Shown: in pieces, positions 1 through 64,000 of the stretch
Position numbering within the stretch: position 1 is the stretch's first letter
Layout: every line of letters starts with the position of its first letter
DNA from: a virus
Taxonomy: Duplodnaviria > Caudoviricetes
Length of the DNA stretch: 64,000 bases
IMG/VR virus record: IMGVR_UViG_3300021254_000027
Location: 32,001 to 96,000 of that record
Strand: one strand, 5' to 3'
Made by a program: the position numbers and the translations under genes
The notes under the pieces: generated by a model
What the model saw: the letters and a program-made list of their open reading frames with translations, nothing else
Databases searched by the model: none
What the model was told of the DNA's origin: nothing

Positions 1-1136
1 TCTTCTTCTGCAAGAACGTACTCGTCATCAACAAGTTTATACCAACCTTCCGCAGCAGGATTTACTCCTTCAGAAATAGTAGCAACAGCGTAAGTTGATT
101 CAACTGGATCACTAAAAGTAATAGCTTTATTATTAGCGAGTTCATAAGTAATAACATTAGGAAGAGTTGCATCATTTACGACATTAGCATTTGGCTGGTC
201 AATCATGATACTGTTCCAATTCCAATTAAATACTAAACGACCGCCATCTGGACTTACTGCATTTACAGTTAAAATAGTACTGTAATCATCTTCGTCTCCA
301 TCATCATCAAAATCAATATCTCCCTCAGGAAGATTCAAGGTGATACGAGCAGGAGCCGCAGTTAAACTATTAATAATTGGACTATAAATTGCGCGAGAAT
401 AAATAACGTCATTATAAGATTCACGTTCAGCTGCGTCTTTATCAAGAGTAAGAGTATTCTTAACAGCGACTTTAGCAGTTTGAGTCTCCAAACGGAAGTC
501 CACTAAACCGCTCGCATTTACGTGTTCAAACTCAAAGAAAAATTCAATATTACCAGCAGCTGCAGTAGCTTCTTGAGAGATAGCCCAACCAAGATATAAA
601 ACGTCACCAACAGCATATTTAACAACTGGAGTGGTCTTATAGAATTTAGTTTCACCCTTTAATCCAGCATTATACCAGAAAATATTGATATTGGTGCTTT
701 CAAGTAAGTCAACTACATCATAAAAACGAGGCATATTGAAGAATAAAATTTCTGCCAAGTGATCGCCCAAAACACCAACGCCATTTTTATTGAACTCAGG
801 TGGGACTGTAATTACACGAGTGTTAGTGTCAATGGTGAAATCAGGCTCATCAAAAGGAGCATGAATATAATCATACAAACGAGCCTTACCAGCAGCATTA
901 TCAGTCTCAGTAATCTTTTTAACGACACGAACGTAAGTATTTAAAAGGTTAATGTCGTCTAAAAGTTTGCCGCTAATTAACTTGCCATTAGAATCAAAAT
1001 TAGCATCGACTTGTGCCTGAGATTCATCTAAGATATCTACATCGATGCCGACATCTGCGGCGTCACGAACAAACTGAACAGCAAATGCCTGATCACTAGC
1101 AAATTTAGTGCGGAGATCGTCTAAAGACATATACAT
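1..1136 (-). CDS. Tail/baseplate-associated structural protein with BppU-like N-terminal region (truncated at window edge)
   Basis: ATG at 1136 with AAGGGAG RBS; open to position 1. Contains FTIDTNTRVITVPPEF..GVGVLGDHLAEILFFNMPRFYDVVDL, resembling baseplate-upper-protein N-terminal domains. No in-frame TAG seen. Confidence 0.6.
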   Translation of the reverse strand, partial: MYMSLDDLRTKFASDQAFAVQFVRDAADVGIDVDILDESQAQVDANFDSNGKLISGKLLDDINLLNTYVRVVKKITETDNAAGKARLYDYIHAPFDEPDFTIDTNTRVITVPPEFNKNGVGVLGDHLAEILFFNMPRFYDVVDLLESTNINIFWYNAGLKGETKFYKTTPVVKYAVGDVLYLGWAISQEATAAAGNIEFFFEFEHVNASGLVDFRLETQTAKVAVKNTLTLDKDAAERESYNDVIYSRAIYSPIINSLTAAPARITLNLPEGDIDFDDDGDEDDYSTILTVNAVSPDGGRLVFNWNWNSIMIDQPNANVVNDATLPNVITYELANNKAITFSDPVESTYAVATISEGVNPAAEGWYKLVDDEYVLAEE

Positions 1137-1165
1137 AACTTATCGTTCTCCCTTCTATATATTGC

Positions 1166-1209
1166 AAAAAAAATAAGCGAGGATAAAGAGAGACCTCTTT
1201 ATCCTCGCT
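1166..1209 (-). terminator. Rho-independent terminator-like hairpin
   Basis: Inverted repeat agcgaggataaagag/ctctttatcctcgct with 4-nt loop, followed on the minus strand by a T-run. Confidence 0.75.
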
Positions 1210-1211
1210 AT

Positions 1212-1260
1212 CTCTCATTTTAATTCAAAAATTAATGAGTGTTTTTAATGGACTTCGTCC
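1212..1260 (-). promoter_or_regulatory. Copy 1 of conserved intergenic motif GG-N10-TTAA-N12-ATTTTT(G/T)A-N8/9-AGAG (candidate late promoter)
   Basis: Minus strand GGACGAAGTCCA TTAA AAACACTCATTA ATTTTTGA ATTAAAATG AGAG; same spacing as the copies at 11294-11341 and 32122-32170. Confidence 0.45.
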
Positions 1261-1460
1261 TAATCTATCTCTTCCCAAAAACCTTGATCGGCATATGGAC
1301 AAACCAATGCTTGATAACGAATTTTGGTTAATTTATTTCGGAGCCACTTTCTAGGACTGGCTTGGAGGTTTGCCATTTTAACATAGCGAACCTCTTCATC
1401 AGTAGGGCACTCAGATACGACCGTTCCATCTTCTAAATGATAGGTAACATAACAAATCAT
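1245..1460 (-). CDS. Small hypothetical protein (71 aa with TAG=Gln) following the giant tail-cluster protein
   Basis: GGAGG RBS before ATG 1460; TAG at 1260-1262 read through gives ...EEIDQDEVH-TAA (1245). Position and W-E-E C-terminus resemble small fibre-associated proteins. Confidence 0.65.
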
Positions 1461-1474
1461 ACTTATTACCCTCC

Positions 1475-4400
1475 TTAGTCGATTAAACTAGTTTGAACAC
1501 GAACAGAGCCTTCACCAGAAACTCGTGTAGCACCAAAGGCATAAGTAGGCAAATAAACTCTTTCGTCTCCTTCGCCGGTATATTCAGTAAATGCAGTTTT
1601 CCAAGGCTCATTACCAGGTACTGCAGCTACAAAGTTCTATGCCTATTGCTCGTCTGCAAATTGTCCTTTCTCGAATTGGAAAGTAAGAGTATTTATCTTA
1701 GCACCACTAAGTGCCAAACCATCAACAACATTTACTACACTAGTAGTCTTTCCATTGACAGGATCGCTATTAACTTCTGCTGGGAATGCCCAAATTAAGT
1801 TATAACTATTATTGCCAGCCAATGTATCATTATGGAATGCTTCGGATCCAATCGTGCGGAGAGTACTTGGAATACCAGTAAGATAATACAAATCTCCACA
1901 ATTACGGAAGGCTCTTAAACCAATATATTCAATATTAATTGGTAACTGTTGGAGACCAAGTTTGCGGCAATCCATAAAGGCTTTAGCGCCGATATATAGA
2001 ATTGTTCTATTAGTATAGTTAACATCGTCTCGCATTGCTGTTAATGTCAATGTTAATTCAGAGCATCCACTAAATGCATAGTCTCCAATTACACGAACTC
2101 CTGCTAAATTAGTTTCGCCATAAATTAGACCAGAATTACTACTGTAATAACGACAGAAGGTTAAATTAGAACAATTTTCAAAAGCATGTCCACCGATACG
2201 TGGCCAATAATTACCAATACCAATCTTAGGATCATTGTGCATTGTAATAATTTCTGTCGCATCAAAGGTCGGAGCAAAAATAACTTCGCCGAGACCAGTA
2301 CATTCAGCAAAAGCATAATCGCCAATGTTCAAAATATCATTAGGAATCTGACCAAAGTTTAAAGAAGTATCTCCTCTAAATGTACCATTAGAAATAATTT
2401 TAAGTGTATCTGGCAAACCTGAAATATGTAAATTAGGACAATAAGCAAAAATCATATCATTATTAATACCTGTGTTATGAGTCGTGTCACATCCACCAAT
2501 TGTCTCTAACTGCTAAAGTGCAGCAAGATCAATATATTCTAAAGTGGTATTAGGCGCACTATCAGAGCCATTAAATCCTGCTTTAATAGCACCATTTCCA
2601 CCATCAGCAATATATTTAATAGGGCATCCTTCTTCGAAATACAAACGTCTTAAAGAAGGAGATTCATTCTTTACAGAGACAACATACTTACCATCAATCA
2701 TCTTAGGAACACAAATGGCACCAACAGATACAGATTTATCAATAACTGCAACAACACCATCATTAATATCATAAGTCGCGCCATCAGCTTCGAAAGTAGT
2801 AACATTAAATAAATCAATTGCATTCTTATTATTATCTTCTGTTGGTGTACGAGTTTTAAAGTATGCTGTTGGAGGATTGGCCAATGTATCCATATAAACA
2901 GGTTGAGAATATACAGGATATAAAGTTACATTAGACTAGACAACAAAGTCTGTGTAATCAGAACTACCAAATTTAAATGTATCCAAAAGTTGAATTGTAG
3001 TTTTAGATACATCGCCATCATGGTTAGGATCATAATCAATAACTGCTGGTAAATTAGTAGGTAAATTAATCTAACTACCATATTCATAATCAATTACATC
3101 CCATTGCTCTGCAGGAGTAACTCCTTGAGGAGTATACATAAATGTAACTTGATAAATACGTTTGTGCATCAAGAAAATTGGATACAAATCTATCTGTTGA
3201 TCTGTATAATCATCTTCTGTCAAAGACTCTGGGCAATTTTCATCTGCGGTATAAGTATTATCCGCTGAATTATAAGTCATTTCAATGCCTTCCGCAAGAT
3301 ATCCAGCAAGAACAGATTCAGAAGGAGTGGCCTCAACTTGAGTATAACTCCATCCCTTAAATTCATAAGTCCATTCAACACCAGGTGCGATTGCAGGAGT
3401 GGCAACTTGAGTCTCTAAATGCTCTTTAAGATTAAATCCAATCGCTTCATTAGAACCAATGGTAATTGAGTTCTTATAAGTTGCGGTAGAATATACTGGA
3501 TCTCCTGTATTAGGAGCATGAATAACAATATCATAACCAGCAATAATTTTTTCAGGATTCTTATAAACAATCTTCAAGTTAGGGAACAACTGGCCATATT
3601 TATTTTTGATATCTAAATCATTAATCCAATAGTCTCCATTATTAATGGTAATAGTACCACCAAAATAAGTATTATTAGTTAATGCACGACTAATTGTATT
3701 ATTAGTACCATCCGCTGCAGTAGTTGTATAACCACTAGGAATATTAGCGATATAATCTAAAATTTTGATGTCATTAATTACATCGTCTACTAAGACACAA
3801 GTATCTTCATTGATTTCGTTAACTGTCCAATTAATATCTGGTAAACGAATATTCAAAATCTGACCCTATTCATCTTCATCCTGTGCCATAATGGTATTCA
3901 TTAAAGCATAAGTGTCAACCTTAGGACAATTTTCAATACTAATACCATTAAGATTGGCTACACTTTCAAAAGTCAAATTAGAAGGATTGGTCTTAGTATC
4001 AAAGAATAAAACATCTTTTAAATTTAAAACTGTCGTAGAAGCTGGTAACTCTAAGTGTTTTAAATCTGCGCCTGCCGCAAATCTAATTACTCTAAGATTA
4101 GAACCTGTTGCATAAACATTCTTTAAATAAACTTGCGCAGTTAAATCTAAAGTAGTATTTGCGAAGAGGGCTCTCTATAAATAAACATCTTCAAGTAATG
4201 GGCAGTTACTTAAACCACCAATAGTAGTAGCTTTATCTGTTTTATAAGAAGGATCATCACAGCCAAGACGTAAAACACGAATTTTATTCTTACTATTGAA
4301 TGTTATCTGCAATAAGAATTTATCAGATAAATCTCCAATATCATATATCTCTCCAAGATGGAAGATATATGCTTCTGTATCACCCAAAGAGCTTGGAAGC

Positions 4401-7400
4401 ACACCGGCTGGAGCAATTGTCTAAACTGGAGTATTAGGAGCCAATTTAATAATTTGAACTGGGTTATTACCACCAATTTGAGTTGCACCATACTGAGTAC
4501 TTTGAGATTTAAAAGTAAATTGTAAAGTATGAGGATCTGGATGGTATTTTGCGCCGCTTGGGTTAGGCTATGTATTTTCGGCATCAAGATATGCAGAGCA
4601 ACCATTCATACGTAAATCAATATCAGCAACGCCGCCTTTTCCAGTTGGTATAGCATATTTACTATCTAAGAAAGCAAAACGATGCTCTAAGAAATGACGT
4701 CTATGCAAAGAACGAGTTCCTTGCTCTGCGTGAATCCAGTTAACACCGACTTTAGTGGTAGTAACACCATTAACAGTAACAGTAGTTTCTTCAGTTAATG
4801 GACGAATATATTTGTACCAACCGTCTTTGTTATCATAAATTTCTGCGAAGGCATCTGCTTGCATTTCATTATAACTCTTAGTTAAGAAATCAACAGTGAA
4901 CTTGCCACCATTGCGCATACGATTATACAAAGTAGTAATATCATCATAGAAAGCTTCACGAACGTTAGCCCACAAAGTACTGTACATACCATTTGCTACC
5001 CAGTTACCATCTTCATAATGACCATAATTTGCACGAGCATTATATGCAAGAGTGTCAATTTCGTCATCAACATCATAACTATAACGCAAAACACCTGAGT
5101 TATCAACACCAAGAATAGTATCCATATCATAGAAAATTGGATACCAATGTCCAGTGTTATTAACATTATCAATATCGAAAGAGCACATCATCATATTCTT
5201 ACCACGAGAATCAAGCATCAAAAGGGCCTCAGTCATGATATAATAGAATAATGTGAAATCTTTACGCATATAAGTATCAAATTCGTCTTTAAACTTTGCT
5301 AAACGATATTCACGAGTATCTTTAGTATAAGTTGTTCCACCATAAGTAACAGGGGTAATATCACGATCTGGATCAGCATAATTTTGGTCAGTAGTATGCA
5401 ACCAGTTTATTAAACGCTAGAATGCACGCTTATCAGATCCAACTTGGTCTTCATATTCTGGATAACGAGATTCAAAAGCTGCAGTCCAAATATCCATATC
5501 ATCGACGCCTTCATGCCAGTCGATACGGAATCCGCACAAGTCAGCAGCATTATTTAAAAACTCCCAGCATTGAATGGTTCCAGGTCCTTCAACCTTTTCA
5601 TACAAAGGTCCTGTTTTTGTTACATATGTTTTAAACGCCGCAGCGCTATTACCAGTCCAAACGGCGTCATCTCTTGGGGCAGTATAATAAGTCTTTGATG
5701 CAAGATTATCTTCGTCCCACTTTTTACTTTCATCAACAGTACCTTGGAATCCAGTAATGTAATTATTATTTGCATCAACCAAACGTCCATAAGTACCATC
5801 TTCATCAGGTTCAAAACCGAACAAAGAGTGTTCTGCCTTATCGGTATCAAAATTATAACGACCAATATAGGTTTCAGTACCAATAGAATCGCCGGTGCGC
5901 CAGAAAGCAATAACCGGACATCCGACTACATTGTTACAAATAGTCTTATCAGGATATTGCTCTTGTGCGACAGACTTAATATTAACACTATCATAAATCG
6001 CTGCGAGAGCGTTACCAGTACCAGTATTATGCGCCAAAGAAGAATCCATATAGTCAGCTTTCAAAGTAAACAATGCTACCTTAGGAAGCTTAGTCCACTT
6101 CTCCTGCTCAGCAAGAGCTTTCTCTTGTGTAGCAGCATCCATACTATCTAATCCTTCAATTGGAATAGCAGGCAATAATGAATACTTATCTTTCTTATTC
6201 ATAAAGCGTACACGTAAGTTCTTTACTGGATACGCTAATGAAGAAGTACCTTGCGCATATACAACAGCTTCAACAGGAGCATTAGCAGTACCAAAATTAC
6301 GATCTGGATGCTCTGGGTCAACAAAATAACAAGGCATATAACGGAAATCTTTTTTACCGGTTGGAAGAGCACGAATAGTACCAGTACCACCAGTTTGATT
6401 TACGTATTCGCCTTTATCATTAAGAACTTTAATTGGATTACCTTCAGAATCAAGAATATTACCTTTCTTATCACCAGTAGCTAAACCACCAGTAAATACG
6501 ATATAAGGAATATTACCAAGACTTTGGACTTTAGTCAAAGAAATTTCATCATTACTATTTAAAGCATCATTGTTTTCTGCAATAGCAAGACGCTCTGCAA
6601 CCGTAGGGAGATCCGCCGCATAGTTATTCAAAACAATACGGTCACTACTGTAAACGCTATATACACGAACACTATAAAGATCAATGTCTCCATAAGTGGA
6701 ATCAAAGATTAAGTAAGAAGGACTTTCGCTAGATGAGTCTTGAATATTGCCACTGTACTTAACCAAACCAGAAAGAACACCATTTACATAAGTGTAAATT
6801 AAGTTCGCATTAGTATTATTTGCACTATTAGATTGGATAGAGAAAGTAATATGAACACGCTGATCTTCAGTTATATATGCGCGCAAACCATTTGTTGCTG
6901 CACGTTCATCTTCTGTAAGAGCTGCATCTTCTTCTGGAGTATGATAATTAGTCTGGTCCTAAGTATTCATACAAATCTTATCACCAGTACCAACAATACC
7001 AGTATAAACTTTACCTCTATACCAAGAAGCGCCATTAATTAAAATCTGGTTAACATCACGGACATTAGAAACTTTATAGTTAATTTCAATTGTTTTACCA
7101 GTTCCTTGTGCACCACGATCATCTGTATTTTCACCAGAGAACATTGCAAAAGGAATAGTTAATTTTGCACCATTTGTCAAGTGTAAACTTGTAACAAGAT
7201 TATCATCAGTAATCCAACCATTGGTGTTCCAGTTGAAATTTTCAAAATTACACTCAATATTTTTATAAGTCCAAGTTGCAGGATTAGATTCATCATTACT
7301 GCGTCCTGCCGCGCTTAAACTAAGCTGCAATGAACTGGTTTCAATTTCAGGAAGCTCAGCTTGCAAAGCAGTTACTGTAATATTTTCGATTGTTTCTGCT

Positions 7401-8719
7401 AAGTTATAATCATCAATAGCAACAACAAAACGCCAAGTACCAGCTTTACTTAAAATAACATTCCAAGTATGAGATTCATTATAAGTAACTGCCGCAGTTT
7501 GATCAACCATTAATTCTTCACCGCAATAAGCAGTTAAATGAACATTTGCAGTTGAACCTTCATATGCGGCTAAGTATTCAACCTGAGCGGTTTGATACTG
7601 TTCATATGTACTCTTGCCTAAACTAGCAGATAACATAGGAATTGTGGAATCGGCACTACGATAAATAAATGAAGTAGTAACCTCTGGAGAAGTTAGCCAT
7701 TCATTTTCATTAATATCAGGACGTGCCGTAATCCATACATCAACAGTATAATTACCTTCAATATGAGCAGATAGATCAAGAGTGTAAATATATTCTTGGC
7801 CACCATCAACATTAGAACTAAATGGTACTCTATCAGTAACAGGATTTAAATATCCAGGGATATTCATTCTAATGTTAATATAACGCTCTGCCATAGTACT
7901 TGCGCCATAAGGACGAATTGGTAATTGCAAACTATCACGAGAAGTAACACCTAAGTTAGATGCTACAATAACACTTAAATCAATTAAGCGGATATCATTA
8001 TAAACAACAGAAGCTGCATGGCTATATTCATTTACGAAACGCAAAAGAACTTTATTAGATTCGTTGATAAGGAAATAAGAAGAATATCTCTGTAAATCAA
8101 CAGTAGTATATACGCCTTGAGTTACCTTACGAATCGTACCAGCATAGTTGTCATTAATAGTGACTTCAACATCAATCGTAGTATCTGGTAAAGAGTCAAC
8201 AACCTTAAATCCAATAGGGATTGAATTGTTTGCGGCGATAATATTATAGTTTTGATTTGGGTCTTTTGCTACAGTTAAACCACTAGTAATTCCACCGCCG
8301 CCACCAGATCCAGCTACAGTTAATTTAGAGGTTGTAATTAAAGTATTGCGTTCATTTTCAGGATCAACGGCAACATTTAATACACGATAAAAGCACCCAT
8401 CTGAATTGATAATAATATCATCAGTGCTTGGAGCCTCTTCAGTAGAACCGTTAAATTCAGCTGGGAAATTAAAAATGAATGTATTACTTTCGGTTTCTTC
8501 AACGGTAAAATCTCTAACTCCGAAATAAATACCGCTGCTACCGCCAAAAGCATAACGATCTTCATATGAATTTCCATGAGGATCTGTAAAGTCACAATCT
8601 AAATAAATCTTCTTTGTATCAACTGCAAAAGAAAGACGACCATCTTCAAGACTTAATGCCTTAATATATTGATCGCGTCCTTTCATTAACTGTAATACAG
8701 AGTTATCAGTTGTACTCAT
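1475..8719 (-). CDS. Giant (~2,414 aa) tail-cluster protein: fibre-type N-terminus, Ig-like/LamG region, CotH-like kinase domain, leucine-rich repeats (BspA-like at C-terminus)
   Basis: ORF fragments starting 8719, 6886, 5401, 4402, 3856, 2893 and 2455 are all in one frame and separated by TAG; TAA at 1475; AAGGAGG RBS. Motifs QGTSS..YPVKN, LKADYMDSS, YIGRYNF, DSRGKN and WYPIFYDMDT (CotH-like); IYTYVNG..DIDLYSVRVY (LamG-like); IGDYAFxxCxxL repeats. Confidence 0.8.
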
Positions 8720-8744
8720 ACAATTTTGCTCCTCCTTCTCTTAA

Positions 8745-8776
8745 AAATAGGAGGGTCATAAGACCCTCCCCTATTT
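8745..8776 (-). terminator. Terminator-like hairpin
   Basis: ggagggtc-ataa-gaccctcc stem followed by TATTTTT on the minus strand. Confidence 0.55.
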
Positions 8777-8781
8777 CATAT

Positions 8782-10302
8782 TTATGGATTTGGATCAAAA
8801 GAAATCCAAGTCAAATGCTATTCAAGAGATTCAACAGTGTCAGATAAATTTTCTAAATTATTAGCAACAGTAGTGATATTACTTTCCGCTGTTGTCATTC
8901 TGTTGCCAAGCCCATCAATACGAGCTCCTAAAGCAGTATCTGCTGCTCCACGAGCACTTGCTTCTTGCGCGACTTGATATGCGACAGACCCTTCAGTCTG
9001 ATCACTACCAGTTAAAATACCAACATCATCTTCAAGATCTTCTACCCTATTAGTTAAACTAGAAGTAGCATTTGCAATTTTATAATCAACAGACCCTTGA
9101 GTTGTACTATCACCATTTAAGGTTGTAATTTGCCCCTAAATGGTAGTAATATTTCCTTGCGCAGTAGTAATATTACCCTCCGCGGTGGTCATTCTAGTTT
9201 TTAAACTATCAATATTATCTTCTGCATTTTCCATACGATTTTGAAGATTTGATACATCACTACCTAAATTAGTAATTTGGGTATTCATAGAAGCTGCAGA
9301 ATCAGCATGAGTGCTAATCCAATCAGAAATTTCTTTTAAAGTGTCAAAATCATTTGGAGCATTAGCTACAATCGCTGCGATGGCATCATCAACGGTCTTT
9401 TTGACAGAACCAACAGTGCCATCAGTTTTATTTAATAAAGTAATTGCTGCGGTATTAGCGCTTACGTCATCACTTAAGTCTTCAACATCGTTTTCAAGAT
9501 CTCCAATACGAGTAGTTAAACCAGTATCTTCGCTCTCTCTTGCTGTACGCTCCGCTGCAATTAAATTAAGAACAGAACCTTCAGTATTTGCATCACCATC
9601 TAATTTGGTGAGGACTGTTGTATGTCCACTAACAGTATCTTGTAAATTTTCAATATCATTCTCTATACCACTAACTTTGGTCTTTAAATTTCCAACGTCA
9701 GTTTTTAAAGTTCTGATTTCATCAGCAAGAGCTTTAAATGTAGTATATTGTGTTTCAGATCCAAGCAACGCCGCAGTAGCTGTCGCAACAGCATTAAGAA
9801 TAGAACCTGCTGTATTAGCATCGCCTTTAAACATCGCAATGTCTGCCGCAGCGGAAGTTTTGAAATCTTCAAGATTTTCTACTCTTGTTTTTAATCTATC
9901 AAGCTCTTCTGTAGTAGCTACACTAGCTTTTGTAACAACAAGACGTAATGTACCATCGTCAGCAACAGTTGTCGTAATATCAGTCACAACATTACCTGTT
10001 GGGCTGCTATTAACTCCGACAACGCCGGCTTTATTAATCTGAACCCAAGAATTGCTAGTTGAATTCCAACGAGCTAAGATATTGCCTGTTTTTACATAAT
10101 AAAGCGCAGTTTCATAAGCATGACCAGTGGCAGGTAAATCATTAACAGTATTAACTGGAATGAAATCACCAAGACGGATACGTTTTGTACCATTGTCTAT
10201 ATACATTGCACTTTCATCAGTGGTTACATATATAGTACCATCTTGTACTTGCGCAGGCAAATTCGCTAATAAACCACGTTTAAACTGAATATTAGCTGGC
10301 AT
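8782..10302 (-). CDS. Coiled-coil tail fibre protein (506 aa)
   Basis: ORF 9136..10302 continues through TAG (TTAQGNI/TTI*GQI heptads) to TAA at 8782. IQFKRG..DGTIYVTTD N-terminus, APNDFDTLKEISDWI fibre motif, heptad repeats. Confidence 0.8.
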
Positions 10303-10323
10303 TTATATTACTCCTTTCTTTAA

Positions 10324-11259
10324 TTATTCTTCTTCGTCAATAGACTCCCAAACATACTAACCATAATTATTAATCATGTATGTTACATAATCTTCGACAT
10401 TATTATAAGTATGGCCCTCTGGATCGGTATAGACAGATTGCCCACCAGAAGAGGAAACTGTAACCCAACTTCCAGTTGCATTTAAGAACAATTGTGCCTT
10501 CTCTGCCGTAGTTAGCGTACTAGCAGCAACAGGAACAAGTCCAGAAACAGTTCCATTAAATAAAGGAATAATTGAGTCAGCATTATTTGCAAGCTCTGCA
10601 TAAATACCCGTAGCGGGAACATTAACTAAATCACCAGTTTCAGGATCAGTTGTAGAACTTGCTTTATGTCCAATTAAACTTTCAAGATCGGCTGTAGTTG
10701 CATAACCATTTAAATCAACGAAAGGACCTAATTCAATCCAGTCAGTTCCATTCCAAGCGTATTCTTTATCACCTACTTGATAAACATCGCCCTCAGAAGG
10801 ATTACTGATTAAATCTAAGTCTGTAGTCGTTCCCTAGAAGTGGAATGCACTAGCTGCGGCAGATTGTAAATTTGCAAGAGCAGTTTGTAAATTACTAACT
10901 GTTCCCTCTAATGTAGTTACTCGTGCCGCAATAGGATTAGAAGATGTGTCTCCAATGAGAACCCATCCATCTGTGCTTGAAGCATAAACAAAAGCTAAAG
11001 CACTACCATCACCATTTCTTACAACAGTAATGTCGCCCTTAACCACTGGAGACGCTCCGACAATAGCAGCAATAGCATCAGCATCTGTCTATTCTGCTTG
11101 TCGTGTACCAATATATACATGAGCTTGTCCAAAAGGAGTTTCGCCACGATACAACTCATTTGTATCAAGCAAGAAATATAAAGCATTATTTTGTTTGGCT
11201 TCAAGAGCAGCATATTCCGCAGCGGAACCAAACTTAAATAAAACTTTTTGATTCGGCAT
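10324..11259 (-). CDS. Tail fibre-type structural protein (311 aa)
   Basis: ATG 11259 (MPNQKVLFKFG); three in-frame TAGs read through; GDVYQVGDKEYAWNGTDWIELG motif typical of fibre modules; TAA at 10324. Confidence 0.7.
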
Positions 11260-11305
11260 TATCTCTTCACTTCCTTTCAAACTAAGTATCTGTCTCTTTA
11301 TAAGA

Positions 11306-11340
11306 TAAAAAATAAGCCCGAATACTTAACGCATTCGGGC
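11306..11340 (-). terminator. Terminator-like hairpin overlapping copy 2 of the conserved intergenic motif
   Basis: gcccgaat-N9-attcgggc stem followed by TTATTTTTT on the minus strand. Confidence 0.55.
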
Positions 11341-11352
11341 CAATAGTATTTA

Positions 11353-13353
11353 TTAAGTTGCTGTATAACTTCGAGTATCTTGTCCAGTTGTTACTAAACC
11401 ATATTTAGTCTTTTCTATTGTTAAAGTATATGTCCCAGTTGCAGTTGGTCTATAGGTTGGAGTTGTTGAGCTCGTTAAATTGCTCCAGCCTTCACTGTTC
11501 CATCTATATCTATAAGTGGCTGCTGAATCCCAATTCTGAACAGACCCTTGTATTCCACCATCAAAAAGTGAAGTACTGACTGCCGGAGGGGTAAGTGCTG
11601 CGCTGACAGCAGTAGCAGCAGCTTCTATAATATCGTTAACAGTTGTACCACTATCTTGGACTGTATGCCCGTTATTACCCCAAGTAACAATATTGTTCGC
11701 TACAGCAGTTGCAATACTATCAATTTGTCTAGTATTAACAACCTTATTTAAACCAATAGTCTCAGCAGTAATATTATGAGGGTTGCTTGCAGTAGTATGA
11801 GTATTAATCGCACTTTCAATTTTCGCAAAAGCACTATTAATGCTATCTGTTTCTTCTATCCCTGTTGTAGCCAATGCAGAGATCCCTGTTAATGCGAGAG
11901 ATCCAACATTAGATCTTGATACAGTAAAAGCACCAGATGAACTGCTTAATGTTAATCCAGTAATTACATTGCCTGTACCTGTATCTGAAAGTGAACAAGT
12001 TGGAATAGTTACTGTTGTAGCATCTAGCGCGGTGATATGACCAGCTTGATCTGTAGACATATAAGGGACATTAAACGTCATACCAAACTAACTTGTTGGA
12101 ATTGAAGAGGTTCCTACATTAGTTTTAGTGCCAAGACCATTTAAAGCATGTCCAATAGTAATCTTTTTATCATTCGCTCCAGCGATATTAATCCACTTAT
12201 TGCCGCCTTCAATAGCAAAACTATCGACATAATTTGCTGCTGAAAAACTACTAGTATTACCAGTTATAGCAGTAGCTGCAGAACTATTACCGGCTGTTAC
12301 GGTTTTAAAACCATAAGGCAAAGTATAGGCAGTAGTAGATCGAGCAGTTATATGTCCTGCTTCATCCTAAGAAAAATTATAAATGATAAAAGTTCCTGTC
12401 GCGCTATTAAAATCGACTCCAGCATTTGGAGTAGTCTAAATATTCTAAATTAAATGCGCTATAGTAATTGTATCATTTTCCGCATTGCCAGCGAATCTAA
12501 TCCATTTATTGCCCGCTGCCAAAGTAGCAGTATCTACTTGCGTATCAGCTACAATAGAAGTGGTATTAGTAGTAATATCAGTTACAGCTGTCGCATTACT
12601 AATTGCAATGGTTTTAAAGTTATACGATAAAGTTAAAGTCCGTTTAGTCTAAGAACGAATATGCCCAGCTTCATCCCAGGTTAATTCATAAGTTACAAAT
12701 GTTCCGCTATTATTTAAATCAGTTGTCACAGTTTTTGATGTATCAATACTACGAACTAAATGCCCAATAGTTAATTTATCATCTGCAACATCTGATGTCC
12801 CACTCGCCGCAAGTTTAATCCAAGTATTGCCTGAATTAATAGTTAATGTGTCTTCATTATTATCTGCCACCATAGATCCATTTACGGCGTCTAAATTATT
12901 AACAGCATCAGAAGAGCCCGTAGTGACTTGAATGGTTTTAAACATGCGCAAATCTTTAATGCGCTCATCAACAGTTTCAGTTCTATCATTTAAGATATAA
13001 GCTAAATCTGAAATTGAATCCATGTTTGCGGCTGGCGTTGACTATGTAGAATGCCCATTTGTTGCAGAAGTTAATGCTGCTAATACGCTAGGATTACGAC
13101 CATATAATTCACGTAAAATTGTATCATAAGATTCTAATTTAGTAGTTAAACGTTCGGTACCAGATTGGCCCAACTAAACATCTGCTGCATGAATCAAAGC
13201 AAATGTATTACCATTCTTTTGAGTTAAACCTGCCGCCAATAATACTGTACCATCATAAGTACGAGGTTTTGCTCCGTCTACTCCTTGAACTTTACTGTAA
13301 TCATAAGGAGTAGTATATAAATTTTTATTAAATACATTATTTAAAGTAGCCAT
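11353..13353 (-). CDS. Tail fibre protein (666 aa) with three ~105-aa internal repeats
   Basis: ATG 13353 with GGAGG RBS; fragments 13023, 12321 and 12081 in frame across TAGs. Repeats FKT..(N/K)WI..ITI(G/A)H..D(E/Q)AGHI; SNPHNITAETIGL fibre motif. Confidence 0.75.
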
Positions 13354-13366
13354 TTATATATCCTCC

Positions 13367-16189
13367 TTAACTTAACACAACAGATGTAGATCCAAGATTC
13401 TTATTTGAACTCTGCCAAATAGTATATGAAGCAGTTTCATTATATTCATTAGTAAAATTGATATTTCCTAAATTATCAAAACCGCCTTCAAAACCGCCAA
13501 CCTTAAATATTGGACGCGCCCATGATGCAGGACACAAATAATAAATATGCTCTGTAGCGCCAGCATTAACAGAAATAGTTTTACTTATTTTTGCAGTTGC
13601 AAGAATACTGCTGAATGAACTTAGATTAGTGCTCAACTTACTAAAACTATTTAAATTAGCAAGAGTATTATCATCACCGACGCCCCAATAGGCGCGATAC
13701 GCCCAAGTTGCTTTTACACTTGCAGTTTTAGTTACATCTCTTTCGTCTGTTACACTCAATGTCCAAGTTATAACTGTGCTAACAGTTTTACCAGTAATTG
13801 CATTAGAATCTGTTACCGTATTAACCGCGCTTGCATCATATTCAGCTTTATTAGTAACATAATAATTTTTCTCAAAAACCGCTGAATTAGGAGTATAAAC
13901 TGTTACTCCATCACTACGTGTAATTTTTAAATCTTGACGAGGACCTTTATTTAAAGTATATGATAAAGAAATATTATTTAATCCTTTACCAGCTTCAATT
14001 AAAATATTATTACCACTCTATTCAGCATCAGAACTAGTGATCTTAAATGAATTAATCATCTGTTCAACATACTGGATATCTGCCATTTCATGTTGCATTT
14101 TTTTAATTGCTTCTCCTAAAGTATCTGTTGCAGTTACTGCATGCAAACAACTATTTCCATAATAGCCCTGTTTTGCAGTTCCATTAACTGTATAATTAAC
14201 ATCAAAATATCTATCTGATGCAGTATTATTATAACTTAAGTCTAATGTATCAAGAGTATAAGAAACAGTATAACGCCAATTTCCTTTATTATCTAATAAT
14301 AAGTTACCTAAATTATTATTAATAATTTGCGGTACAATATCATTATATGGAAATTTAGTTTCTGCCATAGTAATTTTACCAGTGTCCGCAGTTGTAATGA
14401 CAAAACGGTTTTTGGCAAGATTCATATCTACGTTTTCAATCATATCACGCGCGCGATTAATCATACCAATCAAAGTACGATCATCGCGTGAGTCTTCATT
14501 ACTTAAATTAAGACCGACGATACGATTTACTAATGCAATCGCTCCACGCACTGTAGATGGAGATCCAAAACTTAAATCATTTACTACTGCTTCTTGTCCA
14601 GTATTTGGACGACCAACAGGTTTTGTAGCTTGATATACTTTAGTAAAGCGGAAATGAGGAACTTCTGGATTATTATTATAATAAGCCTCTCTACGATAAT
14701 ACTGAGTCCCAGCAGGAAGAGCAGATTTATTTGCGACTTTATATGCGCCTACAGTATCATCAAACCAGTATTCGCCATTTGCGTCTTTAGTCCATATGTT
14801 TGTATAAGATGGTAAATAATAACTTCTTATATTGTCATCTCCACCAGTATGAGAATCTTGGTAAAGCATCATTTTATTAAAGCGCATAGTATTACCTGCG
14901 CTAGTACCAATACCATAATAAATATCTTCATCCGCGGTATATTGCAAATGATTCGCAATCGCATGAGCTTTTTCTATTGCAACAGTATTTTCACTTGTGC
15001 GCTAAGTTAATGCTTCATTACCTAAACTATAAGTGCGACCAATTAATGCAGTCATCGTATTGGCGCGACCAAAAATACTATCAGAGTCAATAGTACAATT
15101 AGCTTGATTACCAAAATCTTCTTGCAATAATTGTAATAAACGCTATTCAGTAAACATTGCATTCCAAACTTTAGCAATAGCATTACCAATACCAGGTAAA
15201 TGAATATACCAAGAATAAGTATCATTCGCAGTTACACCATTAGTTCCAACTGCTGCGTTTTGTTCTCCATAATATTTTTGCCCGCTTGATTTAAAAATGT
15301 AATTAATTGCATTTTTTGGCTCTTCTCCATTTTCAGCTTTGCGCAAATAGTTGCGGTCCATAGTAAAGCCTAAGTCATTCCAGAAAATATCTCCATGGCC
15401 TTCTTCTTCCCAAGTCTCCCAAGTAGTTCCACTATTTTTATATTCGCCAGTTCGATAAGTAATATCGGCATCTGTCTCAATAGCATATTCTCTTTCAGGA
15501 GTTAATCTTGGTGCTGCAACGCTACTTCCTAAAGTATGAATTTCATGACCAAAAACCGCTGGAGTGTGCATATAATAATCTAATGTTGTGCTATTGCCAT
15601 CAAAGTACGGAGAAATAGGCTTAGTATTTGGTGGATCAATTACCAAATGGAAATTAGGAACTACTGTATTAAGTTCAGCTATCATAACATAACGATAGTT
15701 GCCAGTAGTAGTATCTACATGCTTCATCCAAACAGTAGAGTCATATCCACGTCCATAATTAGTAACATCTGTATTATATGCCGCGGCAAATGGACTTGCA
15801 TTTGCGGCAGTATATGGCTAATAATTTAATTCGTTAGATGACCCAGTAGAAGTACAAATATAAAAGCTATTCGCGCTATTCTTCTAAAATAAATCTTGAT
15901 AAATTTGGCCTTCGACTTTAGTTAATAAAGTACTAATATCAACTTCTGTATTATCAACAATTGCACCAGAAGGAGTGGTTTCATGAGTAAAATGTACATC
16001 ACCATAAAACTCGCCATCATAATAATAGCCAGTAATAGGTGGTTCATCATACTCAATTAAAACATAACGTCCGATAAATACTCCATCAGTAGCACATTGA
16101 CTATCCATCATAGTGCGAGTTTTATAAACTCTATCGAAAGTGAATGCAGTTCGATTCGAAGCTGATATATTACCATAGAATCCTGCCAT
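13367..16189 (-). CDS. Baseplate/tail-fibre attachment structural protein (~940 aa)
   Basis: Fragments 16198, 15727, 14947 and 13759 share one frame across TAGs; TAA at 13367; starts MAGFYGNI. Confidence 0.7.
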
Positions 16190-16194
16190 TGCAC

Positions 16195-16527
16195 TCACTC
16201 CGTTTCATATATAAAATCAATAATAATATAAGCATTTTGGTTATTGCCTATTGTTTCAAGAGAACCATTATCAAACATGATACTGGTAATATTGGCAAGA
16301 CCTTCAACACTTAATTCATAAATACCAGTAGCGCCTACTACAATAGGAGTTTCACTAGCATTTAAATAAAATTTGGTTCCTGGTAAAGTCTACACACCAA
16401 GTTGTACAATGGGATATGTGCGCGGAAAGGCTGTGCCATTCCGCAACATATCCAAAGTCAAGGTGGCAGGATAATTGTTTTTTACGCCAGGACCAAACCA
16501 ACGAATTTGACCAACTTGCTTCGCCAT
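16195..16527 (-). CDS. Small structural protein (110 aa), missed by the ORF track
   Basis: GGAGG RBS, ATG 16527, MAKQVGQIRW..QLGV(TAG)TLPGTKFYLN..VGATGIYEL..IIIDFIYETE-TGA. Confidence 0.7.
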
Positions 16528-16541
16528 TATCCTTTTCCTCC

Positions 16542-19500
16542 TTAAATAATTCTATCAACTGCGCGATTTGCAGTAATAGACATCATTCCATCATGCTAAA
16601 GCTATATACTAAACGATTTAATTAAGTATTCTCCGTCAATACCGCTTTGATTATCATGAACTCTAATACGAGTATTTGGTTCTAAATAATAAATTGGAAT
16701 TGCTGAGATAGTAACTGTTTCTTGATAATATGTCGCATCATATAACATAGAATCTAAAACTTCTTTAGCGCTTTTCCCCTACGCACTCATTTTAAAGTAA
16801 TCTGAAAAAGGAGGTACAAGATTAATACGAGCATATGCAAGATTTTCTTCTCCTTTAACAGGTTCATAATCTGTACTTACAAATAAGAGCTAAGGAGTCT
16901 CTCTAAAGTATATGGCTTTAACATCTTTATCATTAACAGATTTTGAACGACGACCAATCGCTTCTACCGAATATTGATAAAGATTCATATCTCCGCTATC
17001 CTAATCAAAGAAATCAATCCAGAAAAATAATGATTCTGGTTCGACAAAAGAGATTGTATTATTCGATGAGTTCCATTTTACATATTGCGGATTCCAATAT
17101 CCATTTTGTTCCCATTCTGCATAATCATCTACTGTGTTATCTGTATACTCCATTCGCCCATCGTCGGTCTAATTCGTTGTCCCATTATCATTATAAACAG
17201 TTTTAACTGTTTTCTAAGTACGATATAAATGCGGCCAAAATTCTAACATATCGGTAAAATAAGCATCATAACCAGTATTAAAAGTATCTTGCCAAGCATC
17301 TAATTCACTTTGAGTTTTGTCTATATAATTTGATGATTTAAATTCATTTAATAATGCTTCTTCCAACTCTTGATTACGAATAATCTCAGGAAGTGGCATA
17401 TATTCATCTTCATCATAAGTTGTATCATCTGGGACTTCAATAACTGTTGTAACATATTCATCCCAAGTACGAACCGTTTGTTTTGTAGTAGTATAATAAG
17501 TATGAAGTTGATTCCGAATTTCATCAATAATTACCAACAACTAATTTAATGATTGCGGCTATGTATAATGTTTACCAGGGAATAACATAATACTTATATC
17601 AAATAATGAACTAGATACTACACTAAACCCATATGAATCTCTACGACCAGTAGTTATACCAGTTAATCCATAAGCACGACCGACTGCATTTAATACAGAG
17701 CGTTGCGCTCGACTTAATTGAACATCAAAATAATCATCATCCCAAGAAAAGTCAAATAGCTCTAATGTTTTACGTTTAATATTTTCATCATCTACATAAT
17801 TTAAAGTGGTTAACATATTAAAAATCATACCATTATCATATGAATAGCCATTTCCATCATGTCGAATTGTAGAATCTGCCCATCCAGTTTGAGTAATCGC
17901 ATAATTAGCTGCGGCATATTCTGGACGAGTGCCTTCTGGATATTGCCCAGCCAAATCATTATTAACAATCTATGGATCTACTAAAGCCATTTGAGCTAAT
18001 GCAATTTTAATATAACTACTAAACATTTCTAAAACGAATAAATACTATTCAACTTCCTAAGCCGGCACATCCATTGGCTCATATTCATCTGTGCCTACAG
18101 TAATTTTTACTTCACTTTTTTCATAAGCTGGTGTTTCAACAATTTCTGATCTCGTAACTTTTTGCACTACTGTTTCTAAATGTGTACCAACAGGAGGCTT
18201 AACACTATCATCAGGTTTTTCAATTTCACCAGAGATAACAGGATAAGTTTGTGCCAATGAATAGTCATATCCTAATTTTGCATTCATTTCGGCTAATTGA
18301 GATTCTGTTAATTGTAAATTAATTTTATTTACATCTGGGCCATATAAAAAACGCTTATTTAAAATAGCTTGCTCATATTCTTCTTCACTCGCTAATGCGA
18401 CAAATTCCTATTTAAGATCATCATAATAATAATAGTCTTTATAAGATGCCGCATTTAAAGAATCATAATCATAATGAAAACGTAATGCTTTTTCATAAGG
18501 AGCTAAAGCTTCACCAATAATGCCCTTTCCTATTGCTTGTACATAATTGGTTTGTGTTTTTAAAGCCTATATCAACCCAGCAATTTTTTCTCTCGCGGCA
18601 AGATTATCTCTTGCCATCTAATAGATTAATTCACGCCAATCATATTGCCCGCCAACAGAATAAGACTAATATGGTTTTTGTTCTAACAAACTATAATAAA
18701 CTTGCGGCTTATGGTCAATAGCATAACGTAAATGAATTGGAAGAGCTTTCCCCCCAACACCAGTTAAATTGCCCCAAACTGCAAAATCGTTTTTAATAAC
18801 ATTAATCTACGGTTTATTCTAAAAACTTTCAATTAAATAACCATCAACAAAATCATAAATACTGTTACTACTATTAGCGACGCTATCATAATAAGTTTCA
18901 TTATCATTTACAATAGCATTTGTCCAAGTTGAATTAAAATAAATTCGTTTACGCTAAAAGATAAATCTACCGTTAATGTCATAAAAATATTCAAACTCTC
19001 CAAGCATTTTAACTATTTTATCAAGCATTTCTGTGATAGTACCACCAATAGCAACAGTTAATTCTCCAGTATAAGTAATATCTGTCGCACGATAGCCAGC
19101 TGTAGTATTTATTTCATTAGGGTCTACCCGTTTTAATAATACATACCAAACGCCACCGTATAAGATTGGTGCTAAATTACTGGTTACTCCTTGTGCTTCA
19201 CAAGCTGCTTCAAATAAACCTTCACGAGGATCTGAGCCAGAACCAAAAAGTATTTGAGTAGATTCAGCTTCTGTAAATACTGGAGTTCGAGTTTGTTGTA
19301 CACCAGAAAATGTACTTCCGCTACTACCAGTAAAATCCCAACTAATGCCATCTAAATATTCTGTAACTTCACTATCTTCAAACTAATTAAAGATATATAA
19401 AATAGAGTCATCAGCAATATAATCTAATAATTCTACACCGCAAGTGTCTAAATCATTAATTACAATATTACGATACGGTTCTTGAGCATATTGATGGACA

Positions 19501-20033
19501 GCTTCTCTAATAATATCATAAATTGGGATTAAATCTTTAGTCACACTACCATCAGAATGAGTTGTATAAATAGTACTAAATTCATGCGCCGCAAATAAAT
19601 TACCAGATATATCTCCATTGATAAGACACATCTTATCTTTACCCTAAATAGTGATAGTATATCCGCTATTATTTAAAGTAGAACTAAAACTACTAATAAC
19701 ATACATTCCCTGCGGGAACCATATTATATCTTCATATCTTGGATCAATAGTATTCCGCAATCCAAGTTCAACAGTAAATTTAGTATTTAAACTCCAAGAG
19801 ATTTCTTCAATTTGTACTTGATTTGTAATTAAAGTAATATTACAAGTACGACGGACCTTAGAAGAACCATCTACATTAATCGAACCACTAACTACATTAC
19901 CAGTAATTTCTGCTACAGATTCTTCGTCCCAGTTAAGAGAAATGATTTTAGCAAATACTTCTTTATTACGATGCTAATCTAACTTAATTAAAAAATCTTT
20001 GTCTAACAAAGCAAAAGTATTACTTAAAGCCAT
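16542..20033 (-). CDS. Tail tip/baseplate hub-like protein (~1,163 aa; DUF5048-like N-terminus)
   Basis: ATG 20033; GSINVDGSSKVRRTCNITL N-terminal motif and IPIYYLEPNTRIRV..GEYLIKSFSI C-terminus; fragments 19631, 18287, 17954 and 17540 in frame; TAA at 16542. Confidence 0.7.
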
Positions 20034-20037
20034 TTAC

Positions 20038-23000
20038 TCACCCCCCAAAACGAGGCTTACCCATTTTACCAGAATCTTCATAAATTACTCCTTCATTTTT
20101 AGAAGAAGTGGGCTTTGTAGTTGATGTTGAAGTTTGATTAATTTTATTTATATCTACACCTTCAAGTTCTAATACTGCTTTTAACATTGATAAATAATTA
20201 TCTCGCACAGAACTATATTCAGCATAAGTAACAAAAGGTCCATTATAACTATGATCTTTACTATATGTACTATAACTATAAGGTACCCAAATATCCTATC
20301 CAGTAAAAGCAGTCCGCTCTTCACGAGTCAAACGATCAAAATGCTGAGTGTTTTCATTCCAAACAAAATATGAATTATCTTCATACATTCCATCTGGCAC
20401 ATTATTTACTAAAGCTTTCGCGCCCTCAGTAATATTAATCAACTATAACTAGTACGCTGCATAATCGCGCGCAATAGCGTTATATTGTTTCCAAGCATTA
20501 TACAAACTTTCGTTAAGCCCAAGAGCAACCTATTTAGCTTTGTCTCCTTCTTCAACACCATACGTTAAAGTTAAGAGTTGATAAATAAAAATAGGTTGTA
20601 CTTTAGTGCCCCAAGCCATATAAGTTGGTACCCAAGATGTTGTAGGAACATGATAAGAACCAGTTTCTGCGATATCAATAATCTCATTGTCTAAGCAAAT
20701 TTGAGTAGGAGACAATCTATATAATGTTCCATCTGGCTATTGAACTGGGACATAAGGCCGTCCATTATTAAATTCATATAAAAGATTTGCATCTGCATCA
20801 AAGATATAATAAATATCTGTACCAGGGACAGTAAACATAGCATTATTTACAAATAAGTCTCTACTACTTCTAGTGCCATATGGCAATACGCTTGAACTAC
20901 TTTCAGTTTCTTTAGTATCTTTATCTTGTTCAAATTCAATACTCCAAACTCGAACTGCTCTATCTAATAAATAAGTTGATACTCGCTCATTAAATTGATC
21001 AATCGCATTTTTTTCTCGTGGAGTCGCACTAAAATGGTAAGTCTCTCCAAAAGCTTGTAATGATCCAATTTCATATACCATATCACTTAAAGTAAAATCC
21101 ATAGAAACAATACCACGTATCTAATCTTTTAAAGTAGAAATAGTATCCATATAATTATTACCAGTCATAGAAGAACTAACTCCTAAATATGATGGACAAT
21201 GTACTACATCACGTTGTACAATTTTAGTTACCCCATCAAATACAGTTGAGTCTCTAGTCCAAGTACCAACCGTAACCTATCCAGGCATATCCTTCCATAC
21301 ATTTAAAAGTTTAAGATTAGATACTGCACTATCTTCATCAAACTAGATTTCATATTGACCAGTTGCGCCAACAAGATAATTAGTTACACCATCATAAGTA
21401 AACCAAACTTCGCGGCCAGACATTCCAGCGTCTCGATAATCTGTACTAACACAATCTTCAAATCGAATATACTAACATTTATTACCTTTAAGAAGATTGG
21501 TATTTTTAAATTCTTCAATAGCCTTATTTAAAGTTTCTTCTGACACATTAGTTAAATCAGAAGAACCTTGAATAACAGAAATCAAAGTATTTAAATAGTC
21601 CGCAAAGTTAATAACGCCAAATCTAAAAGCAAGAGTCGCATCTTTATCAACAGATAAAAATCCATACTCTCCTAGCTTAGAAGGAGAATAAGCATCAATT
21701 TCATCAGCTGTACAAGAGAAAGTATGAATCATGCGCGAAAGCGTATCATTTGGAACTAATGAAACATTTGATAAACGCACAAGATAATTACCTTCTCCTG
21801 GACTTCTAAATAACTTAATATTACCGTCGTTAAGCCAATTCAGAACTTCTAATTTAAAACGACGTTCATAAGCAATATTATCATCAATAATATCAGTAGT
21901 ATTGCTCCACCATTTATCCATTTTTAAATCTTCTGTGCGGCTAAGGAAAAATTCATTTTCATCACTTAAATAAGAAATTAATCCAGATATAGGAAACTCT
22001 TTATATTCTACATTACCATTTCTAAAGAAGAATGGATATTTACTTCCTAATGTATTTTTCTTAGTATCTTGAATAACAGTTTTAAATGAAGTAATTTTAG
22101 GATTAAAACGAATTTTTAACTGCCGTTCACCGTCATATAAAAAAGCATCTTCAAATACTACATATACATCAGGCGCATACATGCGCGTAGAATAAATATC
22201 ATAATTGTTAAATTGCTAGATAGAATAACGATATGTTTGTCCTTGTTCAACAGTAAAATCATGAAAAACTGCGTTAGCCGGTAACATACCAGTTAAATTA
22301 AAAGTAGCAATTTGAGTTTGAATAGTAAAATCTTCTGCGCTAGAACAGCGAGAAATCATAAACATACCATTATAAGTAAGTTCAGTTTTATTCGGATCAT
22401 TTGGTTTTAAAAACAAGTCTACACAGCCATTATCATAATCTAACTGCGCAATAAGATGCGCATCAATTTCAGGGACAACAGATGAACCACCTACAATAAT
22501 ATAAAGAGGTCCATTTACCTATAAACCATTCTAAGTAATAACTGAATACTATAAACGATAGCGTTCATCATCTTGGCAATTATAATTTAATATAAAACTA
22601 TCAGTAGATTCATATTGCGCATCATCGGTGTTAGCATTATGAACTTGCCAATCTGTTGTAGTTAATACTTTTCCCGCAGTATCATATAATGTAAAACGGT
22701 ATTGATAACATTTTTCAGAAGGATCATTAATATTAGAATAATGTCCAACATAATATGTAACATCAATATTCGCACTATAACGATTTAATCCTAGACAAGA
22801 AACAGATGGATATGCAGTACATTTAACAATACTAATTGTAGAATAATAGCCTATATTACTTGCATCTGCTGCATCAATATAGGCTAACTAAATTTTATAA
22901 TATTTTCCGAGATTAATCCCTTTAATATTGGTTAAATCAAATTCTGCATAACTATAACTTGTAGAAACGCTGTAAACAGTAGCATTTACTCTTCCCAATT

Positions 23001-23172
23001 CAATATCTGTTTCGCCATCACGGATTCGTAATTTTACTCCTCCAACTTCAGAAGCAGTAACTAATTTATTAAATGAGAAGGGGACTGTTAAAATATAGCT
23101 CCCTGTTTCTGAAACATAAAAAGGAGGAGTTGTACCCGCTAAAACTGGCGGGTACAACTTCATAGTAGCCAT
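20038..23172 (-). CDS. Distal tail/baseplate protein with Ig/FN3-like region (~1,044 aa)
   Basis: Fragments 23172, 22416, 22182, 21102 and 20715 in frame across TAGs; TGA at 20038 overlaps the RBS of the next gene. DFTVEQGQTYRYSI (FN3-like) and TLGSKYPF..N..Y..F.ISGLI (distal-tail-like) motifs. Confidence 0.7.
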
Positions 23173-23174
23173 AA

Positions 23175-23561
23175 TTAGCCCTCCTCGTCAATAATAAGCT
23201 CCATAGCTTCAAGCTGCTTAGGCGTGAAATTCAAATCCTCAATCAAAGATACAGGGATCATACGCAAGGCGACATCAGCAGTAAACTTATTAAGTTCTGC
23301 ACGAGCCTCTTGACATTCCTGCTCTTTACCTTCAATAATCTTAAAGATGCCAGGCTCAGTTTGGATAAACTGGCCATTTTCATCTGTCTGTAAATACTTC
23401 TGCGCGAATGCGCGCTCTTGTTCAATATAAAACTCAGTTTCCTTAGCAAGCATTGCACTGTTTTTTGCAATCAAAAGGCTAAGCTTGAAAGGAAGTTCCT
23501 TATCCTTTAAAGTATCGAAAACCTCAGTAAGGTCATTAATCTGTCGAAAATTAAGTTCCAT
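23175..23561 (-). CDS. Small phage tail-cluster protein (128 aa)
   Basis: Intact ORF with AAGGAG RBS, no TAG, high-expression codon style; LPFKLSLLIAKN..FYIEQER. Confidence 0.75.
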   Translation of the reverse strand: MELNFRQINDLTEVFDTLKDKELPFKLSLLIAKNSAMLAKETEFYIEQERAFAQKYLQTDENGQFIQTEPGIFKIIEGKEQECQEARAELNKFTADVALRMIPVSLIEDLNFTPKQLEAMELIIDEEG

Positions 23562-23585
23562 AAAATAATCTCCTTTTTCTCTTTA

Positions 23586-26500
23586 TTAAGTTGATGGTGT
23601 TGTAGGAATAGCAGAAGTTTTAATTTTAATTGTTGTAGACCCATTATTATTGGTTCTATCATAACCATCATATTTTTGTCCAACAGTACCATTATTAATA
23701 GTAAGAGTAAACGTACTGGTTGTTGAATTAATTTTTCGCTCTGCTAATATAATGCTACCATCATAAATACGAGCAGTAATATCTGCTCTAGTTACCGTAC
23801 CATTACTCCAACTTAAAGCTCCACCAGTTAAAGTTAGTGTTAAAGTTTTAGTTTTAGTACCGGTAAAAGAAGTACCATTATCATCTAACGCAATAGTACA
23901 AGATGTACTCCCAGCAGTGCTTTTAAGCGAGAGGCCCTTAAACCACGTCGTATCTTTCATATCAAAAGATGCCTCATCCGACGTGGTTTTATTAAAATCC
24001 GCATCACCTAGAGTTAATGATACTGTTGATCCACTTATATTGAATGTGGGTTTATGAGTATGCTTTAATGAAATATCCGCACTAGATGAACCAATCTTAT
24101 AAGTTAAAGTTCCAGCACTAAATTTCATACCTGAAACTCTTGAATTGATACCGTCTACAAGATAAGACAATGCTTGATTTATACGTAAATTCGCACCCAA
24201 GCCTAATCCTGCAGCAACACCTGTTAAATTACCCATACCTCCACTAATAGTACCAAAACTAGCTCCAACAGGAATATCAGTTCCATTAAATTCTAAAACT
24301 GTTGTTCCACTACCAGGAGTAGATTTTCCAGTAATGGTATTTCCACCATCACTATCTGCGCCACCAGTAACTCCAAAAGTAACATAAGGTAATTTTAATT
24401 GTAACTTAGTACCTATGCCTAAAAAACTATTACCAGCACTTGCAGTAACTCCAACACCACCGTATAAAGTATATCCATTTAATAAATTGCCCATAGCACC
24501 GCCAAGAGCGTTACCACCGCCATAGGCACCGCCAGAGCCTCCTGAAGATCCTCCACCAACAGATTTGATCTATGCGGCTAACATATTTACCATTTCCCAA
24601 ACCCAAGATTTAGTCGCCAATTCATCGCCTTTTACTTTAATTTCATTACAATAAATTGTTCCAGAATTAATATTATTAGCAGAAATTAAATCGCCCCACA
24701 TATTCCATCTACGAGTAGTAGTGCCTAATGTAGCACGAGTAATATTCTAATCATGCAAAAAAGCAGTTCCTGTTGGGAAAAATACTAATCCATAATCATC
24801 AGAGGTTACTGGAGTTACTGACATTGTATCTGTATAAATGGTTTCTGCATTAAGATCTTGTATATGATTAATAATAGCAGTCAAAACATTTTCAATACAA
24901 GTAGTTAATCTATCAGTACTATATAAAGACAAAACAATATTTTGTAAAGTGGTTAAAGAAGTATTTAAAATACTTTCTGTTAATTGTATTAAATTAACAG
25001 ATTGCATAATCTTAAAAACTTGCTATGCTAAATGTTCATGATCATTTACTTTATCTAAATTTGTAATAAAAATAGTGCGTAAATTATTAATAGATGAAAG
25101 TTCTGCATCAATCTAATTATTAAATTGAGCTAAATGTAACTCATTGACACTATTATCAATAATATCATTAGCAATTTCTATGCCATTATGATTAATCACT
25201 GTTGTTAATTGATTCTTTACATTAGTTAATAAAGTTTCTAAATTATTATTATTATATGTTTCATATACTGTATTATACTAATCGTAATCATTTGCTGTTA
25301 CTGTAATACTTCGAGTTTCTACTACAAGAGTATATTGAATAGTCGTTGTTTCTTCTCCATTATTATCAATTATTAATTCTTGTTCCATTTGAGGCAAAAT
25401 AGCATAAGTAGAATTAATAGTATATGTATTTGTTCTAGTATTATATTCAACATTATTGCGTGTAAATGTTTCAATCTAACTATCAGTAAAAGGTGTTGTT
25501 GATGTATATTCTTTACTTTCAGTTAATGTTGTACTTAAAGTGTTTGTCCAACTTAAATAAGCATCAGTAAATCTGATCCAATCATATCCAGCGTTATAAA
25601 AATCCATATAATCAGAATATAGTTTTGTAACCGCAGTTTGTAAATTCCTTACTGTATTATAATAATTCTAATATTCATCGATTTCTTCTTGATTAGGATT
25701 AGGCTAATCAGTGCTAATATCATAAACAGTACCTTTTTCAACAGTTAAGCCATCATCTAATAAACCAGTTACAATAGAAATACCAATATTTTCATTATTA
25801 CTATCATTACGACCCGAATCAAAAATTTTAAATTCATTTGGATTTAATAATGACTATCCAACTACTTGAATATTAGAAGTCTAACTCCAAGTATCTTCAA
25901 TACCAGTTAAAACAGCATCTGTTGCACTCTTATAATAATATTTATATCTTGCGCCACTAATTTTTTTAGTAATCTATTGATTTTCTGTATAAACACCAAG
26001 TAAATTACTAAAATTATCTTGTACATTTGTAATACCCTACAACCAAAATCCGCCAAGATTTAAAGTTCCTCCAGCAGTTCCAGTTAAACCATTCACTGCC
26101 ATTAAAGAGATAGTACCATCACCATTAATTACTGTTGCGCCCTTACCAAAAACTAATTTCTAATTTTTAGCATCAATTATAATAGAATGGTAAATATTTG
26201 CATTCGCGCCATCTGGTGGGTCAATATGCTCTGGATCATCAGGATCATAAGGTACAGTTCGCAATGAATTTTTATCAATTATCCATCCTCCGATATTACC
26301 TTTAGTAGATAATAAAGTACCATCCATCCGTACTCCAAATCGAATTTCAGCATCACCTGCATAAATTGCGAATCCACCACGAGATCCAATATATGCTTCA
26401 TTATAAACAATTGGGCCATCATTAATACCATTTGGCAATAACTAAATTGTTTTATTCTTAATAGGAATAATAGTAGATAAATCAGTATCATCAATTTGAT

Positions 26501-29500
26501 TACTAAAAATCTAATTACTTATTCCCGGATCACCTAGATATATTATACCAGAAGAATTTTTCTATGTCAAGCCAAAATCTCCAATATGCCAAGGTGAAGT
26601 TGAACCAATTGTGCCTGCGCGAGCAGTTAAATATCCTTGCCAATTAACGCTAAATAAAGGTTTAGTATTCGGTGAATATCCAGCAAAAATAGCATATTTA
26701 TTAGCATCATTCAAAATAACTTCATTAATTCGTTTATCTTTTATCTAATCTAAAGAATTAGCAAGATCATCATATAAACTATTACAATCTTTTATATCTT
26801 GATTATATTTAGCATCTAATTGCTTTTTCTTTACATAATACTCATCATAATTACTATTTTCTTTTAACCAAAGAGCACCTGCGGCAAGCATTTCATCATA
26901 CTGTCTGGTATAACCATCTAAATGATAATTATAATACGCTCGTGCCCATTGAGAAAAATCTGTTAACCAAGCAACAGACAAACACTCATCATGACTAGTA
27001 TCTAAAACGGTATGCAGATATGAAGGAGCTCCAAAAGCTTGCCACTATGCCATCCAAGTTTCATTAGAATCTTTCCCGCCATCTGACGAACCATAATATG
27101 TATTAGCAATATAAGTACATTCTTCGCTAAATAAAAATGGCTGTGTATTAAATGATTCAATACGCATTCCCTTTCCAGAAGTATTATATTCTTGATGTAC
27201 ATGAAGTGTTGTTTTATCAGCGCTCTAAACATCTACGTAATAATAAATCCGCGTGCTATTATCATTGCCATAAGAATCTGACCATAAAGCATTAATTACA
27301 TAACGACAAGCAGTTTGAGCACCGCCTATATATGCGAGACTAGGCTACCCATTTCGCCAATGAAAATGCGTACCAGTTCGCTCTTCTTTTGAGAAATACT
27401 CAATTAATAAAGATTCTAATAATTCTTTAGATACCATATCTCCATCAGTTTTAGATATCGCTTCATTAATAGCTAAAGATACGTTATCTGCCCAAGCAGC
27501 TTGCATATAATAATGTTCAGGATCATACTAAAAAATATGCGTATAATATGATCCTATAAGATTACGTAATTTTTGTAAATAATTTAAATATAAAAGGGTT
27601 AAATCCCGTTCACGTTCTCTATCTAATATGCTTTTTTTAATATTAATTTCTGTATTTAACTATGTTAATTCACTTAGATCATTTGTAGAATACCCTAAAT
27701 ACATGTAACGACTATCTAATAAAGTATCACCAGTATGTTTTTGATATAATCCTTGATTGCTAATCATCCAATTACCAATTTTACCATATCGAGCAATAAT
27801 TCCACCAGAAGTCAATACTCCATTATTGGGGTCAACAATAAAATAATCTTTGGTTTCATCATTTAAAAATTTATTTGCCCAAGCTGTTGATAACTCTAAA
27901 CTATCTACTCCCTCTAATGGAGCCTAAGAGCTTTTTTTAGCTTCTGCATATAAAAAATATTGTGAATAGCCTAAATGATTTGTTAAATCAATAGAACCAT
28001 CAGAAGAAATATTATATGTAATTGGATCTAAATTAATATACGCGGTTTTATCAACATTACTAATTAATGATTGATTACCATTAAATACAATTTGTCCCCG
28101 TCCAGATTTACCAATAAATCCAGTGCCATTTGTACGGAATCCAAATACTTGTCCGCCTTTTTCTAATCCATATATTCCAGGAATATCAAGAGATGCATCA
28201 CCATAATCAGACCAGTTACCCATAACTACGCCAGTAAAAGCATTATTATTATCTTTCGCTCCGGCGCTAATCATTTGCGCAAGAACCGCATTTTGAGCCT
28301 CATCTATAGTTAATTTACCATCCCAAGAATTAAGTAATGATGAACTATAAAGATTGCGGCTAAATGGTATAGCCTATTTAAATGTAACACCATTTTCTGT
28401 CCATTTCAAAATGGTATAATAATATTTCATATTATCGTCCCAATACCAAGGACTATCATTAGTAGTATTGTGCTTATATGGATCTAATGAATATTCAATA
28501 TGTCCAGGCAAATAATTTGCTGCCGCTTTACTTAAATCAATAAAACGAGAATCTCTTAAGTTCGCTGCAGCAGCTCTAATACTATCTAAATCACCGACTA
28601 TATCTTGCTCTAAAATATTAGCAATAGTAGCGTTATATTCATTTTGAATCATTTGTTCTAATTCTACATAGGTAGAAGAACTGCTTCCAGAAAATGGGTT
28701 TTTATTAAAAATCCAAGTTTCACTTCCATCTTCTGCGGCTTCTTTTGCATAATAAAGTAAATAATTATTATTCGTTGTAATCGCTTGTGAAAAGATTGGA
28801 GTTTCTTTTAAAGCTAAATAATCTGGCGTGGTTAATTGATTCCACGTACCAGCATTGTTTTTATACTAAATTAACTCCCAAGTTGGATATACATCTACAA
28901 AATTTTGTCCAACAGTTTGAGTTACTGAAAAAGTACCAATATTACTTAACGGCACTGATCCATCTGATTTAAACTCTACACGATTTGGACAGCTAACACT
29001 ATATTCCGCCGCTGCATCCGCGTCTGAGATTATTTTAAATCCTGCGACATTAGATAATATATAATCTGCTGCGCCTAAAACAGTTACCTTAAAAACTGGC
29101 GGCATATCATTGCGTAAATAACCAGTGATTTTATTACCAATAAAGAACGATCCATTTCCAATTGTCCAATTCTATTTATTATTACCTTCTTCATCTTGGA
29201 GTTCTTCTTCAGCGCTCTCAGTAATAATAGTTGGAGAAAGACATTCCCAAGAAAAAATATATTTACTGTTCTAAGATTCTTCCGCAGTTTTTCCTTTTTC
29301 TACAACATTCGCTACAATAGAAAATTTTTGATTCTAAACTAAAAATTCTCCTTCTGGTGCGAGTTGAGCAAATACAATAGTATATTGACTACCCATACTA
29401 CCAGCTTGTCCAAAATGTAACTCAATTTGTGGATGATAAGTTTTACCTTTACGAGTTACAATCGCACCAATTGTATTATTTAAATAAGCTAAATCTAAAT

Positions 29501-32108
29501 AGCTTTTAATCTTAAATTTACGAGTAATCGCACGAATACGATCATTATATAGAGAACTAGCTCCTTCTAAAATAGGCGCTAATACGCTATTTGATAATTC
29601 GGCATCGGTAGGGACTGCCCACTAATCAATCATACTTAATGATGTAGGTGGTTGCCAATTAACTTCTACTCCATTATCATCTGGATCATAAGTCATTGGA
29701 GAATAATTGCCAGTATCATTATTACGAATCCAAACCTACACATAATACCAATAATCATTATATCTTACATTGTCTTTATCTTTAAGAACATAATTATTTT
29801 CATCATAAACATAAAAATCTCGTAAGCTATTATCTTCTACTATATTAGTAATACCATTTTCATCAGTTTGTGCCCGCAATAATCTAAATGTAATTTCATT
29901 TAAACTATCAAGACTGCTAGTTTCAATAGAAGAATCTACATTAGTAAAAATAAGAGGCTCGGTTTCATATGGCACATCATTTACAGTTACTATTGCTTTC
30001 CATTGTTCGCGTGCGCGAGAAGCATTAGGAGTTACTCTATAAGTATCAAAATCTTCTCCAGTAGTAGACTCTAAATATTTCCAATTTAATCCGCCTTGTC
30101 TCTCAGCTAAGACGCTAGTATCTTGCAAACATCCATACTCATAATGATACCATTGAAGCTTAGCTCCTACAGCATCTTCCCAATATTCAAAAGAAGATAA
30201 ATCGTTATCATTTTTCTTTGCATAATGAGTAATTAAAATTGCTCCAGCATCAGTTAAATGTACCCAAGCAAATTTTAAAGTTTTTTCAGTTAATAACCAT
30301 TCATATCCAGGCTGTTCCGCATATTTATTTGTTATTTCTTTTATTTTTGCACTTTTTTCTACTGTATTTAAAGTCGAATCATTCTAAATGCTTAATATAG
30401 CTTCTTGATAAGTGCTATATTCTTGGGTATAAGTCAAAGCATCTGTACCGTATTTAATATCATCATAAGTATATAAAAATACTCGATCAGTAGTGCATTC
30501 ATCTGTTGTTAATCCCAATAGTGCAGATAAATTACTTACTTGAATATTAGATGGAATATTTTCATAAGGTATTTTCTATCCATAGACGTCCCAAAAATCA
30601 TGGTCTTGCCAAAAGAAAACTCTAATTGATTCAAGAGTAAGCATATTAGAAATATCAAAAATCTTCTATTGAATTGTAGGCTCATAAAATCCATAAGTAT
30701 TACCATACATATCTTCATTAGTAAAATAAAGAGTCTGAATTGTAGATACAGATTTTTCTTCTTCAGTTGGACGAGTTTTCCCTTTTAACTCAATACGTAA
30801 TCCATATCTTCCTCGCGCAGGACGATATTTTGACAATAAGGTTTTAAAATTTGCCGAAATCCCTAATTTAGTTTCAGCTAATGGGATAGTAGGATTTTCA
30901 TTATCCCACTTCCATAAAAAATTTTTATTGTCTACATCTAAACTAGTCGCCTCATAATAATCATTGATTGATTGATTATATGCGGCGACAGTAGAAGAAT
31001 ATGCTTTGTTAATTGGATCAGTATATTTATCATATACAGATTGTTCATAAGTTTTTAATAAATTATATTCTTCTTCAGTCCAATAATAATCAGTATCAAT
31101 ATGAGCATCTTCTAAATACTAATCAAACATATTTTCAAATTCGATGCTCGTCGTATCTGCATTATTTAAAACTTGCCCCAAAGCATTTGTGTATAAAAAG
31201 TCTATTAAAGAAGTAAAAGCCTTTTCATAATTTGTTGGTTCTGATTCTGTGCCATCAAGAGAATTGTACTATAACTAAAGTTCATTAATTCTTTTATTAT
31301 GCTATTCAATCAATTGATCTATCTGAGCCTTACGTTCTTCAGTCGTTAAAGATGTATCTTGAGCAATATCCTATAAAGAATTACGATATTGTTTTTCGGC
31401 ATCTAAAATATTTTCTTCTAACTCTTTAACTTTTGCTACAGTTAAATACATTGCACTCTACTCAGGGCTATAAAAGTTTTTTGTCGTCCAAGAAGTAGTC
31501 ACATCATTTAAATGAGAAGATGCAATGTAAACTCCTCCATATCGATTATAATGAGATTCAATTGAACCCTATAGTCTTTGATGATATCTATTATACACAC
31601 TTAAAATATTCTAATATGTTGAAATTAATGAATCATCATATAGATTTTTTAAAGAATCTAACTAATTTATATAATCTTGTTCATTTTCAGTCTTACATCC
31701 ATGTTCTGGTTTATTGGCCAAATAACCTTTTGATGTAAAAGTCGAATCGTGTGTTAAATCTTCTAAGCCGACAAATCTATCAAAAGGCATTTTGAAATTA
31801 AAATTGTAAGTTGCTGCTTCGGTGCCAGCATCTACTTTTCTGCCAATTATATATTTTTGTTTAGTAAAATCTCCCATTGGAACCATTACGTAAACGACTT
31901 CGTTTTCATAATAAGTTGCAGTATCTTGAGTATACGCATCAAATTTACCATTTTCATACTCTACTTTATAAATACCTTCACTCTTCCGAGCAGTAGAAAT
32001 TACCTTTGCTTCAATAGTTTGGTCATACTTATATTTTTTAACAATGTTCTCTGATACAATACTAATTGCATCAAGTAGATTATTAGTATTAATTGCCAAA
32101 CTACTCAC
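23586..32108 (-). CDS. Giant central tail spike/hub protein (~2,840 aa)
   Basis: GTG 32108 with AAGGAG RBS; fragments 30128, 29105, 28652, 28274, 26981, 26438, 25007 and 24494 all in frame; TAA at 23586. OB-fold-like N-terminus (TIEAKVI..GIYKVEY..VYVMVPMGD), repeated G-x-I-G-x-W-x-I beta motifs, LGTTTRRW spike motif; lies directly after the tape measure. Confidence 0.75.
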
Positions 32109-32121
32109 TCCTTTTTCTCTA

Positions 32122-32170
32122 CTCTAAAAAATTTTCAAAAATCCACCCAATAAATTAATAATTACTACCC
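32122..32170 (-). promoter_or_regulatory. Copy 3 of conserved intergenic motif (candidate late promoter)
   Basis: GGGTAGTAATTA TTAA TTTATTGGGTGG ATTTTTGA AAATTTTTT AGAG, between the tape-measure terminator and the RBS of the next gene. Confidence 0.5.
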
Positions 32171-32176
32171 ATAAAT

Positions 32177-32211
32177 AAAAAAATAGGGCGAGCATTGCTC
32201 GCCCTATTTTT
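32177..32211. terminator. Terminator after the tape measure gene (potentially bidirectional)
   Basis: aaaatagggcgagc-att-gctcgccctatttt inverted repeat with A/T runs on both sides. Confidence 0.8.
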
Positions 32212-35200
32212 ATCGTCTCCAAGCATACTAAGTTGCTTGGTTAATTAGATCATTAAATGCCATTTCAATTTCATTATGATCAGTGACATTCGGGAATTCA
32301 GCAGAGATTGAAACATTCTATTCTAGCTCTTGTGGTTGCATATGAACGGTTCTAACAGAAGCGAGACTACCAAGTCCATATAACATACCAAGTGCATTAT
32401 CCATTACCGCGGATTGTAATAAATCAAATACACTAGAATCAATAGAACGAACAAATTGAACCGCGCTTAAAATCTTAGAAGTATCATCTGCATTTAACAT
32501 TAATTCTGGACTACTAGAACTACCATCTACCCAAGCTGGACCAGTATAATCTACTAAACCACCTGATAAATAAGTAGGAATATTATTAGTATAAATTGTA
32601 TTATAGGCTGCTTTTGCTGCATCTTTAACCGCTTTCTATTCTGCGGCACTCATTTCATCAGTAATAAGATTTTGAAATTGTGCGTCAATATCAGTCATAG
32701 CTCCACTTAAAGCGGCTGCTTTAGTATGATAGCCATCACTCATACCACTTAAAATAGCTCCATTATAATTATATTGCCATCCATAAGACCAATTTTTATT
32801 TTTTGCAATAGCACCGCCACCGCCTCCCTAAATAGCGGTATCTATCATTGTATCTGTGCCCGCTACTTGTTTAATCGCACCTGCAGCAGCATTAGCCAAT
32901 TCTTCATACTCTTCAATAAGGGCATTAAGAATTTCTGCATGTGCAACCCAAGCATCAGTAGTGTCATTTATATTATATAAGGTTTCTTGTAATGTATTAT
33001 TAATTTCTGTCATACCATCTTGAGCGTGCGCGACAGCTTCATCATAATCATCAATAGAAGCGGTCATATCTTCCCAATTTAATCCACTTTCAGAAGAAAT
33101 ATTATTTAAATCTTCTGAATAGGCATGTAATGCTTCATAAATTGAACCGCCAGGCTTCATTTGCTCTTCTAAATATGTCGCATAATCAGACAATCCAGAT
33201 CCCATCATTAATTGACGTACTGATTCATTAAGCTAATCTTGCAGTTTGTTAGCATTATCATATATAGAAGTTCCATATCTCTATTGTACATATTGCTAGT
33301 TAGTTAATAAAGCATTAGTAGCATTTACATATTGTTCTTGTAAGAATTGCATTGTTTCATTATGCTGTCTAGTTAATTCTTCCATTTTCTATTGACGCTC
33401 TTCAATAGTTAAAGTGGTATCTTGAGCAATACTTTGTAAATTGTCTCTATAATCTTGTTCTACTTCTAATACTTTTTGCTCCAATTCAGAAGTACGATTC
33501 GCCGCAAGTTCATTAATCTATTGTAACATATCATCAACTTGTTGCCGTGCTTTATTAACATCATCTTCATTTGCCGTATACTGATAACCAAAATTACCAT
33601 TTTCGTCGCGTGTTAATCGAACTGTAGATTTTGCATTTTGTGCTTCTTCTAATGCCTATAAAGCAAGAGCGTGTTTATATTGAAGCTCCATCATTTGTAC
33701 ATCATATTCTGTTAATTGATTCTTTTCTGCCATCGCATTAATTTCTTGCTGCAATGCTCTTAAGCGTTCTTTACTACGCTTTGTTGTTGAATCAGCAATA
33801 CTATCTTCAATATCACGATTTAATTTAGCTATATCATGTAATTCTTTAGCTGTTGATAAATACCAAGACTATTGCTCTTGATAATAAGCGTATTCATCTT
33901 GTAAACTAGACCAAGAATCCTTTAATCCGCTAATAGCCTCATCAAATGCTTCAACCGCTGCAGCAACAGCATTTTCAAATAGAGCTTGCGCATCAGTTAA
34001 GGCATTATTTGTATATTTAACTAATTGATCCTCTTGATCTCTAATATGCTCACTTAATTCATCCCACTATGTCTATAAAATTTTAGGAACCTCATTTTCT
34101 GCATAAACTGACATTTGCACACGTAAAATACGTTCTTGCTCTTTTAAAGTGTTAAGATATTCATGCGCAGAAGAAACATTAGCATTACTATAACGCAACT
34201 ATGCTTCATACATTGTCGTTAACTCACGATAATTTTGTCCTCGTCCCATAAGCTGTTGCATTTCAATATAATTTGCAATCATATCTCGTGCATGACCTAA
34301 TGTATCAATATGTTTTTGCATTTCTTCATCAGCTTTATCTAAAGTTTCACCATAAGTTTCTTCAATTTGTTTCTATAATTCATTAAGATTTTTAAGCTAT
34401 TCTAAAATTTTGGAATTTACTTCATTCATGCCTGTTGCATATTCATTGTCCTATAAAGTACCATCCGCTCTAAGATGAATAAGCTCTTGGTATTCTTCAT
34501 TAAGTGCGGCTAAATTATCTTCATATAATAGACTTTGATTAGTTAAAGATACCATAATATCATCTTGTCGCGCCAAAAAATCTTGCCATTTATTTTGGAA
34601 ATACTCTAATAATTTTATATCTCGTTCATTAATTTCTGCACGAATTTGAACTTTATACTGAATCCCTTCTAATGCAGTCTATGAAATTTTGTTTTCATTT
34701 TCTAGAATATCATTTTGAATAGTGTCTATTAAATCTAAATCTTCTTCGTAATTTTTAAGCAATTCTTCTGCGTCTTCTTTTGCTTTTTTGGCGGCATCTA
34801 ATGCTAATTGATCTTTTGCTGACTAACTTGACTAATTAAATTTATCCACTGCTGCATTATACTGACGAATAATACGATCCATATATTCACTATAATTTAC
34901 AGTACCATCGTCATTAAGTATTTCATTACCAAATTGTGAAATAATCTAATTTTTATTAATACTAAAATTAGTCCGAGCTTGATTTAAATATTCTGCTTGT
35001 AATGCGTTTTCTTTTTGTAGCGCTTTAATTTCTGCATTAATATTTTTAAGATGCTATGCGCCATAAGCACGACTTTTTAATTTGTCAATACGAGCTAATA
35101 AATTACTCTATTTTTCTAATTGATCACGAATCTCATGATAACGTTCTTTTTTTGGAACTTCATATTTTTCGATTTTCTTTTTGCCACCTCCGCCGCCACC

Positions 35201-38200
35201 TCCGCCGCCTCCGGATCCTTTTTTACCACCGCCACCTTTGGCTGGAGCTCCTTTCTTACTTACGGATTCAATTCTTGGTACCCATAATTGTTCATTTGTA
35301 TCTGACATAGAATCTGCTGAAACAGGATTATAACTACCATCAATATTTAAAACATAACCAACTGTTCGCATTTCTGTAACTTGTTTAGCACTATAAGGGC
35401 CATCCCATACAATTCTAGGCTCCCAACCAATGCCATTTAAAGCAGCAGTAATCTAATCTGCTGTCATAGTGCCACTAGACAATAAATTATTAAGAGTTGT
35501 CATAATTTTGCCTTCGGCACTTTGAGTATCAGCGTCTACAGTTAAAGTAATATTATCCATGTTATCCCATTGATCAAAAGCGCGTTGGAAAAAAGAATCA
35601 ACATTATTCAACTATTCAATAGTTCCTTCTTCATCAATAGGAATTTCAATTGGATCAATAGGAGTATTTGTTAATTCTTGCGCCCGCATATAAGCCTCAA
35701 TAAAATTATCTTCAATCGCATCTTGTGCTGCTTTAGCCTCTTCTTCTGTTCCTTCTGCCATAAGTCTAAAATTATCAATATTACTTTCAACAAAATTTTC
35801 AACTTCTTTTGTACTACCCTTAAAAGCTTTTTTTAAATCTTGTCCTAATAATTTTGTTGCTATTTTAGTTAAATCCTAAAGACCCTTTCTCCAAGTTGCG
35901 GTTCCTTTTTTACTGCTATCAGCCATTGTTTTCCAAGTTTCATCTGAAATTTCTGCTAAATCTTCTAATGCCTATTGATATAATCCTATTTGTTTTATAA
36001 ATTCTGCCAATTCAACTGCACGATCAGATAATTCTCCTGGCTCTACATCTTCAAAATTACCCATTTCTCGAGCTCGATTTTCATAATAATCCCAGTCTTC
36101 TTCAGATAATCCGGAATTTTCTTTAAGTGTATCAATGTTAGTTCGATAAGCCTCTTCTGTAAAATTTGTTTTTTGATCATCTGTTGGAGCGAATTCATCA
36201 GAATCTAAATTAGCAATATCTGCATTTTCAATTAAAGCAACTTCAATGGTATACTGACCAGAAGCATTTGTCCCAGTCATATGCGCTTCATAATAACTGC
36301 CATCTGGATTAATGCCCTAATCACTATTAATTAAATCAATATAATTTTGAGCTGCTTCTGCAGAATCAAAAGTTGTTTGAATACTCATATTAGAGTCTTT
36401 ACCGAAACGGACATGATCACCTTCAGTTAATAATGTTCTAGTCCCTCCCTATACTAATTGACCTCTTTCATTTAAAGTATATCCGGCATTTATTGCATTT
36501 GTAAAACGAGTTAAAGACTCTGCTGCTCTATCTGCGGATGTTGCTAAGTTAACATTTGCTTGTTGTAAAACCTCTTCGCCGACTTGATCTAAATTATCTA
36601 AAGTAACATTGGCAAAACCTGCATTATTTAATGCAGTTACAAGGTCTTGCCGATCTTCAATTTTCCACTATGAAAAATTTTCTTTCATTGCTCTCTAAAC
36701 AATAGCTTGATCTTGATCAATTTGAGTTTTTTGAGCATTATAACTACTTTCTCGTTCTGCTTTAAGATCTGATGAGTAACGCATCCAATTAACATTACTA
36801 GATAAAATGGCTTCAGAAATTTCATCAGCAATTGCTTCTCTAGTTCCTAATGCTTCAACGTCTGCTTCAACCAACTATTCAATTATTGATGCATTTAAGT
36901 CTCTTTGAGCAAATCCATATTTACCTTCATTTTGAACAATAGTGCCATTATTTAATAATCCCTAAGCAATTGTTACTAATGAATCAAAAGTATCAGCATT
37001 ATAATCTTCACCAAGCTCTTTAGCAATGGCCTCTCGATTAACGAATCCTTCTGAAATATTTCCTTGGCCTAAATCAGAAGCTATTTCTACAATTTTTAAT
37101 AAAACATCAGGATCATCAAGAAATTCTATAGCATGTGGGTTATTTTGATAAAATTCAGTTCTGCCTTCTTTAAATCTTGTTAAAAAATCATCTACTGTAA
37201 CATTCTAAATTCTTCCATCCGCTGTAGCTGGTAAATATTGTAAAATTCCAGTATTTAAAGCCCCGCTATTTCGGAATGAACTATAACTAATTTCATCTAA
37301 TACAGTAGATAAAAAATTTGGATCTAACATTTTTTGAGCTATTACTTCAACTCCTAATTCTGGATGTTTTTGAACATAAGCTCTATAAATTTCTAATAAT
37401 TCTTCATCAGATAAAGTATCAACAATAGATTTATTACTATCGCTATCAAATGCTTCTGCTCTTAATTTTCCAATGGCAGAAAAAATAGTTTTCCATCGAC
37501 TTAACATCTATTGTGCCTGAGCTTCATCATGGGCATCAATCTAATCATACACCCCTATAATAATATCATAAATTTCCGCCCAAGTAGAATCAGCTTCATT
37601 TTTAAACTTTGTTAATGTTTTACTATATTGATTTTCAAATGCATTTATAAAAACGTCTAAACTTCCACCCGAAGCGAGGTAATCAGAAACATTTTTATAA
37701 TCTCCTAATTCTGATAGTGTTGATTTCACAATTTGATCAAATATTTCTCGCTAAGCATCATTTAAAGAAGGATCATCCCAAAATTCACCATCTAAGTATT
37801 CTGTTGTAAATTTTTCAGTAGCAATAAATAACGCAGCTTGATTTAGAGCTTCATCAAGAGTTGAAAAACTTTCTTCCATTAATACTATACTATGATCTAA
37901 AGAATCAACTATCTTATATACAACTTGATTAGTTTCTTCATCAATAGTTGTAATAACATCCATACCTGCCATATGTAAAATATCTTTTTTTGTATTTTGT
38001 GAGTCCGCAGCAAACTATTGTCTACGATTAACATCATTCCATCCAAATAAATTTTGGTCATTCTAATAAGCCTACCAAGCATCATCAAATGTTGCATACT
38101 AGTCTTCTTCAGAACGGCCTTCATTAGCCATAGATAATAATACTGCTTTTTGTAAATTCGTCATTTTATTTGGGTCAAGTTCAAAAGCATCGTCAAATAT

Positions 38201-41200
38201 GTCTTCTGTTAATCCTAAACTCGCCCATAAATCAGAGAAATCATTATTTTTAACCAAATGAGCTATTTTATTTTTAATTACTTCAAGAATTTTAGATTCT
38301 AGGTCTCCTGCTTCAAATTCTGTTTCACTAAAACCTTTAGATATTCCTTCCATTAAATATCTACCTATTTCCATTGTACGTCTAGATGGAGATGCAATTC
38401 CAAAAGCCGCTTTAAATGCAGCAATAGTATCATCTGAAAACCCTAAAATACTAAAAAACATTGCTTGTTCTTCTGAATTCATCCCTCTAATAATACCAGC
38501 AATTAACTAAGCTCCAACACTATTAGTATCAAAAAGTTCATTATTATTTTTTAAATATTCAACATATTTTTGAATAATCGCAACAGCTTCTTGCTCTATT
38601 TCATCAGTATTTTTTAATGTATGATCTTCATTAAATAAATAACCCTACATTAAAGCATCCATAAATCCAACCATTGCATCATTATCATATTCAAAAGCGC
38701 TTCCAAAATTCCAGCCGCCTAAATTTGTCATCTATAGGATATTACTCATTGCATATCTAAAAATGTCAGATTGAGCATAATCCTACATAGAATGATTTGC
38801 CGCAAAATCTAATTCTTCATAACTTAATGCATTTTCTAATAATTCATCTATATTTAAATTCTATCCATCTTCATTTACTGCTTCAGTGATAACAGAAAAT
38901 GTTATAGGAATTTTTAAGCCAAGCTAATTATTATCTCCTAAAGCATGCATCAATTCCCAACCATAGCCGTCCTCGCTTATCGCCTTTTGCACATCATCAA
39001 TACTTTGAACATTAAAAGTATTTTTAAATGCTTGGAACATACGTATTAAATCTTGACCACTCGTAATATAGCCGCTAAAATTATATTTTTCTAATAACGC
39101 TTCTGCCATAGCTAATTGATCATTACTATTTTCTACGGCGTCCATATCAAAAAGATCACTTAATACATCATTACCATAATTAAATTGATAAGTATCAAAT
39201 TCGTCTGTATAGCCCCCTTCATTTGCATAAACTCTTTGCCATTCTTTACTATATGGATTAAACCACTATAATGTTTCTCCAGCATTCTAATAATTTAAAG
39301 AAGCTATACCTTCTCCATTTGGATTTGACCCAAATAAATTTGTTCCACGAACATTGCCATTAAATGACTAACGATGTTGTTCTAATTCAGTAGGATCTAC
39401 TAAATTTTTTAATTGCGTACTATAATCAGAAATTCTCTATGCTGCAAAATGTGTACCAGCGCCCATAATTTGCAATAAACTATGTTCTCCATCAACATTA
39501 GGATTCTAAAGTAATGCCTAGTCCCAACGTCCTCCATAATTATCTAAAACATAATCAACGATATTAACATCTGTCATTTTACCCGCGCCGTATCTAGATC
39601 CTGAACCACCAACAAAATCTGCGGCCCAATAGCCATGAGAATCCCAATTTAAAACATCATCCGCGGTTCCAGCGATAGATTCATTATAACGCTTATTACG
39701 TGTACTAAAACGAGATGCATCATAATGAATGGCATTTTCCATAGCTTCATACTATATAGTAATAACTTTAGTTTCTGGATCTAGATCAATTACTGGTCTA
39801 AATGGATCCGTGGCAGTACCAGTTCCTGTTGTTCCCTCTCCAGCTTCGGATACAATAGTAATACCCAATTCATTTGCTTCTTCATCTGTAATTTTTTCAA
39901 ATACAGGACCATTTTCGCCTTTTTTAATTAACCATGTCGCGCCATCAGTTCCAATTAAAATAGTATCACCGTTTACAGTTTTACCAGTGCCTTTGATTGA
40001 CACTAAATTACCAGAAGAGTCTACCGCCCAAACTTCACCAGATTTTGACATTAAAATTTGATAACCATTAACACTCTAATTAGTATTAGTTAATGCCTAT
40101 AATTGTCCTTTATTATCCGCGAGCCACATCTATTTTTTATCAGGGCTCATATAAATATTGTAACCATTTACGCTAGTCCCATAAGGAACTAATGCTTGTA
40201 AATTACCACTATTATCTGCTAACCACATTTTGCCATCTTCTGGACTCATATATAAAGAATATCCTTCAATAGAACCATAAGGGTTTAGTGACTATAAATT
40301 GCCTTCTCCATCAGCAAGCCACATCTAATTTTCATCAGGGCTCATATATATATTATAACCATCAATACTTTGACCAATATTAGTTAACGACTATAAATTA
40401 CCTTCTCCATCAGCTAACCACATTTTATCTTTATCAGGACTCATATATATATTATAACCATTAACACTTTGACCAACATTAGTCAACTACTATAAATTAC
40501 CTTCTTTATCAGCTAACCACATTTTGTTTTCATCTGGACTCATATATACATTATAGCCATTTATTGATCCATAAGAAGTTAATTCTTGTAAATTGCCTTC
40601 ATTATCAGCCAACCACATTTTACCATCTTCTGGACTCATATATATATGATATCCATCAGTTGATTGACCAACATTTTCTAAAGGAACTAATTCATTATTG
40701 TCATCTTTTAAATAAGGACTATTAGAAGCATCTGTCCAAAGAGTATAACCACCTTGCCCACTTAATTCTTTTAATCCAGGTTCTCCTTCATTGCTTTCGA
40801 CAAAATCTCCAATAGATTCATCTTCAATTATATACTAAGCAGAACTACCAGTAATAGGATGCAACGCATAATTATCCTAAACATAATGTACATCAGCTTC
40901 TTCAACAACTTTAATCTTAACTGTATTTCCGTTTAATCCCTAAGCTGCGTTAAATCGCTCTGTCTATATCTCTGCTCCCTATAACAAAGTAGCAATTTTT
41001 AAATTAGCTACCGCCCAAGCTTGGCTAATATCAGTTTCGTTTTCTGTTTTACCAATATTTTTAATTAATCGATCAGCTTCTTCCGCGGAATATCCTAAAT
41101 CAATTAACTATTGTTTTAAAGCTTCTAACCCCGAAAAAGTTGATAAAGAATCTAAATCTTCTAAGTCTGAAACCAAAGTTTCAATTTTTTTTAGCTATTC

Positions 41201-44200
41201 TTCATCTTTATCCCATTCAGCATCTGCTGATTTCGATGCATAATCTTTAAGAGTATTATAATAATCTAAAGTTAAAGCCTATTTTTCTTGCTAAATTTCA
41301 ATTAATTTTGCTTTATCTGTTGCATATAATTGTTCTAGAGCAGAATAATATTCCATTGCTTTAGTATAACTATACTTGGTCCATTCAACAGCATTCATAT
41401 TAGTATATTTATCAAATACAGATTCATCAAAAATACTTAAATTTGCCAATTCTTCACTAGTTAATGTTCCAAAACCTTTTAATCCCTTTTTAAATTCACT
41501 AATAGCTTTATTAGTATTAAAAATATCTTTGCCAATAGTTTTCCAATATTCTGCAGAAGATAATGTTTTTCCCGTAGAAGCAATAGTATCTTGTGTTTCT
41601 ACTAAGTCTGCACTTAACTAATCACCAGTCATTAAATTTTCATTAAGAACACCTATTTGCTCGTTTAAATCTGCCGCGCGAGAATACATTTCATCATAAG
41701 CTGAAGTTGCAGCCTCCCAATCTGAATAGTTATGCTCTCTAGCAAAAGTTGCTTGGTCTTCTTCTGACCCTTCTTTAGCTGCCTCATAAGCACTTAACCA
41801 ATCATTTCGAGAAGATAATTCAGCCTACAATGTTGCTCGACGATTACTTGCATCTGCATAAGATTCTCCATAATTATTTTCAAATTCTGCTATCCATGTA
41901 TTATATTCATTCAAAATTTCTTCATATTTTTCTTCCGCCGCGATTCGTTCATTTTCTAAGGCTTCCATTTCTGCAGTTAAAACTTCTGCTTCCATCTATT
42001 CATATAAAGCAATTCTAGTACTTGCACTTTGACGAACAAAATTTTGTAAATCTCCTTGAGTTTTAAATAATCCAGATTCCCATAGCTGCTCATATTCCTC
42101 ACGGCTTATCGTATCTTGAGTCATTATTTTTTTATTTGCTTCTAAAGATTTCTCTTTTTGTACCTATTTTTCAGCTTCAATTTCTGCCAAAGCCAATTTT
42201 TTTGCAGAATTACGAATCCCAACAGCATTTCCTTGTTTATCAAAAATAATATCACTTGGCTTAATTCTTAATGCTGCTTCAATTGTTAATCCATTATTTT
42301 TATCTAATAATAAATTTTCGATCTACTTCTAAACATTTTCTTTTATATCAGGATTATTAATACTACCAATTGAAGCTCCCTTTTGAGCTATTTCTTGAAT
42401 AGCCTATAACTACAAAGCTCCTTCACTATACTGGTCAAAACCTGAAATATAATCTAATAAATTAGCTCTATTAACTCCAGTATTTTTATTTCCAGGCTCT
42501 AATGTTTGAGTAATTAATTCATTGATTTCTCGAGCAGTTGCCGCAGATTTTCCATGTCGAACTACATCAAAATTACCGCTTTCAAATAAATCATTAATCA
42601 ATGATGCATATTCAAAATTATCTATCGCATCAGCTAAAACATTAATATTATTATTTTTTAATGATGTTAAAACTGAACCTGTAAAAGTTCCAGAACCAGT
42701 ATTAATACCTGTAAATCTATCTCCAGTTAATAGACGGTATAATCCCAAAGGATCCTATTCAACATTTTCACCTTTTAATGTAGTAAACTGCCCATCAACG
42801 AAATTATATCCTAAAGATCGTAATTCATATAAGAAATCTTCATTCGCCCAAACCTGTCCTTCGTCGCTCCAGTGCTAAGCACGCCACTAATTATCAGTAT
42901 CATCCCATAAAGATTCTGTATCTCCTAAATCCTAATAAAACTAACTATCTTCTCCGTAATAATCTATCCAAGCTGCATCATTAAATAAACTAAGTGTGCC
43001 CTCATCACGTTTTGGCATATCACTAAAAAAGGATTTCCCCTAATAAGTCTAACGAGTTTCAACAGTCTATGCAACTAATTGCTCAGCCTCTTCAACTTCT
43101 CGCTAAGCTTCATCTAATAAATAATTAGTTTTTCCTCTTGTTAATTCCTAAATCTAATTAGTTAAACCAGCATAACTACCAGTCAAAATATCTACTGCAT
43201 TGGCTTGAATACCATATTTTTCAGTAATTTCATTAATTTTATCTAACTACTCCTAATAAGTAAGAGTAGTATCATTCATAATACTACTTAAATTTTGTAA
43301 ATCAATTTTTAAATCATCTGAAGCTTTTTTATTTCGTTTAATGGCTGCTGTTGTTGCATCTGCTTTAGTTTTTAATTCCTCTTCTGCTTTAATTTGAGCC
43401 TTTCGTTGAGCATTATAGGCAATAAGCGCAGTTCCAGCTATAGCAATTGCTGCACCAATAGCAATCCAACCAGCAGGGCCTTGTAATGCTTTTAAAGCCA
43501 TTTCTATAATAAACTAAGTTATTTTTAATCCATTAAAAATACCCTATTGGGCAATAGTTCCTCCCATAGCAACGGTTTCAGCTTGCTATAATTTAATGCT
43601 AATAACTCTCTATACATTCTATAGTTTATCTATTGCTACTTGCTTTAATTTTAAAGTATTATGTAAAGTTGTTAATCCATTTAAAAGGGTTGTAGATCCA
43701 ATTAATATCGATAAGATTCCAGCAAAACGTTCTCCTGCTGAAGCGCCACTATCAAAAGCTGCTTTAAATCCAGAAGAAATACTAGCAATACCAGCACCCA
43801 ATTGAACAATTCCACCAAGCGCAATACTTAATGAATCGCTAAATTTTCTGCCACTATTATTAGCTGTATCTTCCATTTGTCTTCCAATTGATTCTGTTTC
43901 TTCATCAAGACTTTCTGCATTGGTCTAAGCATTTTGAAGTTCATTATTTAATTCTGTAACACCATCAGCACTATCTCCAGTAGCTTCAACTAATCTTTCT
44001 CCATCAGCAATAATTTCCTCTTGAGCATCACGTATTTCTTTTAATTTTGCTTTAATTTTTTCTAAAGTTTCGTTTGCAGCATCTAAAGATTCAAAACTCT
44101 TAGTGTCTCCCATAATTTCTGAAATACCTTCATTTTGAGCTAAATCAGAATCTTGTCCTCCTATTGCTTCTGTAATTGAAGCTCTTGCAGTATCTGCATC

Positions 44201-46477
44201 ATATTCTCCATCTTTCATAAATCTTTGAGATTCTTGACCAGCAAAACCTTCTTCTAATTTTTTAGTAGCTGTATCTACATCGGTCTAAGTTTGTAATCCT
44301 TGAGACATTAATTTTTTACCTAAACGATCTAATTCTTCAGCTACCTAAGCACCTGCTTCAGTAATTTCAGGAGAAACAACACTACTACTATTTTTTAATT
44401 TTCTACCCTATTCTGTTAAAGCTTTTTCTACATCACTTAATCCTAGATCCTAAGCAACAATTTTACTTTGTTCACTTAATCGAGCAGTAGCTGTTTGCAT
44501 TGTTGCAATAGCAGCTCTTTGCTCTTTACCAGACTCTAAAGATTTATATGCTTGATTTGCTTGAGTTCCACTTTCTACTTCTTTACCATATTTAACTTTT
44601 AAACCAGTAACAGTGCCTTTTGCCGCAGCAGCTTCACGAGCTTTATTTTGATACTAAGTCTACAAACTATTATACTATTCTATTTGAGCATTGGTCATTC
44701 TATGAGCATTTTGCGCTTGAACGGCATTAATACGATATAATTCACTATTATATCCATATTCTGCACTTCGAGTTGCATTAGTTGCTGCTCTATTTGAATT
44801 ACCCATTTTCGCAGCAGCATTAGAATTCATTTGAGCAGACCAAGCATTTTCTCGACTTAACTATGCAGATTCTGTCATTGTTGCAATATTCTTTTTATTT
44901 GCGGCACCACTTAAAATGGCAATATTATCTACCATTTTAGAAATGCCCTAACCTACTAATCCAGTAGTGCCTAATTTAGTTGCAAATACTCCACCAATTG
45001 TAGTTAAAATTGGTACAATACCACCTAATTTATCTATTAATGTTGTCACACCATTAATAACACCAGTAATACCATCTTGCATAGTAATAAATACTTTATC
45101 ATTTAAAATTTCAGAGTATAAACCTTGCATAGCATTTTTAGCTCGTCCAGCGGCAGCTTCCCAACTTTTCGCCCAAATTGCCTATTGTTCTTCTAATTCT
45201 CCATCAGAATTAAGCGCAACATCAACATTAATTTTATATTGATCCCAATTCTCAAACAATGCCATCAAAGAAGTATACTGACGAGCACCACCAATTGTTT
45301 GAGCAACTGCACTTTTTTGTGCTTTACTTAATGTAGACCATTTATTACCTAATTCTTCAATAACAGTGCCCATGTCGCGCAATTCGCCTGTAGCGTCAAG
45401 AACTTGAACACCAACAGTTTGCAACGCTTTAGAATATTTATTAAGATCAACACCATCTTCAAGAGTTTCGCCTAATTTTAAGCCGCCCATACGACTTAAA
45501 ATAGTATTCATAGATGTACCAACTGTTTCTGCTGACTAACGAGTAACACTTGCAACAGTAGCAATCATTGAAGACATTTGTTCCATTTTTACACCAACAG
45601 TATTAGCAGTTGCACCAACTTTTTGCATTGCAGTTGCAATTTCTTCCATACTAGAAGCAGTATTAGCACCAAGAGCAGCCATAATATCAACATAATGTTC
45701 CATTTGATCTGCTCCAACTTGATAAGCGTTCCATACCGCGGTTAAGTATTGAGACATTTCTTTTGTGCTACTACTAAAAGCAATATTCGCAGCTTTCATA
45801 GTAATTGTAGCTTTATTTATAGCTTCAGCTGTTTTATCACCCTATTGGTAGAAAATTAATGCAGCATCTGAAAATGCTAATGTAGATGCACTTAATCCCT
45901 TTGCAGCAGACTAAGCTTTTTGAGCAAAATCTGCAATTTCAGCATTACTCATTTTTGTAACTACTTGAATACTCGTTAAAGATTCATTTAAATCTTTCGT
46001 ATAACGAATTGCATTATTTACTGCACTAATAGTGCCATGAATAATACTTGAAGAAATTTGCCACTATGCAGTTTTCTTTAAATTAGTTAATAAATTCGTA
46101 AAAGCGCCATTTAAAGTAACTGTTTGCTACCGCATCTAAGCCATACTAGATAAAACTTGATTAAAAGCAGCTTGTCCTTCCGCACCAAACCCCATCATCT
46201 AATCACGAATGGTAGTTAAATTAGTTTTAGATTCCTTTAAACTTCTATTAAAAGCTGAAAAATTAATTTTCCCAGTGTCAACATTAACTGCCGCAGTTAA
46301 AGCTTTCTATAAATCTCTTGCACCCTAAACTCCATTTTTTAATTCCAAAGTATCAAATTTTAAAGGCTATACTTTAGTAATAGAATTTAAAGTATTTTGT
46401 AAATTCTACAATTCTGAACGAGCAGCTTGAGTTTCGGCAGTAACTTTTAAAGTCGATACAACAGTATTAGCCGCCAT
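32210..46477 (-). CDS. Tape measure protein, ~4,755 aa
   Basis: ATG 46477 with AAGGAG RBS; 17 track fragments from 45799 to 32500 fall in one frame; TAA at 32210. TP901-family TMP core (LGANTASSMEEIATAMQKVG..TRQSAETVGTSMNTILSR..GARQYTSLMAL), FGIASPSR and SGGLVDYTGPAWVDG..PE motifs. Confidence 0.85.
40070..40660 (-). repeat. Six tandem 96/99-nt (32/33-aa) repeats inside the tape measure gene
   Basis: Unit GY(N/H/S)(I/V/L)YMSP(D/E)xx(K/Q)MWLADxxG(N/Q)LQxL; periods 96, 99, 99, 96, 99 nt; degenerate copies flank the array. Confidence 0.9.
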
Positions 46478-46498
46478 ATTTTAAACTCCTTTCTCTCC

Positions 46499-46526
46499 AA
46501 AAAAAATAAGCGCATTAAGCGCTTAT
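46499..46526 (-). terminator. Terminator-like hairpin between the chaperone and tape measure genes
   Basis: ataagcgc/gcgcttat stem followed by a T-run on the minus strand. Confidence 0.5.
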
Positions 46527-47047
46527 CCTAATTTTTCTACAACATCAGAAATTAATGAATTTGTTTCCAATTTACGTAGATCATCTAACATTTCATCTAC
46601 TTCTTTTGTATCAGCAATTTGATTAGTTTGTAAATATTCTAACAATCCAGCAGCAGAAGTTCTATAATTCACTAATACAGCTATTGTTTGATGCATTAAA
46701 GTGAATATTTGATTCCACTCTTCCTTCGGGATTATTTCTTTTACTTTATCATTTATTCCATTTATCTATAAAATATCATAAGTTTTAACTGCATTGTTAA
46801 TCATTGTCTCAGTGATATTAATATTCGTATAATATTTTATAATATAAATCATTCCATATAATTCTTCACGAATTGGTGAAGTGGTACCATTTTCTGCAAG
46901 TACATCACCAATATAATCATTTAATAATGCTGCTTTCTATTCCATAGGTAAATACTGTAATACCTAAATGGTCTAATCACCAATCTGTACATTAATCGGC
47001 ACAATAGATTTAACAGTATTTATTTTACTTAAAGCGATTTTCGCCAT
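46523..47047 (-). CDS. Probable tail assembly chaperone (174 aa), missed by the ORF track
   Basis: AAGGAG RBS, ATG 47047 (MAKIALSKINTVK..D*TI*VLQYLPME*K..), TAA at 46523; lies immediately upstream of the tape measure. Confidence 0.65.
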
Positions 47048-47084
47048 TATAAATCTCTCCTTTTACTCAAACTTTCTATATAAT

Positions 47085-47113
47085 ATTATATAGAAAAAAA
47101 ATAACCTTGTCAA
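47085..47113 (-). promoter_or_regulatory. Consensus sigma-70/sigma-A promoter
   Basis: TTGACA (47113-47108), 17-nt spacer, TATAAT (47090-47085); the -10 box lies within a perfect 24-bp palindrome at 47073-47096. Confidence 0.8.
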
Positions 47114-47117
47114 ATTT

Positions 47118-48239
47118 TTATTTATTTAATCCTCTAATAAGATTTTTACTAAGACGGACTTCTCCGAATAAATTATTTCTATTATACTATTGCTAAGTAA
47201 TAGCTTCATAAATTAACTATCCAGTACTAACAACATAGATATCTTGTCCAGTAGGATCATTATAAATTAAAAAACGAGCTACCATATCAACTCGTTGTCC
47301 ATCTATTTCTAAAAATTGACCAGTACCGCTAATTTCATACATTAACCGCAAATGGGAAAAAACTTCTTGCGCGAATGTTCCTCTTGGACTTCCACTACCA
47401 ATAGCATTTAATCCACCAAAAACAGCTCGCGCAGCCTCACGATCACCAAGACCTAAATATTTAATTGATGAAAATAATGCTTTAAATAAATTTGTAGCTC
47501 CAAAACCGATGTCTGATTCATATTTATTTCGAGAAACAAGCATACCATCCTGCCAAGAACGACTCGTATAGTTTTTGGCAGTAAATTTTGCTTGACTTAA
47601 TAGCGAAGCTATCTCTATTAATTCTGGTGAAGCAGATGTATTATATGTAATTGTTACGCCTTGGTTATCTACTTTTAATGCACGATTTTGAATTACTAAT
47701 TGTTGATCTAAATTTGCGTTTCCTCTAAATACATCCGCCACTCTTTTCATAGTTCTTTTAGCATAATCATCGGCCAAAGCCGTCATCGTTAAATTGGATC
47801 CAAGAGTCTAAGCTGTAACTGCACCAGTATGTGTTAAACCATTTTCAACAACAGAAGGATCTGCCGCGGCATTGGATAATATTGTAGTAAGCATTGTATC
47901 TAATTGATGCTCAAATGCTGTACCGCCTATTGTAAAAAATAAATTAGAAATATTCCCTTGAGCATTTTTAGGAAGCATATTCCAAATAACTTCCATAGCT
48001 TGCTATGAAAAAATACCAGATTCATCAAATTGAATATCTGCTTTAGCAACAGATCCATTACGATAACCAATTTCTTTATCTGACATTTTATTAATAGACA
48101 TCTATTTTAATATCTAAAAAAAACGAGATAATTTAGCTGCATCATCAACATCTCGTTGACCAACTTTAAATGCTTCATATCTAGCTTTTATTCCATCTTC
48201 AATCTATTGTAAATACGATGTATAATGCTATAAAGCCAT
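47118..48239 (-). CDS. Hypothetical protein (373 aa) between tail tube and chaperone genes
   Basis: ATG 48239 (TAG at codon 4); fragments 47996 and 47786 in frame; TAA at 47118. Confidence 0.65.
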
Positions 48240-48255
48240 ATCACATCACCACAAC

Positions 48256-48294
48256 AAAAAAATAGGGGAGATACGATTTCGTATCTCCCCTATT
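48256..48294 (-). terminator. Rho-independent terminator after the major tail gene
   Basis: aataggggagatacg/cgtatctcccctatt stem with T-run on the minus strand. Confidence 0.8.
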
Positions 48295-48310
48295 GTCAAT
48301 ATTTAATCAA

Positions 48311-49426
48311 TTAAATACTCTCGGTAAAACGACCAGGAGCCTGCTTACCAGAGTCTTCATAAATTGTACCAGGAATGACTTCACCAGCAACAGTAGCAGC
48401 AGCGCCACCATCATAAAGGTTAACATCTTCAACAATCTGAAGTGCAGCAATTACCTTCTTGGTCTTATCAAACTTAGTATAATCTGGGAATGCATCCATA
48501 GTAAAGGTGAAGGTAGAAGGATCACCAGTAGGAGCCATTGTAAATGTGAAGTTAGACTGAATCTTGCAGTTTGGAATTACAAACTCAGCAGGATAATCTT
48601 CGCCAGTACCCTGATCACGGAACAAGGTAGAAGCCTCAAGATAGTAAGATCCACCAAATTTACCAGCTTCAATATCAATCTGCTTTACATATTGAGTACT
48701 CTTTACATAGTAATCAACATACATAATAGAGCCAGGATTATCTGGATCAGTACCATCAACATAGTCAACAATTTCCTCTGCAGATGCAGCATTCTTATAC
48801 TTATCAAGTTCAGACTGGAACTGAGTAGCTACAGGAGCAGTAGCATTCATGATCTTGCCTGCATTAATAAGTTCAGTGTGACTCTCATTATAATTGTCAC
48901 GCCATGCAGAGAAAGCATCAGCCAAAGTAATGGTCGCGCCACTCATATAGGCAGGATCAGCACCATCAGAACCTTGAAGTGGGATATCCATAGGAACACG
49001 ATTAGTATTAATAGAACCATCATCATTCTTTAACATGATATACAAAGAACCAGCCTTCGCAGGAACATGAGAAAGAGTTAACTGACCATTCTTAACCTGG
49101 ACTTCTTCAGTAGTATGAATAAAAATTGGATGATCTTCATCAGCATCCATAAATCCAGCACCAGAAAGAATAGAGAAGCTTTCTGGAGAAATCAAAGCAT
49201 CTTCCATTGTAAAGGTAACAGTACGGTCACCTTCCCAAGCAACCAAACGAGGGTTACCGCGTCCACCCTGAGCATAAACAGTGGTACTCTGGCCTTCAAG
49301 AGATGAAGTCTTCAAAGTATCAAAATACATAACAGGCATATCCTTATCGAGATAAAGCTTGCCGAAATAACCGCCAGTCTTTCTCTTAAGAACGACGTCG
49401 CAAATTTCGCGTACACCAAATTTCAT
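48311..49426 (-). CDS. Major tail tube protein (371 aa)
   Basis: Intact TAG-free ORF; AQGGRGNPRL..W..DRTVTFTMEDAL and IPNCKIQSNFTFTMAPTGDPSTFTFTMDA motifs; position, strong RBS and downstream terminator. Confidence 0.75.
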   Translation of the reverse strand: MKFGVREICDVVLKRKTGGYFGKLYLDKDMPVMYFDTLKTSSLEGQSTTVYAQGGRGNPRLVAWEGDRTVTFTMEDALISPESFSILSGAGFMDADEDHPIFIHTTEEVQVKNGQLTLSHVPAKAGSLYIMLKNDDGSINTNRVPMDIPLQGSDGADPAYMSGATITLADAFSAWRDNYNESHTELINAGKIMNATAPVATQFQSELDKYKNAASAEEIVDYVDGTDPDNPGSIMYVDYYVKSTQYVKQIDIEAGKFGGSYYLEASTLFRDQGTGEDYPAEFVIPNCKIQSNFTFTMAPTGDPSTFTFTMDAFPDYTKFDKTKKVIAALQIVEDVNLYDGGAAATVAGEVIPGTIYEDSGKQAPGRFTESI

Positions 49427-49444
49427 AGGTTATTTCCTCCTTAT

Positions 49445-50203
49445 TTAATGTAAGTCTTTCATCCAATCGTCTGGTTTATCATCGGGCTTACCACCTGCCA
49501 GACGAGATCGAATATCTAAATCCCACCCAATATATAAGCCATATCTTTCAACTAAATCATATAACTAATATACTGTTAAATTTAAACAATCATCTAAGCT
49601 CATAGATGATAGCCCGACAGTGAGAATAGAAACATAGCGTCCAAGGACTCCATCTGCGGAATGTCCTTTTTCAGCTGCTGCACGGGCTCGCCCGCGCATA
49701 AGTTTTGCCGCAATCGCGGCAGCTTTTTGTCCCTTCGGATTATAGTTTGAATTCTATCCACCAGTACTGTTATTTACTCCTGTGATGTCATTAAGAGCAC
49801 TCTTAAATACATCAAAGTTTGTATCATTTATCATAACATTATGTTTCGTGGCTGGATTATTCAAATATAATCCCATACCATTGGGTAAAAGCTAGATCCC
49901 ATATCCAGGAAACAAAATGGTCAAAGTAGAAATCATATTATTCTGCACTTTTAATTTTGCTTCCTCTTCCGGAGGATTCATCAATGTCATAAATATCTGA
50001 AAATCACTCATAGCAGATAAACTAGATGCGCCCTTGGGATTAGAAGCTAAAATAGTCGCTTTATTAAAACATAAAGTCTATAATGCAGAAAAGTATTCTA
50101 ATTCACCCATATAAGAAATTTCACGAATTTTAGGCTGGTGCAAAGTAAGCTATAAATCAGGAATGGGAATATCTACTCCAGTTAATAATGATAATTTATT
50201 CAT
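49445..50203 (-). CDS. Neck/tail-region hypothetical protein (252 aa), missed by the ORF track
   Basis: ATG 50203 overlaps the upstream TAA; MNKLSLLTGVDIPIPDL*LTLHQPKIREISYMGE..PDDWMKDLH-TAA. Confidence 0.7.
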
Positions 50204-50736
50204 TATTTTCTAGGAATTATATCATCAGAACCATGAACTGCTTCATACGCCATTGTTAAACCAATGAGCTATTCATTCATAACAATATTGTCAGCACCAG
50301 CAAAATGCAATTCACCAATTCCAGTAAATTTTTGATTTTGAAGTGAAGCATCAATTTCTCCTGCAATACGATATGGTCGTAAAGCAAAATTTCCTAAATG
50401 CCAATGATCTGGATGGCATAAAATATGAAAATAAATATAATTATCTCTAAATTCTGGATTATTAGCATTTGGTTTAAAATCTCTAAAACTAATACAAATA
50501 TAAATAGGACATTCTGTAGAAATATCAATTTCAGGAATAATCCTAATCTATTTATCAATTAAAGACAACAACTATTCAGAAGTTAATTTTGGCTTCTATA
50601 AACAATCTCTTTCATGATAATATAATAATTTTACCAATCTATCATTTTTTAATAATTTTTTAATAATAATTTCTAAATCCTTTTCTACGGAATAAAAACT
50701 ACTATCTGGCTTAGTAAAATTTTCTCCTACCTTCAT
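50203..50736 (-). CDS. Putative tail terminator/completion protein (177 aa), missed by the ORF track
   Basis: ATG 50736 with AGGTGG RBS; RLVKLLYY..FHILCHPDHW..LRPYRIAGEID..GIGELHF; assigned from position. Confidence 0.6.
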
Positions 50737-50748
50737 ATTTTCACCACC

Positions 50749-51702
50749 TTAAAATAAAGATTCAACCAATATTGTTTTAGATAGATCACCGCAATGGATA
50801 ATAAAAGACCCACTAATCATACTGGTCCAAGTAATCTTTAATCGATTGCCAACAATCGTATATTCTAAAACATCGTCGATTTCTTTATTTTTATCAGCAG
50901 GTAAAGAAATTGACCAATTCATTTCAGTATCATTCATTTTTAATCTATAATAAACAGATTCTAAAGGTTTTATAGATTTTGGTCCGATAATTTCATTAAC
51001 ATCTTCTGGAACAAAATCTTCTATGTCATCTGCTACTTGAATAAACATTTCATCAGCATGACACTCATAATCTTCTTCTACCTAAATATCAAATACTCCA
51101 GGGGTACTAATAAAATCAGGCGCCTAGACTTTCCAATAGCGATCATCAAATTTAAAACGCTTATATCGCTCAAAAGTTCGACGATTCTATTCAGTATCTG
51201 TCATATAAATCTCTAAAGTTAAATTCGGTACATGTGCAACCAATCCATCTTTTTGAATTGTATTAATTTTAGTTTCAACAGGTCCACGAATTGCAGCCCA
51301 TTGACTAAATTCTTCATGAGTTTCAGGATCAATCGCAGTTAAATATTTACATCTACGACAATTAGCTCGTAAATAAGCGAGTTCTGTATCTTCTGGCTTT
51401 AAAATAATCCAATGACTTCCAGTCCCTTTTCCCCATTCAAAAGTATCTCCAGGCTAATATCCATGTTCAAAATCAATGGAAATAATTTTCTCATCATAAT
51501 CAAATTTAACTTTATCAGGATTCATTAAGGCTCTTACCCAAGTTGCATTTTCATCAGTATCTTTTTTCACCCAAGCAGCCTAGTATGAATACAATAATGC
51601 GCGATGCATAGAGCGTAAACGATCCATAATCATGCGGTTATGTTGACGATCATTATCCGCCGCATGAGCGCGCTTTTTCATTAATGCTAAATTCTCAAGC
51701 AT
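50749..51702 (-). CDS. Putative head closure/neck protein (317 aa)
   Basis: ATG 51702 overlaps the upstream stop; in frame with fragment 50749..51048 across TAGs. Confidence 0.6.
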
Positions 51703-51998
51703 TATAATTTATTTACCAATTCTGTCAACATCGAAATAACACTAAAAATAGTAGTTCGATATGACATAAAATTGCGGACATCATACAATCCATTTAATTT
51801 ACTTAATAAAATAAGAAAATCAAGTTGGTCGCCAAACATTGCATGAAGTCCTCGTAATTCTATTAAAACAGAGTCTAACTGCTTTTGCCAATCTTCTTCG
51901 TTTTCTCTCATTGGCAACAACTTCCAAATCTAATTTATCAATCTCCGCAAATCTTTTTCAACCACAGAATTTGCAATATCAATCTCTTGATAAATCAT
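51702..51998 (-). CDS. Small neck-region hypothetical protein (98 aa)
   Basis: ATG 51998; RRLIN*IWKLLPMRE joins track fragment 51702..51920. Confidence 0.65.
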
Positions 51999-52603
51999 GA
52001 TTCTTTATCTCCTATAGGCTCCCAATTTGCGACAACACCATCATCATCTACTTCTCCAGTTCTATTATCAACATAAATAATAGTAGATGGATTAGCAGGA
52101 TTGCTGAAGTTACTCTGTGGTTCAGTATCTACATACTGTTGAGGTACTGCCGACTGATTTAGTACGGACCAATTAGACATTACTCTACCATCATGTCCAT
52201 ATCTGCGACGCTTATATAAACGCTACGCATGAATATTTTCACGATGATTTTCAGTCTTTAAATTTAATAACTTCGCAAGATGATTTGCTTGCGAAGTCAT
52301 TTTAAAATCTGAGCCAGAATATTTCATCCGAGTCATTTCAACTGAGTTAATCTAACGATCTAACCAAGCCTATTTCATTAACAAAGCAAAAATGTTGATC
52401 TCTTCTTTAGTGAGATCAACATTATATACTCCCTATTCAGCATCATAATCATATAATGCGAATCGAGGAAACTCGAAGTAAGGAATGGCATCAAGCAGAT
52501 ACTATTTAGCATCACGGATGGTATCTTCTTCAGTAAGCTCTAAATACATATCATCAGTGATCTTACTCAAGAAGGCATCTATAATAGTATCAAATGATGT
52601 CAT
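51995..52603 (-). CDS. Putative head-tail adaptor (202 aa)
   Basis: ATG 52603 with GAGGAGG RBS; MTSFDTIIDAFLSKITDD..LTKEEINIFALLMK*AWLDR*IN..DFKMTSQANHL; joins fragment 51995..52180. Confidence 0.6.
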
Positions 52604-52605
52604 AA

Positions 52606-53214
52606 TTAACCCTCCTCATTAGAGGTTTTCTTTACAACATTATACTTCGGAGAAGTTCTGCGCCCAGAAGTTTCCTTAGCTGCAGCTGGCTGTACTCGAC
52701 GACCAGTAGGAGTCTCAACTTTCATTCCACTGGATGTTTCTTCTGCAGCAGCAGCTGCTTCTGCTTCAAGTTCAGCCTTATGCTTAAGCGCAAGAGATAT
52801 ATCAAATCCAGTTTTCTCCTTAATCGCACTAATCTTACGAGTATCAGTCACTGGAAGCTCAAGCGCATACTTCTGAACCAAATCAATAACGCCGCCAGGT
52901 GCAAAATCAAGACAGTCTAATAGGGCATCAACTGAGCCATTCTTTAGAAGATCAATAACTCCCTTGTCGTCTAAATAATACTCAGGTTCTACGTGAGATG
53001 TAGTCTCATTCACCGTTTCGGCATCTTCAATAAATAATTCATCGCGCAAAATAGAGAGCCCACCGCTCTTTTGAGCTAGCGCAATCAATTCTGCCGCAGG
53101 CAGCATCTTAGTCTCACCGGGTGCGAATTCTCGGCGTACGCCCAAGTCTGGCACTCTATAGATTACGATGGAATTACTTCTATTGCGAACCTTTACCTTC
53201 TTGTTAGTATCCAT
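52606..53214 (-). CDS. Head-associated hypothetical protein (202 aa)
   Basis: Real start likely ATG 53214 (MDTNKKVKVRNRS) after AAGGAG; TAG-free; directly follows the capsid gene. Confidence 0.7.
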   Translation of the reverse strand: MDTNKKVKVRNRSNSIVIYRVPDLGVRREFAPGETKMLPAAELIALAQKSGGLSILRDELFIEDAETVNETTSHVEPEYYLDDKGVIDLLKNGSVDALLDCLDFAPGGVIDLVQKYALELPVTDTRKISAIKEKTGFDISLALKHKAELEAEAAAAAEETSSGMKVETPTGRRVQPAAAKETSGRRTSPKYNVVKKTSNEEG

Positions 53215-53242
53215 ATTTTTTAAACTCCTTTTTCTCTTACGC

Positions 53243-53266
53243 GCGGGCGCGTATATACGCGCCCGC
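53243..53266. other. Perfect 24-bp GC-rich palindrome 3' of the capsid gene
   Basis: gcgggcgcgtat|atacgcgcccgc; no U-tract on the coding strand. Confidence 0.7.
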
Positions 53267-53280
53267 ACAATTTATATTAA

Positions 53281-53436
53281 TTAAGCTTTAACTACGTAAT
53301 AAGTCTTTCCTTCAACAAGTTCAGAATCAGAGGTCTTTACGTAATTATTATCAACCTTTTCATAGTAAGTTCCAATGTTAGCAACATCAGGATTAGTTAC
53401 AACTTCATACTCAGGCTCAGTTACCGCCGGGCTAGG
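53281..53436 (-). CDS. Predicted +1 frameshift C-terminal extension of the major capsid protein (50 aa)
   Basis: Capsid frame ends TCT CCC TAG; the +1 frame reads CCT AGC CCG.. = PSPAVTEPEYEVVTNPDVANIGTYYEKVDNNYVKTSDSELVEGKTYYVVKA-TAA and has no credible own start or RBS. Confidence 0.7.
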   Translation of the reverse strand, partial: PSPAVTEPEYEVVTNPDVANIGTYYEKVDNNYVKTSDSELVEGKTYYVVKA

Positions 53437-54502
53437 GAGATACCGACTGCTGATCGCCGGTATATACTCCAAACTGACCTTCAAGGTCCTTATTTACATA
53501 GATACAAATGTCAGGAGTCATAACTACACCGACACCGACCTTCTTGTATACCTGGATCTCACGAGAACGGTCCTTGTTAACATATTCATCAACAATAGTA
53601 GAACCTTCCATGACAATCTTAACAGGCTTTACATTTCCAGGAAGAATGTAACAATAGCCAGGATCAATAACCTTAGTAGTATGAGTTGCATCAGTGAATC
53701 CCTGAGGGAGAATGTTAATAATATGGTTACGATAAGATGCGAAACGTCCATTGTTCCACAAAGTATCCTTCATATTATCAGACCAACGTACATAAGTACC
53801 ATTATCAGTTTCAGGAAGAATAGTTGCGGCAAACTCTTCAGTGCAATAGATGGTAGGAGTACCATAAGCAGAAGAGATAGCGAGCAAGCGATCAAAAGCC
53901 TGCTGATCAAAACCATTTACCTTAACAGTATTAAGAGCAGGGAGCTGAGTCAAACCTTCCTTAAGAGCAGCACCGACTTCCCACTGAATGAGCTCTTCGA
54001 TACCCTCCATAACAATCTGAGTAACCTCAGCAAAATCAGCACGTCCATCCAAGAACTCTTCAAGACCAATCTGCGCGGCTCCGCCGATAGCACTGGTCTG
54101 AACTTCGATTGGAGTATCCTTACCAAGCTTAAATACTTCGTAGATACCAGCCAAACCAACCTTGGTAATGAACTGCTTTGCACGCTGACGATCATGCTTA
54201 CGCCAGAACATAGTAGAATTGCCCTGAGCGATGGTCTTTACTTCAGCAAACTTCATATATTCTTCTTCAACCTTCTTAGGAAGAATATCGTCCATAGTCT
54301 CCTCAATGATGGAGAAGATAGTATTCTTATTCTCACGATAAAGTGCGAATGTACCAGCGAGCTCGTTCAATTCCTTACGAAGAGTCTCATTAAGAGCATC
54401 ATAAGACAAATTCTCGCCATTGAATGAGTAAGCAACAGGAGCAGAGCGATCAGCCTTAGCAGTTGCTTTCATTAACTTAACAAGTTCATTTCTTTCCAAC
54501 AT
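53417..54502 (-). CDS. Major capsid protein (356 aa to TAG 53432; 361 aa if TAG is read as Gln, to TGA 53417)
   Basis: Follows the protease/scaffold and accessory head genes; strong AAGGAG RBS, high-expression codon bias, no internal TAG; size fits an HK97-fold capsid. Confidence 0.8.
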
Positions 54503-54523
54503 AGCTTTTCTCTCCTTTCCTTA

Positions 54524-55363
54524 TTACTTTACACGCATTACCTTAACGGCCGGCTGCATGTCACCTAAATTATAAATCTTAACAACCTGCCACTGGAATG
54601 GGGAATTGGTAGCGCCAGTTGCACTCAAATAACCATGAGCATTAGGAGCAAGAACAGAACCTAAAGTCACAGTAGCATCAGCAATAGTATTAGTAGTGAA
54701 AATATCGCCTTCGTGAGTCTTAAATACACGAGGAACCATCAAACCAGCCCTATTGTTAGCATTAAAACCATCAGCACCAGGAGCCTTACCAGTACGGTCA
54801 GGCTGTGCATACTCAGCCATCTGAGGAACATTCAAGCGCTCTACCTCATAGCTATTACCAATAGCATAATGATTACGACCATAATCAGGAGCTACACCAG
54901 CTGCATTATCATGAGCATCTGGATAAATCTCAACCTGAGCCTGAATCTTCTTCATCATATCCCAATCAGCAGAAGTCTGATAACCATTAATACGAACGCC
55001 ATTAGGACCAAAAGCCTGACCAACGCCCATACCAGTAGCCTGAGCACCAACACCAACTGGAGAATAAACACGACCATTATAGTCACGACGAATCATTGCG
55101 AAGTCCTGATCGGTTTCGTGATCACGATAAACCTTAACTTCATTGAAAACAAGCATCCATTCACCGATGCCAGAGAAATTAACTACGCCATTAGCATAGT
55201 CGTACTTTACGAACTGACCATTCTCAAGAATATCAATATCTGCGGCAACAGGCAACTGAGCGTAAATTTCGCCAGTACGCTGAGCACTGAGATGGTTTGG
55301 CTCGACCTGACCGAAGCCATAGGTTACGAATTTAGCTTCGGGAGATAAACGTGTAAAAGCCAT
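54524..55363 (-). CDS. Capsid accessory/decoration-like protein (279 aa)
   Basis: Intact TAG-free ORF between scaffold and capsid; GQVEPNHLSAQRTGEIYAQLP..LENGQFVKYD; high-expression codon style. Confidence 0.65.
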   Translation of the reverse strand: MAFTRLSPEAKFVTYGFGQVEPNHLSAQRTGEIYAQLPVAADIDILENGQFVKYDYANGVVNFSGIGEWMLVFNEVKVYRDHETDQDFAMIRRDYNGRVYSPVGVGAQATGMGVGQAFGPNGVRINGYQTSADWDMMKKIQAQVEIYPDAHDNAAGVAPDYGRNHYAIGNSYEVERLNVPQMAEYAQPDRTGKAPGADGFNANNRAGLMVPRVFKTHEGDIFTTNTIADATVTLGSVLAPNAHGYLSATGATNSPFQWQVVKIYNLGDMQPAVKVMRVK

Positions 55364-55386
55364 ACGTAATTTCCTCCTTTTTTTAA

Positions 55387-56715
55387 TTAGTTCATTTCTT
55401 TGGCGGTCTCACGTACAGCCTTAATCCAGGCAGGAGCCGTGTCGCCATCATCATTGTCGCCCAACTGATATACAAGTGGGTCAGCAGGAGTTTTTTCCTC
55501 TTGCTTGTTATCGTCATCAAGGTTAAATGAGACCTTGTTACGAACACAAATAATAGAAAGCTTTGCTTCAATATCATCAAGTGAATACTTGTCAATATTT
55601 TCAATGCAATCCTTCTTATCTTCATCAGAAAGCATATAGAAGCTATTGATCATATCTTCCTTAGCCTTCTTATCAGAGTCAGCCTTGAACTGACGCAATG
55701 GAGCCACCTCAGCTTCAAGATTTTCGACCTTAGTCTGCAAATCCTTAAACTGTGCGAAAAGAGTCTTATAAAGATCAGAGCTAGCAACTTCTTCATCAGT
55801 TAAAGTGTGCTTTGCAGGAGCCTTCTTCTTCTTTTCGTCTTCGTCCTCTTCATCCTTATCTTCAGAACCGGAATCAGAGTCCTCGCTCTTATCATCATCC
55901 TTCTTAGGTGGGAACGGATTATTTCCACCCTTCTTGTCGTCCTTCTGTTCCTCTTCCTCTTCGTCCTTCTTCTTAAACTCGAGTTCAGGATCAGTTGGCT
56001 CCAAAGCAGGATCGATGACCTTCTTATCATCATTCATGGGATCTAATCCTCCTTTACTTAAAGCAGTTTTAATGTCGTTCATTAATGAGAACAACTAGTT
56101 CTTGAAGTCTCCATCAAAGGAGAATTGTGCTGCTATGCCGGCACCCTCGAAGCAAGGCTCGACATTTTCTCCAAGAATACATAATTTTTGTATCATTGCT
56201 TCATTGATTATAAAAAACTTTGGAAGACCTTTATCATCAAATGTCCAAGCGCCGTCCAAATTCTTTTCATCTAATTCCATAGATTGATTTTTTGGACGTT
56301 CAATAATTTGTTGCGCTTCTTCATAAATACTGGTCCAAAGATAGCCCTCAGTCATTAAATACTCATGCTCAATGCCATCATCCATAAATTTTTGGAACCA
56401 AATCTTAGCTGTTGAATCAACATAGCCATAAGCTTTTGTTTTATCAATAACTTTAAATTTACCATTACCAATTTCAATGCTGCGCTGATGACCTTCAAAG
56501 TCACCTTCGGCTTCGTTATAAAAGCCTACAATAGGGCAACCGGGCAAGCTTGCCGCCATTTTAATCGCAGTTTCCTTAGTAATTATAGAACCGTTACGAT
56601 TTGGTTCGTCACCCACATAACAAACTTTAATCTCGCACTTAGATACAAGTTTATTGAGAGGAGTGACGTTAAGCAATTCAACAGTATTTTCGAGTGGAAT
56701 ACTTATATGAGCCAC
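55387..56715 (-). CDS. Prohead protease-scaffold fusion (442 aa) with nested scaffold start at 56037
   Basis: ORFs 56095..56715 and 55387..56094 are the same frame separated by one TAG. N-terminal NRNGS..GCPIVG..QSMEL..LCILG..VEPCFEGA protease-like domain; acidic/coiled-coil C-terminus; internal AAAGGAGG + ATG at 56037. Confidence 0.75.
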
Positions 56716-56720
56716 TCAAA

Positions 56721-58343
56721 TCACTCCTTTCCAGCAGATTCTCTATTAGCGATAGTTTTATCTGACTTTTGGCTGTCAGCCTTCTCAGGTCTGCCGCCTT
56801 TTTTTTCATCGCCAGCCGCGGCTTGTTTTATTGCACCAGCTGCTTGTTTATTTCCAACCTATTGATTTCCACCGCCACGATTACCAAGTACATCTTGACT
56901 ACTCATAGTAGAAGACATAAGAGGCGGGATCATGATTTCAGACAACTTCAATACCTCATTCTCAAAATGCGCCATTGCAATAATAGAAGATTGAGAATGC
57001 CCAAGAGCAATTTGTGGTAACATCTTGGAATAACCAAGTTGTGTATGCTCTTTATACATTTTAGACATTTCCTTATAATTATTTATAGTAGTTTCAAGCA
57101 TATTAAAATGTAAACAATACTTTTTATTACCAGGAAATTTATTGCGCAAGACACGACTATAAAGTTCATCAAAACTTAAAATTAAATCACGAATACTTGC
57201 TTCATCAACAAGAGCCGCTTTTTCAAGAGCTAAGTTACTATCTGCATTAAATAAACTATGTGAAACACCAGCTTCATTGTAAACAGTACGCTCAACTTTT
57301 TCAAGTTCATCTGTTGTAGTCGTTGTACGAGTATCGGCTAAGTCTGCAACATCTACTTCCGCAAATGTTGTCATAACATCAACGCCAACAGCTCGCCGCA
57401 ACATCTAAACTGTATTATTGTGAATATCTTTTGCTTCATCGACGTCGAAGATTAAATCACCATTTTTATCAAGTGGCAATTTTTGAATAATAATTTTTAA
57501 TAACTATTGCATCATCTTACGACGGTCTAAATCTTGTGCTTCATCCAAATCAAGGATTTTAATACAAGTGTTAATCAATAGTGGAACATCACTACCGTTA
57601 AGATTAATCTTAAATGCATGGTCAGGATCAAGTACCCACCAAGTCCCATCATGTTCCTTGGTATTAAGTTTACCTTTCTTATATGCTATATAAGCTTCCG
57701 CAAACTCTTTTGGATACATTTTTAAAACACGCATTCGCATTTCTACATCTGCGAATTTATCATCAAAAAACTTCGGATTAAATTCAACTGCTGGAACAGT
57801 ACCAACTTTAAACCGAGTGCGGCAATAAGCAATGGGTAATTCCTAAAAAGTGAATCCTCGCTTAGTTTCAACAACATAGCCATAATAGCAACCATTAACA
57901 ATTACTTTTAAAGCTATTTCACCGCATTGTTTCTTGACATAACTTTCATCCATATAATCTAAGGCTTTTGAAAAATCAGCTAGAACTTTTTCATCTTTGA
58001 CTTTTTCATCAATGATGTAAGGAGTAATATACCAGTCATAACGATAAAGAGTAGCAAAATATTTGCACAAACGTTCATACAAACCACTTACTTCAAAAAA
58101 GTAATTTGATATTGCACGCATTGCTTCATAATCTTTACGTGCCATTGCTCTAAGAATGACTGCCTTATTTCCATAACTGCGGTTTTCTTTCTTCAAGCTA
58201 CCTAGATCAAGGATCGCATCATCTAATGTCTATAGATTAACCTTAATCTTTCCGTAATCTACTACACTACCATATGGGTCATGGACTTCTGGACGACCAA
58301 TGATTGAAAAACCTTTGGCATGAATTGCCTCTTGATTTACCAA
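56721..58343 (-). CDS. Portal protein (540 aa)
   Basis: TTG 58343 after GGGGTG; fragments 58196, 57740 and 57404 in frame; ends GGRPEKADSQKSDKTIANRESAGKE-TGA; position between terminase and protease. Confidence 0.75.
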
Positions 58344-58355
58344 TTCAATCACCCC

Positions 58356-58712
58356 TTAATATCCAGCTTTTTCCATAATATAGTCATAAGAAATTAAATT
58401 TTCTTCTGTGTAAGGAATTTCAATTAACTTATAACCATTAAGCGCGCAGAAGCGACGCTTTTTATTGTCGTTAAATTGCTATTGATAGAAACCTTTCTTC
58501 CCGCCAAATTTAGCGGAAGGCTCATAATGCTATTTACCCTAATATTCGATTAGAAAATCTATATTACCATCATCATCAAATACACAAAAGTCAAACTTTA
58601 GCGGGCGACCATTCGGACTATTTAATCCTTCGAACGATTGCTCCATTGTAAATCGCATTTCGTTATCGCGCAAGATTTCTTCAATTTTAATTTCTCCTCT
58701 TGAAGCACGCAT
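58356..58712 (-). CDS. Vsr/DUF559-like PD-(D/E)XK endonuclease (118 aa), missed by the ORF track
   Basis: MRASRGEIKIEEIL..LKFDF..LIEY*GK*HY..NDNKKRRFCALNGYKLIEIPY; matches the family pattern IEYQG-x-QHY with both Gln encoded by TAG. Confidence 0.8.
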
Positions 58713-58721
58713 TTTGTCACC

Positions 58722-60452
58722 TCAGTTCATAAATAACATTTCACTAAATCTCTTTTTACGCTTTTTCCGTTTACGATCTTCTTCTTGCTTAATATAATAT
58801 AATCCATATTCAAACGCAGAAAATTTATCTTTTTTAATACTTTTATTTGCTTGCTTCAATATAATGTTGACACCTTCATTTTCTTCACGAAGATTCATCA
58901 TTTCCTCTTTTAATATGGAAGTTAAGGTAAATGGTTTAAGATATTCCGCCCGTTCTTCAGGTTTCATTTCTTGACCACGTTTTGTACCAAGTAATTTAAT
59001 CTTAGCTACACGTTCATCAATAAGCATTTTTACATGCCCAGAAGACATTTGAGATTGTGCATTCGCATGAGCTTCAGTATTAATTGGCGCATTTGCCTTT
59101 ATTATCCAAAGCGCATTTTCTTCACAATTCTCACTACGGTATTTCTTATATTCACCATCTTCATCATTTTCCACACCAAAATCAGGAAGTAGCTCATTCG
59201 TATCTGGATCTGTTTGTCCTTTAACCATATAGTCAACAAGACCAATACCAAGACCATTACCATCAATTACAATCTTTTTTGCTTTATACTTATAATAAAG
59301 TTTCTTTAATTTAATAGCTTGATCTTCAAAATGAGTATCACTCATAGTATCAATATTAACTAATGAAATAAAGGCTAATCCATTTATTTGAGGTGTTACT
59401 TTAAAAATACAACTGACAGTATCACAGCCTTTACGACCAACGTCTGTCGCGATTACATAATAAGCATTCTTTGTACTTCTACCAGAATACTCATATTCAG
59501 GTTGTTTTAATATTCTATTGTGATCAAATTGTTCCCCATTAAAGAAAGCATCTTCAATAGTACCGGACCATCTACTTTCATATTCTCGATCAAAAGAAGC
59601 TTCATTAAACGTACCATCCATTTTAAGATCTCGAATAAATGTTTTATCCAAAAGTCCCATCAAAACAGGAATACGCCAAGTACCGCCTAATACGCATGCG
59701 CGATCCGGTTTTACAATTTCCCAAACTAAAATCTATATAAGTTTATCATAAGCAAATGTATTTTTCCAGCCAGCTGTTGTGACATAGATTTGAGATTTAT
59801 TCAAAACCTCATTATCGTCTTTATCACCCCAAGGTCCACGTCTGGAAACGTTCATTGTTGGAATAATAACTTCATTAAGTATTGTTCCGTCAACTCCTAC
59901 GCATTCTTCTACCAAGCCGCCGTGACGACGTTGACCTCTCGAAGTTTCGCGCGCAGCGATGTTATCCAAGACCGAACCATTTTTAAACATGTATCGAACA
60001 TAATCTTTACCCTCCATAGTTTTGCCACGACTCCAATCGATCTCTTCACGCAGAGGGGGAATCAAATGACATAATTCCTACACTTTAGCTTTAAGAATAC
60101 TTGAAGCCTATTCTTTACCACCAGAAGTAACAAACAACTTAGCCCCAGGATAAAGTATGCATCGAATCATTAAAATTAATGCCGCTAGGAATGATTTAGA
60201 ATAAGCACGAGGAAAAACCGCATACGTATATTTATAACGCATTGCGGCTCTTAAAAATACTCTCTAATAAAAGAATAAATGGAAATTCTCTGGATTATTT
60301 TTCTAAATTAAAAAATCTACAAATAAATCTGGATATTCTCGCCAAAATGCAACATACTAACGCGCTACAGGCATCGCTGCCCGCACACGCTCTTCAGACA
60401 AACCTATTTTATCAACATTACTTTTTAAGTTAAGTAAATCTTGTAGTGCCAT
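58722..60452 (-). CDS. terL: Terminase large subunit (576 aa)
   Basis: FY*RVFLR Q-motif, PRAYSKSF Walker A variant, GKE*A, RGQRRHGGLVEEC Walker B, YVTTAG coupling motif, DVGRKG and KDKFSA nuclease motifs. Confidence 0.9.
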
Positions 60453-61627
60453 TATTCTTCATCCTCTCCTAAGAGTTCTCGAATAGTGGCGGCATCTTCA
60501 TCAGCTTCTTGTTCTACTTGATTATAGTGTTCCAAAAAATCACCATCAGAAAGCACTTCAGATTCAAGCTCTTCCATATCTAAGCCAAGAGAATCAGTAG
60601 TATCTTCATCTTCTTCTTTACTCTCTTCTCGTGCCATGGTACGTACTGCATTTTCAATCAAGTTACCAAGATTCATTTCTTCAGTAACGAGACGATATGT
60701 ATAATTGCGCAAATCGGCAAGAGTCTCATCAGGCTTATCTTTTGGCTCACTTACATAGTAACGAGGAATAAAGCCTTCACGCTCACAGAGAAGAATAAAT
60801 TCATCAATAGCAGAAACATATTCACCAGATTCTGCTTTATTCTAAGCTGCGGTGAATTTCGCAGATTTCATCAAAGTATCATAAACTTTAGAAATCTTTT
60901 GAAAGCCTTCAATATCTCCAAGGTCAATAAGCTAATGTGCCTTAAGTGAAGTCTTACAGATTAATTTCAGATAATCCTCATGCGCGGGAGTTACAATATC
61001 AAAAGCCGCCATCATCTCTTGATATAGCTTTTCTAATTGAACCCATTCATAAGGACGATACGCCTTACCCCATTTGATAGTAAGGTATTTCTTATCTTCA
61101 TCAGTAAGATCATCATCAAAAAACTCTGGTTCATTTAAATCAATGGGTGCCGTAGTCTCTTCAGTTTCTACAGGCTCTAGCGCAGGACGATCGGGCATAC
61201 TACCTTCCGCAATCGCTTTTTCAATCTCTTCACCAGTGTATCCCTATCTCGCCATTGTTTCAGCTTTATGCGCATCCGCTTCAGCTTTAAGCCGTTCAGT
61301 ATCATCCCAACCATAATCACGATACTGCTTTAACTTCATTTTAGACAAATAGCGGCCCAAGATTGTCATACCAGTAAGTTTTTTCTTATTTTGTCCATAT
61401 CTATTGAGAAGAGTGGTCCATTCATCTTCAATATATGGAACATCAATTTCTTCAAGAATCCAAGTATAAGTTTTCGGATCCCAGTTATCAACATGTCGAG
61501 TTAAACACTTTTTACATTCGGGCATCTTACCATCAGGAGGATACCTATCTATTCGTTTAGAAGTATAAAACTCATCTGCGTCCATTGTTCGTTTACAAGT
61601 TTTGCAATAACAAGTTGTATCAGCCAT
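60452..61627 (-). CDS. Zn-finger protein upstream of terL, possible small terminase (391 aa)
   Basis: Fragments 61627, 61198 and 60712 in frame across TAGs; CKTC..CKKC N-terminus, acidic tail; TAATG overlap with terL start. Confidence 0.65.
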
Positions 61628-62706
61628 TATTTAGCCTCCTTCTTACGACCTTTGGCATTGCGGCATTTCTTACATATGCTATAGAAGCCATCTTTTGATG
61701 TCTTGTTGACTGAGAAGAACCTAGTATGAGCTAACTTAATTTCTCCGCAGCGCGAACATCTCTTCCATTTTCCCTTCTCTTGATATGTAAAGTACCACAT
61801 TAGAAACTCGTCTTGCGCCTTTTGCGCAATGAGTTTCGGAATCTTATTTCGCCAAAGACTACTAATATATTCTATAGAGTGTGTAAAAGCGAACTCCTTC
61901 TACAATAAAGCCTAAATTTCTGTATTAGGAATTCTTTCCATTTTGTACTCTACGATGCGTTTATACATAGGGTATTCGGCAAGTGCCCTATCCATTAATG
62001 CCCCAAAATCTAAACAACAATACCAAGAATCACCAAGAAAATTTCCTTGGCTACGATTTTTCATAGCTAGATATACTTGCATTAATTCACTACATACTTT
62101 TGCATCACAAAAGGATAGTCCAGAATACTTAATCGTTGCGTTGCCTTGATTATCATATTCAATCCACTCATCCCACAAGAGCGGCATTGAATAAGGACCA
62201 CTTCTTGTTAATCTTGTAAAAATAATAGGACGACGATAAGAATTCTTAATAACATATTGATCTTTGCGCATTTCGATTAGAGTGCGTTTAATTATAAACG
62301 CTTCTCGTCCGGAGGCTTGTTTTAACAGTTCTTCCCAGCGTTCTATGCTTTCGCGCAACTGTCTTAATGGCGGAATTTCTTCAATATCTTTTTTAGTAAT
62401 AGTAACTTTAGGTTGAAATATAATGTTTTTACCGTTTTCCGCAATTAAATTATAAATACCATCTTCGCCATTTTCTAGCTAGCCTACCAGACCCTCGTAA
62501 GAAGTTTCTCGCTTATTAATCGTAGCCATACGATTATCAGTAAGAATCTTTCTCTCCTTTTTCTCTTGCTTCTCCATACAAAGCACTAGATAGTCACCGA
62601 GAATTTCAAGATACTACTCGCTTGGGTCGGGAGTTTCTTCTAAAATTAAATTTACTAACTTTAAGCGCTCTTCGGGAGAATCGATTGTATAATCTAATTT
62701 AATTAT
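61627..62706 (-). CDS. Putative DNA-binding regulator (359 aa) with sigma region-4-like HTH and C-terminal Zn finger; non-canonical ATA start
   Basis: AGGAGG RBS then ATA ATT AAA TTA GAT; four in-frame TAGs; RIVEYKMERIPNTEI*ALL*KEF..ISSLWRNKIP HTH-like segment; CSRC..CKKC. Confidence 0.6.
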
Positions 62707-62757
62707 ACTAATCTCCTCCTTTAAGTTGACGTTTGGGCTCGTCTTTACTACACTCTC

Positions 62758-62786
62758 ATTATACTAAAAAAAATTGGGTGAGTCAA
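62758..62786 (-). promoter_or_regulatory. Sigma-A-type promoter driving the leftward operon
   Basis: TTGACT (62786-62781), 17 nt, TATAAT (62763-62758). Confidence 0.75.
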
Positions 62787-62805
62787 GTTAAGATTTACAC
62801 CCAAT

Positions 62806-62834
62806 TTGAAAAAAAGCAAAAAATATATTATAAT
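62806..62834 (+). promoter_or_regulatory. Sigma-A-type promoter driving the rightward genes
   Basis: TTGAAA (62806-62811), 17 nt, TATAAT (62829-62834). Confidence 0.7.
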
Positions 62835-62855
62835 ATTTATAGAAGGTGAAGAGAA

Positions 62856-63455
62856 ATGAAACTATGGACACTAAAAAGGGGCCCCATTGGAGAAATTCCC
62901 GAAAATGCTGAATGGTATGACAAAGCAGTTGCAGCGTTGAAAAAGGAGATGGCTAAACGCATGAAAATTTATATCGCGGCACCAGTAGTCGGCAATAGCG
63001 CAGATGTGCAGAATCAAATTTATAATGTTGCTAATTTGTTGACTTCTTGGGAAGACGAAGAGCATTATAAGCATAATCGAGGATATGATATTTATTTGCC
63101 AAGCCAGCTTAAAGTGCCCAATGCTTGGGGCATGACTATGAATGAGTGGGGCCGATGTGTTTTCACTCTTGATGTCGTGGAATTAGATCGCGCCGATTGG
63201 GTGGTCGTTTGCGATTTCGGGCGCCAGAACACAGCTGGAACTAGCTGGGAGGCAGGATATGCATTTGGCAAGGGGAAGAAGATTCTCCTTATAAAAATGC
63301 CCGAGGTACAAGAGCAAAGTTTAATGGTCGCATGTTGCGCGGCAAATAGTATAGATTACGCGGACTTAATGAAATTAAAGGAGATGAAAGATATTGGCTA
63401 CTTGTTTACAGAGCGAGGCCGCAACCAAAAAGAAGGCGGAACAGTCCTTAATTAA
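62856..63455 (+). CDS. Nucleoside 2-deoxyribosyltransferase / nucleotide N-glycosidase family protein
   Basis: KIYIAAP..IYLP..DVVELDRADWVV..AGTSWEAGYAFGKGKKI is the NDT/Rcl/MilB family signature, including the catalytic Glu. Confidence 0.85.
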   Translation: MKLWTLKRGPIGEIPENAEWYDKAVAALKKEMAKRMKIYIAAPVVGNSADVQNQIYNVANLLTSWEDEEHYKHNRGYDIYLPSQLKVPNAWGMTMNEWGRCVFTLDVVELDRADWVVVCDFGRQNTAGTSWEAGYAFGKGKKILLIKMPEVQEQSLMVACCAANSIDYADLMKLKEMKDIGYLFTERGRNQKEGGTVLN

Positions 63456-63657
63456 GTGTAAGTATTGCGGCGATGGTGAGCCAAGTGTGTTAACATCTTC
63501 TGAATATAGCGGGGTTGAGTTGATGTTTTTCCCCAAATTGGGGTATTTGCGCGCGAGGGTTTATTTAAATAGTGATGAAATTTTTGATACGCAAGATGTT
63601 GCGCTGATTAAATATTGTCCTTTTTGCGGAAGAGAATTGGAGGTAGCACATGAGTAA
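63394..63657 (+). CDS. Small Zn-ribbon hypothetical protein (start uncertain)
   Basis: CKYC..IKYCPFCGREL pattern common in phage early genes; stop overlaps the next ATG. Confidence 0.6.
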   Translation: MATCLQSEAATKKKAEQSLIKCKYCGDGEPSVLTSSEYSGVELMFFPKLGYLRARVYLNSDEIFDTQDVALIKYCPFCGRELEVAHE

Positions 63658-63865
63658 GTTGGAAGGTTGGTTTACACTTGCGGCGATAGTAATTTTTGTT
63701 GGTTTATTATTGATTTTGCCGATTCCCCTGTTGCTTGCGTGGAAGGGTATTGCTGTGGCAATGTTTGGTTTGCCCATGCTTGGATATTGGCCGGCGTTTT
63801 GGGCTAATCTTACTATAGCTATTTGGTTTGGCGGTATTGGATACCATTCGCGTGGTAAGGAGTAA
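63650..63865 (+). CDS. Small membrane protein (71 aa)
   Basis: GGAGG RBS; two hydrophobic segments. Confidence 0.65.
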   Translation: MSKLEGWFTLAAIVIFVGLLLILPIPLLLAWKGIAVAMFGLPMLGYWPAFWANLTIAIWFGGIGYHSRGKE

Positions 63866-63867
63866 TT

Positions 63868-64000
63868 ATGATTTATAAATGTACTACTGTTTATAATGGA
63901 GAAGTAAAGACTGTAAGGGGAAATTGGGCAGGGGTGGTAACTGCTATATATTCCCATATTAATGATGAAGAAAACGCGCGAAAAGTTTCTATTTTAATTG
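63868..64000 (+). CDS. Hypothetical protein (truncated at window edge)
   Basis: AAGGAG RBS, ATG 63868, open to the window end. Confidence 0.5.
   Translation, partial: MIYKCTTVYNGEVKTVRGNWAGVVTAIYSHINDEENARKVSILI

Follow-up and report, generated by a model that had tools for sequence, protein, structure and literature searches.

Reassignment of the TAG stop codon to glutamine (code 15) was published in 2023 for the phAss-1 group of human gut phages, the proposed Phassvirus, which carries the NCBI label 'Caudoviricetes code 15 clade' (Babkin et al., PMC10607447). Proteomic proof of code 15 exists for other phages (Peters et al. 2022, PMC9523058), and the idea that recoding times the translation of late genes has also been published (Borges et al., bioRxiv 10.1101/2021.08.26.457843; Peters et al. 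2022, PMC9523058). The DNA analyzed here, a window of 64,000 nucleotides from a 105.5-kb IMG/VR contig, is very probably the virion block of a siphophage genome of about 170-195 kb, of which the contig represents about 60%. The phage is in all probability SPbeta-/phAss-1-like, a phage of Bacillota, and one that reads TAG as glutamine. As the lineage is kin to the phAss-1 group (PMC10607447), TAG-to-Gln recoding is already known here, and an earlier sequence-only reading of the window overrated its novelty.

The phAss-1 group and the contig have much in common. In both, TAG stands for Gln in terL, the portal, the tape measure and other virion genes and falls on conserved terL Gln columns; both have a gene set related to that of SPbeta that includes Pol III alpha; and genomes of both groups (here, the complete relatives of the contig) have tRNA arrays that include tRNA(CUA) and lack a dedicated synthetase. 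They differ in genome size, 169-195 kb for the complete relatives of the contig versus 133-138 kb, and in suppressor number, usually one versus three; the contig also lacks the tRNA region. The contig terL shares 37% identity with YonF of Brevibacillus phage Sundance, 45% with phAss-1 and 49% with Enterococcus phages, in alignments covering more than 90% of the length, and 20 kb of the window gave no megablast match in the GenBank phage collection. With terL only 45% identical and no megablast match, the contig is placed outside the phAss-1 genus; members of Phassvirus are 80-86% identical to phAss-1 at the nucleotide level genome-wide, and the contig is not.

The crAss-like, Lak and 'gemstone' clades likewise read TAG as Gln in genes for structure and lysis, keep their early genes readable in the standard code, encode suppressor tRNAs of their own, and differ in code between close relatives. 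They are unrelated lineages, however; the hosts of crAss-like and Lak phages are Bacteroidota, and some of these phages carry RF2, which is absent from the contig and from two relatives. A crAss-like phage was suspected here from the size of ∼100 kb, the giant genes and the PHROG hits, but the matches of terL, portal, tail tube and tape measure are to SPbeta-like Bacillota phages.

SPbeta-like siphophages (Sundance, Enterococcus VRE9_4, H1 and EF1, Geobacillus virus E3) share the gene order YonG-YonF(terL)-portal-...-tail tube-tape measure, with terL 37-49% identical, but use the standard code and display Gln where the contig has TAG. Eight genes of the contig are collinear with Sundance genes 18-35 (YonG-like, YonF terL, portal, further head/tail genes, tail tube and tape measure), and the SPbeta-like head/tail order noted earlier thus holds. 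A Firmicute (Bacillota) host, also proposed earlier, is plausible though short of proof. All cultured terL relatives infect Bacillota; the MAG bins holding relatives are mostly Bacillota, with a few Bacteroidales, Treponema and Gastranaerophilales, and are weak evidence because whole phage contigs are binned by chance. The names of MAG records with terL relatives show the group to come mainly from ruminant and other animal guts, and the phage is probably a large gut or rumen phage.

Gene content and reading frames of the recoded block

The source contig has a completeness rating of 61%. No terminal repeat was found on it, which fits its status as a fragment, and it aligns collinearly with 35-140 kb of a 193-kb relative. 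Within the window the recoded late (virion) block spans 1245..62586 (-) and comprises 29 tiled genes. Pfam is almost without matches to the virion genes, and PHROGs are more informative. The main features are as follows.

1475..8719 (-), tail-module protein of 2414 amino acids, 11 TAG, phrog_14959
23586..32222 (-), tail-module protein of 2878 amino acids, 43 TAG
32210..46477 (-), tape measure protein of 4755 amino acids, 119 TAG, PhageMin_Tail domain at amino acids 190-397
48311..49426 (-), putative tail tube, a virion structural protein of 371 amino acids, 0 TAG, matching Sundance gene 30
53417..54502 (-), major capsid protein with HK97 fold, 361 amino acids, the sole TAG at amino acid 357 of 361
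54524..55363 (-), putative scaffold of 279 amino acids, 0 TAG, between portal-side genes and the capsid gene
56721..58352 (-), portal protein of 543 amino acids, 5 TAG, phrog_2739 (E 4e-85)
58356..58712 (-), HNH/homing endonuclease of 118 amino acids, 3 TAG, including the motif IEY*GK*HY
58722..60452 (-), large terminase terL, YonF-like, 576 amino acids, 6 TAG; those at amino acid 63 (60264-60266, FYQR) and amino acid 115 (60108-60110, GKEQA) fall on conserved Gln columns
60452..61627 (-), YonG-like gene of 391 amino acids, 3 TAG, upstream of terL
61627..62586 (-), opening gene of the recoded block, 319 amino acids, 3 TAG, in a PHROG family annotated 'sigma factor', with an HNH/zinc-finger-like C-terminus

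Position alone suggests the scaffold. The tail tube is likewise proposed from position, its gene lying directly upstream of chaperone-like genes and the tape measure. The tape-measure gene includes tandem repeats of 99 bp (40124-40675).

Read with table 11, the minus strand appears as short broken open reading frames, and with TAG read as Gln these fuse into tiled genes. The 29 genes contain 283 in-frame TAG codons, with at least one in 25 of them, and no in-frame TAA or TGA; all 29 terminate in TAA or TGA. The sequence-only reading had described minus-strand frames that break at TAG and resume in the same frame, and these counts bear it out. Recoding continues past the left edge of the window, and the block reaches contig position 14,692. 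The whole late block has 324 TAG in 26,054 codons, and in-frame TAG on the contig as a whole number 350, with no in-frame TAA or TGA. In the tape-measure gene, TAA and TGA together number 218 and 602 in the two off-frames and zero in the coding frame.

The coding-density comparison of tables 11 and 15 that had been suggested from the sequence showed a gain. Coverage of the whole contig by stop-to-stop open reading frames of at least 200 amino acids rises from 0.40 under table 11 to 0.86 with TAG as sense, compared with 0.46 when TGA is made sense and 0.61 when TAA is. In the three 10-kb bins of contig positions 50-80 kb, coverage goes from 0.17, 0.06 and 0.00 to 0.96, 1.00 and 0.94. Gene starts and junctions are also as first described, with good ribosome-binding sites and tiling. 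A Shine-Dalgarno motif of 5-6 nt is found at 24 of 44 late-gene starts but at only 3 of 313 'restart' codons that follow an internal TAG, and many late-gene junctions display an overlap of 1-19 nt or a gap of 2-24 nt.

Glutamine at TAG positions

Comparison with homologues supports TAG as a glutamine sense codon (code 15) in the virion genes, a reading drawn from sequence alignments and codon use. The motifs FY*R, GKE*A and IEY*GK*HY are all found where they had first been noticed. Across all 81 related loci the residues opposite TAG are Gln (1327), TAG (343), Lys (210) and Glu (189), and the commonest codons are CAA (922), CAG (384) and TAG (341). In the 23 standard-code relatives, Gln fills 467 of 790 cells opposite TAG (59%, versus a background of 3.7%) and is the consensus at 25 of 42 TAG sites. 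Enrichment for Gln in these columns, proposed earlier as a check, was thus found.

Log-likelihoods rank the amino acids in the same sense. For all related loci the values are Q -75.7, H -131.7, E -132.2, K -135.7, S -152.6, L -207 and Y -222; for the 23 standard-code relatives, Q is at -75.9 and the runner-up, E, at -120.4. The lead of Gln over any other amino acid exceeds 40 log-likelihood units. In terL, the TAG at amino acid 63 is opposite Q in 16 of 16 standard-code homologues, and those at amino acids 115 and 240 in 15 and 13 of 16; these homologues include cultured Enterococcus, Geobacillus, Alicyclobacillus, Brevibacillus and Bacillus phages. Counting TAG raises the Gln content of late genes from 2.86% to 4.10%, with early genes at 3.49%. 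Homologous genes of the relatives contain 1508 in-frame TAG, 18 TAA and 15 TGA.

Decoding of TAG

It had been proposed that the suppressor tRNA is encoded outside the window, and the search for a CUA tRNA, GlnRS or release factor in the rest of the genome was run. The whole 105.5-kb contig is without a tRNA: ARAGORN at default settings found none and at relaxed settings only junk 'intron' calls within genes, Rfam at gathering scores gave no match, and blastn-short with the suppressors of five relatives returned chance 10-11-mers only. Searches of the contig and two relatives found neither an RF-1 domain nor the catalytic domain of GlnRS/GluRS. With no tRNA, release factor or synthetase on the contig, the decoding machinery is inferred from relatives. 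Complete relatives (169-195 kb) have tRNA arrays with tRNA(CUA) in the regions missing from the contig, which agrees with the earlier proposal; the 193-kb relative has its arrays at 4-20 kb and at 172-193 kb. Five recoded relatives with nearly complete genomes (CheckV 86-100%) each encode a tRNA(CUA). BLAST detected no counterpart of the suppressor in four complete standard-code relatives, nor in two recoded relatives that are 93% and 87% complete.

The tRNA(CUA) of the relatives is 89-95 nt long and displays a long variable arm with a 5-bp stem. Arms of this kind are otherwise a mark of Ser, Leu and Tyr tRNAs, and charging with Gln is therefore not self-evident. The acceptor end has A or U at position 1, a weak or unpaired 1:72 and G73. 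It matches the phages' own tRNA-Gln and is unlike their Ser (G:C, G73), Tyr or Leu (G:C, A73) tRNAs. phAss-1 has one tRNA(CUA) with a long variable arm, and it belongs to the same family. E. coli supE is a tRNA-Gln with a CUA anticodon that inserts Gln at UAG, a weak host suppressor of normal length. The suppressor of the relatives resembles it in anticodon and in Gln-type acceptor end, but is phage-borne and long-armed and must work at near-complete efficiency. One possibility, put forward tentatively, is that a previously undescribed class-II-shaped tRNA(CUA) with a Gln-type acceptor decodes TAG in phAss-1 as well as in this clade, charged with Gln by the host and reading ∼99% of codons, with no phage release factor or synthetase. 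If true, this would be a very strong suppressor, or host RF1 would be silenced in some way not yet recognized, and the long arm could distinguish the suppressor from host tRNA-Gln.

Other explanations of the TAG codons have been weighed. That there is no recoding, and that the frames represent pseudogenes, sequencing or assembly errors, or a TAG stop with leaky read-through, has nothing in its favor beyond the broken frames under table 11. It is already refuted by the 350 in-frame TAG against zero TAA/TGA, by recurrence of the pattern across 58 related contigs drawn from many independent metagenomes, by the placement of TAG on conserved Gln columns, and by the computed yield of the tape measure. 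With 119 TAG, read-through of 90% would give a yield of 4e-6 per initiation, and read-through of 99% a yield of only 0.30, which makes leaky read-through unworkable.

Reading of TAG as Glu, Lys, Ser, Leu, Tyr or pyrrolysine is very improbable. The class-II shape of the tRNA(CUA) does suggest Ser, Leu or Tyr, Lys and Glu rank second and third among the amino acids opposite TAG, and ARAGORN by default labels a CUA anticodon as pyrrolysine. Against these stand the distance of even the best competitor, H, from Q, with a near-identical ranking when standard-code relatives alone are used; the TAG at the invariant Gln of terL FYQR; and the acceptor end of the suppressor. tRNA-Pyl has a short variable loop, unlike the long arm of the suppressor. 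It is also improbable, if a little less so, that the host decodes TAG, by a suppressor tRNA or a TAG-sense code of its own, and that the phage brings nothing. The 105.5 kb without a tRNA would fit, as would the two recoded relatives without a BLAST match and two in the phAss-1 study without a detected suppressor gene (PMC10607447). However, the contig is incomplete, and the missing regions are exactly where relatives keep their tRNA arrays; tRNA(CUA) separates the five recoded relatives from the four standard-code ones; and replication genes free of TAG are sensible only if TAG is unreadable on entry.

Distribution of TAG and its meaning

The plus-strand replication block includes RecJ, helicase, Pol III alpha, NrdD/G and dUTPase. 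Fourteen of its 15 genes need no TAG read-through, and its six internal TAGs are all within one 175-amino-acid gene. In the late block the TAG share of Gln codons is 30%. Gene content and strand suggest that the two blocks are early and late. On the phage-borne tRNA(CUA) reading, the replication and nucleotide-metabolism genes, which read alike in codes 11 and 15, would be translated on entry by an unmodified standard-code host. The phage would then express its own tRNA(CUA) from an array in the missing part of the genome, as complete relatives suggest; no phage synthetase was seen, so a host enzyme would charge it with Gln. Full translation of virion genes would follow only after the suppressor is made. 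The locus would represent a clean, extreme case of late-gene translation gated by stop-codon recoding, as published work has proposed.

Table 11 mis-annotates the contig and ∼200 IMG/VR relatives, and code 15 makes the entire virion module readable, including the 4755-amino-acid tape measure. TAG avoidance in abundant virion proteins, about four code changes and the long-armed suppressor leave the basic known picture unaltered. The code changes are seen in a clade whose terL sequences are at least 69% identical, where the code switched about four times in a tree whose relatives were labelled recoded or standard by TAG alone, other stops being ignored. The avoidance concerns the capsid, putative scaffold and tail-tube genes, taken as high-copy genes. 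Their Gln codons are 3 CAA, 43 CAG and 1 TAG, compared with 584 CAA, 115 CAG and 323 TAG in the remaining late block (Fisher p 9e-7). With CAG used in place of TAG in the highest-copy genes, TAG decoding is probably costly or not fully efficient. These three genes shun TAG in recoded relatives too, and the major capsid gene is without TAG in nearly all of them.

Gene structure with TAG as a sense codon

The window spans positions 32,001-96,000 of one virus contig of 105,542 bp, classed as linear by IMG/VR and rated 61% complete by CheckV; a terminal repeat was looked for on the contig and none was found. With table 11, the minus strand displays only a row of short open reading frames; once TAG is taken as an amino-acid codon, these fuse into tiled genes. 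Between window positions 1245 and 62586, 29 genes contain 283 in-frame TAG codons, each gene terminating in TAA or TGA. The three largest are:

32210-46477, minus strand: 4755 aa, 119 TAG, tape measure
23586-32222, minus strand: 2878 aa, 43 TAG
1475-8719, minus strand: 2414 aa, 11 TAG

With TAG as sense, stop-to-stop open reading frames of at least 200 aa cover 0.86 of the whole contig, up from 0.40 under code 11; the control recodings give 0.46 (TGA sense) and 0.61 (TAA sense) by the same measure. The tape-measure gene has no TAA or TGA across 4755 codons in the coding frame, and 218 and 602 in the two other frames. A strong Shine-Dalgarno motif is found at 24 of 44 late-gene starts vs 3 of 313 in-frame "restarts" after TAG, and late-gene junctions are overlapping or short. 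The sequence-only reading had proposed a TAG-recoded block at 1245-62706. The recoding is borne out, and the three TAG motifs it quoted lie exactly where it placed them, but the extent was too small: the block spans contig positions 14,692-94,586.

Amino acid assignment and distribution of TAG

Comparative alignments support the proposed reading of TAG as glutamine in the virion genes. The 80 contig genes, translated with X at TAG, were compared with 80 IMG/VR loci, picked via the large terminase gene (terL; window 58722..60452, minus strand), and with the first 50 kb of phAss-1. Across these 81 loci the residues facing TAG are Gln (1327), TAG (343), Lys (210), Glu (189) and few others, and the facing codons are CAA (922), CAG (384) and TAG (341). 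In the 23 standard-code relatives, defined by at most one in-frame TAG within aligned genes, Gln fills 467 of 790 cells opposite TAG against a background of 3.7%, and is the consensus at 25 of 42 informative TAG sites. A site-weighted likelihood test, with each amino acid's substitution pattern taken from the same alignments, gives log-likelihoods of -75.9 for Q, -120.4 for E, -122.5 for H and -128.4 for K in these 23 relatives; for all 81 loci the values are Q -75.7, S -152.6, L -207 and Y -222. Standard-code terL homologues, which include those of cultured Enterococcus, Geobacillus, Alicyclobacillus, Brevibacillus and Bacillus phages, have Gln at amino-acid position TAG-63 (FYQR) in 16/16 cases, at TAG-115 (GKEQA) in 15/16 and at TAG-240 in 13/16. 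The Gln content of late genes is 2.86% without TAG and 4.10% with TAG as Gln; that of early genes is 3.49%.

TAG makes up 30% of late-block Gln codons. In the replication block, 14 of 15 genes have no need for TAG read-through, and the six internal TAGs all fall within one 175-aa gene. A block of small genes follows the virion genes on their right (contig 94,856-105,542; window 62856 to past the right edge), where several TAGs lie in the final 10-20 codons of open reading frames, e.g. at aa 258/266, 250/265 and 63/67; at these ends TAG may still function as a stop. The 108-aa open reading frame at contig 99818-100144, with 8 TAG, is unlikely to be a gene.

The distribution of TAG also differs among the virion genes, the capsid gene being one that avoids it:

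53417-54502, minus strand: HK97-fold capsid protein, 361 aa, from predicted structure and PDB matches

The predicted fold (pLDDT 73.6) is that of an HK97 capsid protein; it has 244 PDB matches at E <= 0.001, the top ones being HK97-fold capsids and encapsulins. Its sole TAG is codon 357 of 361, four codons ahead of TAA, so a near-identical protein would result whether TAG stops or is read. In the capsid gene, its neighbours at 52606-53268 and 54524-55363, and the putative tail-tube gene at 48311-49426 (n = 4 genes), Gln codons are CAA 3, CAG 43 and TAG 1, vs CAA 584, CAG 115 and TAG 323 in the rest of the late block (Fisher p 9e-7). The same four genes are likewise TAG-poor in recoded relatives. 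The highest-copy virion genes avoid both TAG and CAA, with CAG serving for Gln; they lie in a stretch of raised GC, 41% at 52-56 kb vs ~33% elsewhere.

A PhageMin_Tail domain marks the 4755-aa protein as the tape measure. By the usual rule of ~0.15 nm of tail per tape-measure residue, the tail would be about 700 nm long. Tandem repeats of 99 bp (33 aa) are present at 40124-40675.

Phage lineage and evolution of the code

The terminase is YonF-like, with identities of 49% (Enterococcus phages VRE9_4, H1 and EF1), 45% (phAss-1) and 37% (Brevibacillus phage Sundance). Eight head/tail genes are collinear with those of Sundance (among them YonG-like, terL, portal, tail tube and tape measure), in agreement with the SPbeta-like order that the sequence-only reading had suggested. 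On the plus strand, the block at contig 1-14.6 kb carries genes for RecJ, an SF1 helicase, Pol III alpha, guanylate kinase, NrdD/NrdG and dUTPase. According to a published paper (PMC10607447), phAss-1 and its kin form a code-15 group with ties to SPbeta-like phages, and NCBI taxonomy has an entry "Caudoviricetes code 15 clade". The TAG-to-Gln phenomenon and the wider lineage are already published, and the contig adds another member. A megablast of 20 kb of the window gave no nucleotide-level match among GenBank phages, which places this phage outside the proposed genus of phAss-1. IMG/VR holds 204 terL relatives of 69-94% identity. Relatives are also found in 36 MAG contigs, in bins mostly assigned to Bacillota and from the guts of ruminants and other animals, and this binning hints at a Bacillota host.

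A terL tree was built with 78 relatives (loci L005-L084; terL identity >= 69%), labelled by TAG only as 55 recoded and 23 standard. The window's terL belongs to a clade of 27 with good support, every member of which is recoded. With these labels the tree requires about four code changes, in line with the published view of a code that differs among members of a clade (bioRxiv 10.1101/2021.08.26.457843).

Suppressor tRNA and proposed decoding

The check proposed earlier, a search for a CUA tRNA, GlnRS or release factor, was run on the whole 105,542-bp contig: no tRNA was found, and neither an RF-1 domain nor a GlnRS/GluRS domain. A relative of 193 kb, rated 100% complete, is collinear with the contig over its own positions 35-140 kb and has its 71 tRNAs at 4-20 kb and 172-193 kb. 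Fragment relatives of 98-116 kb, like the contig, are without tRNAs. An amber suppressor, tRNA(CUA), is present in each of five near-complete relatives that are recoded (CheckV 86-100%); two of these, of 169 and 188 kb, have direct terminal repeats. As the tRNAs of relatives sit in regions absent from the contig, the suppressor is very probably located in the 40% of the genome that is missing here. For four standard-code relatives with complete genomes BLAST detected no counterpart, and it gave no match in two further recoded relatives (93% and 87% complete). In the 193-kb relative, nearly all tRNAs are doubled, with arrays at either end, and the final 100 nt are repeated at 19.5 kb; this sequence may combine two variants joined into one, in which case the real genome size may be nearer 170 kb.

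The suppressors of relatives are 89-95 nt long and have a variable arm with a 5-bp stem:

L091:1898-1990, minus strand: tRNA(CUA), relative
L090:1886-1977, plus strand: tRNA(CUA), relative
L130:1501-1593, plus strand: tRNA(CUA), relative
L131:1501-1593, minus strand: tRNA(CUA), relative
L132:1489-1579, plus strand: tRNA(CUA), 188-kb relative with terminal repeats

The last genome also displays a full-length tmRNA (L132:893-1242, plus strand; Rfam 102.6 bits) ~250 nt upstream of the suppressor.

A scan of IMG/VR for the suppressor's anticodon arm yielded 34 contigs (loci L202-L235), 33 of them with tRNA(CUA); these represent 23 distinct long sequences whose acceptor, T and variable stems covary. 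In those sequences that encode CCA, N73 is G throughout, and position 1:72 reads A:U, U:A, A.C or U.U. This acceptor end is the same as that of the phages' own tRNA-Gln and unlike those of their Ser, Tyr and Leu tRNAs. The suppressor combines a long variable arm with an acceptor end of the Gln type (G73, with 1:72 weak or unpaired). phAss-1 has one long-variable-arm tRNA(CUA) (record 62442-62532) and two of normal length. A limited literature search found no paper discussing the long-arm shape.

The most likely course of decoding is that the host, as yet unmodified, translates the early genes; phage tRNA(CUA) would then build up, receive Gln from a host enzyme, and open the virion genes. The most abundant proteins would avoid TAG because its decoding is slower or imperfect. 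For the tape measure with its 119 TAG, computed completion is 0.2% at 95% read-through per codon and 30% at 99%, and TAG decoding must therefore be close to complete.

Follow-up and report, generated by a model that had tools for sequence, protein, structure and literature searches.

The reassigned TAG codon was most likely lost from the bulk virion genes of a recoded gut phage through selection under heavy translation

In the late genes of a large gut phage that reads TAG as glutamine (code 15), TAG is absent or nearly absent from the genes of the bulk virion proteins and dense elsewhere, a pattern noticed in the original prediction and kept in relatives. Most likely, TAG was lost from these genes as the worst Gln codon under heavy translation, and not for the control of dose or timing. 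We consider it probable that translational selection acts against the reassigned codon, with TAG a working but least-favoured Gln codon and the late genes forming two classes without tuned dose. Selection against a reassigned codon in highly translated genes is an already known principle. The window analysed is a stretch of 64,000 nucleotides, and positions refer to it unless given as genome coordinates.

Reassignment of TAG to glutamine

The portal, TerL and tape measure genes, together with other conserved late genes, are intact only when TAG is read as Gln. In alignments with standard-code relatives, Gln stood opposite TAG in 38% of cases, at 11 times the background rate, while Tyr, Leu and Ser were not enriched at these positions. 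Neither tRNA(CUA) nor any other tRNA was found on the 105.5-kb contig, itself a genome fragment; relatives G003, G004 and G005 carry one tRNA(CUA) each, and the complete relatives also encode tRNA-Gln(CUG), tRNA-Gln(UUG) and tRNA-Lys(CUU).

The early plus-strand genes are nearly TAG-free without being codon-optimised (pooled TAG/CAA/CAG 2/92/65, AAG index 0.35). In the window, the plus-strand gene 62856-63455 has no TAG. The early genes are readable in the standard code and most late genes depend on suppression, as in the model of Borges et al. (bioRxiv 10.1101/2021.08.26.457843), and code timing does shape TAG use in this part of the genome.

Two classes of late genes

The genes and elements considered are listed below, with counts given as TAG/CAA/CAG under TAG=Gln and a codon-bias (AAG) index built from non-Gln codons.

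3..1136 (genome 31139-33136), minus strand: 3' part of a 665-aa late gene; 0/7/18; AAG index 0.52
23175..23561, minus strand: tail-region protein, 128 aa; 0/3/6; AAG index 0.80; GC3 0.37; PHROG 1401, function unassigned
23586-32222: late gene with 43 TAG
32210..46477, minus strand: tape measure, 4755 aa; 119/184/13; PHROG tape-measure families, E down to 1e-51
48261..48294, minus strand: strong terminator-like hairpin, 15-bp stem then T run, directly 3' of the tail tube gene
48311..49426, minus strand: major tail tube gene, 371 aa; 0/2/11; AAG index 0.91; PHROG 2729 (virion structural protein)
49445..52603, minus strand: five interleaved neck/connector genes (49445-50203, 50203-50736, 50749-51702, 51702-51998, 51995-52603); 20 TAG among 39 Gln codons; codon usage unoptimised
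52606..53268, minus strand: head-module protein with no assigned role, 220 aa; 0/1/2; AAG index 0.76
53281..53431, minus strand: +1-frame continuation past the capsid stop, ~50 aa (three-frame translations)
53432..54502, minus strand: major capsid protein, YonB/SPbeta type, 356 aa; internal 0/0/15; AAG index 0.96
54524..55363, minus strand: capsid accessory gene, directly upstream of the capsid gene, 279 aa; 0/0/15; AAG index 0.90
56721..58352, minus strand: portal, PHROG 2739 (E 4e-85); 5 TAG among 18 Gln codons
58722..60452, minus strand: TerL (large terminase); 6 TAG among 19 Gln codons; protein 86-92% identical to near relatives
62856-63455, plus strand: plus-strand gene; no TAG

The identity of the capsid protein was indicated by an ESM Atlas search, in which 30 of 30 matches fell in PF27364 YonB capsid clusters (score 0.99), and by tblastn matches in phAss-1, Enterococcus EF1/VRE9 and SPbeta-like capsid regions. 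The ~50 aa encoded at 53281..53431 have their homologue in a C-terminal extension that the capsid proteins of L002, L008, L009 and L018 carry in frame. For the tail tube, an AF2 model (21-sequence alignment, pLDDT 68) gave Foldseek PDB top matches that were all tail tube proteins (8xkn_B, 9jgh, 9jgi and YSD1 6xgr; E down to 4e-10). The accessory protein is probably a decoration protein, as its weak AF2 model (pLDDT 55) had as best, weak Foldseek matches (E 0.07-0.5) capsid outer-shell/decoration chains of phages BB1, FCWL1 and T1.

The high-copy class was set beforehand as tail tube, major capsid, capsid accessory and scaffold, by fold or family assignments that are weak for the accessory protein, as they also are for 52606-53268. 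These genes contain TAG at 1 of 57 Gln codons, compared with 320 of 997 in the other late-block genes (Fisher 2e-8). As first described, the neck genes, tape measure, portal and terminase do carry TAG (20, 119, 5 and 6, respectively). Two further genes on the original TAG-free list, 52606-53268 (3 Gln codons; orthologues with 0-2 TAG each) and 23175-23561 (9), have too few Gln codons to be informative singly.

The absence of TAG is one part of a general codon optimisation. Compared with other late genes, the TAG-free genes favour AAG (0.72 vs 0.21), CAG (0.70 vs 0.08), CTT (0.41 vs 0.17) and TTC (0.45 vs 0.16), and the codons of Lys, Gln, Leu, Phe, Ala, Thr, Ser, Arg and Gly shift jointly. The capsid and tail tube identities, and the tRNA-Gln(CUG) and tRNA-Lys(CUU) of relatives, hint that the biased genes are highly expressed and fit abundant tRNAs. 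The 34 late genes outside the optimised set share a common TAG fraction of ~0.33 (chi2 p=0.14), and among them TAG shows weak or no association with expression proxies; thus, there are two late-gene classes and not a dose scale. In the non-optimised late genes TTG:CTG is 242:12 (20:1) and TAG:CAG is 320:75 (4.3:1). Their TAG:CAA:CAG ratio is as predicted from AT mutation pressure, and as TAG:CAG stays below the matching TTG:CTG, no adaptation need be invoked for the abundance of TAG in low-copy genes.

The original prediction had instead regarded TAG density as an evolved throttle, in which a limiting suppressor would render TAG-rich genes low-yield and late, TAG-free bulk subunits would be made under either code, and packaging and tail assembly would await the switch. 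Either code does allow the high-copy genes to be read, and the capsid gene itself terminates at TAG (its sole TAG, 53432-53434, TCT CCC TAG) with a backup TGA five codons further. However, relatives carry internal TAGs at conserved positions in the tail tube gene (L009), the capsid gene (L042) or the capsid, tail tube and accessory genes together (L037), so these genes need not be readable under both codes and the constraint against TAG is soft. The early plus-strand genes are nearly free of TAG though unoptimised, regulation via recoded codons has been proposed by Borges et al., and in giant proteins yield must drop as TAG number rises. The 4755-aa tape measure with its 119 TAGs is nevertheless irreconcilable with a strongly limiting suppressor tRNA: by simple arithmetic, a 10% yield demands at least ~98% decoding per TAG, and such near-complete decoding leaves almost no scope to tune yield in genes with 3-6 TAGs. 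Stoichiometric control is further disfavoured by the single TAG fraction of the other late genes, with a TAG density at or below the neutral expectation, and by the even distribution of TAGs along genes (KS p=0.19) without concentration at the 5' end. As for timing, the TAG-free genes are tightly packed between TAG-bearing genes on the same strand, with which they are presumably co-transcribed, judging solely from gene spacing, and suppression is needed anyway for the portal (5 TAG) and for the full-length protein from 55387-56715 (1 TAG). Gene-by-gene tuning of dose or timing by TAG within the late class is thus unlikely.

Conservation among relatives

The preference against TAG was retained when conserved Gln columns were scored across 13-15 TAG-recoded relatives, which are non-independent samples, so that pooled p-values are overstated. 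Pooled TAG/CAA/CAG counts in these columns were 1/11/90 for the capsid, 1/16/97 for the accessory and 1/7/54 for the tail tube protein, compared with 50/81/36 for the portal and 42/93/24 for TerL; at the conserved Gln columns of the neck genes, TAG, CAA and CAG interchange freely. The distant phAss-1 shows the same pattern (capsid 0/0/15, tail tube 0/2/12).

The codon bias is likewise retained in orthologues, where it tracks the preferred codons of each lineage. The bias of the capsid class is already there in L039, L022 and L025, which use the standard code or are barely recoded, and is reversed in direction in the CAA/AAA-preferring L030, L033 and L038. A bias that follows lineage preference in this way is a mark of translational selection.

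It could be argued that TAG has not yet accumulated in slow, conserved genes since the code change, and four-fold divergence is in fact lower in the capsid gene (0.39) than in the neck genes (~0.6). However, the high-copy genes differ at 39-44% of four-fold sites among relatives, a turnover that offered many chances for CAG to change and ample time for CAG to become TAG. In addition, conservation is no lower in TerL (86-92% identity) than in the capsid protein, although TerL has 6-10 TAGs and TAG at 42 of 159 codons in conserved Gln columns, and the codon switch within ORF 55387-56715 (see below) is not attributable to gene age. A time lag or protein constraint is therefore very improbable as the cause.

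Base composition and codon bias

The higher GC of the TAG-free genes (0.40-0.45 vs ~0.32 elsewhere) might by itself lower TAG, and GC3 singly does correlate with TAG fraction (rho -0.50; GLM p=2e-9). In a binomial GLM, however, the AAG index predicted TAG fraction given GC3 (p=4e-5), while no GC3 effect on TAG fraction was detected once the index was included (p=0.55). Local composition, by which the original prediction could have been refuted, falls far short of explaining the TAG fraction: a model with GC3 alone, fitted to the remaining late genes, predicts ~22 TAG in the seven TAG-poor genes, where 1 was observed. Genes 49445-50203, 58356-58712 and 61627-62586 overlap the TAG-free genes in GC3 yet have TAG. 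Moreover, the third base is identical in TAG and CAG, and T is still strongly favoured at the first position of Leu codons in the same genes, with a TTG:CTG of 40:1 in the optimised class as against a TAG:CAG of 1:73. Base composition alone can hardly be credited as the explanation, and the data support TAG avoidance as an accompaniment of what appears to be high expression.

The preset functional class still added marginally after the codon-bias index (p=0.07), so a small TAG-specific effect on top of general optimisation is possible.

A putative scaffold nested within one reading frame

The scaffold was originally taken to begin at 56037 and to lack TAG. The stretch from 56037 does lack it, but it is the 3' part of a 442-aa ORF (55387-56715, minus strand) with a single internal TAG at 56095-56097. 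This TAG aligns with Gln in relatives, and the alignment is unbroken across it in standard-code relatives. A PHROG 3313 match covers residues 17-409 of the 442-aa product. The parts of the ORF are as follows.

55387..56037, minus strand: C-terminal nested scaffold-like product from an internal ATG, 216 aa; 0/1/5; AAG index 0.94; GC3 0.44
56048..56055, minus strand: internal Shine-Dalgarno AAAGGAGG, 10 nt upstream of the ATG at 56037
56038..56715, minus strand: N-terminal part, in the full-length product only, 226 codons; 1/6/1; AAG index 0.32

The in-frame internal ribosome-binding site and start codon are conserved: AAAGGAGG (GAAGGAGG in three relatives) is followed within a few bases by a start codon, ATG or in L037 GTG, in 24 of 24 sequences. 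Because of this conservation, a start at 56037 for the abundant product is plausible. This site is the exact point at which both TAG use and codon bias change over. In relatives, all TAGs of the scaffold gene fall in the N-terminal part, and pooled counts in recoded relatives were 22/78/17 for the N-terminal and 0/23/50 for the C-terminal part (Fisher 1e-5, from non-independent relatives). As the switch occurs at an internal start within one ORF, the TAG signal tracks the number of ribosomes crossing a stretch, not the gene or transcript.

The arrangement resembles lambda C/Nu3, in which an in-frame internal start yields an abundant C-terminal scaffold inside a longer, rarer product; here, the two products are predicted from sequence. 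Unlike its lambda counterpart, the N-terminal domain is not recognisable as a protease by sequence: Pfam and PDB sequence searches returned no match of any kind for this part. With H76 and S145 invariant, it is possibly a candidate prohead protease.

That the TAG-free genes were recently acquired from a standard-code phage, as their deviating GC and codon usage might suggest, is barely conceivable, since they lie at four or more separate sites in a synteny kept in all relatives, their capsid/accessory identities covary with portal/TerL identities across loci (Spearman 0.88-0.93), and the within-ORF switch sits at an internal start and not at a recombination joint.

A model of selection on TAG and comparison with known systems

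Under the preferred explanation, translational selection against the reassigned codon, TAG would be read by a single phage-encoded tRNA(CUA), by analogy with the complete relatives, and this tRNA presumably competes with the host release factor (RF1) at TAG; each TAG may carry a cost. The ORFs with most ribosomes (capsid, accessory/decoration, internally initiated scaffold and tail tube) would be under strong translational selection, retaining optimal codons (CAG, AAG, CTT, TTC, GCT and others) and losing TAG and largely CAA. The other late genes may be near mutation-drift equilibrium under AT pressure, where CAG would decay to CAA and TAG, and TAG would persist because its G-to-A change gives the stop TAA.

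Phage head and tail genes have been reported to be biased to preferred codons compared with other phage genes (Lucks et al. 2008, PMC2266997). Similarly, the capsid, accessory, scaffold and tail tube genes studied here are biased in many codon families, but the disfavoured synonymous codons include a reassigned stop codon, and host preference is deduced from within-genome bias and the phage tRNA sets of relatives. Under-use of a reassigned stop in highly expressed genes has been interpreted as translational burden in Blastocrithidia (PMC12153298) and the ciliate PL0344 (PMC10553269); those are cellular genomes with altered release factors, whereas here TAG is a sense codon for a virus whose host probably has the standard code.

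Borges et al. described recoding as a regulator of late or lytic genes in gut phages. Our phage is likewise a code-15 phage with TAG-free early and TAG-bearing late genes, and the same per-family statistic of TAG vs CAA/CAG was used. The TAG-enriched families in their preprint are lysis genes and the crAss tail tubular gene, and integrases avoid TAG; capsid genes and expression-linked avoidance are not mentioned. For a Crassvirales genus with amber recoding, described from Egypt (bioRxiv 10.64898/2026.08.21.746148), the authors state that its capsid gene "shows no alternative codon usage" and suggest codon adaptation of capsid genes; their observation covers one gene of an unrelated podovirus lineage, without cross-relative test, composition control or other high-copy genes. 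The nearest described relatives are the phAss-1 or proposed Phassvirus group (Babkin et al. 2023, PMC10607447), with a capsid protein 51% and a portal 38% identical to ours; these phages are TAG-recoded with tRNA(CUA), and TAG was reported in TerL and tape measure. The TAG-free capsid and tail tube genes, on which that paper does not comment, were found here in the phAss-1 sequence.

Two late genes outside the first description may be added. The 665-aa gene ending in the window (3..1136), which is TAG-free and CAG-rich, was absent from the original list and shows a weak match to a Hoc-like Ig domain. As a counter-example, an unoptimised late gene at genome 16085-17080 is also TAG-free (0/10 Gln codons).

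Gene content of the late block

The window covers bases 32001-96000 of one 105.5-kb phage contig, and its minus-strand genes, which are fragments under the standard code, become long, closely packed ORFs when TAG is read as Gln. The genes on which most of the comparisons rest are the following.

32210-46477, minus strand, tape measure gene (4755 aa)
48311-49426, minus strand, tail tube gene (every top Foldseek match of the AF2 model is a tail tube protein, with E values as low as 4e-10)
53432-54502, minus strand, major capsid gene of the YonB/SPbeta type (30 of 30 Atlas matches, score 0.99)
56721-58352, minus strand, portal gene (PHROG 2739, E 4e-85)
58722-60452, minus strand, large terminase (TerL) gene, whole under TAG=Gln
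ending at 1136, a late gene (665 aa) rich in CAG and without TAG, absent from the original prediction

The closest described relatives were phAss-1 (51% identity in the capsid protein and 38% in the portal) and large siphoviruses of Enterococcus, Lactococcus and Bacillus; phAss-1 is annotated in GenBank under the standard code with every product as 'hypothetical protein', and thus provided no functions. Most head genes had no Pfam match. PDB sequence searches with the capsid protein, the N-terminal part of 55387-56715, the sigma-like protein and the tail tube alignment were likewise without a match. For the accessory protein (54524-55363), AF2 gave a poor model (pLDDT 55), whose decoration-like matches were weak. 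The sigma-like gene (61627-62586, minus strand, 3 TAG) lies at the head of the late block and owes its label solely to PHROG 5767, which neither Pfam nor PDB searches confirmed. If it encoded a late sigma factor, late transcription itself would need suppression; as the label is unconfirmed, this argument was left out.

TAG is excluded from a codon-optimized class of genes

In standard-code relatives, 38% of the residues opposite TAG codons were Gln, 11 times the background, and Tyr, Leu and Ser were not in excess, which justifies TAG/(TAG+CAA+CAG) as the statistic. As originally predicted, internal TAG was absent from the tail tube (0/13 Gln codons), capsid (0/15; the sole TAG is its own terminator) and accessory (0/15) genes, and likewise from 52606-53268 (0/3), 23175-23561 (0/9) and the plus-strand gene, and was dense in the five interleaved neck genes (20 of 39 Gln codons), with further TAGs in the tape measure gene (119), 23586-32222 (43), the portal gene (5) and the TerL gene (6). 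The high-copy class fixed beforehand, consisting of the tail tube, capsid, accessory and scaffold (55387-56715) genes, contained 1 TAG in 57 Gln codons versus 320 in 997 elsewhere in the late block (Fisher 2e-8). The pattern is real, conserved and statistically strong.

The TAG-free genes are also codon-optimized, with CAG at 70% versus 8% and AAG at 72% versus 21%, and with CTT, TTC, GCT, ACT, TCT and CGT likewise raised. These genes avoid CAA as well, with none in the capsid or the accessory gene, so that their order of preference for Gln is CAG > CAA > TAG. As many codon families are shifted and CAA is avoided, the exclusion of TAG belongs to a general preference for optimal codons. Translational selection against the reassigned codon, an ordinary cause, is the probable explanation. 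A small per-codon cost of TAG would be enough to purge it from the most translated genes, and would leave little latitude for setting doses.

With the optimized genes removed, the other 34 late genes shared a single TAG fraction of ~0.33 (chi2 p=0.14), which showed weak or no relation to expression proxies. In the TAG-rich genes, TAG:CAG was 4.3:1, below the 20:1 of Leu TTG:CTG, and CAG was depleted more than AAG or GAG; these ratios match AT mutation pressure, under which CAG would decay to CAA or TAG and TAG would be barred from TAA. Within genes, TAG positions were evenly distributed (KS p=0.19). The base after TAG was unlike that after CAA and like that after CAG, which fits an origin of TAG from CAG, with no read-through signal visible. 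The distribution of TAG gives no pointer to designed gates.

Several elements of this picture have precedents. Borges et al. (bioRxiv 10.1101/2021.08.26.457843) used the same TAG statistic and found lysis genes enriched and integrases avoiding TAG; capsid genes go unmentioned in that preprint. A preprint on amber-recoded Crassvirales (bioRxiv 10.64898/2026.08.21.746148) reports a TAG-free capsid gene and suggests codon adaptation, and Yutin et al. refer to one stop-free capsid gene. Reassigned stops are under-used in highly expressed genes of Blastocrithidia (PMC12153298) and a ciliate (PMC10553269), and Lucks et al. (PMC2266997) showed that selection acts on codon use in the head and tail genes of phages. 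What is new here is the demonstration in the phAss-1-related clade, a quantitative neutral baseline and a codon switch within one ORF.

Base composition, import and time lag

An origin in local base composition had to be considered, as the TAG-free genes have a higher GC content and GC3 by itself correlates with TAG fraction. In a binomial model, GC3 added nothing (p=0.55) once AAG/(AAA+AAG), a codon-bias index built from non-Gln codons, was included, and this index kept its significance with GC3 in the model (p=4e-5). Fitted on the other genes, a model with GC3 alone predicted ~22 TAGs in the seven TAG-poor genes, in which one was observed. The cleanest control is provided by Leu, which shares the first-position C/T choice: in the optimized genes TTG:CTG was 40:1, yet Gln TAG:CAG was 1:73. 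Composition alone therefore fails to explain the contrast between classes, which survives the control for GC3, and this explanation was rejected. The depletion of off-frame TAG in the capsid and tail tube genes was also discarded as a composition signal: all genes tested in recoded relatives show it (z -3 to -7), even TerL, and it therefore does not mark out the high-copy genes. Among loci L001-L042, each gene tested in recoded relatives had fewer off-frame TAG trinucleotides than expected from codon-order shuffles (z -2.9 to -7.4); in standard-code relatives the shortage was milder (z -0.2 to -2.9).

A set of 43 related loci was retrieved, and conserved Gln columns were scored in 13-15 recoded relatives.

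Pooled TAG/CAA/CAG counts at conserved Gln columns in recoded relatives
Capsid: 1/11/90
Accessory: 1/16/97
Tail tube: 1/7/54
Portal: 50/81/36
TerL: 42/93/24

Four-fold sites in the capsid, accessory and tail tube genes differed at 39-44%, which leaves ample chance for neutral change from CAG to TAG, and phAss-1 showed the same TAG-poor pattern in its high-copy genes. Import of the TAG-free genes by horizontal transfer is argued against by the capsid and accessory identities, which track those of the portal and TerL (rho 0.88-0.93), and a time lag since the code change by TerL, whose conservation equals that of the capsid protein although its gene carries TAG; both explanations were rejected. 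The capsid-class bias towards CAG and AAG was already present in standard-code or barely recoded relatives, and its direction was reversed in CAA/AAA-preferring lineages. In the AT-rich, recoded and weakly optimized L037, TAG was lowered but not gone (5/32 versus 85/212). This heavily recoded relative prefers CAA and AAA and keeps its five TAGs in the capsid, tail tube and accessory genes; L025 appears only lightly recoded (11 of 197 Gln codons TAG in non-abundant late genes), and both are useful points for tracing the spread of recoding.

A codon switch at an internal start

The scaffold had been predicted to be TAG-free from 56037. This holds for the part downstream of that position; the whole 442-aa ORF (55387-56715) has a TAG at 56095, which aligns with Gln in relatives. 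The boundary coincides with the following feature.

56048-56055, minus strand, Shine-Dalgarno-like AAAGGAGG, followed by an ATG at 56037, in all relatives examined

Either AAAGGAGG or GAAGGAGG, with an ATG a few bases on, is kept in every relative. In the window gene, TAG/CAA/CAG counts were 1/6/1 upstream of this start (AAG index 0.32) and 0/1/5 downstream (AAG index 0.94); pooled over recoded relatives, which are not independent lineages, they were 22/78/17 versus 0/23/50 (Fisher 1e-5). These signals suggest a putative nested C-terminal scaffold product, and the codon switch at them makes the scaffold from 56037 a sensible reading of the abundant product. As a clean natural control within one ORF, the switch indicates that the codon signal tracks the number of ribosomes crossing a stretch rather than transcript or gene history. 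The N-terminal 226 aa contain invariant H76 and S145 and showed no match to any known protease.

Decoding efficiency, dose and timing

The original prediction attributed the pattern to a limiting suppressor tRNA, with TAG setting stoichiometry and timing. No tRNA was found on this 105.5-kb contig, which is a fragment; two fragmentary relatives of similar size (98 and 116 kb) were 57-66% complete by CheckV, and complete relatives (169-193 kb) carry 34-71 tRNAs, including one tRNA(CUA) as well as tRNA-Gln(CUG), tRNA-Gln(UUG) and tRNA-Lys(CUU). A 10% yield of the 119-TAG tape measure would imply decoding of at least ~98% per TAG, at which five TAGs would cost the portal only ~5-10%, so little room is left for a dose device. 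The single TAG fraction of the 34 other late genes speaks against tuned stoichiometry. Timing fares no better: the TAG-free genes share their strand with the TAG-bearing ones around them and adjoin them through overlaps or gaps of 5-23 nt, and the portal, required for productive head assembly, needs suppression anyway. Nor must bulk subunits be readable under both codes, since in recoded relatives internal TAGs occupy conserved positions of the tail tube (L009), capsid (L042, and three in L037) and accessory (L037) genes. The stoichiometry-and-timing reading is superfluous and in part contradicted by the data.

Under translational selection, TAG in the late class of this clade would carry a slight cost as a synonymous codon, stand at mutation-selection balance and be decoded almost completely, which sets a limit on the popular idea of recoding as gene regulation. 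For annotation of code-15 phages, the most abundant virion proteins would be expected as intact standard-code ORFs amid fragmented neighbours; a TAG-free island is thus no sign of a second code, a transferred module or a switch.

The tRNA(CUA) of the three complete relatives (L051:13-102, L053:1887-1976 and L054:1901-1990, in G004, G003 and G005, respectively) measures ~90 nt, has a Leu/Ser/Tyr-like architecture with a long variable arm although TAG is clearly read as Gln, and is labelled Pyl by ARAGORN. Weak, below-threshold matches to Y RNA-like YrlA occur in these relatives' tRNA arrays, and the match at L051:124-230 adjoins the tRNA(CUA).

The capsid gene end and other features

The capsid gene terminates at TCT CCC TAG, after which the +1 frame is open for ~50 codons (region 53281-53434, minus strand). 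This segment is homologous to a C-terminal extension that the capsid proteins of L002, L008, L009 and L018 carry as an in-frame fusion and that those of L001, L005, L006, L010 and L042 lack. The arrangement reflects a programmed +1 shift, with TAG being decoded slowly, or else a frameshift of recent origin or an error of assembly. A tuned kinetic role for TAG, barred from high-flux frames and purposely placed at the capsid end, seems improbable. Slow decoding at TCT CCC TAG would then lead to termination, a 5-residue read-through or a +1 shift into the ~50-aa domain, the very high TAG number in the giant tail proteins would hold down their yield, and suppressor tRNA supply would set virion protein ratios.

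An HNH homing-endonuclease-like gene (58356-58712, minus strand, 3 TAG) lies between the portal and TerL genes, and a 15-bp terminator hairpin (48261-48294, minus strand) directly 3' of the tail tube gene. Sequences that match TTGACA-N16/17-TATAAT perfectly occur at two sites (47085-47113 and 51701-51728, minus strand), upstream of 46523-47047 and 50749-51702, respectively. At the far end of the contig (genome positions 96500-105500, beyond the window), CAG predominates and the GC content is 0.45-0.55, versus ~0.33 for the late block.

Follow-up and report, generated by a model that had tools for sequence, protein, structure and literature searches.

The major capsid gene described here ends in CCC-TAG, in a gut phage that reads TAG as glutamine in its late genes, and the locus raises the question of what the ribosome makes of this last codon: a stop, a glutamine or a point of slippage into the +1 frame. 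The window, by which we mean the whole stretch of DNA that was analysed, covers 64,000 nucleotides (positions 32,001 to 96,000 of the IMG/VR record IMGVR_UViG_3300021254_000027, Caudoviricetes), and its coordinates are used below unless the contig is named.

The capsid gene and its three possible ends

The gene was identified as encoding an SPbeta-like major capsid protein of the YonB family with an HK97 fold, because its homologues carry the YonB domain (PF27364), because portal, protease and scaffold-type genes precede it and neck genes lie on its other side, and because the predicted structure of a relative with the extension in frame resembles HK97-fold capsids and encapsulins (E 5e-8). 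There was also a 23% match to a protein of Bacillus phage PJN02 that is annotated as major capsid protein. The open reading frame (54502..53432, minus strand) encodes 356 amino acids under translation table 11, and all 15 of its Gln codons are CAG. A re-reading of the minus-strand frame confirmed that there is no internal TAG in the 0 frame and that the only TAG is the terminal one, directly after CCC, in a 3' end that reads TCT CCC TAG CCC GGC GGT AAC TGA. The features of the locus are:

53432..54502, minus strand: gene for the major capsid protein (SPbeta YonB family, HK97 fold), read in the 0 frame to the TAG for 356 aa
53431..53437, minus strand: putative shift site CCC-UAG-C; the P-site CCC can re-pair on CCU, the A-site UAG is reassigned, and the first +1 codon is AGY (Ser)
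53417..53434, minus strand: 0-frame readthrough tail, Gln and 4 residues up to TGA, for a 361-aa product; evidence also from P0121, and similar tails in all alleles
53281..53433, minus strand: +1-frame extension, for a 406-aa product; a short linker and an acidic, Tyr-rich module of about 45 aa, predicted to form a small beta-rich fold
53440..53463, minus strand: 8-bp 5' RNA hairpin (-11.1 kcal/mol) that stops 2 nt short of CCC; candidate stimulator of the +1 shift
53241..53268, minus strand: GC hairpin after the capsid gene, with no U tract; a general feature of the locus, not specific to frameshifting

The three product lengths given in a first-pass annotation of the window (356, 361 and 406 aa) were reproduced from the sequence. 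Termination at the TAG would give 356 aa; with TAG read as Gln the product is 361 aa and ends at 53417; and the +1 frame entered from CCC/CCU has 50 open codons (53433..53284) before a TAA at 53283-53281, for 406 aa. The computed masses are 39.9, 40.4 and 45.5 kDa, respectively. The 0-frame tails past the TAG were 5 to 6 residues long, Gly-rich and similar in all alleles.

An open frame of 50 codons was obtained by chance in 6% of shuffles and is not rare in itself; the case for frameshifting is carried by homology and conservation. CCC is an uncommon codon in this phage, making up 23 of the 555 Pro codons, and 0.11% of all codons, in the late genes, and the capsid gene has the only in-frame CCC-TAG among the open reading frames called in the 105-kb contig. 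CCC-TAG also looked avoided elsewhere, but all NNC-TAG pairs are scarce (106 observed against 198 expected), and the avoidance was not significant. The codon after CCC begins with U in all alleles. Other shifts were also rejected: the -1 frame is shut after 4 codons at the window site and after 4 to 15 codons in all alleles, and a -2 shift would allow no re-pairing.

The module in the +1 frame and its relatives

The 50-aa extension past CCC was borne out as a protein-coding segment, being homologous to the C-terminal module that capsid homologues of 397 to 409 aa carry in frame. Among the close capsid homologues, many have the 45-residue Tyr-rich module in frame and others have only short Pro/Gly/Thr/acidic tails; where it occurs at the capsid position, the module is otherwise always the C-terminus of the capsid protein. 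In its out-of-frame form it had pN/pS values of 0.19 to 0.53, with purifying selection in 9 of the 9 pairs tested.

AlphaFold modelled the module as a small beta-rich unit (pLDDT 93), and in the model of an in-frame relative it lies behind a linker of low confidence. The module is probably exposed on the surface on a flexible linker, and we infer a surface role, probably as a binding or decoration domain. A profile search returned 787 representatives of the module, mostly as tandem repeats in larger proteins, and one module-bearing protein also carries an endosialidase chaperone domain, as tail fibres typically do. A TAG-free protein of 665 aa (contig 31139-33136, overlapping window 1-1136 on the minus strand) has one weak copy (E 4e-5). 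The module had no match in Pfam, PHROGs, the PDB sequences or the Atlas, and fold searches with a 47-aa model gave no clear match (best structural Z 3.2, which is not proof of a new fold); the model is too small for the seven-strand sandwich of Ig-like or FN3 domains.

The first-pass annotation had pointed to related capsid genes as the place to look for a CCC-stop pair followed by an open +1 frame. CCC-TAG-Y with an open +1 frame of 50 to 70 aa, here called the cassette, was found in 13 or more other assemblies drawn from JGI, ENA and Logan, in two capsid lineages. Lineage A, to which the window belongs, includes L047/L059, L113, L170 and L171, and lineage B includes L048/49, L050-52, L053/54 and L315/316. 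The capsid DNA of the two lineages is 83% to 85% identical in nucleotide sequence, whereas their modules are only about 20% identical and belong to different subtypes. CCC preceded the first stop-like codon in 10 of 203 distinct capsid 3' ends, and 9 of these 10 were cassettes with a +1 frame of 50 to 70 aa; the tenth had no +1 open reading frame. Relatives that lack the module and end in Pro used CCT/CCA-TAA in 13 of 14 cases. TAA closes 161 of the 203 capsid genes, yet all cassette alleles keep TAG and none has TAA or TGA. No CCC-TAA or CCC-TGA cassette was present in standard-code or TGA-recoded relatives among the 203 ends, the CCC-TAG pattern was absent from 5 near-complete relatives without the cassette, and every carrier whose code could be judged was recoded.

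In-frame, out-of-frame and module-less tails were interspersed on the capsid tree, and 3' ends have therefore been exchanged between phages. Lineages A and B probably share one origin of the cassette, and because there are only these two lineages, the fact that the G of TAG is conserved carries little weight.

Since 13 or more assemblies, made from different samples and by different assemblers, share one frame offset, an indel error, which the annotation had listed as a way in which its proposal could fail, is largely excluded. A single C fewer in the C run would place the module in frame, as it is in many siblings, and the many module-less capsids indicate that its loss is tolerated; the window could on these grounds hold an assembly error or a dead remnant left by a one-base insertion that removed the module from the protein. 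Nevertheless, neighbouring genes of 2400 to 4755 aa are free of frame breaks, and the +1 frames are intact and under purifying selection in two lineages with modules of about 20% identity. We regard assembly error as largely excluded and a dead remnant as unlikely, and the two together as carrying a very small probability.

The +1 frame had also been described as having no start of its own. This holds strictly for L050-52, in which an in-frame TAA two codons before the site leaves the module with no possible start; the window has a possible TTG at 53472, 13 codons upstream, which is used by gene callers but is not conserved. Gene callers annotate frames of 62 to 64 aa (83 aa in L048/49) in several assemblies, as would be expected if the +1 frame were translated as a separate small protein from a TTG or ATG inside the capsid gene. 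However, the start differs between lineages (TTG, ATG) and has only a weak Shine-Dalgarno-like sequence, the +1 peptide upstream of the site is not conserved, separate initiation would leave CCC-TAG unexplained, and the module is elsewhere at this position part of the capsid protein. Given the in-frame stop in L050-52 and the differing starts, separate initiation is very unlikely.

The 5' hairpin of the window had a z score of -2.65, and a hairpin ending 2 to 5 nt before CCC could be folded in every cassette allele, with energies of -6.4 to -12.1 kcal/mol. The region 5' of CCC had a mean of -9.6 kcal/mol in 7 cassette alleles compared to -4.5 in 20 relatives without the cassette, a comparison of related sequences in which the p value overstates the difference. 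The hairpin uses CCG and TCG, codons that are rare in these genes. Its changes between alleles comprise one compensatory C-G to G-C pair and G-C to G-U variants, so that covariation amounts to about one event only, and it is weak in some lineage B alleles (-6.4 kcal/mol, z -1.0). We consider it a candidate stimulator of the +1 shift. On 70S ribosomes, +1 shifting was stimulated by upstream hairpins that adjoined the E site when release factor was absent or the A site was slow (PMC6321510), although the stem tested in that study had 12 bp and was much stronger than the 8-bp hairpin of the window.

The first-pass annotation had further noted that the +1 extension ends just before a GC hairpin (53268..53241, -26.3 kcal/mol, z -4.4). 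The position is correct, but similar hairpins also follow the capsid genes of module-less relatives, and this hairpin is therefore not part of the recoding signal. A search by folding for a conserved 3' stimulatory structure found none (z 0.4). Taken together, the conserved site, the selected module in the +1 frame and the 5' hairpin make a programmed +1 frameshift at the end of the capsid gene very likely.

Decoding of UAG in the phage

Reading TAG as Gln restored open reading frames of up to 4755 aa in the window, and the share of Gln in relatives at aligned window codons was 0.60 for TAG and 0.54 for CAA; we assign TAG to Gln in the late genes. The two frames richest in the codon were a 4755-aa frame with 119 TAGs (32210-46477), a probable tape measure by its position, and a late frame of 2878 aa with 43 TAGs (23586-32222). 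The replication genes of the contig are nearly free of TAG. One early gene (contig 103318-104004) is closed by TAG at the very place where its homologue has TAA, so that TAG is a genuine stop in one early gene at least. This pattern fits a host with the standard code and a change of code late in infection. In genome size and mixed codes, the two features compared, the phage resembles the Agate clade (10.1101/2021.08.26.457843).

The contig, which is 105.5 kb long and 61% complete, contained no tRNA genes and thus no CUA suppressor tRNA. Three relatives with 80% to 89% capsid identity had tRNA clusters with CUA-anticodon tRNAs and tRNA-Ser(GCU), from which we infer a suppressor tRNA for the window phage. 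The tRNA-Pro genes in these three relatives had the anticodon UGG, and one relative also had AGG; no GGG was present in the stretches read. A release factor gene was sought in 5 relatives and none was found.

Four of the CUA tRNAs (L165:4496-4588, L166:11268-11356, L168:13356-13448 and L169:3515-3606) are 89 to 93 nt long and have a long variable arm, a weak or A-U first pair and G73. They are called Pyl by ARAGORN, yet TAG aligns with Gln, and their shape is unusual for a Gln tRNA. The 193-kb relative G001 (L165-L167) has about 70 tRNA genes, apparently in two similar sets, tRNA-Pro AGG included.

In recoded loci, the capsid genes had 22-fold fewer TAGs than the genes around them (0.54 versus 12 per 1000 codons), for which reason UAG is probably a slow sense codon. 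In the window, the high-copy virion genes (48311-49426, 52606-53268, 53432-55363 and 23175-23561) have no internal TAG and prefer CAG, whereas the low-copy genes use CAA and TAG.

How UAG is decoded bears on whether the capsid site is a classical shifty stop, at which RF1 would end most chains to give products of 356 and 406 aa, with 361 aa as leakage, and which may predate the code change. The early gene that TAG truly ends is in keeping with this, as is the lack of a phage release factor in the 5 relatives. So are the C-termini of the family: Asn-Pro is the commonest, being found in 31 of the 53 short tails of close relatives (a count that takes in a few cassette genes cut at TAG), usually as CCT/CCA-TAA, and it also stands right before the TAG of lineage B. 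This speaks against the explanation that we prefer and fits TAG as a real stop, now or formerly. The backup stop 4 to 5 codons past the TAG was rejected as a sign of readthrough, because in-frame carriers stop after 1 to 11 codons in the equivalent frame; such a nearby stop is expected by chance, as the shifty-stop reading would have it.

The late genes argue in the other direction. For a gene with 119 TAGs, the computed full-length yield is 0.2% at 95% readthrough per codon and 30% at 99%, so that about 98% readthrough or better is required, and the late genes with 43 and 119 TAGs imply that RF1 must terminate at about 1% to 2% of UAGs or fewer. Furthermore, TAG occurs within the capsid core of at least ten recoded relatives. 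These two observations make 361 and 406 aa the most likely main late products, and a site that mainly terminates is unlikely.

On a distant branch, the capsid is extended by in-frame stop readthrough into a domain of 210 to 330 aa behind a Pro-Glu linker (L323-L327, L308, L313). In L323-327 readthrough is at TGA; the neighbouring genes contain no TGA, no UCA tRNA was detected and the code is apparently standard. The phage L313 (L313:1399-3492) reads TGA as Trp, and its capsid readthrough is at TAG; the extension domains of L313 and L325 are homologous (28% over 159 aa). The use of TAG as the gate in the TGA=Trp phage, where standard-code homologues use TGA, also counts against a shifty stop, and this one case suggests that a reassigned codon leaks too much to gate an extension, which fits a role as a pause codon in the window. 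Three further TGA=Trp relatives (L331, L334 and L337) have about 27 open codons after the capsid TAG, the last of which encode a shared PDSLFLDP before a second TAG; this stretch is either a conserved peptide or a conserved DNA element.

The limit on RF1 set by the 43- and 119-TAG genes also leaves unsupported, as stated, the proposal of the first-pass annotation that competition between RF1 and the suppressor tRNA sets the ratio of the three products. If RF1, suppressor tRNA and slippage did compete, the code change could tune the number of module-bearing subunits over time. All alleles keep TAG in a family in which TAA is the usual end, the terminal TAG is the sole TAG of the window capsid gene, and TAG is a stop in early genes and Gln in late ones, all of which would be expected of such a switch; changes in the overlap between alleles were silent in 4 of 7 cases in the 0 frame versus 2 of 7 in the +1 frame, a tendency that keeps the Gly-rich 0-frame tail. 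However, seven substitutions in two lineages are too small a sample. In addition, the capsid is presumably made after the switch, since portal and terminase need TAG readthrough, which would leave a short window for any contest, and a ratio that varies with time has no evident gain when siblings live with 0% or 100% of the module. We consider regulation of this kind quite unlikely. As a tentative and rather doubtful extension of the pausing role, the share of module-bearing subunits might depend on suppressor tRNA supply and RF1 activity during the code switch and report them, so that the site would act as a prfB-like sensor of the state of the code.

A proposed mechanism and its known counterparts

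Our preferred explanation, reasonably probable as a whole, is a +1 shift on CCC-UAG-Y with UAG read mostly as Gln late in infection, 361 and 406 aa as the main late products and 356 aa as a minor one. When CCC occupies the P site and UAG the A site, the ribosome would pause, and peptidyl-tRNA-Pro would re-pair from the rare CCC onto the common CCU. The next codon, AGY, would be read as Ser, and the 50-aa extension with the module would be added. Ribosomes that do not slip would mostly insert Gln at UAG by means of the phage CUA tRNA, add five residues in all and stop at the TGA, and the RF1 product would be minor at the time when capsid is made, unless the context is special. The reassigned UAG would in this way be the slow codon in the A site, a role that falls to a true stop in SPP1 or the Listeria phages, and the capsid would contain a fraction of subunits with the module. 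Siblings have it on all subunits, when it is in frame, or on none; the proposed state of cassette carriers is that some subunits have it.

If this is true, frameshift sites can include a reassigned codon. The site would give the virion's most abundant protein three C-termini that can be told apart, corresponding to termination, Gln insertion and slippage at one natural UAG, and it bears on how RF1 is blocked at UAG and how fast the suppressor decodes in recoded phages. The capsid family supplies natural controls, since its genes may have the module in the capsid frame, have it out of frame or lack it. As the first-pass annotation had supposed, no prior description of such coupling came to light: our literature search found no frameshift or extension at a recoded codon within its coverage, outside which most subscription journals lie.

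In SPP1, gp17.1* is made by a +1 shift at CCCUAA, where ribosomes pause at the rare CCC and move to the common CCU when the next codon is slow (PMC6316719). As in gp17.1/gp17.1*, the shift in the window would take place at the last codon, and some copies of a major virion protein would gain a C-terminal domain that is not essential. The SPP1 site differs in having a true UAA stop, in a tail tube gene with an FN3 domain, whereas the window has a reassigned UAG, a capsid gene, a Tyr-rich repeat of 45 aa and a 5' hairpin. The Listeria phages PSA, A118 and A500, as summarised in PMC5009743, shift +1 on CCC in structural genes, at CCC_UGA and CCC_UCC. PSA cps has a sense codon in the A site (CCC_UCC), and a sense-codon site in a capsid gene thus has a precedent there; CCC_UGA in tsh, the 3' pseudoknot of PSA cps, the standard code and extensions described for this class as Ig-like set these systems apart from the window.

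The code-15 gut phages, which have suppressor tRNAs of their own, share with the window TAG=Gln in structural genes and few TAGs in replication genes, as described in three papers (10.1101/2021.08.26.457843; PMC9523058; Phassvirus, PMC10607447), and CUA tRNAs are found in relatives of the window phage. A word search of these papers returned no case of frameshifting at a reassigned codon. Identity between the Phass-1 homologue and the window capsid protein is 51%, and the Phass-1 gene ends in TAA without an extension.

The prfB gene of E. coli, which encodes RF2, is autoregulated by a +1 shift at CUU-UGA-C whose rate is set by how fast the A-site stop codon is filled. An internal Shine-Dalgarno duplex just upstream acts as the stimulator, and the site senses release factor. 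It was this shift site that served as the test site in the study of upstream hairpins (PMC6321510). The competitor of the shift is a release factor in prfB and probably a suppressor tRNA in the window, where the output would be a virion domain. The window site would belong to the SPP1/PSA type of +1 shift, set apart by its reassigned codon, its 5' hairpin and its unnamed module.
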